Positions 1 to 64,000 of a stretch of 64,000 nt of DNA are shown piece after piece; positions within the stretch are counted from its first letter, which is position 1; each line of letters opens with the position of its first letter. The stretch is taken from positions 150,660,001-150,724,000 of the forward strand of contig OX597817.1 in assembly GCA_951406725.2 (NCBI GenBank), in the 5' to 3' direction. Source of the stretch: Octopus vulgaris. Its lineage: Eukaryota. The notes beneath the pieces were generated by a model. The model saw nothing but the letters and a program-made list of their open reading frames with translations. It was not told the origin of the DNA and did not search any database. The translations under genes were made by a program, and so were the position numbers.

Positions 1-216
1 TTACCGTATTTATTTTGAGATGCTCTGTTTTTCTTTCAATTACTTTAAATACAACAAAAAATTTGGTAAAATAATTTAGTTATCTTTCATTTAGTGTTAG
101 GAACATAAATTGTGACTAAGGTTTGGTGGAAGATTTTAATTCAAAATTTATGAAAACAAGACATTTGTACTCAGAACCAGAGCCGGTTTCAGCCGGATTG
201 GTAACAAAAGGGTTAA
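1..216. mobile_element. Right part of a piggyBac-like MITE
   Basis: Ends ...ggtaacaaaagggttaa (GGG plus TTAA). A related degenerate copy spans about 6250-6840. Confidence 0.5.
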
Positions 217-463
217 ATGAATTACAAAATTATTGCAGAACATTTGTTTTGATGTTCTCCTGATTTTGACCCTAGTAATAATAGTTTAAAATTTTGACAC
301 AAGGCCAGCTAGTTCAAAGGAGGGGACAAGTCAATTACATTGACCCTAGTGCTCAACAGGTACACATTTTATTGATCCTTGAAAGGGTGAAAGACAAAAT
401 GCTTAGCAACATTTTGTCAGGTGCAGTAATGATTCTGTTAGCCTGCTGCTTATTTGATCTTAA

Positions 464-832
464 TAACAAGAACAGTCAAAGAGCACAAACCTCTGCACAG
501 GCAACACCACTGTCCTCTCAACGATTAGCTGGAGATAATTTTTAAAATGGGAATATCTGAAATAAACTCTACTGCTCACACAAAGGAGAATACTAAAAAT
601 GAACCTGACCACTTTCGAAAATTAAGTAAAAACACTGGTAAAATAATCCAAAATCCTTGTCTGGTACAGGATCGATCCCAAAATCTAATCAGTTCGTGCC
701 AGTCATGAGGCCAAAATTCCCTGAAAGTTTCATCCAAATCCGTCCAGTGATTCTAGAGATATCTTGTCCACAGACAAATAAACAAACACAACTGAAAACA
801 ATACTTCCACCTTTACTAAGGCAGACATAATA
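464..832. mobile_element. DINE-1/HINE-like non-autonomous Helentron
   Basis: Starts aacaag, has an internal acctctgc motif and an acagacaaa run, and ends in a degenerate hairpin (acttccacctt...aaggcagacataataat). Confidence 0.5.
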
Positions 833-1420
833 ATAAAGACAAAATTTGAATTAAGATTTCATCCTCATTGTTTTAACATCCACTTTTTCATGCTTGCATG
901 GGTCAGATGGAATTTATTGAGGTAGGTCTTCTATGGCTGGATGCCTTTTATATCACCAACCCTCACCTGCCTCAAATTAAGGTAATATCTCTCCATGACC
1001 AGACAGGCTTTCGTGGAAGATTGAAACAAAGGACACTACTTGCATGATGTTGATAGTAGTTTACTATCATGCAATGTCAAAGCAAGGAAACAATAACACA
1101 AGCATGCATGCATGCACACACACATGACAGGTCTTAGTTTCCAGCTACCAAATCCATTCAAAAGGATTTGGTTGGCCAGGGGCTATAGAAGACATTTACC
1201 CCAGTTGCCATTCAGTTTAACTGAACCCAAAATCACGTGGTTGGGAAACCAACTTCTTACTACATGGCTATTACTGCACCTTGTTTTAAATCTCATTATT
1301 TAATAGATGAAGAAAATGTATATTTTCATGCTTAACTAATTATATTAGATTAAATATTTTATTCTAGGATAAATGCAAATAAATGTTTTAGTTTAAGATT
1401 AACAAACTTGTAACATTTTC

Positions 1421-1777
1421 GATGCCAGTGCCCCCTGCCTGGCTCCTGTGCCAGTGGCACATAAAAAGTACCATCCAAATGTGGCCGATGCCAGTGCCCC
1501 CTGACTGGCTTCTATGCCGGTGGCACATATAAAGCACTATCCAAACGTAATTGATGCTGGGCTTGCCTGACTGGCACCTGTGCTGGTGGCACGTAAAAAG
1601 CACCCACTGCACTCTCGGAGTGGTTGGCGTTAAGAAGGGCATCTAGCTGTAGAAACATTGCCAGATCAGATTGGAGCCTGGTGCAGCTGCTGGCTCTCCA
1701 GACCCTCAGTCAAACCATCCAACCCATGCCAGCACGGAAAACGGACGTTAAATGATGATGATGATGATGATGGTGAT
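1421..1777 (+). mobile_element. 3' end of an RTE-type LINE (GAT-tailed repeat) with internal ~55-60 bp tandem units
   Basis: Ends ...aacccatgccagcacggaaaacggacgttaaat followed by (GAT)n. The same tail is joined to an RTE ORF remnant at 45960-46560. Confidence 0.7.
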
Positions 1778-2204
1778 GAAACACTTGAAAAGTTGGTCTA
1801 GTGGGTCAAAGAACCGGAAACAGAACTTGTTAGTTTAAAAAAAAAGTTTAATTTTAGGGCAAAAACAACCAGATTAGCTTTTTTCTAGGAAATGGGATAG
1901 GTCTTTATGAATGCAAAATTATTCCATTTGGGGATTGATGAGGCAACTTCTCATTAGGAATTTCTCTTTCTTTAAATCCGTTTATTTAGATAAACAAGTT
2001 TTGTTCTTGTTGGTAATCTTGTTTAGTCCCAAGTTAGCTCTGAGTGGTCACAGACATTCCATCCATAACTATCCCATCCTTCTAACAGGCATTGCATACT
2101 TATGACTCCAGCATCTAACGTGTACCATCTTTTTCAAGATGGTTTAGCGAATTTTAAAAATAAAGTTTTGACTATTTCAAGCAGGGTGACTAACCATATA
2201 GATG

Positions 2205-2360
2205 GGGAGAGTTTACGAAAAAAACAAACAGATGTATTAGTATAACACTCAGGAATAGAAAAAGTATTTTACGTTTTGAGCCTATGCTCTTCTACAGAAA
2301 GGGACACAAAAAAACAAGGAGAGAAAAAAATGAGTGTAGTGGTTAACGATCTATCATGTC
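2205..2360 (-). mobile_element. Short Penelope-like retro-insertion with hammerhead-like motif
   Basis: Perfect 17 bp flanking duplication gactaaccatatagatg (2188-2204, 2361-2377). Minus strand reads CUGUAGA-A-GAGC-AUAG-GCUC-AAAA-CGUA. Confidence 0.6.
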
Positions 2361-2578
2361 GACTAACCATATAGATGCTAGGGAAGTAGCTATTGAGAAA
2401 TTTTATTTTCTTGACTGGGGATACTATTAGAAATTTTGAGGTTCATATTTTATTGAATTAGGTATTTTAAAACCCCACTCAGTTTTCTTACCCATTTGAA
2501 AAGAAATAATTCCAATGATAGAAATTAGGAGCCATTATATAGATTGTTTGATTTTTACTAAATAAACAATGTAACTCA

Positions 2579-3293
2579 ATTTTGTTGTATCTTGGGAGGG
2601 TCATTATGCCAATAATAAACACATGCACTGATTCTTTTTCAGTTGTTTTTAATCAATATTAGTCCATTTGTTAACATTTATCCAATTAATCAATCAATTA
2701 TTTAATTGTTCAGTCTGTTAGGTTTGTCAAAATACTTTCACCATTCACAACCATACCAAGGACACGTCCTCTTTACTCTATGTCTGCCAGAGGGCATGTC
2801 ATCGATGAGGTTGCAAATGGAGACAAAAGGACTTTGACAAGCCTGATTGATTGATTGACTGACTGATTAATCAATTAATAAATTAGTTAATTGGTTAATT
2901 AGAATTGACTAATATGCACAGGCTGTGATAAGAAACCTACTTCCCAATCACATGGTTCCAGGTTCACTCCCACTGTGTGGCACCTTAGACAAGTGTCTTG
3001 GGCCAACCAAAGCCACGTGAGTGGATTTGGTAGATGGAAACTGAAAGAAACCCATTGCACATATATGTGTGTGTTTTTGTGTCTGCATTTATGGCCCTGT
3101 AACTTAACTATTCAGCAAAAGAGACTAATAGAATAAATACTAGGCTTTAAATTCTTCAAGGTGATGCTTCAGCATGGTCACTGTCTAATGACTGCAACAA
3201 GTAAAAAATAATAGATAATAGAACAGGAAGTGAAATAGAACCAGTGTGTGTGTTTCTTATTGGCATAATGACCCTCCCGAGATACAACAAAAT
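2579..3293. mobile_element. Fold-back element with ~55 bp terminal inverted repeats, interrupted by a SINE
   Basis: attttgttgtatcttgggagggtcattatgccaataa (from 2579) is inverted at about 3238-3293. Inner arms are also loosely inverted around 2780. Confidence 0.65.
2915..3210 (+). mobile_element. tRNA-type SINE family A (degenerate)
   Basis: Matches the family A copies at 33047-33408 and 36656-37052, with CpG decay. Confidence 0.75.
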
Positions 3294-3535
3294 GTTTCAA
3301 CACACAGGTTTACTTCAAAACTCTTGCAAACGAAATACAAAAATGAAGTAATCCAACTATTTTGAGACATACCCAACTTAAATTTAAAATCAGAAAGAAA
3401 GTGTGCCATTCATTTTATTTCATGCACTGAATTGTAGTATCTTGCTAACAATAAATTAATATTTTATCCAGTGCAAACATACTTGTTGACATGAAAAATC
3501 ATATTTGCGTTAGCATATCATGTAACTAAAGTAAT

Positions 3536-3643
3536 CTAATTTGTAATTAGTTCTATGCTGAATACGTTGTCATTAGCTCCGTTGCATCTCTGGATCTTTG
3601 GATTCTCTTGTAGATTGCCTTCAAGGCTTTCCTTCACTTGTAA
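3536..3643 (-). other. Candidate terminal exon of a minus-strand transcript
   Basis: Strong acceptor tctttgttttttcctttacaaaccctAG. Phase 0 reads LQVKESLEGNLQENPKIQRCNGANDNVFSIELITN*; phase 1 reads VTSEGKP*. Confidence 0.3.
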
Positions 3644-3771
3644 CTAGGGTTTGTAAAGGAAAAAACAAAGATTTTTAATGCCACAATATTTAGACATTGC
3701 TAGTGAAAAGTATCAGCTATCTTAACTGTTATATGTTAGAAAGGGAGAACTTGGGTCACTCATCCTACTAG

Positions 3772-4083
3772 TGGAGGCACATGGCCTAGTGGTTAGAGCA
3801 GCGGACTCGCAGTCAAGGGATCGCAGGTTCGAATCTCAGATCAGGTGATGTGTGTATTTATGAGTGAAACACCTAAGCTCCATGTGGCTCCGGCAGAAGG
3901 TTATTGCAAACTTCTGTTGACTCTTTCGCCACAACTTTCTCTCACTCTTTCCTCCTGCATCTTGCAGCTCACCTGTGATGGACTGGTGTCCCGTCCAGGT
4001 GGGGAACCTATATGTCAAGGAAACTGGGGAAACTAGCCCTTATGAGCCAGGCATGGCTTGAGAAGGAACAAACATATCTAACA
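3772..4083 (+). mobile_element. tRNA-type SINE family C
   Basis: A/B-box-like head (tggcctagtggttagagc...ggttcgaatc) and 14 bp TSD actcatcctactag (3758-3771, 4084-4097). Sister copy at 43953-44243. Confidence 0.85.
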
Positions 4084-4584
4084 ACTCATCCTACTAGAAA
4101 TAGTAACTCGTGGGTATCATCTTAAACAAAGAAGGACACGTTGCATAATGTAATCATGTATACATTATGTCTCAAAATAAGATGGATTGTCATGACTGGA
4201 ATGCTGTTGATAAATCAGCTTGATCAGAGCAGGGATTAAACAACTATAACGACTTATGTAAATAAAAAAATAGCAATGTCATTTGTCCACCACAAAAGCA
4301 TGTTTGAGTTTCTTGACTTGTATCAGCATGTTACACATTTTTTGCAAACATAAGGCTCATTCACCAGTGTCATTTGTTTCCAGTTCTTCACGTAAACATG
4401 AGTGGGCTGTTTTTTGTTTGATATCCTGGGACATTATTATTTCATTTGGAAACATGTGGGAGTAGGCAGTGCTATAACATACACTCATCTGAGCCATGCT
4501 AGCATGAAAAAGTAGACATTAAAACAATGATAATGATGATACTAACTAGGATGGTAATAAGTCTAGTTGGAAGATATTAAGCGA

Positions 4585-4983
4585 CTATAATCTTTCGATC
4601 ACCTCTGTCTATGCCGCATCCTTCATGTCCGATGGCATCACTTTGTCTCCAACAGTTCAGTGCGACACCAGTGCAAAATCACCTCCCTCCGACAAGTCAT
4701 CCTAACAAGACGTCTGCATTGGTTGGGTCATGCCCTCCGTCGTCAACCAGGAGAATTCGTCTATGAAGCTCCCCCTCAGGGTTGGCGAATGCGATGTGGT
4801 GGACAACGAAAAACCTGGCTAATGACAGTCAAGGCTGATCTGGAATCCAGGAGTGGTTGGAGATCACGTGGTCGTTAGCTTCAAATCGCCAGGACTGGTC
4901 GGCGTTTGTGAGAGATGCAGCATTGAGGATGAATGAAGCCAGCTCAACCCACCCTGGGTGAATGCTGTCTCAAGACAAGACAA
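4585..4983 (+). mobile_element. RTE-clade LINE 3' fragment
   Basis: Translation RRLHWLGHALRR...GGQRKTWLMTVKADL matches RTE ORF C-termini; short caaga repeat tail. Confidence 0.8.
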
Positions 4984-5091
4984 AAAGATTAGTTTATTGT
5001 AGTCAAATGCAAAACAACTGATTAATTAATAAGACTGAATCAGCAAAGAAAAATATTAATAGGATTCATCCCTTTCTTTATTCAGATAAGG

Positions 5092-5412
5092 TGAAAGCAT
5101 GTGGCTCAATGGTTAGGGTATATGACTGACAATCATGAGGTTGTGAGGTCGATTCCTTGTGGTGTGTTGTAACCTTGAGCAAGATATTTTATTTCTTGTT
5201 GCTCCAGTCCACTCAGCTGGCAAAAATGAGTAGTACCTGTATTTCAAGGGGCCAGCCTTGTCTATTCTGTGTCATGCTGAATCTCCCTGAGAACTATGTT
5301 AAGGGCATGTATGTCTGTGGAGTGCCCAGCCACTTGCACATTAATTCATGAGCAGGCTGTTCCATCAATTGGATCAACTGGAATGCTTGTTGTTGTAATT
5401 GACAAAGTGCCA
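5092..5412 (+). mobile_element. tRNA-type SINE family B
   Basis: Head gtggctcaatggttaggg...gtcgattcc and core gttgctccagtccactcagctggcaaaaatgag, shared with the copies near 37760, 42275 and 54540. Confidence 0.8.
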
Positions 5413-5526
5413 GTTATTCAGATGATTATTAATTCAAAGTTGTTTTTTTTTTTGTTTATTTGGTTCTGAAAGGACCTATCAGTTACCATAAATGATAACT
5501 TCTAGAATGTGAGAAAACAAACAAAC

Positions 5527-5713
5527 CTTGAATTGAACATCTGTTCAATATTTTTGTATCCGTATTTTGAAATAGATAATAAAGTTTATCATCGAATGTA
5601 AACATAAACATGTTGCTCAAACAAACAACTGATGTGTGATTTCTGCAAAATTTGTTTTGAATGCAAAGCTTTTGGTTATGCTCAGAATCAATTAAAGAAC
5701 AACCTGATGATAT
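5527..5713 (-). other. Candidate internal exon, minus strand
   Basis: ttttgtttAG acceptor, 62 open codons plus 1 nt (ISSGCSLIDSEHNQKLCIQNK...ILNRCSIQ), AAG|GTttgt donor. No homolog recognised. Confidence 0.3.
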
Positions 5714-5794
5714 CTAAACAAAATACTTTGCATTAACTTTTCGGATACCTATGTACTTAAGACTGCCCCTGGTTCTGTTACAGTCTTCTTGTTT

Positions 5795-6249
5795 TAGCCC
5801 TTTAGCATTCAGATTATTCTGTTAAATGTTAGACTTTTTGCATTCAAGTTGTCTTTAATTAATTATTTCTTGATTGCCCACAAGGGGCTAAAGGACAAAC
5901 AAGGACAGACAAAGGGATTAAGTCGATTACATCGACCCCAGTGCGCAACTGGTACTTATTTAATCGACCCCGAAAGGATGAAAAGCAAAGTCAACCTTGG
6001 TGGAATTTGAACTCAGAACATAGCAGCAGACGAAATACTGCTAAGCATTTCACCCAGCGTGCTAACGATTCTGCCAGCTTGCCACCTTTAATTAATTGTA
6101 CATTATTTTGTAGCTTTGAAATTTTGATAATATGATTATTTTATAATGGCATTGAAGAGTAGGTGTGATACACTAGATCTGGCTGTTTAGAACATAAAGC
6201 AGGTAGCAATTTGGGCTGGATATGGCTGGTTTAAATGCTAAAGGTTTAA
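5795..6249. mobile_element. piggyBac-like MITE with nested SINE family D (about 5866-6088, minus)
   Basis: Termini ccctttagcatt...aatgctaaagg, the same as at 38829-39474 and 56237-56420. Confidence 0.7.
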
Positions 6250-6291
6250 GTTATCTAAATTAAAATCTTCCAACAAAATATATAAATTTGT

Positions 6292-6718
6292 AGGAGAGTA
6301 TTGTAGTTTGCTTGAAGCATTGTGTATTGTTTGTAAAAAATAAAAAGTTTTGAATGGTACAACAATGCACTATAATACAAAAAATGGACTATATCCCTAT
6401 AGTAATTTAGTTATCCATAGTCCAATGATATTTCGGAATACAATTCCTTCTTCAGATATTCTTAGATGGAGTCGCTGCTATAATCGGTTTTCCAATGGCT
6501 TTCTTTTTTCGGAAGCATCTCAGCAGTGGTCTCATGAAGCTCCTTCCGGAGTTCCTCATGAGAAGTGCATGAGGTCATAGACATAGCCGACCTCATGCAC
6601 CTGAAGAAGGAATTGCATTCTGAAATATCATCGGACTATGGATAACTAAATTACAACAGGTATATAGTCCATTTTTTATATTATAGTGCATTGTTGTACC
6701 ATTCAAAACTTTTTATTC
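6292..6718. mobile_element. Penelope-like fold-back insertion with two inverted hammerhead-like cores
   Basis: 13 bp TSD tatataaatttgt (6279-6291, 6719-6731). Inverted arms of about 117 bp (6339-6455, 6601-6717), each containing CUGAAGA-A-stem-GAAA-UAUC. Confidence 0.7.
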
Positions 6719-8054
6719 TATATAAATTTGTGTTCTAAACACCAGCTTGATAATGAATTACTTTACTAAATGCTTCATTTGTTTCAAAATTAATTAAAAC
6801 AAAGGCAATGCATTTCAACAAATATGGTAACAAAAAGGTTCTTCTTTATCCAACTGAACCTGTTTACTTACAGAGGATAGAAAATTCAATCATATCTTGC
6901 TTGCAGTTTCCTATTTTGTTGAAATGTATGGTCTTGCATACGAATGCATTTTATTCTACATGTGAATATGAGTAATTTATTTATAACAAAATAAAGAAAA
7001 CGTGACTGTACATGCAATCCATTTCATGCTTAGCTTATTTATTCCTGTTTTGTGTTAGATGAAGTATGTTAAGCTGAACTTTGTGGCATATATAAAAGTT
7101 ATGTAGCTTGATTTTTTTCTTTTTATTTTGTTATATCTTCTTCTTAGATATCTTATAGTCACGCATTTGTATTATAATTGTGTGTTTGTATACAATGGCT
7201 GAAATTTAGTTAATTCTTATGAAAATTGTGTTAGAAAAGCCCAGTGACATCAGAATATTATGCAAAAAGGTAGAGACAGAAGAGAGGTGTAGCTGTGTAC
7301 AGAAATTGACAGGGAATTAAAACTGGGTGTACCAGATGTGTTGGCACGGCTAGTAACACACACAAAAACTGGTACACATGTCTAAAACTAGTACACTGCT
7401 ATCTCTGTGACATGATTTGCTGCACTGAATGAAGATAGACTTGAAGATAGCAGAGTAGTTAGAATTAGTGAAGATAGCTGCTTCTAGAACTATTGTTTGT
7501 GAAATTTTTCAACTCATGTAAAGAGTGAATTATACAAGGCAAGTGTCACACATATGTAATACTGTATGAAATGTTTGAGATGAGTTCTTGTTGGTATGAT
7601 TCTAATTTTTCATATGTTAACCTCATCTCGAGAGATAAAACATTTCTTTTTAAATATTTACATCTGCACCTATATTTTCAAGAACCTGTATTTTCCTGAT
7701 GTGAATTGTGTTAGTCTTTTTCAATGTTGCCCTATCAGACTGTGGTGGTGGATTAGGATTTGCAGTGAAAGACATAGATTAATTGTTGACAGTAGAAAGG
7801 AGAGGTCAGTTGTTGTGGGGAGTGAGAATCTTGCCCTGAATCTGTTAGGAAGAAAGAGAAAGACTTTTGTAGGCAGGTAAATGATAACATTAAATTGAAG
7901 AAGTAGTGTGGAGAATGAGGTGGGAAACCAGAGAGAAGGAGAGAGTGCGAGAGAGAGACAGACAGACAGATTGTGTGTGCAAAGGAGTCAGAAGCATGTG
8001 ATAAATGAAGATAGAGAAAACTGGTAATGACTGCTCTGGAGCAGACATATAATC

Positions 8055-8375
8055 ATTATCATCATTGTCATTTAATGTCCGTTTTCCATGCTAGCATGGG
8101 TTGGATGGTTTGACTGGGATCTGGGAAGCCAGAAGGCTGCTCCAGACTCAAGTCTGATCTGGCAGTGTTTCTACAGCTGGATGCCCTTCCTAATGCCAAC
8201 CACTCCGTAAGTGTAGTGGGTGATTTTTACGTGCCAACAGCACAGGGGCCAGAGGAGGCTGGCAACGGCCATGATCGGTTGGTGCTTTTTACGTGCCACC
8301 AGCACGGAAGCCAGTCAAAGTGGTGCTGGCATTGGCCACATTTGGATGGTACTTTTCATGTGCCTCCAACACAGG
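8055..8375 (-). mobile_element. RTE-type LINE 3' end (GAT-tailed repeat)
   Basis: Reverse complement of the 1421-1777 family. Confidence 0.75.
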
Positions 8376-8849
8376 TATCACAGCTACAATTTCCATTTGA
8401 TTTTTATTTTGATGTTGATGTAATGTGAATGAATAATGCATTTTCATCATCATCTACCATTTTTTATGCCTTAATGAAATTTTTTTTAAACTGTTGGTTA
8501 GAAACAACTCTGTTGTCTTATTACTTGTTGCAATCAGTGTCTCTTCCAGAATATACTGCAACCAGTCAACATTTTTGTTATGTATGTCTTACAGTGTTGA
8601 CTGGGTGCATTTTATTGAACCACTGGTTCTAGAGAGGTTATTCCATGCAAATGGACTAAATAAAAAGTACTCTTGGTCTGGTATCAGTTCTTATTTGGTG
8701 TTACTGCTGTCTCAGATGAGTAGTGAAGAAAGAATGTGGCTTACAAAGTATATGTCAACCTCTTATACATTCCATTCTTATGGTACAGTTTCCTATCAAT
8801 AAGAACTCATAAACCAGACCGTGTGGCTCTATCTTCCTATCAGTAACTA

Positions 8850-9705
8850 CTATATACACTCAAATAATAGTCGATTTCATGTAAAAGTCGACCCCCTATT
8901 TTGGGGCGAAAAATTGGGTATTTTCCATAGACCCTGTATAAAAGTCGACCCTAGTATTTCATGAACAATAGGACAACATTTGTGGGTCAAGGTACTGTTT
9001 TATCCTGTACGTAGAAATACACTGTTACAAAATTGTGTGGCTACCTTACAGCTACAAAGAAGAAAACGTTTTCAGCGAAGACTGTTGGTGGTGGAAAGTG
9101 TTGTTGTGCTTCTACTTATTTTATCAATTTTGGCATTTAAAAAATTAAGTTGCATTTAATTAATTAGAAATAGAAATACACCACTAATATCCTGTACCAC
9201 AATACACTTGTGATGAGTGTGACTTTAACCACAAATATGAAAACAGTGTAATATCCTTGAAGAGTTATAATGTGAAACAATCTGAGTCGGTATCAGCTGT
9301 ATGCTGCGTATTACGGTATGTAGTGGCATGCTGGTAACAGGTATATATGTTACCAGTGGTAATATAACATAATTATGAGATATAAATTGATTTCACTTAG
9401 CTAGTCTGTTAAGTTTGATGGGAACACATAAAAGAGACAGAATAAATATTTATAAGAGCTACACAGTCTGGTTTATGAGTCCTGTTATTTACTAGGACAT
9501 TTTTTTTTATGCATAGAATTGGTAATATTACTGTAATTCATTGTGTTTTTGTTTTTATTTGTTTAGAGATTAGTTGGGCTTCTGCTGCTGATACAGTACT
9601 TCGGATTCTAATTTGGATGTTCATCCCCTCAGAAGTAGTACCCATGTAATAGTCAATCCTATAAAAATGGTCTAAAAAATTCGACTTTTTCATGAGTATA
9701 TACAG
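8850..9705. mobile_element. Tc2/pogo-like non-autonomous DNA transposon
   Basis: Decayed TIRs (ta|ctatatacactc...agtcga and tcgact...gagtatatacag|ta) with TA on both flanks; repeated aaaagtcgaccc subterminal motif. Confidence 0.6.
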
Positions 9706-11956
9706 TACTTTAAGAAATTGTACTATATAGGAGAACTAAAGAATTCCCTCTGCCATGTATCAGTTCTTATTCCGCATTATTGCCTACATTGAAGCTTGTG
9801 ACTCTTCCAGTCATTACTTACAGCTGCATACACTTATTCGACAACACTGTTATTCTGGCTAAGGCAATGAGGATAAAGCATGCCCCATTAATGAGATAAA
9901 ATAGGCTTCTGAAACTCCATTATGTAAGTAGGGGAGAAAGCTTAGCTGCTGAATGAGCTTATGCTGTACTGTTGGCAACTAGATGTGATTCCCAATTGCC
10001 ATATTCTATATACTAGGGCAATGCATTATTTTTTCCCAAGAAATAAAGGGAAAGTGATTAAAAACAAACACGGATAAGGTCTACAGAAACTGAAATACTG
10101 GTAGGTGGATAATCTTGCAGATAACTGCAATCTGTTACTGAAGATGGAGAGAGAAGGAGACTCTTGTCGGCACCCTATACTCCACATGGAGTCAAAGGAA
10201 GACAGTGTCATAGCTGCTCACTTTTGCATGATAATCCAGAATTGCTGAGAGCATTGGGTTTCACAGATAGGATGATGGAGAAAGGCTATATTTCTTATTT
10301 CTTTATTGCCCACAAGGGGGCTAAACACAGAGGGGACAAACAAGGACAGACAAAGGGATTTAGTCAATTATATCGACCCCAGTGCGATTTAGTCAATTAT
10401 ATCGACTGGTACTCATTTAATCGACCCCGGAAAGATGAAAGGAGAGGCTATATTCCTGACATAGCCAACACATTCTAACAGAGTGGGTGATTGAATTTAT
10501 TATGATATTCTTCTTGATTATTATTTCATTGATTCTTTAATGATGAAAAGTTTGCCAAACTACAAAACTGGATACCAAGAATAGTTAGTTTAGTTCTCTA
10601 TCCTTTCAGTCATCAGAATTTGCTTTACAATAAAAATTGGGGGGGGGGGGCACAAGGTGAATTTTCTCAAGTGCATATGTTGGTGGAATGTGGTAACCAT
10701 TTACTTCGATTCCAGCACTACCCTCATTTATCACAGGGGTTTGGTTCCAAAAATTCACTATAAGTCAATCAGTGATAAATGAACTATCTCCATGCACTTT
10801 TGTAAATGGAATGAATGGTAGATTCATTGACACCAAACTTTGTAGTCCACAGAAATGAAACTTTCGCCACCATGCATTTTCTTGATCATCTTTTCTCTCT
10901 TTCTCTCTCTCTCTTTTTTTTTTTTTTGTTGAGAATATACCCATCTGCATTGTTTGTTAAGACCAGGCACCTTTGTATTTTTTCTATTCACTGGTCCCAT
11001 GTTAATGGATACATAAATCTGTATAAAAAGTACACAACCTTGCAGCATGGTCATGTGCCGTTCAAGAATTTGGACCTGGAGATCTCCATTTCCAGCGACT
11101 TCGAGGGCCACCTCCCAGTAGTGTCGGGTCTCAACAAAGAGCTCTCGACTACAAGATGACCAAAGTTTTCTTTTTTTTCCAAGGTCTGGGATCTCCTGCC
11201 CCTAAGCCCTAGACCATCACCTAATCACCCTTACCCGTCTTGTTGCTTAACAACAACAACAGCAGCATGGTCATGTAGACATACACAATAACCAGTGAAT
11301 TCTGGGTGGTTGAGAATTGTAGGTAGCCACTGAGGCATGTTTTTGTGGTACAAGCAGAATCTGTGTTTGCTAACTTGTGTTATCATTCTGTGATAAGCAT
11401 AACATGGTTCACAACCGAGCATCCTGAATCAGTGATAAATGAGGCTACTTAGTTTGTCGACTTTTAAGATGTTTACACTCAGAAAGGGCAGTGATAAGGG
11501 TAACAAACTACTCTTAGCATGAAATCCACCATCTCACCTGTCACTTTTAATTAATTCAGGGCCAATATTTGTAGGGAAGATAATAGCTGATTGAATTAAG
11601 ATCAATAAGTCAGGGACACTGGTTACATCAATCATGCACATATACACAGGTTCGATATGTGGAAGATTTGGCTGCTATTTCTAGCTGGACACGTGATCGT
11701 ATAATGGCACATTCGTAGACTCATTCATATTATTGTTTGCACTGGAAGAAGGTTGAGTTATTTGAAGGTGAAATATACTGTCACTTGGCCTGTGAGAAAT
11801 AGCTACTAAATCACACCGTTTTATTAAAAAAAAACATGAATCATACATTGTATAATATAGACTTAGATAACAGAACGTCTGGACTGCATTTCATTATGAA
11901 TCACCTTGATTCAAGGTTGCACTGAATATAAATATATATATGTGTGTGTGTGTATT

Positions 11957-12255
11957 ATCTTTTACGTGTTTCGGTCGTTTGACTGCGGCCATGCTGGGGC
12001 ACTGTTTTGAAGGGTTTTAGTTGAACAAATCGATCTAGGATTTTTTTTAAAGCCTAGTACTCATTCTAATTGTGCGGGACAGTTACAAAACTATATAAAT
12101 ACGACGGGCGTTTTTCAGTTTCCGTCTACCAGATCCACTCGCAAGGCTTTCGTTGGCCCGAGGATATGGTAGAAGATACTTGCCCAAGGTGCCACGCAGT
12201 AGGACTGAACCCGGAACCACGTGGTCGGGAAGCAAGCTTCTTACCACACAGTCAC
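11957..12255 (-). mobile_element. SINE family A with internal deletion
   Basis: Similar to 36656-37052; CpGs retained. Confidence 0.8.
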
Positions 12256-12372
12256 ACCATTATATATGTATAAATGTGCGTATATACGTATGTATGTGTC
12301 ATGTATACAACATGGTTTTTACATCCACTTTATCATGCTGACTTGAATTGGGCAAGAATTTTTATAGCAGTA

Positions 12373-15223
12373 CTAGCAATGCACCCCGGCGTTGCCCGAC
12401 TGTTTTTACCTACAACCATATTGTATTATTTGTTCCTTTCTTACAGGTAGAATCGGCACATGAGGGGTTTCAAGCAATCAACTCTTCTTCATAAACATGT
12501 TTTTCGATCATTTTCTGATTAACAATGCTGTGATTTTTGACACCAAAAACATGTACAATGGCAGTTTAGATTAGATGGAAATCCTAACATTGCCCCCAAA
12601 ATGACCTCAAAATAGTGCGACCCAGCCTTGTTTTGGTGTTAATTTTTGTAGTAAAATAGGGTTGCTGTGCAAAAAACTTACTTTACGCTGGTAGCCGAAA
12701 TATTGCTCAATCTTTTGGTATCTCATTCAGCAATATTGGCAACTTAGTTTTATGGCTACGAATCGGGTAATGTAGAAGCTGAAATAGTTCTTGCCCGTCC
12801 CATAATATTTGTTGATAACTGTGAACAACACGCATATACATTAGATTCTCCAATGAAAAGGCCATGTTCAAAAGTATGGTTTTCTGCAAGGATATTTGGT
12901 ATTAGTTTACATCAATGTTGAGGCTAACAGAATAAAAAAAGGGACATTTTGAGCTGTATGTATATGTATATATATAACCCTTCTTCCCTGAGCGTCCAAT
13001 AATACTATATTTGTTCCACGTCCTCGCGTTGTTGTGTTTTTTTGTGTTTTCTTGTTTGGATTAACTATATATATAAGGATATGACTAAGCAGGGTTAGTG
13101 ATGTGGACAGTTTGGCATAAATGTATAGGGATGCTGTGCTTCTTGAAAATAATTGGGTTATGCTCGTATGCAGAGTGGAGCGATGTATGGCTTCATGGCT
13201 GATGAACGGTGAAAGCCTAAGAAATAAGTTAAGTATATTAATAAGTTGCACGAGAAAAGGACTTTGGAGAGCATACATGCAAAAGTAAGCAATCAAGACT
13301 TAGGGATGTAAAGAAATTGGTGCCGAATGAGGACGTATGGGTATCCGTATTTCAGAAGGTAAGGTACATGGAAAGAAAGCTGCTTCATTGTGAAAAGTGC
13401 TATCTCTAATGTTTGGGCAGACTGCACACTTCAGCAAATGTTCAGTGAAGCCGACAACGCTTCTTAGTAAACTATATTTTGCGTGTCTCCAGTGTTGGTT
13501 TAAAATAAATATACATGAGACCCTTCTTTGTCGTGTTGTCATATATTGCAAGTATGCAAAACTTCCTTTGCCGGGAAAATTGGAAGAATGGCACAATACG
13601 CACTTTCTCTTTATTTTTAACAAAACGGATCCCTGCTTTTTTTTAGATATGAGTGACCCCTAGCGAGAAGATAACAATAAAATTGAAATTTGGACTGTAC
13701 ACTTCGTGGGAAAGTTTTCGAATTTTAATATTTTATCCGCAATAATTTAAAGGTTTGTTACAGATAATGTATATTCATAACATAATTCTCTGTTAGTAAA
13801 TGTTTTTCTCGCAACAATTTGAAGGTATGTTAGAGATAATGTATTTTAATAACATAATTTTCTGTTAGTAAATGTTTTTCTCTTACACAAACACCCAACA
13901 ATTTGGCTTCGAAGTATTTAAAAAATTATTCGGAAATTATAAAGAGAAACAAATGGCAGAATCAGACTGTCCGTATTTTAAAACCAGAAATAATAAAAAA
14001 AGAAAACTCGAAAAACAGTGGGAAGTTTTAGAATTAGAGGGAAAGGAATATTTAGAAAAATATATTGGATAATCGTATTAATTCCATTATGCAGAAGACA
14101 GAATCAAAAAAGAATTTTGTGAAAATTCTTAAAAATAAATAAGTTATGAGGGGTACGTGCTTCGATCAGAACTCCGCCGACCTTTATTTTGTAAATCGTA
14201 TTTGTGATAAGCGTATTTAAAAACCTGATCTTCGATATTAAGCTTAAAAGGAAGTTTTTTTTTTAAGAAATCGTGTCGTTTAGCTGTTGTTTCTATCAAG
14301 TTGGAAGTGACATTTGCGCTCCCATTTTTTTTCCAAAGATTTCTTCAGGTTCCCGTGTTTTCGATACAGGAGATAGGGATTTGGGCAAAAAAACAAGTTT
14401 TCAAGATTTTAATTTTCCCCCTCCCTATGCTAATTTTAAAATTTTAAACTTTTTTCGAAATTTTTCCTTTGTAATCCACGTACAAAAATACTGAGATTAC
14501 GAATCTTTAAAAATTAAAAAAAAGATTTTCTTTAAGGAACACTCAAATCCCTTTCCTCAACCTCCACCCACCACCTCTCCACATTCAAAAACTAAAAACT
14601 CCGAATGTTTCACTTTTAGCTATTTTTGAAAGCGGGAAAGTTTTTTTTCCAGCAATAATGTTGTTTAGCTGTTGTTTCTAGGATGTCGGGTTTTCTGGTG
14701 GTGGTCTGATATTTTTGACGTCTGCTATTCTACGCATGCGTGAAACATTCAGATTAAAATTTTGAAACGTGATTTTGGGGCAAAATCGTATTCTCTTATA
14801 TCGAAAACAGAAATCCGAAGAAATTTTTGAGGAAAAAAAAACGTAAGTGGGAGGTGCGGAAATTGTGCTAATAATTGTCCCCCAAAAGCATGTTTTTGTC
14901 ATTTTCCGTGGGCAAATAGGGTTTTGTGCACTCATAACATCCCTTGTACATTGCTGCGTTTTTTGACACCAAAATCATTAAAATTGGCAACGTAGATTAG
15001 AAGCAAATCAGAATATTGCCCGAAAATGACCTCAATATTGTGCAACCCGACCTTGTTTCCAAGGTTATTTTTGAAGTAAAAAAGAGTTGCGCAAAAAATC
15101 ACTTCAATTAGTATTTGGCGTATGAGGTATCAAAAGAGTCAGTAATCGGTAACTCGGTTTTCGAATCCATAAGGAACATACGCACCACACACAGACACAC
15201 AAACTCTGTTTAATAGATATAGA
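12373..15223 (-). mobile_element. Non-autonomous Helitron, about 2.85 kb
   Basis: Minus strand has a 5' A|TCTATATC terminus at 15223, a 3' hairpin cgggcaacgccggg, then CTAG|T at 12373. No TSD. Internal diverged duplications. Confidence 0.8.
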
Positions 15224-16084
15224 TTATATGGTTCAGGCCATTTTTTATTCATACGTCAACTTTACTTCAACTTAGTGTATGTAAACGAATTTATTTTGAC
15301 AAGTATCTCTTGAGATCCTGCTGATGATGTGAATACGTGTGTGCATTTTTTTCCACATATTTTTATCTTAGGGAAACGTAATTGTGTGCAAAGTTACGGA
15401 AAAAGAAGTATTGTATTTTAATATGTATGTTTTGATTGATATTTCAATCGATTTCGTTTACATTATATATTTAATATATTATCAACTTGGTCCTTTTCGT
15501 TGACTTTGCATTAACATGCAAGACAAAATATGTCTTGTGATTGAATTTTGTAGACGGAAACACGTTTATCCCCCACCTAGTATTGGTTTGTTTACGTCTT
15601 CGTCCCATAGCAGTTCGGCCCAAAAGAACTGATGGTATAAGTACCAGATTTATAAAGAAAGTATGGGGTCGATTTGTTCGACTAAACCCTTCAAGGCGAC
15701 GCCCCAACATGGCCGTAGTCCAATGACTGGAACAAGTAAAAGATAAAAGTTGAAAAGTAAAAAATGGCTGCCGGGTTTTCCTTTTTACGAATCTTTCTTA
15801 TAACAGTTCAGTAGACTGTTATACTTTGTTCAAAGTGTGGACCGTCTTTTGAAAGTGGCTCAAAAGTACGTGCTAATTTACCAAGGCTTTCAACAGGTTA
15901 GCACGATTGTGAATCAAGAACTGAACAATACCCAAGGAATGTCTTAAGTACTTTAATACCTTTGACTCGAAATTATTTTTCTCACAGTAATGTGTGACAG
16001 CTGGCTACAGACTATTCTAAGTTTCAAGTTTCCATTGACATTTGCACTTAACGCGAGATGTTTTGCTGTTTCCATTTTAATATA

Positions 16085-16500
16085 ATTTTTTCCTCTTACA
16101 TTGAGGTAAAAGTTTTAGAGGGTACACGTTTTCAAATTGGCTCACATTTATCTACATTATCTAGATTTATTGGGTGTTTAGCGAGTTCTGTAATACTCTC
16201 AAATTCTGCTGGAAGTTCCGATGCTGTCAACGTCAGCACTTGCTGGGTCCTTTTGGCGCTATAGTTCTTTGCTTGATATTTTGTTTTTAAAACCACCCAC
16301 AAGAAGCAAGAAAGGTTTTAGCGATTTTTTCAACTACTCAGATAAACTCTTCCATGGTTTTACTGTGTATGTCAGTTTAATAGAATTACATTCATCTAAA
16401 TTTTGCATAGTAATTTATATTTTGTCAGGTCGATTTATCATGCTTTTTAAAGATGACAGTGCAAATCCTAATGATTTCACAACGGCACTTCTTTCACCCT
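16085..16500 (-). pseudogene. Fossil Tigger/pogo transposase fragments
   Basis: Frameshifted pieces GERSAVVKSLG, FLASCGWF, PASAD and NVDKCEPI*KRVPSKTF occur in the order of Tigger motifs (ASxGWF, ASAD, NxDETGLFWKRMPSRTF). Confidence 0.7.
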
Positions 16501-17911
16501 GCATGTTTTATAATCTTAAGTATCTGATGATATTGCTTTACGCTTACATGAATTGATGAGATAGCAAGATTAACAATAATTGGGTTTATATATATATAAT
16601 TACTGTGCTTTAAGAAGTCACGAAATTGCGACAATATAGGACAAATAAATAATACAGAACGTGAAGTATAATTCAATGGTTGATTTCTTATAAAGCAACA
16701 AGATGGTTCTTGATACGGAAGCTCAAATTTGAACGGGAAATTCTGGGACGGCCACCAACGGGAATGTTTTTTTGCTTAACCTTTTCATGATTCTAGTTGT
16801 TTAATTGCCCCAATGTTAAACTTCGTTTATAACAGTTTCATTGACAGGGGAAATATAAAGTGAAATATGTGTGTGTGTGTGCGCGCGCACATATATAAAT
16901 TGTTAGCTGTGTGTTTTCTCGATGTGCTGTATTTCAGTGATGTTTAGCGTTATGTATTCACATGTAAAAGAGGTCTAGATATGTGCACCAGCGTTAGTTC
17001 ATATCTATGCATTTGAAAGGAGTGGGCGTGATTTATACATGGGAAGACTTTCCTACCCACCGCTGATTTGTGACCGCATTCTATTTTCCCATAGTCTTTT
17101 TCAAACCGACAGTAAATCCTTTAAGATGTCTGACCTGCTAGAAATAGCAGGCAAATATTTTTATTAAATTACACTCCGTGCTCATAAACAAGTAAGACAT
17201 TAAATAAATATTCTTTCTTGTACACGGATAAAATTACCATAAGTTCAACAATATGATATTACCTCCCAGTATAGTGTCGATAATGCTCGCTTTTATCATT
17301 TGTATCCTGTGCACATTTGCAAACTGAACAAACATAATAGTCCATAAACAAAACAAATTAAAGTGGAGATGGGTCGGGTTCTTTAACTCCATTCAAGTCG
17401 AGGTTAGTTGCCACATAAGTATATAAATCAATCGGCCATTTAAAAAAAAATTTCGGGCAGTAAGAAGAGCAGTGCCTACTGCACTTCACACGCTTTCCGA
17501 AACTAGTGGAAGGGAAACAGACACCAAATGCTTTTAATAGAATAGTCCCTGTTAAAGGCACCCAAGGTGTCATGCGATGGTGTTAAACTGGTGACAGATG
17601 AAGTTTATCATCGAAGAAGGTCATGATGGGGTTTGAATTCAGAACGCAAAGTGTTGTCGGAACAAATATCGCAATACATTCGATCCGATGTTCTTACAGT
17701 TCCGCCAATCTACCATCTTGGATCAGTACTTTTTGTTTTTATCGACCCCGAAAGAATGGAAAGTAAAGTTGACCTTGGCTGGATTTGATCTCAGGATGCT
17801 GTGTGTCAGAACAAATACTGAGACATGTCCGACATTCTAACGACTCCCCCACTTCGTGTTGATTGGTTGGGTACTAAAACAATGGATTTATTCACTGTTA
17901 TACCCGATATA

Positions 17912-18322
17912 TGATCTTTTCTGTTTGAACGGCAATTTTTTATAGCGGTGTCATATGAAATTGTCACCCATAATTATGACCCTAGTATCGATCTATTGCA
18001 TTTCAATCTCTTTTAGGGTTAGGGGTGGGGGAATGGTATCTTATTTTCTTCAGAAATGTAAATAAACCCAATCTGTTTCTTAAACGAGGGACATATTCAT
18101 ACGGCACAGAATGTTTGTTTTTTTTTTACCTCAATAGACGTCATTGATTGGTTGAAATTGAAGAAGAAAAAAACAACAAATATCTTACAAACTATAGAAT
18201 TTTCTCAATAAAGCCAAGAGAAAAAGATGTTTTATAAACATTCTACCAGTATACGAAATTTAAAAGTGTTTAGTTACGTGGAAATTATATTAAAAAAACT
18301 GCCGTTCAAACCGAAAAGATCC
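17912..18322 (+). mobile_element. Merlin-like MITE, copy 1
   Basis: TIR (G)GATCTTTTCGGTTTGAACGGCAG and 8 bp TSD ccgatata. Confidence 0.85.
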
Positions 18323-18477
18323 CCGATATATATACTCTTCTATCAGTATCAAATGGTCCGGGTAGAGTCAACGAATGAAAACCAGTTTATAGTCATCATT
18401 AGGGAATATTCTCCCACTTAGTGTTACAACAGTTGAATAAAAAAAAGAAGCTATATACTGTAACGCGCGGAGTCATA

Positions 18478-18885
18478 GGATCTTTACCTTTTTGACCTGC
18501 AGATTAAGAAAAATAATTTTTTGTAACTAAACACTTTCAAACTTCAGACACTAGTAGAATGTGTCATATAAAACATCTTTTACTGTTAGCATTTTTGAGA
18601 AAAATTATATTTACGAAGTAATTTCACATCAAAGTAGTCCTATTTCGGTAATTTCAACCAATGATTGACGTGTATTCAGCTGAATAAAATTACTGCCGTT
18701 GTTTGTCAACAAGAACTTCCGGCAGTGTATTTTTCGTTTGTCACTGTTATTTATGACAACCCTAACCCTTTCTCAAAAATGCTAAAAGATGTTTTATATG
18801 ACACATTCTACCAGTGTCCGAAGTTTGGAAGTGTTTAGTTACAAAAAATAAATTTTAAAATCTGTTGGTCAAAAGGTAAAGATCC
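18478..18885. mobile_element. Merlin-like MITE, second subfamily with long imperfect TIRs
   Basis: GGATCTTTACCTTTT...AAAAGGTAAAGATCC; TSD gagtcata/gagtccta. Confidence 0.8.
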
Positions 18886-20228
18886 GAGTCCTACACTTTG
18901 TATCACTCAGTGGCAGCCATTCTTTTGTAGATTTTCGATACAAAAGTTGTCCCTGATTACATTACTTGAAGTATCATTGGACATCATGGAGTAGGGAAGT
19001 GCTATCAAAACGAGTTCCTCTTGTCACAGACAATAAGATAATATTTACATTACACATAGAATCGCTCCAACGAGGAAGCCAGGTACCTGGTCGCTCGTCA
19101 CAAATAACTAAATCTTCCTCAAATCATACTACCCTTCTATCTTAAAAAGGAGACTGATTGGGAAAATAAGATAAGATATTCATGGCTAGACACAACAACT
19201 ACATCGGCTGCAAATATTTATACGAATTATTCACTATCTTATGTCCATGTACTGCGGTTCTCAATCTCTATGCTGGACAAAATTCTTTTGATAATATTTT
19301 TGTACTAATATAATTGCAGGAGAATTGCCGTAAACAAAACCGAAACTTAGGCTAGGGTTTTAGCTCTACTTTTACCACTAAATTCTGTTTGCCTGCTGCC
19401 ATTCAACGCCAGGTCAAAAACCTAATACAATAAACCTATAATAACCAATAATAAAATGTGTTCTCAATTTTAGAGACATCTACAAAAAAAAAAGTAAAAA
19501 ACAAACCAACAAACACAAAAACAAAACAACTATAAAACAGGACCGTCATTTGCAAGGCTACGGAACTAAACACTAGAACCAAAAAAAAAGTTTTAGATCA
19601 ATGAGCTAATATCCAGGATATTATGAGTTAAATTGCGTATCTGATGACGTATGAAGTAAGAATTATTCATCTTGTTACTTGAGTTTGCATGTAAATCTAA
19701 AACTAGATTTATATCTCTTCTGGGACGCACACACTACTCATTGCTTACATGGGAGCAGCTGTACTGAACGTTCCCAATTTGCCAGGAAAAGAGGATGAGT
19801 CCCTTTTGTAAGTCTTCCAGCCTTGTGAAATCGATGTGATTATGTTCAGCTTATATAGTCGTACGTTAATGTATGCAGGAAGACCACGGACGGAAATATT
19901 GACATAGACTCTGAAGCTGGATAAAAAGTAGATAAAAAAATTTGAGCACCATTTCATTTCCTCAGGAAAACTAGAGGACCTTCTATACTTATACATAAAC
20001 TAAGAAGCAATAACTTCTTTATTTCTGACTCTATTATTATTATTATTATTATTATGAACACACTATTGTACATTATCGACTTCTTATATAACGACTCGGT
20101 CGTTTTTTAACTCCTATCTCTAGCAATTGCCGATACTAATTTGTACCCTTGTTTATTAACTTGCTTTTGGGTTTTAATTGCTAACGGGCCACCTATATTA
20201 TAATATATTAAATATATTATGATATTCG

Positions 20229-20588
20229 TTGTGTGGTAAGTAGCTTGCTTACCAACTACATGATTCTGGGTTCAGTCCCATTGCGTGGCACTTTGGGCAA
20301 GTGTCTTCTACAATAGCCTTATGAGTGGATTTGGTAGACGGAAACTGAAAGAAACCCGTCATATAGATATAGATATGTGTGTGTGTGCTTGTGTCTGTGT
20401 TTGTCCCCCTACCATCGCTTGACAACCGATGTTGGTGAGTTCACGTCCCTGTAACTTAGCGTTTCGGCAAAATGGACCGATAGAATAAGTACTAGGCTTA
20501 GAAAGAATAAGTCTTGGGGATGATTTGTTCGACTAAAGGTGGTGCTCTAGCATGGCCGCAATCAGATGACTGAAACAAATAAAAGAAT
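20229..20588 (+). mobile_element. SINE family A
   Basis: Near full-length match to other family A copies. Confidence 0.85.
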
Positions 20589-20592
20589 ATAT

Positions 20593-21001
20593 AGATCTTT
20601 TCGGTTTGAACGGCAGTTTTTTTCTAGCGGTATCATATGAAATTGTCACCCATAATTATGACCCTAGAATAGATTTATTGCATTTCAATCTCTTTTAGGG
20701 TTAGGGGTGGGAGAAGGGTATCTTTTCTTCTTCACAAATGTAAATAAACCCAATCTGTTTTTTGAGGGACATATTCATACGGCACAGAATGCTTTTTAAC
20801 TCAATAGACGTCACTGATTGGTTGAAATTGCAGAAATTGAAGAAAAAAAAAACAAAACAAATATCTTACAAACTATAGAATTTTCTCAATAAAGCCAAGA
20901 GAAAAATATGTCTTATAAACACATTCTACCAGTATACGAAGTTTAAAATTTTTTAGTTACCTAGAAATTGTTAAAAACTGCCGTTCAAACCGAAAAGATC
21001 C
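20593..21001 (+). mobile_element. Merlin-like MITE, copy 2
   Basis: Same TIR; TSD gaatatat (20585-20592, 21002-21009). Confidence 0.85.
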
Positions 21002-21035
<34 letters not shown>

Positions 21036-21774
21036 TACTGCGCGTCACTTTGGACTGGTTAGTGTCTTGTGAGTGAATTCGGTAGATGAAACTGTGCTGA
21101 AGCCTATCATATATGCGCGTGCGCGTTTTTGAGCTCGTGTTCGCCTCTCTCCCGCCACAGTCCTTGACAACCGCTGTTGGTTTATTTTCGCTCCGTAACC
21201 AAGCAGTTCGGCAAAAGCGACCGGTAGGATAAGTACCAGACTTAAAAAGTGAGTGCTGAGGTTGATTTGTCCGACTAAACCTTTCAAAGCGGTGCTCCGG
21301 CAGTCCAGTGACCGAAACAAGCAAAAGGTAAGATATATATGAGCTTAATAAGCTTGAGCCGTCACATTCAAGCGAGTATGATCTGGCAGCTTGAAACACG
21401 CTTTCGTTAATGAATTTAAGAACCTATGTATAATAGTTGCAAGGAGACATAGGCATCCTCTCAATTGTCCTGCTTTTGACCCTGCGGAACAAGGGGAGAA
21501 AGAGATGCGTCAGAACTAGTCTGGTAGGATCTTTTTAGAATTCATTCAACCATTTGAATTATTTCACATTTTCTTTGTTGTAATTTTATATGCTAATGAT
21601 GTAAATCCACACCCACTTTTTTTTTTTTTTTTTTAGAAGTTAATAAAAAAGTTACAAGCATTTAAAATTGCTAAAGGGCACTCCGACAGCAAATGCTAAC
21701 CGTCACAATCTTTGACGATTCCTTATAGTACTCCTCATCCTACCCTAAAAGAAATATTCAGGGATTGTAGCGAC

Positions 21775-22189
21775 GGATCTTTTCGGTTTGACCGGCAGTT
21801 TTTTTAATATAATTTCTACGTAACTAAACACTTTTAAACTTCGTATACTGGTAGAATGTGTTTATAAAACATCTTTTTCTCTTGGCTTTATTGAGAAAAT
21901 TCTATAGTTTGTAAGATATTTGTTGTTTTTCTTCAATTTCTGCAATTTCAACCAATCAATGACGTCTATTGAGGTGAAAACATTCTGTGCCGTATGAATA
22001 TGTCCCTCGTTTAAGAAACAGATTGGGTTTATTTACATTTCTAAAGAAAAAAAGTTACCCTTCTCCCCACCCCTAATCCTAACCCTAAAACAGATTGAAA
22101 TGCAATAGATCGATACTAGGGTCATAATTATGGGTGACAATTTCATATGACACCGCTAGAAAAAGCTGCCGTTCAAACCGAAAAGATCC
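21775..22189 (-). mobile_element. Merlin-like MITE, copy 3 (inverted)
   Basis: Same TIR; TSD gtagcgac/gtagcgat. Confidence 0.85.
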
Positions 22190-23204
22190 GTAGCGATTTA
22201 GAATTTAGTCGTGTATTTATAATTGTGTGTGTGTGTGAGTGAAGTACAAATCCATTTCCTTGAAGTGAGCAATGATTTGTATATTTATGTTGTTGAAAGA
22301 GACTAAGTTATCATGTCCTCCTTGAAAGTTCTCAAGGTTAGTGTTTTTAGATTCAATGTTTGACCGAAGGGGGGGGGAGACAAAATAACAAATGAGGGTT
22401 TGTGTAGTATTAAAATGTGTAAGGACAAGTGAGAGAAAAGTAGGAGCGGATTTTTTAAAAAAATGTGATAAATTCACTTCTTGTATTGTCGTGTGGTTAG
22501 AGGTCAATGATCACAAGTGTCAAAGTTAAGTGTTTGGCGGAATAGTGAAAATCATTATGAGTGGAGGTAGACATAAATGAACAGTGTTAAAGTCCAGTGT
22601 GCCTGTGTGTGATACTTATATGTCGAAGGGTAGGAAAATAAGGAGGAGGAAAGTATTGATCGTGGATCAGTGATCGGTATTAAAAGGGGAAGAGTCAGTC
22701 TCGAAACTACAAATTCATCTTCCTACGCATACGAGCTAATCTAAATTCATTAACACACACACACACACTCTCTCTTCCTCTCTCTCTCCACCCCCCCCCC
22801 TCTCTCTCTTTCTCTCTCCACACACACATACACGAGTGAATAAAGAGACGAAAGAAACATTCGAAAGATTTGGTTGAAGTTGCATGTATTTAATAAAAGT
22901 TTGATTCAGAGCCATATCGGACAGGTACAATTGTCCTACACGGCCGAAACTTTTACGTGAAACTGGGTCAAACTGTATTTCATAGCACATGAGTCGCATT
23001 TTTTTTTTTTTTTTTTTTTACCTAAAAATATCTCAAAACATCAATCCAGGTCCTAATATGCTAATTTTGATCCCGGCGGTTTGTTCTCTCTAACCTGATT
23101 CTATAACTATTTAAATTTAAGCATTATTAGATAATGCTTTCGTACTTTTGTAATGTTTTGTAATGTACTAGATTGATTTAAATATTACATGTTTTAATGC
23201 TTTA

Positions 23205-23286
23205 AAAAACTTTTTTCCTGAATATGCCCTCCCGAAATTGGGATGCGTCTAATCTGCCTGTTCGTCTTATATGCCATTAAATACGG
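23205..23286. mobile_element. One end of a Tc2-like DNA element
   Basis: Terminus ...cgtcttatatgccattaaatacgg|ta. The other end was not found. Confidence 0.4.
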
Positions 23287-23333
23287 TATGTGCGCGCGTA
23301 TATACTTTTTATGTACAACGTTAATTAACACTT

Positions 23334-24955
23334 TGTTGTGTCTGGGGAGAGTAAAATTTCCACTTATTTCTTATTTTTATTTCCCTAAAATTTTCGTTGC
23401 ATCTTGCAACCTTTTCAATAGTCTTGACTCTGTCCGTTATTTACACTGCAATCCTTTTTGTTTGTTTCTGCGCATGTGTGTGGGTCAGTGTGTGTGTGCC
23501 TATGTATGTATGTATGTATGTATGTATGTATGTATGTATGTATGTATGTATGTATGTATGTATGTATGCATGCATGCATGCATGGATGTATGCATGCATG
23601 CATGCATGCATGTATGCATGCATGCATGTATATGTGTATGCATGCATGCATGTATGCAGCATGTATATGTATGCATGCATGTATGTGATGTATGCATGTA
23701 TATGTACATGCATGTATGCATGTGTATACATGCATGTATGCATGTATACATGTATGCATGCATGTATACATGTATGTATGCATGCATGTATACATGTATG
23801 TATGCATGCATGTATACATGTATGTATGCATGCATGTATACATGTATGTATGCATGCATGTATACATGTATGTATGCATGCATGTATGCATGCATGTATG
23901 ATGCATGTATGCATGTATGTATGTATGTATGCATGCATGTATGCATGTATGTATGCATGCATGTATGATGTATCATGCATGCATGTATGTATGTATGCAT
24001 GTATACATGTATGTATGCATGTATGTATGTATACATGTGTATGCATGCATGTATGTATGTATGCATGCATGTATACATGTATGCATGCATGTATACATGT
24101 ATGTATGTATGCATGCATGATATATGTATGCATGCATGTATATATGTATGTATGCATGCATGCATGTATATATGTATGTATGCATGCATGCATATATATG
24201 TATGCATGCATGTATGTATATGTATGCATGCATGTATATATGTATGTATGCATGTATATATGTATGTATGCATGCATGCATGTATATATGTATGCATGTA
24301 TATATGTATGCATGCATGTATGTATGTATGTATGCATGCATGCATATGTATGTATGTATGCATGCATGTATATATGTATGCATGCATGCATGTATATATG
24401 TATGCATGCATGCATGTATATATGTATGCATGCATGCATATATGTATGTATGCATATGTATGTATGCATGCATGCATGTATGTATGTATATATGTATGCA
24501 TGCATGTGTGTGTGTATGTATGTGTATATGTATGTATGCATGCATGTGTATATGTATGTATGCATGCATGTGTATATGTATGTATGTATGCATGTGTGTA
24601 TGTATGCATGCATGCATGTGTGTATGTATGTATGCATGTGTATATGTATGTATATGTATACGTATGCATGTGTATTTGTATGTATGCATGTGTGTGTATG
24701 TATGTATGTATATATATGTGTGTGTGTATGCATAGTATGTATGTGTGTGCATCTGTATGTATGTATTCTGCATACTCATGTGCTTGCATAAAAAGGAATG
24801 CAGTGTAAATAACGGACGGAGTCAGACTATTGAAAAGATTGCAAGACGCAACGAAAATTTTAAGAAAATAAAAATAATAAATAAGTGGAAATTTTACCGG
24901 TGAGTGTGTTAAATTATAAGACACAAAAATAAAATGACTCTCCCCAGACACAACA
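23334..24955. mobile_element. Penelope-like inverted arms with hammerhead-like motif, enclosing a satellite
   Basis: Arms at about 23334-23459 and 24790-24955 are reverse complements. The left arm reads UUGAAAA-G-GUUGC-AAGAU-GCAAC-GAAA-AUUU on the minus strand. Confidence 0.65.
23501..24770. repeat. Compound (TATG)/(CATG)/(TA) microsatellite, about 1.3 kb
   Basis: Directly visible; almost continuous purine-pyrimidine alternation. Confidence 0.97.
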
Positions 24956-25205
24956 GAATATGCTTCAACACACGAACTCATATAAAGAATCTTGCAAACC
25001 AAATCCAAAAACGAAGTTAATCAAAACTGTCTGACTTTATTGTACTTGCTTCTTACATTATACGCAGAAGATATCTTCATAGATGATTGAAATTGTGTAT
25101 CGGCAGAAAACCTGTGGGTTTCTATGTGTATCACAATATATATATATATATATAAGCAATAATAAATCTCTGAGCGAGATGCAAACAGTAGCAGCACGGA
25201 ATTGG

Positions 25206-25584
25206 GAAGTATATTTGCTACCTAAAAGTGTCTAACCCATAGAGGACGATGCAACCGTTGTTTATATCCCCAGGAAGACATCTCCTCCAGCTGGCTAACG
25301 ACACACTGTCTGTGTCCGATCAGTATTTGCGAAGGGAAGTCATCGTTCCCATCTCTAGCCTTACGTGATGGAATCAGTTCTTATCCCTAGCTGTTGATTG
25401 TCGCACGCTGATGACGGGTTACTATTCAGAAACCCGGGACCATGTGTATCAGGTAAGGCTAGAGATGGGAACGATGATTTCCCTTCGCAAATACTGATCG
25501 GACACAGTGTGTTGTTAGCCAGCTCGAGGAGATGTCTTCCTGGGGCTATAAACAACAGTAGCATTTAGGTGGCAAATATACTTC
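25206..25584 (+). mobile_element. Penelope-like fold-back with a type I hammerhead-like motif in the spacer
   Basis: Inverted arms 25206-25369 and 25448-25584, with (TA)n on both flanks. Spacer reads cgcacg-CUGAUGA-cgggttactattca-GAAA-CCCGGG-AC-catgtg. Confidence 0.7.
25402..25446 (+). ncRNA. Degenerate minimal hammerhead ribozyme motif
   Basis: CUGAUGA 25408-25414, GAAA 25429-25432, palindromic CCCGGG, and stem I cgcacg/catgtg. The cleavage triplet reads GAC rather than GUC. Confidence 0.55.
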
Positions 25585-26149
25585 ACTATATATATATATA
25601 TATATATAATGGACTCTCCCGTTGTTAGACGACGTATGAGGGTTCGACAATTTCTTACCGAACAACCACACAAATGATTTGTTTATAGTGATCAAATGTT
25701 TGTGTAGACATAAGCTCACTCTCTCCATCAAATCGACATTACATGCACAGGTGCAACTGGGTGCCACATGTCAGATGTCGAAATGATCGCAGAGCGACGT
25801 GAAATGAAATGTTTTGCTCAAGAACATAACGCAACGATCCCGGAATCGTGAGTGCAACACCCTAACCACTAATCCATGCCTCTTTACACACACACACACA
25901 CACACATGTTAATATCTGTAGATGATAACGTTTTGGGGAATCTCGTGCGTAACTTCATGTTCAGCTGAAGTAAATTACACATAATGTGCTTAGATCTTCA
26001 GTGAACAGAACTTTTTTGTTGACTCTGTTGATGCACCATTTGGATATATATATCTACCCAGATATAAGTATAAAGCCGTGGTATGCATCTATTTATTATT
26101 TAAGTCGTCCTCATACGGGTCCTCCAGCGGCGCTTTCAGTCATCTCGGC

Positions 26150-26760
26150 CCTCCATACATCTTGCTAGTATTTCCCGCTCCTATACCTTTCTTTAACACA
26201 ACAACCACTTTATGTTGCTGTAGGCTGGCTCCCATAGCACCAGCCAGTTGGTTGGGAACGCCCAATGTCTCTGACAGTCACCGACCACCCTCATTCTTTT
26301 GATTGTTATTTTCTCACACGACTCTGGTAACCCACTTACCGAAGAGCCTGTGGATGACGTGATTGTGATTGTTTGTATGTTAAGTACCATATTCAATATT
26401 ATGCTGTAGCATCCATCCAGAGACTTCTGCCCAGTAGGCTTCAGAGCCCAGCAGTCATGGCCATTAAGTAGAACGGACTCTACCATGGAAGAAGCTGAGC
26501 TTAATGTGTCAAGTGAGTTTGGAGTTCAACACATTGAATATGTCGTTTCATGAAAGCGTGTTCCTCACTTTGAAGTCTTACCCTGACGAGTCGATCCATG
26601 TACCAAAACATTTGCAGTCTTTGACTTCCCTTGGAGTAGTAGTTTCGTTATTATTAGTAATGGATGGTTCTGGGGGATATGGAAGGTGATGACCTCATTC
26701 TTAATGGCATTTAGTCTAAGACCAGCCTTGGCACAATGTACCTCCACGTCGTCCAAGATA
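26150..26760 (-). mobile_element. RTE-like LINE reverse transcriptase remnant
   Basis: AKAGLRLNAIKNEVI and VESVLLNGHDCWAL...LDGCYSIIL resemble the RTE motifs GLxxNxxKT and VESVLLYGxExW. Confidence 0.75.
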
Positions 26761-26999
26761 CTTCAGTGTAAAAATATCTTTCGAGTGTCCCTTTTTTTAG
26801 TTCATTATATTCAGTCTTCCTTAACCTCTCGTTCATAGATGTCTTTTACATACAACTTAGAGATCTCACATCAAATCTGTATTACCTTTATGAATAAAGA
26901 TTTCGAAAATGTTCTCCAGTGAGGGTATAATGACCTTGTTATTTAGCAATTTGTACACAATTAGAGTACAAATTAAGAAACCATATTGTATAATCTCTG

Positions 27000-27375
27000 A
27001 CAATAAGCTGCTGGAGTCGCTTCAGATGTTATCCTTCACAATCACTGATGATCTGTTGGCAACCTCACATCCATAATCTAGCAAAAACTGCATTCCAAAG
27101 ATTAGCCTTCCTCTTCAGAACCAGAAAATATTTCACTCTTGACACCCAAACAATTGCTTCACGTAAAGGCGTCTTAAACTCAAGAGAAAGTCATACAAGG
27201 ACTCACTCTCCAACTCACCAACAATAATAATGCCTTCGCTTCCTCTTCTATCGCCACTACCCGTGATTAACACCGAAGCCCACCAATCACACCCGCCTCT
27301 TCTCTTCAAATATTATGCCATACCCTTCTTCTCTAGAACGCCAAACTACTAGAATTCCCTCCATGTGCAGGCTTT
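27000..27375 (+). mobile_element. Old CR1-like LINE 3' remnant
   Basis: Degenerate FFSRT...NSL sequence near 27325-27362, similar to 47990-48050. Confidence 0.35.
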
Positions 27376-29575
27376 TACTATGGAGGTTGATTTACAGCTG
27401 TTGAAGCTGAATATTATCTGTATAAATCTGGCAAGCCTAGGAGGTCCTACGGGGGTCGTTGGCTTAATATCTTCCTACTCATTAAAAATCATTAAAAAAA
27501 ACAGACCAGAGAACTGTAGTCTACTTTACTTGGATTACACAAGGGATTTCTAGAAGTTTAACATCAACATCGGATTTTGTGGTGAAAATTCTCCGTAATG
27601 AATCACTTGGCTCTCGGTGCGTAATTTGACGGTGTGTAGATGTATTCAGAGAAAGCTGTGTTGGCAGATATATCTATGCTCAGGTGAAGAAGGGAATTAT
27701 ATAAAAAAAAAATTGTTCTTTGTTTGGAACGAGATAAAACATTTCTTTGTTGGATGTTTCCTGTTCATAACAGAGAACATGAATTTTATGGCGTTAAAGG
27801 GCGTCTTTATATGTATCTATTTGCTTAACTGTATTTGACATAAGCATCTTCATTTGTATTCATTTCCAACATTTAATATCGTCTGCATGGCTGCTACTAA
27901 GTATGGCCGATTGTACATTTGTTTTTTTTTTTATTATCTTATAACATTATGAGAACAAAAGGTTTTCAAGAACAGTGTTTCATTTACTACTGAAGATTTT
28001 TTTTTTCAAATAGAGCATCGTTAGCGCCACCAATTCTAACATCAGTCTTTAAGGAAATGAGTCAAATGTCCAACCTTTCTGTTATGCACATCTTTTTCAG
28101 CTTGTGGCATAACGTGACATAAACGACCTTTCCAAGTCAAATATATGCAGTCAACTCTTGATCAAAAGAATAAGCTCTTCAATATTTAGTTATATTGTTG
28201 GAGTTTTGAGCGTAGCAGCTTCTTCTAGGGCAGAAACCACTAGTCTTGAAGGCCCTGAAAAAGGTCATGGGTCCTCCTGGTGAAGGTGTTGTTGAAGGTG
28301 TTTATGAGAGGTGCTTGACTGGTAGAATATATCTCGATGTGCATTCATTTGTAGGAAGAAGGTACATTCGAAGTATAAGTGTAAAATGAATTTCATTACA
28401 CAAGAGATCTGATTTAAAAAGATGGAATTTGAAGAAAGAAGTCAGGTGTATGAATTTTTCACTCATGCAATACGTTTGCAATGTAGCTAATGTGTATCCG
28501 GACGTTTGGAGAATATTTGGCGGAAGGAGCGGGTCGCTTCGCTACCAGACGACATCCGTGTAGGCAACTAGCAACTTGAGAAGTGGGACGGACCGTGTAG
28601 TAGAAAAGACCACAAAGATAAGTCTTGACTGTGTGAGAGTGCCTGTAGAGGTTTGTGTAAAAAGACACCGCCTTGTACCCTACATTGCTTGTCAGACAAA
28701 ACAGTTTTTACTTACATGTGATGAACGAAAGAAATAGAGATAGAGAGGAGTGGGGTAGGTTAGCAATATTCTAGGTCGAATTTGCTGCAGTCAGTTGCTA
28801 TTTCGGTATATTTTTGGTTTTGCAAAAAATACGTCGGCTCGGAATAGTATGTTACTCATTCATACTACAAGGCACATATTCTTCATACATTTGAGTCCTC
28901 CTTACGTACGTGGCATGGCGCATTTGTCGCATATTGTAAGACACGATATAACATCCAAATAAATAATGATCGTCTGACAAAAGAAGCCACGACCGAAAAT
29001 TTAAAATGATAATAATAATTATAATAATGTTAGTGTACCATGAGAAGAGTTCTCCTTGTGACGCATTATCAGTCTCCTTTTTCTTTTCTTTTCCGACTAT
29101 ATTTAACCAATTTTTATCAACTAAAACCACTACAAGTTTCCTTGAATATGAATATTTAACTTAGCCTCAACCACTTGCTAACTTGACCCTTTCTTCTGAT
29201 ACCACATGAGTCTGCTTTTGTAAAGTTGTGTACTTGTTATCCAGCTATGCCTCTCCAATTCATAATAATCTCTACCCGTATCTCTCTTTCCTCTAGTCCC
29301 TACCGAACTCCTCTCCAAGCCTTCCTTGTTTTCCTACAAAAATAGAACTACAGGGAGTCTGCAAGTGCTTATGACACTTCTCGTCTCCAAACAGTAACAT
29401 TAAAAATATTACAAAAAACTGCACGCCTTTTTTATACAGGTTATCTTTCTTAGTGTATAGCAGATAAAAAGTTACATCGCCTTCATACAAATTACCTGTC
29501 ATGATAAATGTTTTATATTTACTACTCATAATCATCTATTATTGCGTTGATATACACTCGCCCAAATGGTTCCCA

Positions 29576-29990
29576 GGATCTTTTCGGTTTGAACGGCAGT
29601 TTTTTTAAATAATTTCCACGTAACTAAACACTTTTAAACTTCGTATACTGGTAGAATGTGTTTATAAAACATCTTTTTCTCTTGGCTTTATTGAGAAAAT
29701 TCTATAGTTTGTAAGATATTTGTTGTTTTTCTTTTCTTCAATTTCTGCAATTTCAACCAATCAGTAACGTCTATTGAGTTAAAAAGCATTCTGTGCCGTA
29801 TGAATATGTCCCTCGTTTAAGAAACAGATTGGGTTTATTTACATTTCCGAAGAAAAAAAGATACCCTTCCCCCAACCCCTAACCCTAACCCAGATTGAAA
29901 TGTAATAGATCGATTCTAGGGTCGTAATTATTGGTGACAATTTCATATGACACCGATAGAAAAAAACTGCCGTTCAAACCGAAAAGATCC
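29576..29990 (-). mobile_element. Merlin-like MITE, copy 4 (inverted)
   Basis: Same TIR; TSD ggttccca/ggttcccg. Confidence 0.85.
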
Positions 29991-32921
29991 GGTTCCCGTA
30001 TTGTTTTGGGCGTATTAAGATTTTTAGCCTTTCAAAAGTGGAATAAATTATTTTGCTGTGAGGGATCTTTCAAATTTCCACTGGTGCAGTCAAATAGAAA
30101 AGCTCCAAAATGAGTTAAAAATAAAAATATTGTACCTGGTTAACAAATTTTATTTCTAAGAAAATTCACAATCCCTTTAAACACCCAGCACGCCCATAGC
30201 AATCATTTGCCGTCACTCCTAGTAATTCAAAACCCTTAGATTAAGAACTACTTTGGTTATTTGGGCAGAGCGGGGAGCTTTTAAGCAGTCTATAGTAGAG
30301 GAATGCCCATTCGTTTTAATTAGGTTTATGCATCATCTTTACGATGATTTCAGTTAAATACGTCTGGCAAACACGAGAATTTAAAATTATGTGTATCATT
30401 CACCCTGTTTCACAAGGAGAGTTATGTCCAAAACAATTTACAAGCCTTCTGGTAGAAGTGGTGCGGCTGGTATATAACTTAATACATATGCAACTAAATG
30501 TTTACAGGAAGAGGTCCGTAAAAAGTGCGAGAACCGAGATGGAGGGGTCTGGTCTGATCGCTTGCAAATGCGTGTACTCAACTTAAGAGACTCAATGACC
30601 AGACAGTGGAGTTCAACCGAGTGGCGTTAAGCCAACCATCTAAAACTGTTCATACTGTAAGCAATACGCAGTGCTTGCTGAGTTTTTACTGTTCTAAGAA
30701 AAGACACACATTTTGTTCTCGACGTCGCCTGGTTTCTAAAAATGATTGTTTTTTCAAGCATAAAAGTCATTTTATATCATCTGAAATTCAAGTTATATTC
30801 ATGTTGCTGTTCGATAAAACCTGCTCTCTACTGCATGAGTTTGCAAATTTCTTGACAAGCCATCTACAACCCAGTTTTGATCGTAGCCATTTCAGTTACA
30901 TCGTATTATAGTCATAAAATTTCCAGTTTTCAATTTCTATATTTCATACATGGGGTATGAAATACGAGCTAACAGTTTTTATTCTATTAAAGATTTAATT
31001 AAGTTCCGCATACTTCTAATAATCTTTATACTTTTCTCATGTCCTTTGTAGTTGATCTGATCTTTTTTCTTCTCGAGAGCAAACTTTGAACCTGATGCAG
31101 TCATTGCATTTTATGTGACCTAAGTCATAGGGGCACTAGAACGTTTCATTTTCTATTCAGCTAATGCTTCTATCAACTGCGAAGACGAACTATAGAGCTA
31201 ATTAAATTCTTGGGGTCTGGGTTATTTGTCTAGATTAGTTTTAGCGGCAAAGTAGAGAGGAATGGTCATTTTTGGCTTCAAAGTCCAACTTCGCTCCAAT
31301 GGCTGCTTAAGATTTTTCAACGAGTGCGACTGTAATGAAGAACTAGCTGTACTCAGTGCTAAGAATAAATTTTAAATCACGAATGCTTTCTAACTGTTGG
31401 CAAGGGCCAGTGAGGGAGCCTCTATACGGTCGCTTGACCTGCTTGAAATAACAACCAAATCTACCTCAAATTACATTTCCACAGTTTTAAAGAGAGATGG
31501 GCACATTAGATTATATAAAAACGACAGGGTGTTCACAGTTGGATTGCCTTTAGTCATATGTCTACTCTGGACTGATGTGGGGAAGTCAAGAATAACAACG
31601 AGTGTAGAGAGTTAGAAAAATATCGAATGTATCCTCTCATTGACATCTATTTATAATGATGTGATTCCCGTTGTATTTATCTAAGATGGCTACATAAGCC
31701 TACTTTTTTCACCAAAATGAACGCTGACATAAGAATTAGAGCACGACTGGGTCTAACATTTCTCCTTGTTGATCTACTGACAAATGGAGACGTTGACAAG
31801 GGCCATATACTTCATCCACACACACACACACATATTTGACGGGCTTCTTCACAGTTTCCGTTTACCAAATTCACTCACAAAGCATTGGTTGATCCGGGGT
31901 TATAATGTAAGACAGTTGCCCAAGGTGCCGCACATCGGGACTGCACCTGAAACCACTTAGTTGCTAAGCGAGCTTCTTAACCACACAGCCAACGTTAAAA
32001 GTTTTAGACTTCCTTGCATTGATGCCTCGGAATTCTTAGAGGACGAGTTGCTTCCTGTTATTCTCTGTATAAGAGTATTTGAGTCGACATTCTTTGAACG
32101 AGGCCAGCTCATGGCGGGTTTTGATGTAAAACCAGCTTCCTTATTGAATTTGGTCTAATTAAGTATTTCGTTGTTCGTAACATGGCCAGTTATTTTCACC
32201 GCTTCTTCGTGTCTATGTGCGTATGGACAGTGTGGTCTGATGTGTCTCTTCTGCTGATATTGTTCTGTATGTAACGTCCATACCAAATACATCCTAGGAT
32301 ACAGCCATCATGTTCAGTTCGCTTATTACTGTTTAAGCATGGGTCATCTCTGATTGAATACATCTGTAATCAAAGGCGTTCTATCCATGACCATGTTATT
32401 TATTTTTCTAAGCGTAGTATATCATGGAATTAATGTTTTAAGACGGTGAGGTGTACGTAATTTGAGGAAAAGTTGGCTATTATTTCTAGCAGGTCGAGCG
32501 ATCATGTAGACAAGGAACATGAAAACTTTATACAAACAACACCGAGAAAAATCGCAAAAGAACTCTAAAGACAAGTGGTTATTAAAAGCAGCTTTTAGTT
32601 TTAACGTCCATAATTGGTAAAATATTAAAACACAAGGATTACAACAGAAAGGTAAAAGCTTCCAAAATAAACTTTGTGGAAGATGGATGAAAGAAAAGTT
32701 GAATATAGTGAACCCACTAAAATCTGTGAGAGCTCTAATCCATTTAACTGAAATAAGAGCAGTTCTGTCTGTCATTGACTGAAAGCTTGAATTGAAGATA
32801 TGAAAGATGAAATTCTCCCCCGCCTTGATTAATTTTACTGAGAAAGAACTGCTAGGTTCTTGATGTGATGGTTTACATCATCAATAGACTGATGAGCAAA
32901 CGAGCCAGATACCCTTTACAT

Positions 32922-33530
32922 CAGTGGTTCTCAACTATTTTTTACCCATTTGATTTCCATTTTACTTGGGTGGACTCTCACAGCCTTTCGATGTTCAAAA
33001 AATTCCCATTATATTTTTAGAATTAAATATTATTAGTAATTGCATTATGGTTCCGGGTTCAGTCCCACTGCGTGGCGCCTTGGGCAAGTGTCTTCTGCTA
33101 TAGTCCCGGGCCGACCAAAGCCTTGTGAGTGGATTTGGTAGACGGAAACTGAAAGAAGCCCGTCGTATATATGTATATATATATATATATGTGTGTGCGT
33201 GCATGTTTGTGTGTCTGTGTTAGTCCCCCTAGCATTGCTTGACAACCGATGCTGGTGTGTTTATGTCCCCGTCACTTAGCGGTTCGGCAAAACAGACCGA
33301 TAGAATAAGTACTGGGCTTACAAAGAATAAGTCCTGGGGTCGAGTTGCTCGATTAAAGGCGGTGCTCCAGCATGGCCGCAGTCAAATGACTGAAACAAGT
33401 AAAAGAGTAATATTTGGTGTATTGAAGAAGTATAAGCAACTTATTGCTTATAAATTTTAAGAGAAAATCTTATATGGACCCGCAAGGGTCATATGGATTC
33501 CCATAGGTTATATGGACTCCGGTTGAGTCA
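32922..33530. mobile_element. hAT-like MITE with nested SINE family A (33047-33408)
   Basis: Starts cagtggttctcaac and ends near ggttgag. The internal SINE copy is little diverged. Confidence 0.65.
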
Positions 33531-34099
33531 CACAACGTCTTCAAAAACACTGGATAATATAATTCATGATAAAGAAAAAAAAACAGGGTGGTCACAGTTG
33601 GAGCGCCTTTGATCTCAAGTTTCCCTTTAAATAAAGGACATTGTCGAACGATCTAGTCCATTATATACAAAGATATGATGGTCCCGACTAGAACGTCTTT
33701 GATTATAGCACTGGTGTATCAAGCGTGGTCTGGGGTTAAACAACTGATGAATAACATGACGCATACAAACGAAAGCTTTACATTCATAAACAATTATCTC
33801 CATCGCTTATTTGTGTTTATGTATGTTTTGTATGTGTATGTATTTCGTTGGTTGTGTGTTTTGCTGTGTGTATATGTATGTTTTGTTCGATCTGTTCCGT
33901 TTGAGAAACGAAATTATTGAATAATTTCTTCCCTGTCTTTCTCAGCGGATGTCCTTGTTTTTAATATTTGTCTTATTCGTCAAACATGTCATATTTACTT
34001 AACACATACATGTAATGTTGTGGAACGAACCACAATTTTAACTTTTTTCCCCACCTCCATCCTGCTTTAACTTAACGACTGCAACGCTTTGTATGGAGA

Positions 34100-34682
34100 A
34101 ACAATTTCGAACAAGCAGACGACATAAGACATTGGCGCTTGCTGACTCACGAGGCAGCGGAGGAAGGGGGAGTAAAGAAAGAAGCAGTTCTTAACCTTCC
34201 CCTCCCTCACTAACTCTCATCACTCACTCTCTCACTCTCGTCACTCACTCCTCCTTTTTCTATTCCTCCCTCTCTTTCTTCATTTACTTCTTCAATGACG
34301 ACAAAATGACTAATGCCATCATATCCTGATAGCACATGCGTTTACACACACCACCGTTCATTCAAACAGGCTCTCGTCTGGTTTGCTTGTTCGCTCGCTC
34401 TCTTCTCTCTTGTTTTCACTGACAGATTAGACTGACAACTTTCAAATCAGATGGATGCTTGTTAAGTCTTCTTAAGTTGGTGAGAGAGAAAAAAAGGACG
34501 ACCCAAACCACCGGGATCTCATTCATCGGAATATTACCAAAATATTGTATTTTTATTGTTGATTTGCTTGATGTAGGACCGTCACTAGCTTCCTCGGAGT
34601 ATTTACCGTTTCAGTTTCAACAATATACATTGTAAAAAAAAAAAATATTTATATATATAGTTTTAATTTTCTCTGCAACGAA
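34100..34682 (+). promoter_or_regulatory. Putative promoter and 5' UTR of the plus-strand gene
   Basis: Repeat-free, CpG-retaining stretch with TGACTCA (34143-34149) and a CT-rich tract, directly upstream of an ATG exon with a GTAAGT donor. Confidence 0.5.
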
Positions 34683-34722
34683 ATGTTCATAGATCAGCTT
34701 ACAACATTTTCTTTCATAAATG
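34683..34722 (+). CDS. First coding exon (MFIDQLTTFSFIN, phase 1) of an uncharacterised coiled-coil protein
   Basis: ATG at 34683 and consensus donor G|GTAAGT at 34723. Phase 1 fits the exon at 59597. Confidence 0.55.
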
Positions 34723-35090
34723 GTAAGTTCCGTCTGATTTCCAACTCTTAGAATTGTAATATCTTGTATTTTTTTTAATGTTGTGCTTATTATATATCTT
34801 ATGTATGTATATGTGTGTGTGTGTGTGTCTATTTAAACTGTAGCCAGTTTTAATTAGGGAACATGTGATTTGTTTATGGTTCATTAAGGTTTTATTATGA
34901 AATGGCTTGCTTCGAAGCATATCTTTCATGCGTGTTTCACATGATTGTCGAGGTCGTGTGTTCGTTTCTCTATAATTGTGTATTTACATAGATTGTGTGT
35001 GTGCTCGCGTGGTATGTACATGAATTTGCAAACAAGCTTCGTGATCAAGGATACACCGAATAGTAACATTAGTCTCAGTTCTACAATGAA

Positions 35091-35373
35091 TTATCTATCT
35101 ATCTATCTGTCTGTCTATATGTCTTTCTGTCTGTCTATTTATCTATCTGTTTATCTATCTATCTGTCTGCCTGTCTATCTATCTATCTGTCTGCCTGTCT
35201 AACTATCTATCTGTCTGTCTGTCTATCTATCTATCTGTCTGTCTATTTATCTATCTGTTTATCTATCTATCTGTCTGTCTATCTGTTTATATATCTATCT
35301 GTCTGTCTATCTATTTATCTGTCTGTCTATCTATCTATCTGTTTGTCTATCTGTCTATCTAACTATCTATCTG

Positions 35374-35442
<69 letters not shown>
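35091..35442. repeat. (TCTA)/(TCTG) compound microsatellite
   Basis: Directly visible. Confidence 0.95.
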
Positions 35443-35443
<1 letters not shown>

Positions 35444-36545
35444 CACACACACACACACAGAGTGTATCGAGCACTTTACCTTAAATTCGTGGTTCTCCCG
35501 GGGTTTTTTTAAGCGAGGGTCTTTCTTTCTCTTCATATACATAAATTGATAATAAATTTATTATTGAGGTCAAATATTCTCGATTTTGTGAATTATCTGA
35601 AGTAGAGCGTGTGTATGTATGTATTGACTGACATATAAAAACGATTTAGATTCTATCAATTGCAAGAATATTTCTACGCTGATTTCTATTGTTTCCCGCC
35701 CCACAAGAATTAAATAACAAATTGTTATTTAAAGAAACGTTTGAAGGTGAAATTGCTTGGAGGAATTTGGCACAGATTTATTTCTGTTGAATATCAACGA
35801 ATGCAATGTAAAGACTTCACTGGCTAATATCAGAGAATATGATTCCAAATTGTGTTATTGTATTATTCTATAAATATCTACTATTACTATAAATATCTTC
35901 ACAGTAATGCTATACTTGTTTCTTCAAGCTGCCCACCCCCCGCCGCTTAATGGCACATCCGTTTTGTTGATCTTAATCGAACTAAATTGATGGATTCAAA
36001 TGTCACACCCAAGCTCCTTTGTCTCGTGTTTTTTTTTGGCTCTGTCTTCCGAACTTTTTTTACTCTCCAGATGTTTTTGGTCTGCAGAATTTGTAATGCT
36101 ATTATTATTTTTTATCTTTCACATTTCCTTTACTTGCTTCAGTCATTGGACTGCGGCCATGCTGGGGCACCGCCACGACAGGTTTTAATTGAACAAATCG
36201 GCCCCAGTGCCTATTTTAAATCTGGTACTTATTCTATCGGTCTATTTTACTGGACCGCTAAGTTACTGGGATGTAAACAAATCAATGCCGGTTGTCAAGC
36301 GGTTGTGGGGAACCAAACATGCATACATATGTATATATGACGTGCTTCCACACAGTTTTCTTCTACCATAACTCAGGGCCGACCAATGCCTTGTGAGTAA
36401 ATTTAGCAGAAAACACTTGCCCAGTGTGCCACGCATTGGAACTGAACCCAGAACCACGCAGTTTCATGTTCACCTTTCTTTTAAATTGGATAGTTCTTAC
36501 TTTAGGGGACTAATGTACAACAAAGCTGGTTTGATTAATACAGAG

Positions 36546-37096
36546 TAGCGGTTCCCAACTTTTTCACTACCAAGGACTCCTTCTATTTAAATGAGTTTCC
36601 CCACGAACCCCATTTAATATGCTTATCCTTGTGTGTGTGTGTGTGTGTGTATATCCTCTTTTTTCCTCTTTTACTTGTTTCAGTCATTTGACTGCGGCCA
36701 TGCTGGAGCACCGCCTTTAGTCAAGCAAATCGACCCCAGGACTTATTCTTTGTAAGCCTAGTACTTATTCTATCGGTCTCTTTTGCCGAACCGCTAAGTT
36801 ACGGGGACGTAAACACACCAGCATCGGTTGTCAAGCGATGTTGGGGGGACAAACACACACACACACATATATATATATACATACATATATACGACGGGCT
36901 TCTTTCAGTTTCCGTCTACCAAATCCACTCACAAGGCTTTGGTCGGTCTGAAGCTATAGTAGAAGGCACTTTGCCCAAGGTGCCACGCAGTGCAACTGAA
37001 CCCGGAACCATGTGGTTGGTAAGCGAGCTACTTACCACACAGCCACTCCTGCATATATATATACTACCTTTGTGGACCCCAGGTTGGGAATCTCTG
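36546..37096. mobile_element. hAT-like MITE with nested full-length SINE family A (36656-37052, minus)
   Basis: TIRs tagcggttcccaac and gttgggaatctctg; 8 bp TSD atacagag/atatagag. Confidence 0.8.
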
Positions 37097-37894
37097 ATAT
37101 AGAGGATCTGAGAAGAGCAATGTTTATATATCTGGATTGACATTTTGCCTGACAAGTGAAAGTGTTTTAAAGATAATCTTCGTAGTATTTGAGATGTTAT
37201 TTGGCATAAAAACATAATAAATGGTTTTGGTGCAACCGATTACATTTATGCATAACCATGTTGCGAACGCAGTTGCACGTTGATGACTGAAAACTAACTT
37301 CATTTAAATGGGGAAGAAAAAATAAAAAGCGAAAGCAAAAAAAACCTACTTCATAAACTTTACCGTGTTGCATGATATGTTTGGCTAAATTCTCGTGAAT
37401 AACAAATACCATACCATTCATGCTAAAAGAGAATGAAACGTATATGCACATGCTTGAATATACACATGAGCACCAGTATGGTTATGTAGGTAAGATGTTT
37501 GTTTCACAATTCAATGGATCTGGGTTCGATTCCAATGCACCTTTGGTCAGTGTTTTGTTACATTATCTTCAAATTGATCAAATCTTTGTGAGTGAAATTT
37601 GGTTGTCGAAAATTATGCAGAAGCCCATTATATGTATCTCCATTAGTGTAGGATGGCAGAATGAGTGTTTTGAGCAAAAATAGTCAGTGATTCATATATA
37701 TATATATATATATACATATGTATGTATATATATATATATACACACACATACGCAGTGGAAGCGTGTTAGGTATGATCATAAGATTCTGGTTTCGATTCCT
37801 GGACTGGGTGGTGTGTTGTGTTCTTGAACAAAACACTTATTTCACGTTGCTCCAGTCCACTCAGCTGGCAAAAACGAAAATTCCTGTGAAGGAG

Positions 37895-37949
<55 letters not shown>

Positions 37950-38828
37950 CATACACACACACACTCCAAAGAAACCAGGTAACCAGTCATATAAGTCTAT
38001 ATGACTTGGGAAGAAGCATTTTTCTTTTTTAAATATGTAAATACAAAGCATGGTATAATGATTTTTTTTTTTACTTTCTCTAGTTAATTTGATACATTAT
38101 AGATTGGAAATGATTGATGAGGTGATTTCATGTGAAAATGTATATGACTATACTCAGGTTGTTGACTCAGAAACGTTGTTTATAGTGAATGGTTCAACAT
38201 TGAATTGGTTGCAATTTTTTGAGAATTTTCTTTTAGTTTGGGTTATAATTTATCAATATTTGCAACATTATCTTTGCAATAGTGATGGTTTATTTTGAGA
38301 AAAAAAATATATCTTGATAGGTCAGCTGGTAAGGCTGCTGTAAGATTTTCATAATTCTTTGTAGTGTGTAAAAACATGAGAACAAGTTTTTAGGTTCTTA
38401 TCCACTAAAGTGACTATTGACATAATTAGTATTGAACTATCAGTTTACTATATAAAAAATGTTGGCGGCTATGCAAACAGACTATAGCAGTAGCTAGTGA
38501 AACTAGTTTGTTTGGTAATTGAACTACTGCTCCGTATACGAGTTTGGTTGGACAGTAGAATAAGTAAGCTTTTTAGGGGTAAGCATTTGTAGCAGTTGGT
38601 AGTCATAGCTATACATGAGAGAAGCTTTGATTTTTAAATTTGCTGCAAAGTGTTGACTGTTATGGTATATAGGCAGCTTAGGAAATTTGGAAGAGAGGCA
38701 CTCTTTTGAGTGGATCCAAACTGTTGTATTTAATCAGTTGTTAGGTTTGTGTGCATGCCAGCCTTTGCAATTCATTTATGAAGAAACACATCATTGACTT
38801 GTCTTCTGGATTTACAATATAAATCACA

Positions 38829-39474
38829 TTAACCCTTTAGCATTCAGATTACTCTATCCAATATAATGCTTATTCAATCATATTCATCATCATCATCATC
38901 GTTTAACATCCGCTTTTCATGCTAGCATGGGTTGGACAATTTGACTGAGGACTGGCGAACCAGGTGGCTGCACCAAGCTCCAATCTGATCTGGCAGAGTT
39001 TCTACAGCTGGATGTCCTTCCTAATGCCAACCACTCCGAGAGTGTAGTGGGTGCTTTTACGTGCCACCGGCATGAGGGCTAGTCAGGCAGTACTGGCAAC
39101 GGTCATGCTCAAATGGTGTTTTTTACGTGCCACCTGCACAGGAGCCAGTCTAGCGGCACTGGCAATGACCTCGCTCGAATGATTTTTCATGTGCCAATAA
39201 GGCACCACTGGTAACGATCACACTCGAATGGTGCTTTTTACTTGCCACTGGCAGGGAAGCCAGTCAGCTGCTCTAGCAACGATCATGCTTGGATGGTGCT
39301 CTTAGTGCTCCACTAGCATGGATCACATTGTTTTGAATTAATCATGCATTATCTTATAACTTCAAGGTTTCATATTAGAATGACATTGTAGAGTAAGTGT
39401 GAGAGGCCAGATCCAGTTTGAATATAAACCAGAATATTTGGACTGCATATGGTTGGTTTGAATGCTAAAGGGTT
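38829..39474. mobile_element. piggyBac-like MITE with nested RTE 3' end (about 38885-39322, minus)
   Basis: Termini ttaaccctttagcatt...aatgctaaagggtta; the insert starts with (cat)n. Confidence 0.75.
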
Positions 39475-39989
39475 ACTATACCGAAGTTGAAACCATCTCC
39501 CATATGTTGCTAATGCTCTTTAGAAAAGTATAAACAGTGATGCAGAGTAAATCATTGTTTTACCTCAAATATAACAATCCATAGATGTTAATATGTAGGT
39601 TTGAGCTAATAAAGCAACTAGATTCAAATGCACATAACTATATCGGATATCATGTGTGAAAGCTACCTGTACTTTTAATCAACAGTACCATGAAGAGTTC
39701 TGGGTCTCTCTTTATGCATTTTTCTTTATGTCTGGCTACTTAAGGAGGTTGACAACCGTTTTTTTAAGTTTGAGAAAAACAGGCTGTTTGTAGGGCATTG
39801 ATTACTAGTTCATAATTAAGAGTGATTGCCTTTGTATATATCACTTCAAATTGTGTCTTTTAGGATTGATCTACCATAGAGCATATTACCAAGAATTTCC
39901 TGTATTCATTTCTTCAGTATTTTCTATATATCTGTGTGTTGAGATTGATGCTATTCATGATTCTCTTGAACCTTTGTAAGTTAAAATTT

Positions 39990-41040
39990 GCAGGAAAGAT
40001 ATGACCAAGTAGGAAATTCCAGTGGACGGAAGGACTAACTGTAGGGATTTATGTGAGGTCTAGCATTGGGTGGACACCATAAGGGTAATGAGAGGAAGAG
40101 AGACAAGCAGTACAGGAATATCTGAGTGTAAGTGACATAAGCCCAACGAAATCCAAGGAACAGCGGCCATTATAGTAGCAGCAGAGAAAGAAGACAAAAT
40201 GCCTGTGGGGCAGATGTTTGAGTATGTTTGTGTGTGACTGTACAAATCAGTTGGGTAACCCTTTTCTGGATGCAGTTGAGGGTGTCTCTGTGTACAGCAG
40301 CAACATCATTTTCATTGTGGGCCTCACTTGTGCTTTGTAAAACATCTATAATTGTTGGGACGTGACCCTAGGTATTTTAATCATCAGAGGTAGATTCTTG
40401 GTGATGATTGGACCCCTAAATGGAAGCAATTTTGAGGGCTCTAGTTAAATGCATGGTGGAGAGCTGCAACACTGCTTTCTTGCTATCGAAATAGACAAAA
40501 CTGGTATATTTCCATCAGAGAATACTTTCAAGGTCTCTGTTCATGGTGTCAGTGTGTATTTAGCATGTGATGCCTTGGTTGTGAATGGAGAATGTTAGGG
40601 AAGAAGGAAGGGTAGCATCATTTGCAAAAGAGCAGATATTGTTGGATCTGCTGGCATGTAAATCAGTGAAGTATAGAAAGAAGAGAGTGGAGGACAAAAC
40701 CAAACCCTGGGGTATGCCAGAGTTGATATGATGATGGATAGAGCTTCATCAACACAAGCACCAAGTGTGCAACATTCACTTGCTATAGTTGAAAGTTTTG
40801 CTGATATCGAAGACAACATTACCTTCACTAAATTCCTCTAAGGCAAGAGCCCATTCGTGGGTGACAGAGGAGAGTAAGTCACCAGTGGTTTTGGCTTTAT
40901 GGAAATTGTAATGGTGATCGTTAAAAAGAGAGAAATCCACAATGTTGTTAATGACTATTTCCATCACATTAGATATTAGAAGCAGTTGCACAAGGGTGAC
41001 AGTTGGCAGGACTGGAGAGATTACTTCCTAATGGTGGCAT
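39990..41040 (-). mobile_element. CR1-like LINE reverse transcriptase remnant
   Basis: DHHYNFHKAKTTGDLL...FDISKTF and GIPQG...FANDATL correspond to the RT motifs QYGFR..STGDLL, DISKAFD, GVPQG and YADD. Confidence 0.8.
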
Positions 41041-41059
41041 ACACCATAATGTGTTTCCA

Positions 41060-41310
41060 AAGATCAATAGATGACAGAATTATTTCACCTCAGTTGGTCC
41101 TGCTCTCTTCAACATTGTGCCAGACACGCATAAAGGAGGAAAGTGACTTCACAGCATTCAAATGATCCCTAGATGATTACCCCCAACAAATAGCAGATAA
41201 ACCACCCACACCCAGATATGTCTTTGGAAACGATAACCCTCTGCTTGAATGGGCTACGGTTCTCCAGAACTTACTGTGTATCTCTTCCAGGTGGTGCTAT
41301 TAAATTCAAC
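41060..41310 (+). mobile_element. L2/CR1-type LINE 3' end
   Basis: GPALFNIVP...FK*SLDDY...ADKPPTPRY C-terminal pattern. Confidence 0.6.
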
Positions 41311-42274
41311 TAACAAGTTCAACATACTCAGTTTATTGTATTAATGCTAAAAAATGTTTTGAATCAACCTATATTCACATGCACATATAATAAGAGTCAT
41401 GAATGCCTGAGTCAATGATATCAAATAATTATCCAGTCAGTTAGCATTCTGTCATCATTATTATGGTACCATTTCCGTGTGATGTTCCAACTTATCTTGC
41501 TATAAATAGAAACCACTGCTTGTGTACTTTTCTACTGTAGCACTGTCAAATTGACAAGTGTTTTGTTTGGCTTGCAAAGCTGAGTTCAACCCCTATCCTA
41601 GATATGACCAAAAGAACACTTTAGAGTTCATTTTTCTTATCTATATGCCGAAATATATAATGGAATCATACTTGTGATTAGACACAAATGGATAAAGTTT
41701 TATATATTGGCTGTGTGGTTAAGAAGCTCACTTTGCAATCACATGGTTTCGGGTTCAGTTCCACTATGCAGCACCTTGGACAAGTGGATTTTATTATAAC
41801 CCTTGGTTGACCAATGCCTTGTGAGTGAATTTGGTAGATGGAAATTGTGAAGAAGTTTGTGTGTGTATATATATACACACTGCGCTGGTACAGTCATGTA
41901 ATGCATATGAATGAAGACAGTTGCACCAAGAAACCTGGGCAGCTCCTGTCAAACTGTCCAACCCATGCCAGCATAGAAAATGGATGGTTGATGATGATGA
42001 TGATAAACGCACATATATTTGTGTGTGAGTCTGTGTTTGTTCCCCACTATTCCTTGACAATTGGAGTTGATTTATTCTCTTATTCTTTTACTTGTTCCAG
42101 TCATTTAACTGTGGCCATGCTGGAGCACTGCCTTTAGTCAAGCAAATCGAACCCAGGACCTATTCATTTGTAAGCCCAGTACCTATTCTATCGGTCTCCT
42201 TTGCCGAACCACCATGTTACGGGGACGCAAACACACTAGCATTGGTTTTGTTTATATACTTGTAACAAGTTAGT

Positions 42275-42995
42275 GAAGGCACATGGCTTAGTAGTTAGGA
42301 TATTCAGCTCATGATCAGAAGGTTGTGAGTTCAATACCTGTCAGCATGTTGTGTCATTGAGCAAGACACTTTATTTCACGTTGCTCTAGTCCACTCAGTA
42401 GACAAAAATGATTTGTAACTGCAATCGAATGGGTTAGCCTTGTCACATCCTTTATCATGCTGAATCTTCATGCAAACTATGTTACGAGTATATGTGTGTC
42501 TGTGGAGTGCTCAGCCACTTACACATTAATTTCATGAGAAGACTCTTTTATTCGTTTCGGTCATTTGACTGCAGCCATGCTGGAGCACCACCTTTAGTCA
42601 GGAAACCGACCCTAGGATTTATTCTTTGTAAGCCTAGTACTTATTCTAGCAGTCTCTTTTGCTGAACCACTAAGTTACGGGGACGTAAACACACCAGCAT
42701 CGGTTGTCAAATGATGTTGGGGCGGGGGTGGGTGGGACACAGACACAAACACACATGCATATATCTATATACATATATATGATGAGCTTCTTTCAGTTTC
42801 CATCTACCAAATCCATTCACAAAGCTTTGGTCAGCCTGAGGCTATGGTAGAAGACACTTGCCCAAGGTGCCATGCAGTGAGACTGAACCCGGAACCATGT
42901 GGTTGGTAAGCGAGCTACTTACCACACAGCCACTCCTGCGCCTATTGTTTAGTTGATCAGACCAGCTGGAACCTTCATTGTCATAACTGATGGAG
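42275..42995 (+). mobile_element. SINE family B interrupted by full-length SINE family A (42543-42942, minus)
   Basis: Family B sequence stops near 42540 and resumes near 42945. Confidence 0.8.
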
Positions 42996-43273
42996 TATCA
43001 GACTTAAGAATAAGTACTGGGGTCCTTTTGTTTGATTAAAACCTTCAGGGCAGTGCCCCAGCTTGGCTGTAGTCCAATGAATGGAACAAATAAAAGATAG
43101 ATGTGTATGTGTGTGTGTATTTGTAAAGATGGGAAGCAGCTTTTTAAGATGTGTTGTCAAAATGTGATTATAAGTTACTTTTGATATTTCCTTGATATGT
43201 TTTAACTAAATAGATTTTTCGTAGAATAATGCAATAAAGATAAATCCATTTTAAACATAAAAAGTGAGAATGT

Positions 43274-43672
43274 CATCATCATTGTCATCGTTTAACATCC
43301 ACTTTCCATGCTGGCAGTGGTTGGATGGTTTGATTGAGGACTGGCAAGCCGGGAGGCTGCACCAGGCTCTGATCTGGCAAGGTTTCTACAACTAGATGCC
43401 CTTCTTAATGCCAACCACTCCGAAAGCGTAGTGGTTGCTTTTTATGTGCCACTGGCATAGGGGCCAGTCAGGTGGCACTGGCATCAACCATGCCCAAATG
43501 ATGCTTGTTATGTGCCACCAGCACAGGAGCCAGTCAGGGGGCACTGGCATCAACCAAACTCAAACTTTTACATGCCACTGGCATGGGAGCTAGTCAGGCA
43601 GCACTGGCATCGACCATGCTTGAATGGTGCTTTTTACGTGCCACCAGCACTGGCATCAGTCACACTTGAATG
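43274..43672 (-). mobile_element. RTE-type LINE 3' end with about four tandem ~60 bp units
   Basis: Repeated tgccactggca...gccagtcagg...gcactggcatc units; (cat)n start. Confidence 0.75.
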
Positions 43673-43724
43673 AAAAGCACCTCAAGCAGCTCTAAGAATG
43701 CAGACATTATCAGTTGCACATATA

Positions 43725-43952
43725 TAACGTATGTATTTTGCCTGTATGCCAACTTGCTGCAGGATATAATTCTGGGAAAGCTCAGCACATGGCACTGAAT
43801 GTCTCAGACAGGCAAGTCAACCTACCCAAGGTGATTGAGGGTTGTCTTGCCTGTCTCAGGCATTCTGTGTTCTTTAACACTTGATGTTGTGTGGGATGCT
43901 TTCTCAGGATGCTGTCCTGCAGCAAGTTTATATATAGGCAAAACATACATTA
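43725..43952. repeat. Imperfect palindrome (fold-back), about 230 bp
   Basis: gtattttgcctgtat...aacttgctgcagga...agacaggcaag is mirrored by cttgcctgtct...tcctgcagcaagtt...ataggcaaaac. Confidence 0.8.
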
Positions 43953-44243
43953 GTGTGGAGGCACAATGGCCTAGTGGTTAGAGCAGTGGACTCGCGGGTT
44001 CGAATCTCAGACCGGACAATGTGTGTGTTTATGAGTGAAACACCTAACCTCCACGCTGCTCTGGCAGAAGGTAATGGCGAAACTTCTGCTGACTCTTTCG
44101 CCACAACTTTCTCTCACTCTTTCCTCCTACACCTTGCAGCTCACCTGCGATAGACCGGCATCCCGTCCAGGTGGGGAACCTATACGCCAAGAAACCGGCC
44201 CTTATGAGCCAGACATGGCTCAAGAAGGAACAAACAACAACAA
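43953..44243 (+). mobile_element. SINE family C
   Basis: Homologous to 3772-4083; TSD caaaacatacatta; (caa)n tail. Confidence 0.85.
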
Positions 44244-44824
44244 CAAAACATACATTATGTATGTGTGTGTCTGTATGTATGTATATTCTAGCACTAAAAA
44301 TAGATCCGCTAGGGTTTCAGCCACGAAGAATTGTTTCCGATGAAAGTTAGCACAACTATTAGCGTAAACAAACAGGGCAAATAAAAATAACAAAAATGCA
44401 GATTAATTCAGGACAATTGTTTCACTATCAACAAATTACGTAATTTTACTCACATAACATATCTGTAGCTCCTCGGCTGAATTTGTCTAGAATACAATTT
44501 ACTCAACCGCATGCTAGATTTTACCATAACAATAAACACACATGTGGTTGAGTCGATTGCATTCGCCGTTATAATTCAATTGCCCCCACCAAAGCCTGCC
44601 AAAATTCATGGAAACAGATACTACATCAAAAATTAGATGCAGTATAATTACAATCATCTAATAAGGGTGAGAAAATTGGATACTAATTTAATAGTACCAT
44701 CAATTTGACACCAGATACTAATTTAATTGTACCTTCAATTTAACACCAAGTTGCTTAGTGCATAAAAACCCGGAATATAATAAATTTTATATGTAAATAT
44801 AAGAGAGTGACCACTATGTGGTCT

Positions 44825-44873
<49 letters not shown>

Positions 44874-45321
44874 TATATATATACATATATATATCTATAT
44901 ATATATATATACACACACATATATACATATATATATATTTGCGTATGTATGTTACCTTGATGAGTGGTTAAAATTCAGTTTTTAGTGAAGATAGTTACTT
45001 TTTCTCTTTTATTGTTTAATGTGAGGAGGAGGTTAGCACCTAATACTTTTCATTTTCTCAGATTTTTCCTAGACTGGTGATATTGGTATACAGTTTCAAC
45101 TTCTACAAATTAATACCTATTGTGAAAATATGAACAGGAAGGGTGAAATAGTTCCAGAGGGTTGCATTTCTTGGGGTATAATGACTAGAAAAAGTATCTC
45201 AGTAGAGTTTAAGGAAAAAGCTGCAGTAGGGATGAAAAAGAAGAGAGACACATGTATTGGCTGGGTTAGAGCAGACATAAAATGTAATATTGCCAGCTAA
45301 GAATCAAAGTTATATCATGTA

Positions 45322-45621
45322 CTAGCAGTATCGCCCGGCGTTGCTCGGGTTTGTAAGGAAAATAACTATATAAGCATTTTTAGAGAGTTACTTCCCTTAT
45401 ATAATAGCTAAAAAATGCATTAAAAATGGGGAAAAAATGATGGTAAATTTTTTTTTAAATCGTAGACTCATCGTAGATGCGTGCTAATACCCAGAAGGGC
45501 TCGATATGAATCACGACTATAAGATACCCGCTTTTGGTTACACTGCACCGCAAAATGTGGGAGTAGTTAGGAATCTAAATCGTAGGAGACAGACACACAA
45601 CTTCACTTTTATATATAAAGA
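45322..45621 (-). mobile_element. Short non-autonomous Helitron
   Basis: Minus strand reads A|TCTTTATATA ... cccgagcaacgccggg ... CTAG|T. Confidence 0.85.
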
Positions 45622-45959
45622 TTTGAACCTACAGATTTCACTACTGTTGCTTTTAACATAATAGTATTCCAGTTATCATCATACTTCCTTTTTTTCTTTT
45701 ACATGCATGTGGCACTAACCAGCATGTTCCTTTTGGGTAAGGCTTTATTTGGAGGAAATTTGGTTACTATTTCTAGCAGTTTCAGTAATTACAGAGGTTC
45801 CTAGCTAGTGTTCATTGCTTACAAAAGTTGGTCATTTGATAAAATCAGTAGATTGGGATGATTGTCCTGAGTTCAAATGTAATAAAGTGGACTTTGCCTT
45901 TGAATATTAAGTACATTAATATACTGGAATTAAAGCAATCATTTGTACTTCTCATAAGG

Positions 45960-46560
45960 AAGCTAGCACGCTCTGCTGAATGAGTAATGTTAGTGTGCAC
46001 ACACAACTGAGTGTAAGTGATTTAAGAGGAAAACTGAGTATAAAAAGCAGCAGATGTGTGCAAGAGAGAAGACTGCACTGGTTTGGTCATATGATGTGGA
46101 TGGATGAGGACAGCTGCATAAAGAAGTGCCAAGCTCTAATTGTTGAGGGAACCTGTGGAATGAGTAAACCCAGGAAGACGTGGGACAAAGTGGTGAGAAA
46201 GGATCCTCAGATACTGGTCCACACTGAGGATATGACAACTGACTGGGAGTTGTGGTGATTTGCTGTACTTGAGAAGATGCGTCAAGCTAAGTAAAATTGT
46301 GGTCATCCATGCATAAAGACTTGTCCTTTGTAGGTGTCAGTACCATGTAAAATGCACTCGTGCTGGTACTGAGTAAATGCACCTGTGCTGGTGGCACTTA
46401 AAAGCACCCAGCACACTCTGTGAAGTGGTTGGCATTAGGAAAGGCATCCAGCCATTAAAAAAAAATCATGCCAAAACAGACAACTGGAGTCTGGACAGCT
46501 CCCGTCAAACCGTTCAACCCATGCCAGCATGGAAAATGGATGTTAAATGATGATGATGAT
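45960..46560 (+). mobile_element. RTE LINE 3' ORF remnant plus 3' UTR with (GAT)n tail
   Basis: RRLHWFGHMMWM...KPRKTWDKVVRKD, followed by the GAT-tailed repeat. Confidence 0.8.
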
Positions 46561-46659
46561 AGAAGCTGGTCTTCAGTCTAGCAATTAATGTTGATTTTAT
46601 TTTTAAGAGCTAAACCCTTCAATTTCTTTTCCTCTGTTCAACGACCTATCTTGATCTTT

Positions 46660-48170
46660 GCAAACATTACTATAAGCTCCATTTCCCACCACAGGCAACC
46701 CTTTGGCCTTATCACATATCACATTCACTTCCACCACCTTAAAGGTAATGGAGTCAGTCATTACCAACGCCTTCAACACATTGAAACACTCTTCCTATTT
46801 AGTAATCACCAGTATGGTTTCCACGAAACTAGATCTTATGAAATCCTGTTCTCCAGTGTTACTTAACCTTGAGAAATTTAGTGAAAACATTTTTTGACCA
46901 TGTCTAAGCGTGCAGAGTCTCTGGCTAAGATGCAGGCTCCATCCATCTTTTATCTCTTGGATTGAGGTGTGTGCTGATAGAGCTCTCTCTGATTCTTGTG
47001 TGTCCTAAGATTTAGTTCCTCCACACACTTCTGTCTATGCTTCAACAACCTACTTACCATGACCCCCAACAACACCCATTCCTATGCATATAATACCTCA
47101 CTTCATTTTTCTTTAACTACCATTCCTGAGCATTATCCACATGCAGCCAACATGACTCACACCAAACCCGCATTAGCTCTATTAGCAGACATGAAAAAAA
47201 AAAACATTGTCCATTAGGGTCTTGCCAATCTTGTCTCCTTTAACAGCACAATGACACAATCACTACTCATAACAAGAATACAATGTTGTACCCAGGGCTG
47301 GATTAAGACCCATAGAAGTCCTAGGCACTTAAAAGATTTTGGTACCCTCATATATATGTAATTCAAAATAAAACAATAATAAGCCATAAAATTAATTTTG
47401 TTTTTTCAAAATGAAACAGTACTAACAGTAAGATGGAAAATAATGTTTATTTTCTTCCTACTTATTTTAACGGCAAAGTCTTCAATCAGATCCTCACTAT
47501 GACACTATGAACACTTTGAAATTATATTTCTAATCATATAAACCACTTCAAATATTTAGCAAGTTTAGAGTGATCTCTCTTTGTGCCTTAAACCATTTAC
47601 CATTTCTGTGGTGTCCCCCTTTCTTTGATGCTCTAAGCATGTGGTTATTTTGCTTAATGGTTAATCCAGCACTGATTGTACCTATCTTTGAACCACACAC
47701 AGGTAGTGAGATCCACAATAGAATACTGCTCCCACAGTTTGGGTCTGCACATATTTTAGACCACATTCCCCAAAATGGCCATCTAACTGATTGACATTAA
47801 GTTGCTTACTACAACCTTAGATCCACAAGCTTACTGTCTTCTCACTCTTTTTTTTTTTTTTTGTTAAACTACTGTTACTCTGTTATAATATCTTGTAATC
47901 CTCAGAGTGGCTGGTCTTGTGTTACTCTCACTTGTTTCTCCTCTTCCTTTCATCATTCACCCTACCTTAGGGCTCGCACCAACCACTTCACTCAGTCTTT
48001 GCTCCTCAGATCATTTTGAAATTCCCTCCCTGCAAATGCTTTTCCTACAATTGAAAAACTTGCATCTGTTGTAGAGGAACACTAACCATGTCAGTTTCAC
48101 TGGTCTTGGAGGGCCTTACAAAAGCCATAGGTACAACTCCTCCCTCTTGACCAAATCTTAATGAATAAAG
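46660..48170 (+). mobile_element. CR1-like LINE remnant with nested hAT-like MITE
   Basis: KVMESVI, NHQYGFHETRS, HSYAYNTSLH and NLVSFN motifs. Confidence 0.7.
47293..47674. mobile_element. hAT-like MITE
   Basis: TIRs cagggctggattaa and ttaatccagcactg; TSD gttgtacc/attgtacc. Confidence 0.8.
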
Positions 48171-51100
48171 AAAAATAAATAATAAATTCAATTATATTAC
48201 AGATTCTCTTAAGAAACATACGCATTGTTACATTTTCCTCTCATTTTCATGTAAATGCATGGCTTTGTGTTCTGCTAAAAGAATCAATACAGATTGCTTT
48301 CATAGTAAACAAATGGAACACAATAACAGATAATGTGTATTGATTGAATCAGAAAGAAAACTCCTATCCTGATAGGAGAGTATTTAAAATATTTGTTGCT
48401 AGGCAACAATTGCTAAGCAACAAACACAAACAGAAGCTGCTAAAGCACTAAATTTGTAGTGTCTTTCACTATTTTCAATATATTTTATATATTCATATTG
48501 TTTGTTATCCTTAATTACATCTAAATTAATTAGTATAAATTACTTTTGTCAAAACTTTGATCTTCCTTGCCAAAGACCATCATTGAAATTTAAACAACTT
48601 CTTATTTCGAAGTAATATTTCAGAAAAAAATTAAACCCTCTCATTGAGAATATAGCTACTACTCAATAATTAAAATAATACATCTCGTTTTAACAAGCTA
48701 TTTATATCTAAACCTTTTTCTAGTCCTCAAAGGTTTTTATTTTAATTTCTCATACTCAAGATTTAGATATATATCCATTAATTTCATTAACTTTGTAATT
48801 TGTTCAACTTTTTCTTGTACTTGAATAACGTTACTGTTTACATACAGCATCAAATAACTTTTAGAATATCCAACAGTTTAAATGTAAATCAAACATGTTG
48901 TCACTAATGTTTAGCCTCAGGACAGCCCTTTATTTAACAGCTCCATGATTAAAGGTGTTCCAACCCTGACTATCTTGTCTTTCTCTATATCTAGTACTAC
49001 ATTGTCTAATGTGTCCTTCCATTTTTTTTTAAAGATGCTTGGGTATGATTTAAGGAAAATTTGGTTACTATTTCTAATCAGTCAAATGATCAAAATACTC
49101 TGTTATTGACTTGTCAACTTTGTCTTTGAAGCAGATGTGAAAATGTAGCCTAATCAAACAGCTTTGTAGGAAGTTTTCTTGTATCCCAGCTGGATTTGTT
49201 CAACTAATAAGAGCACAAGAGAAAAATATATACCAATAATTATGAAGTTGGCCTTGTGTGCATTTTAAACATTTAAAAAATATATTTTGATGGTTCCTTC
49301 ACATAAAAAAGAGCTTGCCCTTTGATCTATTTCAGGGCTTTTGAGACTGACTGAAGAAAGAGAGTAAGTTATCCTCTGAGTAGAGACCAGACCTGAAGGC
49401 TTTACAATAGAATGGACTCTACTAATAGCACACTAATGAATCAAGTAATGTTGTTAAGCCAGAATACATATTAAGTTTACTGCTCAAGAATAGGAATAGT
49501 CTCATCAAAGGACTTCTGCATCGTTTCTGTTCCCAAATTTCAATCACAAGGTATTGGTTGGTTCATGGCTATTGTAGAAGACTTGTGCCCAAGGTGCCAT
49601 GTAGTGGGTTGGAACCAGGGAGCCAAATAATTGCAAAATAAATGTCTTCCTGTACAGAGGTTGTAGGTTGGAAGTCGATGTAGGTAGTCATTGTAAAATC
49701 TAGGTGAAAGTGCAATGGGCTCTACAACAGTAAAGTGATGGAAATCAAACTAAAAGCTAAATAACTGTTCAAATACAACAAAGAAGCTAATAAGGGTTAG
49801 TTGAGATATAGCCATTACTAATTATTGTGGCACAGATAATAATGAAATTTCTGTAAATCCTTAATCTGCATATGGGCAAGATATTTTTGCACTCTCGTTT
49901 GGTACAATAATTCACTGATCAAGAGGAGACCTACAATGTCACAGTTTGTTGTGTATTTGTGAAATTAAATACTAAAATCTTTCAACAGATGTATTTCCAA
50001 CATATTTTTATTTTACTTATTATTTGATAGTTGGAAAATTAAAGATAGGGGTTCTCTTATATGACAAAATGTAACAATTTAATAATCAGAGAGAGACTCA
50101 TAAACTGTATAGAAATTCTATATTATTAAATATGTTTCCTATCATGGCAATAGCTTTTCTGTTATAGTAATAAATGATTATATGTTAAAATGATACCAAA
50201 CTTAGATAACAGCTTTTATGAATTTGGTAGAATTTTATTCTCTGAATTGCATTGGTTTAACAAACTCATTCGTTCGACTCGAAGCTATGGTAAAAACACT
50301 TCCCTAAAATTCCACGGTGGGACTGAAATCGGATCCTCGTAATTATTGTGAAGAGAACTTTGCTATGCCAATGTCCAAAAAATCCAACACAGCTAATGCA
50401 TTATGCACCGAATCTACTCGAACCAACGAGGTAACTTCAACGTGGTCACTCGAACTGTTAGAAATAGTAGAGGATTCTTTCAAATTATAATGCAGTTTTA
50501 AAAGCAGAAGGATGCATTGGTCCTATATAAACAATAAGATGGTGTCCACGGTTGGAACACATTTGATCACAGGTTTGCTGGATTAGGATTGACCTGGGGT
50601 TGAACAATGACAACGTATGCTTTCTTCCTCTGTCTATCTCTGAAGTTGATCATAAGTATTCAAAAAGATATTCCAATGGTATGCAGATGCCCAAATGCTT
50701 ATTCATCGTTGTAATAGTGCAAAGGTTACAAACTTCGACATTTTTATGTAGATGACTATTTTACCAGAGTTCAGTAACTGGCATCATTTTGGATAAAGGA
50801 CTAATGTCTTTCAGTTACTTAACTCTTCAGAAACCTTGAAAGTCGGGTAATGCTTAATGTTTTTGAAGGCAGATTTTTAGCTCTACTCTTCAGAAACATA
50901 ATCAATGCTGGAACTCTTCGGTTTCGCTGTAGTTAAAAGTAAATAAAAGAATATATTTCTTATACTGGAGTGTTTCTCTATCTGTCTGTCTCTCTCACTC
51001 TTGGAAATATATGAAATAAATGAAGGGAAATAACTCTAATTGCTTTATTTGCATTCACAATAAAAACACATGGAACGTGTTTCAGGAAATTAGGTCATGT

Positions 51101-51974
51101 TTTTAAATATCACGTGACAATGCGGGTTTCTATGGATATTATAAATAGTGCTCTTTTCGTTTTGATATGTAAATTCTTACTTTGTTACGTTTTGTATACG
51201 CTCACTCTTGTACAGGCTCTTCGGGGGATGGGAATTGCGTGTGTGCGCGCGGTTGATTTTGTATGAAAAGGCGTGGGTTATTGTTAGTAAATAAACGAAC
51301 GGTAAATGAGATTGTAATGATTTTGAGAGAGGTGCAAGCGAAATATTTTATCTAAAAGGTACAACGCATACAAGAAGTAGTTTTACATGGTTTTGAGAAT
51401 TGATTTAAGATAATTTCTATAAACGCATTTCATATTATTTTGAATAGTGTAACTGTTTAAAAAAAATTACTTTAGCAACTATTTGTAATATTTATTAAGT
51501 TTATATGTATCTCAGCTTGTAAAACTTAGTATTATATATAATACACTCCACAAAATTTGAAGTAATATATGTTGCAAGAAAATTTTATCATTATGTTATT
51601 TCGTATCAGTACCTGTATAATCCTTCTTTACACTGTTCTGTAAAAGACTCGACCGGGACAACAAAATTAACTTAAAGGGGTGGCTACTACTTCAAGCAAT
51701 GCACCACCCCCCGCACTTTTTTTTTCTTCATTCTATTTTTTTTTTAAATTCTATTTGTAAGACAAAAGAGGAACGAGTTTTAATGCACAGTAATTTGCGA
51801 TTAAAACCTTTTCATTTCGTCTTCTTTTATAAATTTTAAAATATATTCTATGTGCACTAACATATTTCTACATATATATCCAGTAAAAGGAGAAGTCCTG
51901 TAGTATGATGGCATGTGGAAGCCGATAACCATATAGGAGCTTTGAAATGCACGTTATGATGCTATTATCTAGAT

Positions 51975-52178
51975 CAGTGGTTTTCAACCAGGGTTCCGCG
52001 GAACCTGGAACCTTAGGGTTCTGCAAGAAGTTACAAAACTGCTAAAATCGGCAGTAATTTTTAATTCTCCTGTGCAGATATGTGTGCATAAGACAATTAA
52101 ATTATTGCACAGGGGTTCCTCGAGCCAGTGGAATGTTTCCTTGGGGTTCCGCTCCAGCAAAAAGTTTGAAAAGCATTG
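51975..52178. mobile_element. hAT-like MITE
   Basis: TIRs cagtggttttcaa and ttgaaaagcattg; TSD atctagat/atcgagat. Confidence 0.8.
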
Positions 52179-54539
52179 ATCGAGATGATATATAAATAAA
52201 TCGAGAGAGAGAGATTGGCTTTTAACCCTGTAATATTTATCCCAAATGACATTCTTTATATAATTTTACTTATACATAATGTATTTTTTAATCTTTAAGA
52301 ATAATTTTCAATTTTTAAAATTTTGCCAAATGTTACAATTAACTAATTTTTCAAAGTCTTATTTCCAGTAGGGTTAGGGTTATTCACACACACACGAATG
52401 TCTATGTGGTTTTAAGAAGTTTATTTTGCAACAGCAAGGTTCAGTCCTTAATCTCGCTGCATGGTACGTACCTTTGGTATGTGTCTTCTACCATAACCTG
52501 GAGTTGACTAATATGAGTGGAATTTGATTTGACAGAAACCAGGCAGAAGACAGGCATATATAAATATGTATTTGTCTGTGTCCATGTTTATGTTTGCACT
52601 ACTCTAAAAAAAATACTGTTCATGCTTTATCATTTTAAATACTGTTTGGCAAATAGAATAACAACCATACTGAAATAAGTACTAAAGTTTATATTAGTCT
52701 AAGCCTTTGAAAGTTTAAATATGGTTGGCTAAAACCTATAAAAGAGTAAAATGATACTCACATATACTAAAATATTGGTTTCAAATTTTGACACAAGGCC
52801 AGCAATTACATTGATCCCCCTCCCCCCAGTAACCAACTGGTACTTATTTTATTGACTGTGTTGGCAGAATTTGTACTCAGAATGTAAAGATAAATGAAAT
52901 GTCACTAAGCATTTTGCCTGGCATGCTAATGATTCTGCCAGCTTACCGCCATCATAACAGAAATATTGACATGATATAGTCTGTAATAAATTCTATTTAA
53001 AAATTGTTATTTATCATGCAACATATAATATTTCTGAATTATTTCATTTTCAAACAAAACCTCTTTCTCTACACTGACAATTGTATCTTCAGGTTTCAAT
53101 TATTGATTTTTTTCAATCACTAGTATTATCCTTTGTGTTATTGATTGAGGTACATTTCTAACAATTCATTATTTGTTGAGAAAAAAAATTGTTCTTCCAT
53201 AATCAAACCTGAAATTCTCTAATATTGAACTTGATATATATTTTCTTAATACTATTTTGGACTATTCTCATAATGACTAGAGGCTGTGTTATTTGTTATG
53301 TAAATATGTCAGAATACTATCAGTGTTAATAAAATAACACTATACCATTCATATAATGTTTTAATTATTATTCACCACTACTTATACACTTAACTGCATT
53401 TTACCTGTTGCTATGCAGGTGTTCTGTTCTATTTAAACTATATGCATATCTTGAAATTGAAGAAATTTCTACATGGTGAAGACTACTTTTGCCAAAGCAT
53501 TCAATAAATTTTCAATTATTGGTTATTGCTGTTATGTTACTAATCTTAAGAACAGCTCATGACAGTAAATGATTATTTATGCCACTTCAAACCGAGCCAG
53601 AGAAATATTAACTAGAGTTGAGATTTATAAGATTATCTGAAATAGAATTTAAATCAAAATTCTACCTTATATTTTAAATTTGAGAAAAATATTTAAAAAT
53701 ATACTTTATAATATCCTGTTTTCATCTGACTCCTGAATGGACTTTCTCCTCTCAAAATTGAAGACTATTTTAAGTCTGATACACCATCATCATACATCTG
53801 TTTTCCATGCTGGCATGGGTTGGACAGTTTGACAGGAGCTGGCCACCTGAAGAGCTACCCAGGCTCCATTTCTATTTTGGCATGGTTTCTACAGTTGGAT
53901 GCCCTTTCCAATGCTGTTACATAGCACCAGCATGGGTAAATTTACATGGCATCGGCACCCACAAGCCTGCAAGACTAGGAACACTCAGCTGGAGAAGGAT
54001 GCATGAGACATCCCTGTATACAAGGACAACTACACTTTTACTTAGCTTGATCTGTCTTCTTAAGCACAGCAAACTGCTGGGAGTGTCAGTCCATTTTCAT
54101 TCCTGCTGTGAGGCCCAATGCCTGAAGATCCCTGAAGGAAAATGAAGTAAATGCTATATATATATATTTCATAGTTTAAGACATTTTGGTTTAATTACTG
54201 CTGTATTTAACTTGTTAAATTCTGTTTTTCTCTTTAATTTAAAATTAGAATTTTATATTAATTGAAATATCTGAGATGAGTTGTTATGAGGATTATAATT
54301 ACTTGGATTAGAATTCAGTGTCTTTTCCTGGATGTCTGCTATGTATATGTTAAAAAATAAGGCACTTATACATGTAAATATTGACTTTAAAGTTAAAAGT
54401 TAATAGTCTAAAATATTCTATAGGCAAATTCTTTATAAAATATACATTACTTCAATGTATTAAATCTTTCATTTTATTTCTTTTAAATAAATTCTAATCA
54501 TGAAAATATAACTTCAATATGAGGAAACAAGAAAAAAAA

Positions 54540-54773
54540 CCCCTTGCCATAGGCTCTGTTGCTCCAGTTTCCTAGATTGTGCGGCGTATATATTAGCTCA
54601 CTGGATGGAATGCTGGTCTGTCACAGGATTACTCATTTTTGCCAGTAGAGTAGACTGGAGCAACATGAAATGAAGTGTTTTGCTTGAGAACTCAATGCAT
54701 TGCCTGATCCAGGAATTGAAACCACAATCTTACCATTATGAGTGCAATGCCCTAGCCACTAAGCCATGTGCCT
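54540..54773 (-). mobile_element. SINE family B variant
   Basis: Reverse complement of the family B head and core. Confidence 0.7.
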
Positions 54774-56236
54774 CTGACTTTAATATTAGGAAGCAGGTTT
54801 AATTCTGAAAATCTTTTTCCATGTTGGCAAAAGGGACATTAAATGATGATGATTTCATTGAAAGTTGATGTCTCATAGTTGCTATTTATATCATCAGTAA
54901 AATAATTTTTAAAAACCAATGTAAAAATACATTTTTAAAAAATGCAGATAATAAGATGCAACAATGCACATAATAATGCTGTATCATTCTGAGAGTTACT
55001 CATTTTCTGCTGACATCATCATCATCATCATCGTTTAGCGTCCGTTTTCCATGCTAGCATGGGTTGGACGGTTCAACTGGGGTCTGTGAAGCCAGAAGGC
55101 TTCATCAGGCCCAGTCAGATCTGGCAGTGTTTCTACGGCTGGATGCCCTTCCTAACGCCAAATTTGTATAGTATTGTGTGTGTGTATTGAAGAACTGAAG
55201 AATATTTGAGAGACACTTTTTTTTGTGTGTGTAGCTGTCTCCACTCTCTATAAGTGGCTGATTATGCTATTATCACGTGCAGTATGTGCCAGGGTTACTT
55301 ACCGGGTTTAATTACTGATTGTCAAGGCAGGTCTATCTTTTTGGGAGCAGCATATGACTGATAAATTGTCTGTCGGGACAAAGGACAGGTAAAATGATAT
55401 GAAAATACTGGAACAGCAGTTTTAATTGTCCTAATACATGTTTCCTCATGACTAACTTAATGAGTGATTGAAATTTCTCTCTGACGTAGCATTAACTTTA
55501 GAACCAATGAGGATTCTTTATTTATCTCCTTTCCAGTACTTGATTCTGATTATCTGCAACTCAGTCATGCTCATGTCCTTATTTTTATTTTCCATCCTAG
55601 TATTTCTCAACTTATACATACTTATATATTTTAAGTGCAGGCATGGCTTTATGGTTAAGAAGCTTGCTTTGCAATCAAATGATTTTTGGTTCAGTCCCAC
55701 TCTGCAGCATTTGGATTAGTGTCTTCTGCTATAACTCTGGGCCAACCAATGCCTTGTGAATGAATCTGTCTGGAAGCCTGTCATATATATGTTTTCCTGA
55801 TAGTGTATTTCCAATGCTGCACTCAGCCCAAGCCCTGGGCTATCAACACTGATGGAATCCAAACTCTAACTGAAATTCTTCAGGTGTAGAAAATCTTGTT
55901 TTCACAACAGTAAAACTATCATGTGGGTTTAGTGAAGAGTAAAATATAATCTGAATAAGAAGACAAAGGAAAAACTTTAATGATCAATTACATTTGTTTC
56001 TGTACCATTTCTGCTTTCATTTCCAGTTCATGCTAAAGTTCAGAGTGAAAATTTATGTAGTATTTGCAGTTTTAGACATTAAGTAGCACTTCTTCAGACT
56101 TTGCAAAGACTGGCAGATCTGTAGAAGTATCACTCTAATATCTATAACTAGTAAATTTTATGTAAATTTTCACTTTGGTCTTTTGTCTGAACTGGTGATG
56201 AAAGCAGAGTAGAACAGGAACAATTGTAACTGACCC

Positions 56237-56420
56237 TTAACCCCTTAGCATTTAATCTGGCCATATCTGACCCAAATATTCTACCCTACAATGTCATTCT
56301 ATAACTAAACAATTATGTCATGGAAAACTCAAGGCTTTGAGATAATATCTGATTAATTCAAAACAATGTGAATAAATAAGCATTACATTTGATAGAAAAA
56401 TCCGAATGCTAAAGGGTTAA
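56237..56420. mobile_element. piggyBac-like MITE
   Basis: ttaaccccttagcatt...aatgctaaagggttaa. Confidence 0.75.
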
Positions 56421-57084
56421 AGATGTGTTGAAGTTTTTTGTCTTATTTAGATTGTGTGTGTGTGTGTTTGTTCCCTACACACTGCTTAACAAAGAGTATT
56501 GGTTTATTTATGTCCCTGTAAGTTAAAGGTTCAACAAAAGAGACCAATAAAATAATTGCCAGATTTAGAGTGAAATAAGTTAAGTGTCAAAACACTTTCC
56601 TGAAGGGGTTTCTTTGAAGACCTTCTGCTGTTCAGCTCTCTTGAGAGTTTCTTACCACTAAGTACTAGATTCAATTTGTTTGACTAAGCCTTTCAAAGCA
56701 GTGCCTCACCACGGTCACAGTCCATTGACTGAAACAAATTAAAAATAAAAGGTAAAAAAAAAAAGATAAACTTTAAATGTTGGTTAATTACCTACAAATT
56801 GGAAATTAATTTTATTTTTATTTTGAGAATCTAACTCTGTAAAAATTTGGCACCTTGGGCAAGTGTCTTCTACTATAGCCTCAGGCCAACCAAAGCCTTA
56901 TGAGTGGTTTTGGTAGACGGAAACTGAAAGAAGCCCATGGTGTGTGTGTGTGTATCTGTATTTGTCTCCCCGTCATTGCTTGACAACTGGTGTCGGTGTG
57001 TTTACATTCTTGTAAGTTAAAGGTTTGGAAAAGAGACCAATAGAATAAGTACTAGGCTTAAAAAATAAGTTGTAAGGTCAATTT

Positions 57085-57498
57085 AAAAATAAAAAAATAA
57101 TGAAATTATTGTATACAGTGCTCAGGTGTACCACAACTTGTCAAAAGTGCATATAAAGTATATGCAGTAATGTACAAATGTTCGGAAAATGAACAGTGTA
57201 TGAGTCAGATACATGCTTGCATGTGTATGGAGGGGAGAAAATCAGGTGTAGTGTTGGTGAATCTCGGGAAGCATGGAAGTTTTGAAGGATGCAGTGCTCC
57301 GACAACTAACAACTGATGCCGGTAGTTTGTTCCATGCTTCAGCAAATCTTAGCATGAAAAAATGTTTCCAAAAGTCATGGGAGCTGTGCTGTTTTCTGAC
57401 TTTGTAAACATGTCCATGGGTGTTAGACAGGTGGAGTTTGAAAAGGTGCTCAGAGTTATTGTTTGTAAGATGGTTAATAATTTTATGGGTGCCTGCCA
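57085..57498 (-). mobile_element. CR1-type LINE 3' end inserted in a family A SINE (56849-57585)
   Basis: NTHGHVYKVRK...HFF...WNKLPASVV...FK is a typical CR1 ORF2 C-terminus. The SINE continues on both sides. Confidence 0.8.
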
Positions 57499-58062
57499 TT
57501 TGTTTAACTAAAATCATTCAAGGAAGTGCTCCAGCATGGCTGCAGTAAAATGACTGAAATAAATTTTTAAAAAATAAAATAAAAGAACACTATTAAGATA
57601 TAAGGAATTAATAAATTATCCTTTTGTTTGATGCTTTGAAAAGATGCTTTTACACAATAATTGGTTTATTGGGCATCACTTCTGTTTTGAACTTATGTTG
57701 ACAGTTAAGATTCTATTTCTTTCACATTTGCAGTTAATTATATATGTAAGACACATTGAATTGGTAACTTAAGTATAAAGTCTTCAATTTAAGTTTTACG
57801 TCAACCATAAATAGACTTAACTCAGTGCAAGCATAGTTATGTGGTTAAATAGTTTGCTTTATAGCCAAGTGATTCTGGTTGAGTCCCTTTGTGTGACACT
57901 TTGGGCAAATATCTTGTTATAGCCTCAACTTAATCACCTTGTGTGTGTGTGTGTGTGTGCGCGCATGTGAATTTTTTCCTATTATTATTGGTAAAAGTCC
58001 ACTAAAGAACTGTGTCTTTAAATTCCTGGATACTAGAGTGAAATGGTGGTACAGAAGTAACT

Positions 58063-58297
58063 CTAAGGCGGCGAGATGGCAGAAACGTTAGCACGCCAGG
58101 TGAAATGTGTAGTCGTATTTCGTCTGCCGTTACGTTCTGACTTCAAATTTCGTCGAGATCAACTTTGCCTTTCATCTTTTCGGGGTCGATTAAATAAGTA
58201 CCAGTTACACACTGGGATCGATATAATCGACTTAATCCGTTTGTTTGTCGTCGTTTGTCCTCTCTGTGTGTAGCCCCTTGTGGGCAGTAAAGAAATA
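58063..58297 (+). mobile_element. SINE family D
   Basis: 15 bp TSD ggtacagaagtaact (58048-58062, 58298-58312); homologous to 5866-6088. Confidence 0.85.
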
Positions 58298-58912
58298 GGT
58301 ACAGAAGTAACTACAAGCAGTAAAGCTGTCTGTGTGTGTGTAAATAAAAGGGTTTTCTTCTTAATTTGTCAGATTGAAAACAGTGTCTTGTATTTTAAAA
58401 ATATTTCAGATTTTCAGTCCATTACAATTTGTTTGAAATAATAGTTTCTACGTTCATCACTATTTTAAAACCTTTTAACTATAGGATGAAATGACTGTTG
58501 GTAGCTTACGTTGCTACAATTTTATAGTAGACAGGAGATATATGATTAATGATTTGTTTGTATGGCAAGGCAATCTTAACTGCTGGTGCCATGAAAAAAT
58601 GCATCAAGTACACTGTGTAAAGAGGTTCATGTTAAGAAGAGCAATCGACCTTAGAAACCATGCCGAAATTGAGACATTGGAACAATATGTGGTCTTCCAA
58701 CTTGTTAGCCTTTGTTGAACCCTCCAACTGACATGAGTTGGACATGGAAAATGAACTAAAAATGGTGACAGTAATGTTTTCCACTGACTGATAAAAACAG
58801 CAACCAACACACATGGCCTGGATGTTTTCCAGGCTCTAAACTGGAAAATGAATTATGCTAAGATAATCACAAAAATCGATGAAAAATAACTATTCCTACA
58901 GGAACTGTAATA

Positions 58913-59117
58913 CTCTTTTACTTGTTTCATTCATTTGACTGTGGCCATGCATGGAGAACCACCTTTAGTCGAGGAAATCGACCCCAGGACTTATTCTTTG
59001 TAAGCCTAGTACTTATTCTATCGGTCTCTTTTGCTGAACCGCTAAGTTATGGGGATGTAAACACACCACCATCAGTTGTCAAGCGATGTTGGGGGGACAA
59101 ACACAAACACACATATA

Positions 59118-59160
<43 letters not shown>

Positions 59161-59310
59161 CAGGCTTCTTTCAGTTTCCGTTTACCAAATCCACTCACAA
59201 GGCTTTGGTCAGCCCAAGGCTATAGTAGAAGCCACTTGCCCAAGGTACCATGCAATGGAACTGAACCCAGAACCATGTGGTTGGTAAGCAAGCTACTTAC
59301 CACACAACCA
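58913..59310 (-). mobile_element. SINE family A, near full length
   Basis: Matches 36656-37052; internal (TA)n. Confidence 0.85.
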
Positions 59311-59596
59311 CACAAATACTATGCAACTGAATTGTAAATGGGTTGTAGTTATGCCCATAAATAATTTTTTTCCTCTGAAGTAATTTCTTCTAAATGCACG
59401 TTTGAAAGCATGATGTATTTAAAAGTCAGGCTTGGCCAGGTAACATACTATTCAAGACTGTTTAGCCAGTTTAGTAACAAAAAGATTAAGAGTATAAATT
59501 TGAGGTGTGAATAATTCATTTGTAAATAAAATTAAATTTCTGCATATGTTAATTTAATTTATTTTACATATCATGTCTCTGCTTTATTAATTTCAG

Positions 59597-59676
59597 ACAT
59601 AAAGAAGCTTCGTCCTCCAAATCGGAAGTGTATAGATGAACACTTATCTCAAGTAAAAGAGAAAAGCAAGCTTCAT
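59597..59676 (+). CDS. Internal coding exon (phase 1 to 0): (D)IKKLRPPNRKCIDEHLSQVKEKSKLH
   Basis: ttaatttcAG acceptor, GTAAGT donor, open frame, in phase with the neighbouring exons. Confidence 0.75.
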
Positions 59677-60182
59677 GTAAGTACCAGATTTTTACAAATC
59701 TCTCTTTCTCCCTATATATATATATATATATATATTTAATTATTTAGATTTAAATATTTGATATAATATAAACAATATAAATAGTTTGATTAATCTAAAA
59801 ATACCAACTTTTCCTTTCGAGAATTATTCACTCTCAACAGTTTTACACTTTTAATGCAAATAATGATACTAAATATCTAATGTTGCGATCCTGTATAGAT
59901 TCATTGTAGATTTCAGTATAGATTCATACTAAAATTATAAAAACAAGTCATTTGCTTCTATTGTTTAGCCCTAGGTCAGACCTGACTGCAAAGATTTATG
60001 ATGAAAATTGTTTGAGCCATGACCATTCGTCAGGCATAGTATATCTAGTATGCTATCATCCAATATATCTTATATATATATATATATATATATATTATCA
60101 TCATCGTTTAACATCCGTTTTCCATGCTAGCATGGGTTGGACAGTTCGACCGGGGCCTGGGAAGCCAGGAGGCTGCACCAAG

Positions 60183-60271
<89 letters not shown>

Positions 60272-60488
60272 CAGAGGGATAGAAAGTTGGGGTTTAATAT
60301 GATGTGTATTTTTTGGGCTATCTATTCAAATGACCATCTATAAACTTCCTTATTGTCTTGATTTAGTTATATTGTAGATGGAAGTGTAAAATAAAAACAA
60401 GACAGTATTTAGTTAAATTTAATTTTGTTTGAGGGAAATAAATTTTATTTAAAATCCTGTAAGTGCACATGACTTTATTGTATAGGAA

Positions 60489-60843
60489 TCTCTCTTTATA
60501 TAAACGGCAATTTATCTGTCTGCGTGTCTGTGTGTCTGTTAGGTTGTACCCTCACCCTGACCACGGCTTTCAACCGATTCTGATGAAACTTGACACACAC
60601 ATAGCCCAATGTCATAATTCAAAACTAACGCAGCGAAAATTTTGAAAAGTTCCCCCAGTTCTGAAAAAAATCGATAAATTCGACATGGGGTCGAGAATCA
60701 AAAACACAAACCACAGACTGTCTAGGGGACGCAACTCGACCTTTTTAACTCTCTTTACCATCATTTTTTCGGCTATAACTCTCTAAAAATGCTTTATAGT
60801 TATTTCCCTTACAAACTCGAGCAACGCCGGGCGATACTGCTAG
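60489..60843 (+). mobile_element. Short non-autonomous Helitron
   Basis: A|TCTCTCTTTATA ... ctcgagcaacgccggg ... CTAG|T. Confidence 0.85.
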
Positions 60844-62129
60844 TAACTGATATATGGTTTCTTAATACTCTCACAGTTAGCCATTAGCTTTGTATTTGAT
60901 TCATGTTATCTCCAGTAATTAATGGTTTCTAATATTAACAGAATCCACAGATTGGTTGATAAGTAGGGGTGTAGTCGGTATAATCGACAAAATTACTGTT
61001 AGTACTTATTTTATGAACTGGAAAATGAAATGGTAGGCAGGTGGGATTTTAAGTTCGAAGCGTAAAGGGACGTAACTAAAAGGATTTTGGTCTGTCTATG
61101 GAATGTCCCCTATCACTCTTAATGTGTCTGTTGAGATGAGGAAAATTAATAAAATTTAGAACATTTTTGTTCTCTCTCTCAATTACTCGAATCGGTTTAC
61201 AAAATTACGACTTCTGCACAAAACTGTGCAAGGGAAGTAACTACTTCAGATAAGTTTACTACAGCAAGTGAAGCAGGAATTAATGTTCTTCAATTGTGAA
61301 ATGTTAACAGAATGTAGAAATTTTATCAGCTGTGGACATGTCTTAATCTAGAGATAGGATTGAAGGCAATGAATGAATGAATGGATAATAATAATAATAA
61401 TTTAACGTCCGTTTTCCATACTGGCATGGGTTGAACGGTTTGACTGGAGCTGGCCTTGGCATAGCTTCTAATAATAATAATAATAATAATAGATAAAGAA
61501 TGATGAATAAAACAAATTGAATTGGGACCAAAATGAAATAATGATGACAGTAAATAGTTTAGGAAACTGATGTTGCTTGCTCTTGCAACAGATAAATTTT
61601 CTTAAGTAGCAGCTTTTTGTTTTTTAAAACCATAACTGATATCTTTAATCATCTTGTAACACTGTACAATACCTTCTCTGAAAGGAACTCTACTAGCATA
61701 ATGACTGTAATAATTTTACAACAACTTTAATGTCATTAGCTTGACATTTGCATTGTACAGAGTTGATGTATAATCACAAGATATATGATTATTAACCATT
61801 TATGGTCAGCAACAGGCTGTGTCATCAGGGAAGAGTATGGTTTTATGACCAACCTCTTTACCTCTATTAAAAACCTGATCTGAAATGGGGATACAAGACA
61901 AGTTGGTGGATATAATTCACTTCTTTATATGAGACTTTTACCAAAGTTTTGGTCTTTAGAAACTGTTATGTCGCACGTTCGGATGCCTTCTACTCAACAC
62001 TACTCTGCTCTCCGGCTGCTACTCTGTTCTAGTCTGAACTCTGACATCTAGGGTTCTCCCACTATATCTATGTATTGGGCTAGCCTACTTCATCGTCTGG
62101 GGGCGTCCACACAATAGAAACATAAGTAA

Positions 62130-62340
62130 ATCAGTGACTTGTTTATTAAGAGATAAAAGGTTTGTATTGATAATAGGTATTTGCCTTGAACAACAGTAAG
62201 GAGCTGTTTACAACTGGGTTTTTTGTTAGATCCATTTTTACTTATTGTCTTCATAAATGATTTGCCATTCTTAACTGAAATATGTGCAATGTCTTTGATG
62301 ACGATTAAAATTTTCACGACTCGATGACATTAAGAGCACT
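62130..62340 (+). mobile_element. CR1/L2-type reverse transcriptase fragment
   Basis: LDPFLLIVFINDLP and VFDDD correspond to LGPLLFLIFINDLP and LFADD. Confidence 0.6.
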
Positions 62341-62711
62341 ATATTTACAGGCTTTGTCTGTTCCCTAGCTAAGGAATCGACCATACAGAAACTACCTCAT
62401 TATCTCATTTACATTATATTTTCATATAAGACTAAACCTGTGCTAGATATATTACTTGCTCTATTTTCTTTTTGGTTACACTTGGGGCACCAAGACTAGA
62501 ATGCTTTTATTATGGCAATTAATGATTTCTCAAAATTTGCTCAGAGCTACTCCTTAACAGTGCACTGCACTGGTTATTGCATGTCTTTCTGTGTGTACAT
62601 AAATGTACCAGAACATGCTTATAAATAAACAACCTACATTTTTACTAGACATGTTTTTATTGCTACAATTTCTTAGGAGTAAATAATCTTGTATAACTTA
62701 TTTGTTTCTAG

Positions 62712-62846
62712 AAACAATATGTAAATGAAGAAGAAACTGTTCGACAGACATTGAAAGATGTGTACACTGAACGGACTGAATACACTAAACTGCAAAGTCG
62801 GACTATTTCAGATTTAAAATTACTTAAATCAGAAATCATTCAAAAG
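62712..62846 (+). CDS. Internal coding exon (phase 0 to 0): KQYVNEEETVRQTLKDVYTERTEYTKLQSRTISDLKLLKSEIIQK
   Basis: tttgtttctAG acceptor, AAG|GTATGT donor, 45 open codons, charged helical composition. Confidence 0.8.
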
Positions 62847-63116
62847 GTATGTTTATTATTTAATATGAAATATCTATTTGGTTGTATTATAACATTTTTT
62901 CAGATTAATTGTTGGATATTGATATTAACATTGCAGGGTTGGTGTATTGATAGAATCAATAGAGTAATGCAGTATTTGTGTACTTTTATGCTTTGAGTTC
63001 AAATCCTTGGAGTTGATTAAATATGTACCAGTTTAATTCACTGGACCCTTTTCCCTACATCTGAGGCATGGTGACATTGTAAGGCAAAAAAATATTAATA
63101 TTAATTATTAATAGGG

Positions 63117-63475
63117 TACAGACATGGCTGTGTGGTAAGGAAACTTGCTTTGCAACCATGTGGTCTCAGGTTCAGTCCTGTTTGACACTTTGGGAAGGTG
63201 TCTTCTACAATAGTCCTGGGCTGACCATTGTTCGTTGATGGTAACTGTGTGGAGGTTTTTTATATTGTTGTGCGTTCTTGTGTTTGTCACCTACCACCAC
63301 TTGACAGATAGTATTGGTTTGTTTACATCCCCTTGACTTAGTGGTTCAGCAAGAGGGAACAATAGAATGAGTACCAGACTTAAAATAAGCATTGGGACCA
63401 TTTGGTTCACTATACCATTGAAGATGGTGTCCCAACATATCTGAAGTGCAATGGTTGAAGCAGCCAAAATATAAA
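63117..63475 (+). mobile_element. SINE family A (diverged)
   Basis: Head ggctgtgtggtaagg and the family A body. Confidence 0.75.
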
Positions 63476-64000
63476 ATCAATATTCTATTGACATTAAATG
63501 TAAATTAATTTGAAATTATATTCATACTGAAAATATATAGGTTTACTTGAGCAAACTAACAAGGTAATGGCTATGGTAAAATGTTATTGAAATACATTAA
63601 AAAAAAAAATTATAAGTGCCTTGATGAGAGTAAAATTTAATGAATAGTGGAGGGCACTGCATCAAATACCAATTTCATTTTCCTTTTTGCACATTAATAT
63701 TTTCATCCTGGTGTGTGTATGTTCGTGTGTGTGTACACATACACACACACATATTATCATCATCATTTAAGCATCCGTTGTCCAGGAACTGCAGTTATTT
63801 GTGTGAGCCTGGAAAATTGCCATCAGAGACCCCCCCCACAAACAATATCATTACAGTGGCACTAAAGAGTAATGGTTTTACCAGAACCATAGCCCAGTTA
63901 TAGCAGAAGAAACTCTAATTCCACTACTCCTATGCTCTCATTAGACAGCATATCAACACCCTTGATGCCATTTGGAAACTGATTGCGGCAAGGATGTCAA

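Follow-up and report, generated by a model that had tools for sequence, protein, structure and literature searches.

The pLTRs of metazoan Penelope-like elements carry minimal type I hammerheads with the consensus CUGANGAH, GAAAN, and NUH, as far as the consulted sections report (Cervera and de la Pena 2014, PMC4209133). Where stem III of such hammerheads is short, cleavage is described as occurring in dimers that pair through the palindromic stem III (Lunse, Weinberg, Breaker, PMC5785218; cited in PMC6765202). EN+ Penelope-like elements possess a C-terminal GIY-YIG and insert into AT-rich targets (Craig et al. 2021, PMC8557442; Frangieh et al. 2024, PMC11167929). An origin from Penelope-like elements has also been proposed for the non-LTR retrozymes of animals (PMC7229834; bioRxiv 10.64898/2026.07.22.740005), whose repeats in mussels measure 350-390 bp (Cervera and de la Pena 2020, PMC7229834; Li et al. 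bioRxiv 10.64898/2026.07.22.740005).

Here we analyse a 64-kb stretch of Octopus vulgaris DNA (the window) with four hammerhead-bearing elements, E1 to E4. Our reading, held at a probability of about 0.88, is that E1, E2, and E3 are 3' terminal repeats of three Penelope-like families, that E4, a non-coding repeat of 357 nt, is likely copied by the protein of such an element, and that all four carry a known hammerhead-shaped motif.

Four Elements in the Window

The features are assigned as follows.

2188-2204: left copy of the E1 TSD, 17 bp, exact match to the right copy
2205-2360, minus strand: E1, 3' pLTR in its short form, from a Penelope-like family whose linker reads CxxxxCxxC (Neptune-like)
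2301-2266, minus strand: E1 hammerhead motif, core CUGUAGA, palindrome ACGU
2361-2377: right copy of the E1 TSD, 17 bp
6279-6291: left copy of the E2 TSD, 13 bp, exact match to the right copy at 6719-6731
6292-6575, minus strand: E2 main copy, 5'-truncated 3' pLTR of a second Penelope-like family
6457-6425, minus strand: main hammerhead of E2, CUGAAGA core intact, palindrome AUAU
6601-6718, plus strand: inverted partial copy of E2, hammerhead at 6601-6631 with C11.1 changed to U
23320-23332 and 25015-25027: possible degenerate TSD of E3, 11/13 match
23332-23475, minus strand: inverted arm of E3, lacking 41 nt internally; intact hammerhead at 23421-23385, U3-A8 core
23476-24789: TATG/CATG microsatellite between the E3 arms
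24790-25014, plus strand: E3 main copy, 3' pLTR of a third Penelope-like family, with a tail of ~60 nt
24827-24863, plus strand: main hammerhead of E3, G10.1 changed to A
25148-25369, minus strand: inverted arm of E4, unit positions 194-357 plus a tail of ~50 nt, without hammerhead, adjoining (TA)n
25369-25584, plus strand: direct arm of E4, part of a 357-nt retrozyme-like unit, ending in (TA)n
25393-25451, plus strand: type I hammerhead of E4, CUGAUGA, palindrome (A)CCCGGG(U), long bulged stem I

Much of what the original prediction had described is present: the four cores (that of E3 being UUGAAAA, with the palindrome AAUU), the four palindromes, the last of them as (A)CCCGGG(U), the two exact TSDs, and the fold-backs. 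Its statement that the elements are mutually dissimilar agrees with a cross-family blastn of representative copies, which found no similarity (best E 0.042); each element is a member of a family with thousands of candidates in the genome. Other details had to be revised. GAAA had been read in every element, but the window copy of E1 has AAAA owing to a change of G12 to A at 2277; a single extra base ahead of stem II had been claimed throughout, but in E4 stem II has an extra base at either side, the second one preceding G12, and the window copy carries A at U16.1 (25439). Both window motifs, E1 with G12 changed to A and E4 with U16.1 changed to A, are predicted to be catalytically inactive. 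Through one-sided tails, E3 runs further, to ~25014, and E4 extends back to ~25148.

A relaxed hammerhead descriptor matches the 64-kb window 10 times, seven times with a palindrome, and five of the 10 matches lie in the four elements; 40 order-3 Markov sequences gave on average 3.65 matches and 0.53 with a palindrome (maximum 2). Taken singly, a loose descriptor match is weak evidence, and the case rests on the family data. Scoring against Rfam, which the original prediction had proposed, returned 0 matches at E up to 10 for 12 short motif loci. When the entire 64 kb was scored, 230 Rfam matches resulted, of which the 150 listed were microsatellite artefacts, and a weak hammerhead match may therefore be masked. 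Single-strand and two-strand minimum-energy folding did not recover the hammerhead fold, and no host exons were recognised by eye among 26 open frames of at least 110 aa.

Comparison with Published Hammerheads

The family majority of E2, E3, and E4 has the core CUGANGA or its U3-A8 variant, and the further features of a minimal Penelope-like hammerhead are found as well, namely the extra base after A9, G10.1-C11.1, GAAA, palindromic 15-16, and NUH. The layout had been called atypical; in the sections of PMC4209133 consulted, however, it corresponds to the published consensus, since the hammerheads there share with E1-E4 a stem II opened by G-C, a palindrome, and an extra base between 9 and 10.1. 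The same sections contain the U3-A8 variant seen in E3, pairs of motifs on opposite strands 100-700 bp apart that resemble the elements described here, and mostly single motifs from truncated elements, with several families per genome, as in the octopus. E2 directly fits this consensus; E3 is similar to the UUGAAAAA row of S. mansoni, but its extra base is G in place of the consensus H. E4 departs from the consensus by its long bulged stem I and by the additional base that flanks stem II at either side, AGAAA occurring in one published row. E1 has U6, whereas A6 stands in every supplement row covered.

Linkage of E1, E2, and E3 to Penelope-like Frames

Direct observations comprise the family membership of the elements, the continuity of E1-E3 with RT/GIY-YIG frames on the same strand, variable inversions, tails on one side, and TA-rich targets. 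RT and GIY-YIG frames, which the original prediction had suggested seeking in long copies, lie upstream on the same strand in all three families and link their minimal type I hammerhead motifs to Penelope-like elements. E1 was found downstream at 25 of 25 loci carrying its upstream extension, and at 10 of these the collinear reach extends into the frame. At loci found with the frame's end, the E2 motif lies downstream on the same strand in 12/12 cases and the E3 motif in 10/12, the 12 E3 loci not being all independent because seven belong to one duplicated cluster. GIY-YIG scores are mostly below the Pfam cut-off, as for the E1-linked frame (E 8.3e-4), L165 alone being above it. RVT_1 exceeds the cut-off for E2 only (E 3.6e-13), and the RT of E1 and E3 rests on tblastn and motif; the E3-linked frame L166, for example, has the RT motif YRRYVDD together with GIY-YIG. 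No intact frame was seen upstream of E1-E3, the frames there being broken. Both E1 and E3 have a Cys-rich linker ahead of the endonuclease, a Neptune/Nematis trait in the literature consulted, and the linker motif thus suggests the clade. In the E3 family, a TATG/CATG-type tract precedes the pLTR within the 3' UTR. Some frames close to E1 (L027, L126, L128, and L195) are antisense and not collinear with it, and were set aside as separate insertions. A fifth family possesses intact 781-aa RT/GIY-YIG frames, with the same motif type at 17/30 loci.

The 5' ends of E2 and E3 vary widely and run into the RT/GIY-YIG frame; lengths of their left extensions were excluded because these stall at poly-A and microsatellite tracts. 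Inverted upstream copies with differing breakpoints accompany 14/30 copies of E2, 10/30 of E3, and 16/30 of E4, and one-sided tails occur at 25/50 E3 ends and 16/37 E4 ends. Insertions in PMC8557442 and PMC11167929, in the parts covered, likewise show strong 5' truncation, an inverted 5' copy, and a one-sided tail between two RT start sites, with tails of 30-40 nt versus ~51-60 nt here. Among 30 copies of E1, no adjacent inversion or tail was found, and 24 begin within 10 nt of one position. The preferred short form is ~190 nt long, and the window copy is ~30 nt shorter than the usual family copy of ~186 nt. This common 5' end fits a short non-autonomous form that exists beside long frame-linked copies.

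ACTCTCC had been reported at or near the 3' end of three elements. E1 and E2 do have it at their 3' ends, and in E3 it lies 12-14 nt inside the end, but it is no universal end signal, as E4, the fifth family, and sister subfamilies of E1 have other ends. A role as splice acceptor in E3 was considered; the 41-nt deletion of the window arm breaks the GT-AG rule.

E4, a Retrozyme-like Repeat

E4 resembles a non-LTR retrozyme in being a non-coding head-to-tail unit within the range of 150-450 nt with a type I hammerhead. A head-to-tail junction precedes the unit start at 18/30 loci, and the longest tandem comprises ~1.7 units (53 distinct loci sampled from 1495-2702 candidates). Copies differ by ~9% from the majority sequence, the core is intact in 42/58 of them, and one exact 39-nt pattern of E4 matched nowhere, which is to be expected if a family is old. 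Two-sided changes of base pairs give a covariation score of 0.170, obtained in 0 of 500 shuffles; they fall mostly on CpG pairs, where they look like decay, and the number of pairs with two-sided change is at shuffle level (372 of 500). Circular-fold z-scores of four units are mixed (-2.8, -1.2, -3.1, and +1.2). Neither an own frame nor a parent element was found at the 53 distinct loci with four protein baits, and nearby GIY-YIG frames (L093, L098, L101, and others) were set aside as separate insertions because they are not collinear. Compared with the animal retrozymes in the sections consulted, E4 shares the non-coding unit (357 nt), head-to-tail junctions, a type I hammerhead, and a short palindromic helix III; in contrast, at the loci sampled it reaches at most ~1.7 units without long arrays, and it shows frequent inversions and a tail of ~51 nt. 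Alone of the four, E4 looks purely non-autonomous.

U at Position 6 of E1

In the hammerhead core, position 6 is normally an invariant A. E1 departs from this rule and is therefore classed as a variant; its family core reads C3 U4 G5 U6 N7 G8 A9 plus one extra A. U6 is present in 73/74 aligned copies, and exact pattern matches in the genome number 17,496 for U6 versus 208 for A6. Any of the four bases can occupy position 7, whereas at position 17 A, U, and C occur and G is absent from the changes listed at 1% in four runs; the other listed changes of core and stem II are confined to CpG sites, besides a minor U6 to C. At the sequence level, the variation at positions 7 and 17 is the pattern of catalytic constraint of a working hammerhead.

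U6 was not found in the literature searched, although the Lunse study and part of the PMC4209133 supplement may list it, and this core change, with cleavage being predicted, looks to be the sole apparently new trait. A close likeness, in the sections consulted, is a natural change at the same invariant position in the phage Bcep176, whose A6C variant is slow yet active and prefers Mn2+ (PMC3088659, PMC7151607). E1 differs from it in its base, U, in belonging to a eukaryotic retroelement family, in its >17,000 exact motif matches, and in an activity that is only predicted.

Discussion

The four elements share a ribozyme-shaped motif because three of them are cut-off ends of Penelope-type elements and the fourth is likely their passenger. 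Judging from published work, the element protein would nick AT-rich DNA, and reverse transcription would start at one of two fixed sites within the element RNA, which would yield fixed 3' ends with the tail present or absent. Synthesis would usually stop early, often with the addition of an inverted second copy, and fold-back stubs would result. Cleavage by the motif would be slow in the parent RNA and would proceed in a dimer formed via the palindrome or with the help of protein. Most likely, none of the four copies in the window is active, since core-breaking changes affect two of them and the arms of three would pair with each other if transcribed.

A MITE is recognised by terminal inverted repeats that do not vary and by a short TSD of fixed length. 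That the fold-backs are MITEs or chance hairpins, their hammerhead look being a product of pattern-matching, is highly improbable, even though loose descriptor matches arise by chance at 3.65 per window and Rfam was blank on the 12 short motif loci. The inverted arm is absent in about half or more of the copies and the fold-backs differ from copy to copy in their breakpoints, so the elements are not MITEs, as which they may be mislabelled, a warning of the original prediction that is borne out. The TSDs measure 13-17 bp, the motifs prevail within their families at the usual position for such elements, and the frame links of E1-E3 contradict a chance origin. The original prediction had seen non-autonomous mini-elements. 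This fits E4, but E2 and E3 are truncated protein-coding ends and E1 is frame-linked with a short form. That all four are ribozyme-bearing mini-retroelements with a life cycle of their own thus seems unlikely; the 5' start shared by 24/30 E1 copies and the two loci with adjacent short copies agree with it, as E4 does, whereas E1 also has long frame-linked copies and the variable 5' ends of E2 and E3 run into RT/GIY-YIG frames.

For E1, the sequence data give a not quite even chance that the family is a working natural U6 hammerhead, derived from A6 relatives still in the genome, kept across subfamilies during a drift of positions 7 and 17 like that of active ribozymes, and associated with a very large expansion. 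It is also quite possible, if doubtful, that A6U ended catalysis and that the family spread regardless, its motif being a non-cutting relic or a protein-binding fold. Changes at position 6 reduce activity, as A6C does in the sections consulted (PMC3088659, PMC7151607), and ribozyme-dead mutants of an anole Penelope element still insert in vitro (PMC11167929, in the part covered); on the other hand, the constraint at positions 7 and 17 and the CpG-limited changes speak against a relic.

Since the layout shared by unrelated repeats is already in print, the lesson is mainly one of annotation, as fold-back stubs of Penelope can pass as MITEs. The insertions of the retrozyme-like family E4 resemble products of Penelope elements, in agreement with the origin that has been proposed for animal retrozymes. 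The remaining interest lies in E1, as the Penelope hammerhead cleaves weakly in vitro and was dispensable for insertion in one assay (PMC11167929, in the part covered). The abundant E1 changed a core base while the other hammerhead rules were kept, and its A6 sister subfamilies offer a paired natural comparison. If U6 is indeed functional, the E1 ribozyme would be tuned down, or dependent on protein or metal, and would provide a natural test of the purpose of the Penelope hammerhead.

Hammerhead Motifs of the Window

The source genome of the window comprises 2.8 Gb in 227 contigs. The window is rich in repeats, and no host exon was recognised by eye among its 26 long open frames. Hammerhead-shaped motifs occur in four repeat elements:

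2205..2360, minus strand: E1, 3' end (pLTR) of a Penelope-like family
6292..6718: E2, pLTR of a second Penelope-like family
23332..25014: E3, pLTR of a third Penelope-like family
25148..25584: E4, a non-coding unit

The four motifs are present as the original prediction had it, as are three fold-backs and two target duplications. The boundaries first proposed for E3 and E4 were too narrow, as both run further through one-sided tails. Where GAAA had been read in E1, the window copy has AAAA (G12 to A), and the window copy of E4 has A at U16.1. Since G12 and the A15.1-U16.1 pair have established roles in the hammerhead, loss of cleavage is predicted for both copies. Within the window a relaxed descriptor scored 10 matches, of which 7 have a palindrome; the means over 40 Markov controls were 3.65 and 0.53. 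Two further UUG..AA matches with palindromes, at 53053 and 52329 (minus strand), are possibly due to chance. The segments 12081-12255, 36667-37045, 42544-42933 and 58915-59311, among others, are members of abundant, many-copied SINE-like families.

The layout, once thought atypical, is that of the consensus line of Cervera and de la Peña (PMC4209133), who report an additional base following position 9, a G10.1-C11.1 pair, the palindrome and the U3-A8 core variant, as well as opposite-strand motif pairs and a low, dimer-dependent activity. An Rfam search of 12 short motif loci, at E up to 10, left the motifs undetected, and the main text of an octopus repeat annotation of 2026 mentions neither hammerheads nor ribozymes. 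First-look genomic candidates, which are not copy numbers, amounted to 3580 (E1), 1828 (E2), 1915 (E3) and 2702 (E4), with 40 scored per family; alignments used the best 30 loci per family and therefore lean towards the window copies. The majority sequence of the collected motif copies keeps the core, a stem II opened by G-C, GAAA and the palindrome, and the mean distances of copies from it are 7.6% (E1, n = 74), 6.4% (E2, n = 53), 4.2% (E3, n = 46) and 9.3% (E4, n = 38). Stem II is wholly different in sequence from family to family, with pairing retained.

Association With Penelope-Like Elements

Adjacent RT/GIY-YIG (reverse transcriptase/endonuclease) frames, anticipated for long copies, were found for E1, E2 and E3. 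The upstream part of two long E2 copies is the end of a GIY-YIG frame, and a search with this end gave 12 loci, every one of them followed on the same strand by the E2 motif; one E2-linked locus has an RVT_1 match (E 3.6e-13). The equivalent search for E3 placed its motif downstream in 10/12 loci; a single duplicated cluster supplied 7 of all 12. In E3-family locus L166, one 401-aa frame contains the RT motif YRRYVDD together with GIY-YIG and a Cys linker. An upstream extension is seen in 6/30 E1 copies; searched with it, 25/25 loci have E1 downstream, and 10 of these extend as far as a frame that combines GIY-YIG with a CxxxxCxxC linker. Of the first 30 E1 copies, 24 begin no more than 10 nt from a single position, suggesting either a SINE-like short form or a strong stop site.

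On another contig (G000 C1, about 206.65-206.85 Mb), L157-L163 are seven near-identical copies of a single E3-family insertion, six of them spaced ~15-17 kb apart as a tandem segmental duplication. At 24931-25014 (plus strand) of the window, the E3 end and tail can be read as an open frame beginning with ATG (MTLPRHNRICFN...), perhaps the first part of the parent element's frame; overlapping it is a GTGAGT...CCCCAG pair, separated by 48 nt, that might represent a small intron. An old fragment of E3 end and tail (73% identity) lies at 3267-3350 (plus strand).

Intact RT/GIY-YIG frames of 781 aa occur in a fifth family (by hand count, 16 of the 148 listed), which has a U3-A8 motif in 17/30 loci, on the frame strand in 16 of those 17. 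Loci L152-L155 represent a young Penelope-like family, likely active in the recent past. Intact RT/GIY-YIG frames of 781 aa are numerous in it and are overlapped upstream by a second frame (up to 479 aa, no clear Pfam match); its direct pLTRs are nearly identical, and it carries a U3-A8 hammerhead. An example is:

L155:781-2217 and 2139-4481, plus strand: overlapping frames

The 3' end of another Penelope-like element, which bears a CUGAAGA-type motif of its own, is inserted directly upstream of an E4 copy (L098, about 770-1270, plus strand).

Insertion Anatomy and the E4 Unit

Inverted upstream copies with differing breakpoints occur at 14/30 (E2), 10/30 (E3) and 16/30 (E4) loci; among 30 E1 loci there is a single, distant one. 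Tails are present at 25/50 E3 and 16/37 E4 ends, and element ends mostly adjoin (TA)n. This anatomy excludes MITEs, for which such elements were thought liable to be mistaken. It agrees with that published for Penelope-like insertions (PMC8557442) and with the demonstration, in an anole element, of two internal sites at which RT starts (PMC11167929). In the window fold-backs E2 and E4, 76-78% of bases pair, and such folding would conceal the motif within a read-through transcript. The E2 inversion junction (6540-6600) has a small perfect hairpin, possibly a template-switch scar. Three unrelated families carry ACTCTCC at their 3' ends or close to them, which by rough reckoning is unlikely to be chance, yet the sequence is missing from two other families and from sister subfamilies; it may reflect where RT prefers to start.

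E4 is read, with moderate confidence, as a retrozyme-like passenger. The end of another unit precedes the 357-nt unit head-to-tail in 18/30 loci (second search), the longest run spans about 1.7 units, and four protein baits gave no collinear frame in 53 distinct loci. Stem I has 6 bp, a bulge and 5 further pairs, the core is intact in 42/58 copies and 89.5% of pair cells are standard, though most of the double changes are CpG decay. A different repeat (25610-25860, plus strand) begins directly after the (TA)n of E4, and the ACTCTCC at 25613 is part of it, not of E4.

A U6 Core Variant in E1

Position 6 of E1 is U in 73/74 aligned copies, and exact 27-nt patterns matched the genome 17,496 times with U6 and 208 times with A6 (reversed-pattern controls, 0). 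Among the 30 A6 loci examined are probable point reversions within the main family, as well as distinct sister subfamilies, e.g., CUGAGGA with U17. In the first 100 of the listed U6 matches, U stands at position 7 in 38, A in 26, C in 23 and G in 13 (hand count). In four runs bearing the labels of other organisms, whose contigs give base frequencies as summed depths and not as copy counts, every base occurs at position 7, whereas the bases listed at position 17 are A, U and C but not G; at 1%, A6 is absent from the list, and the remaining changes in the core or stem II fall at CpG sites, apart from a minor U6 to C. The positions that vary in E1, 7 and 17, are those left free in a working hammerhead, which argues for continued selection on the E1 fold. 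Against activity, changes at position 6 slow cleavage (PMC3088659, PMC7151607), and insertion of an anole Penelope element in vitro did not need it (PMC11167929). We put slightly below even odds on a working U6 hammerhead in E1, and somewhat lower odds on a non-cutting relic or a protein-binding fold.

The literature searched, with incomplete coverage of Penelope-like short-stem-III hammerheads, yielded no report of a natural U6 hammerhead. The shared ribozyme layout is a real feature, in which this one core variant, without a report found in print, is added to an already known system.
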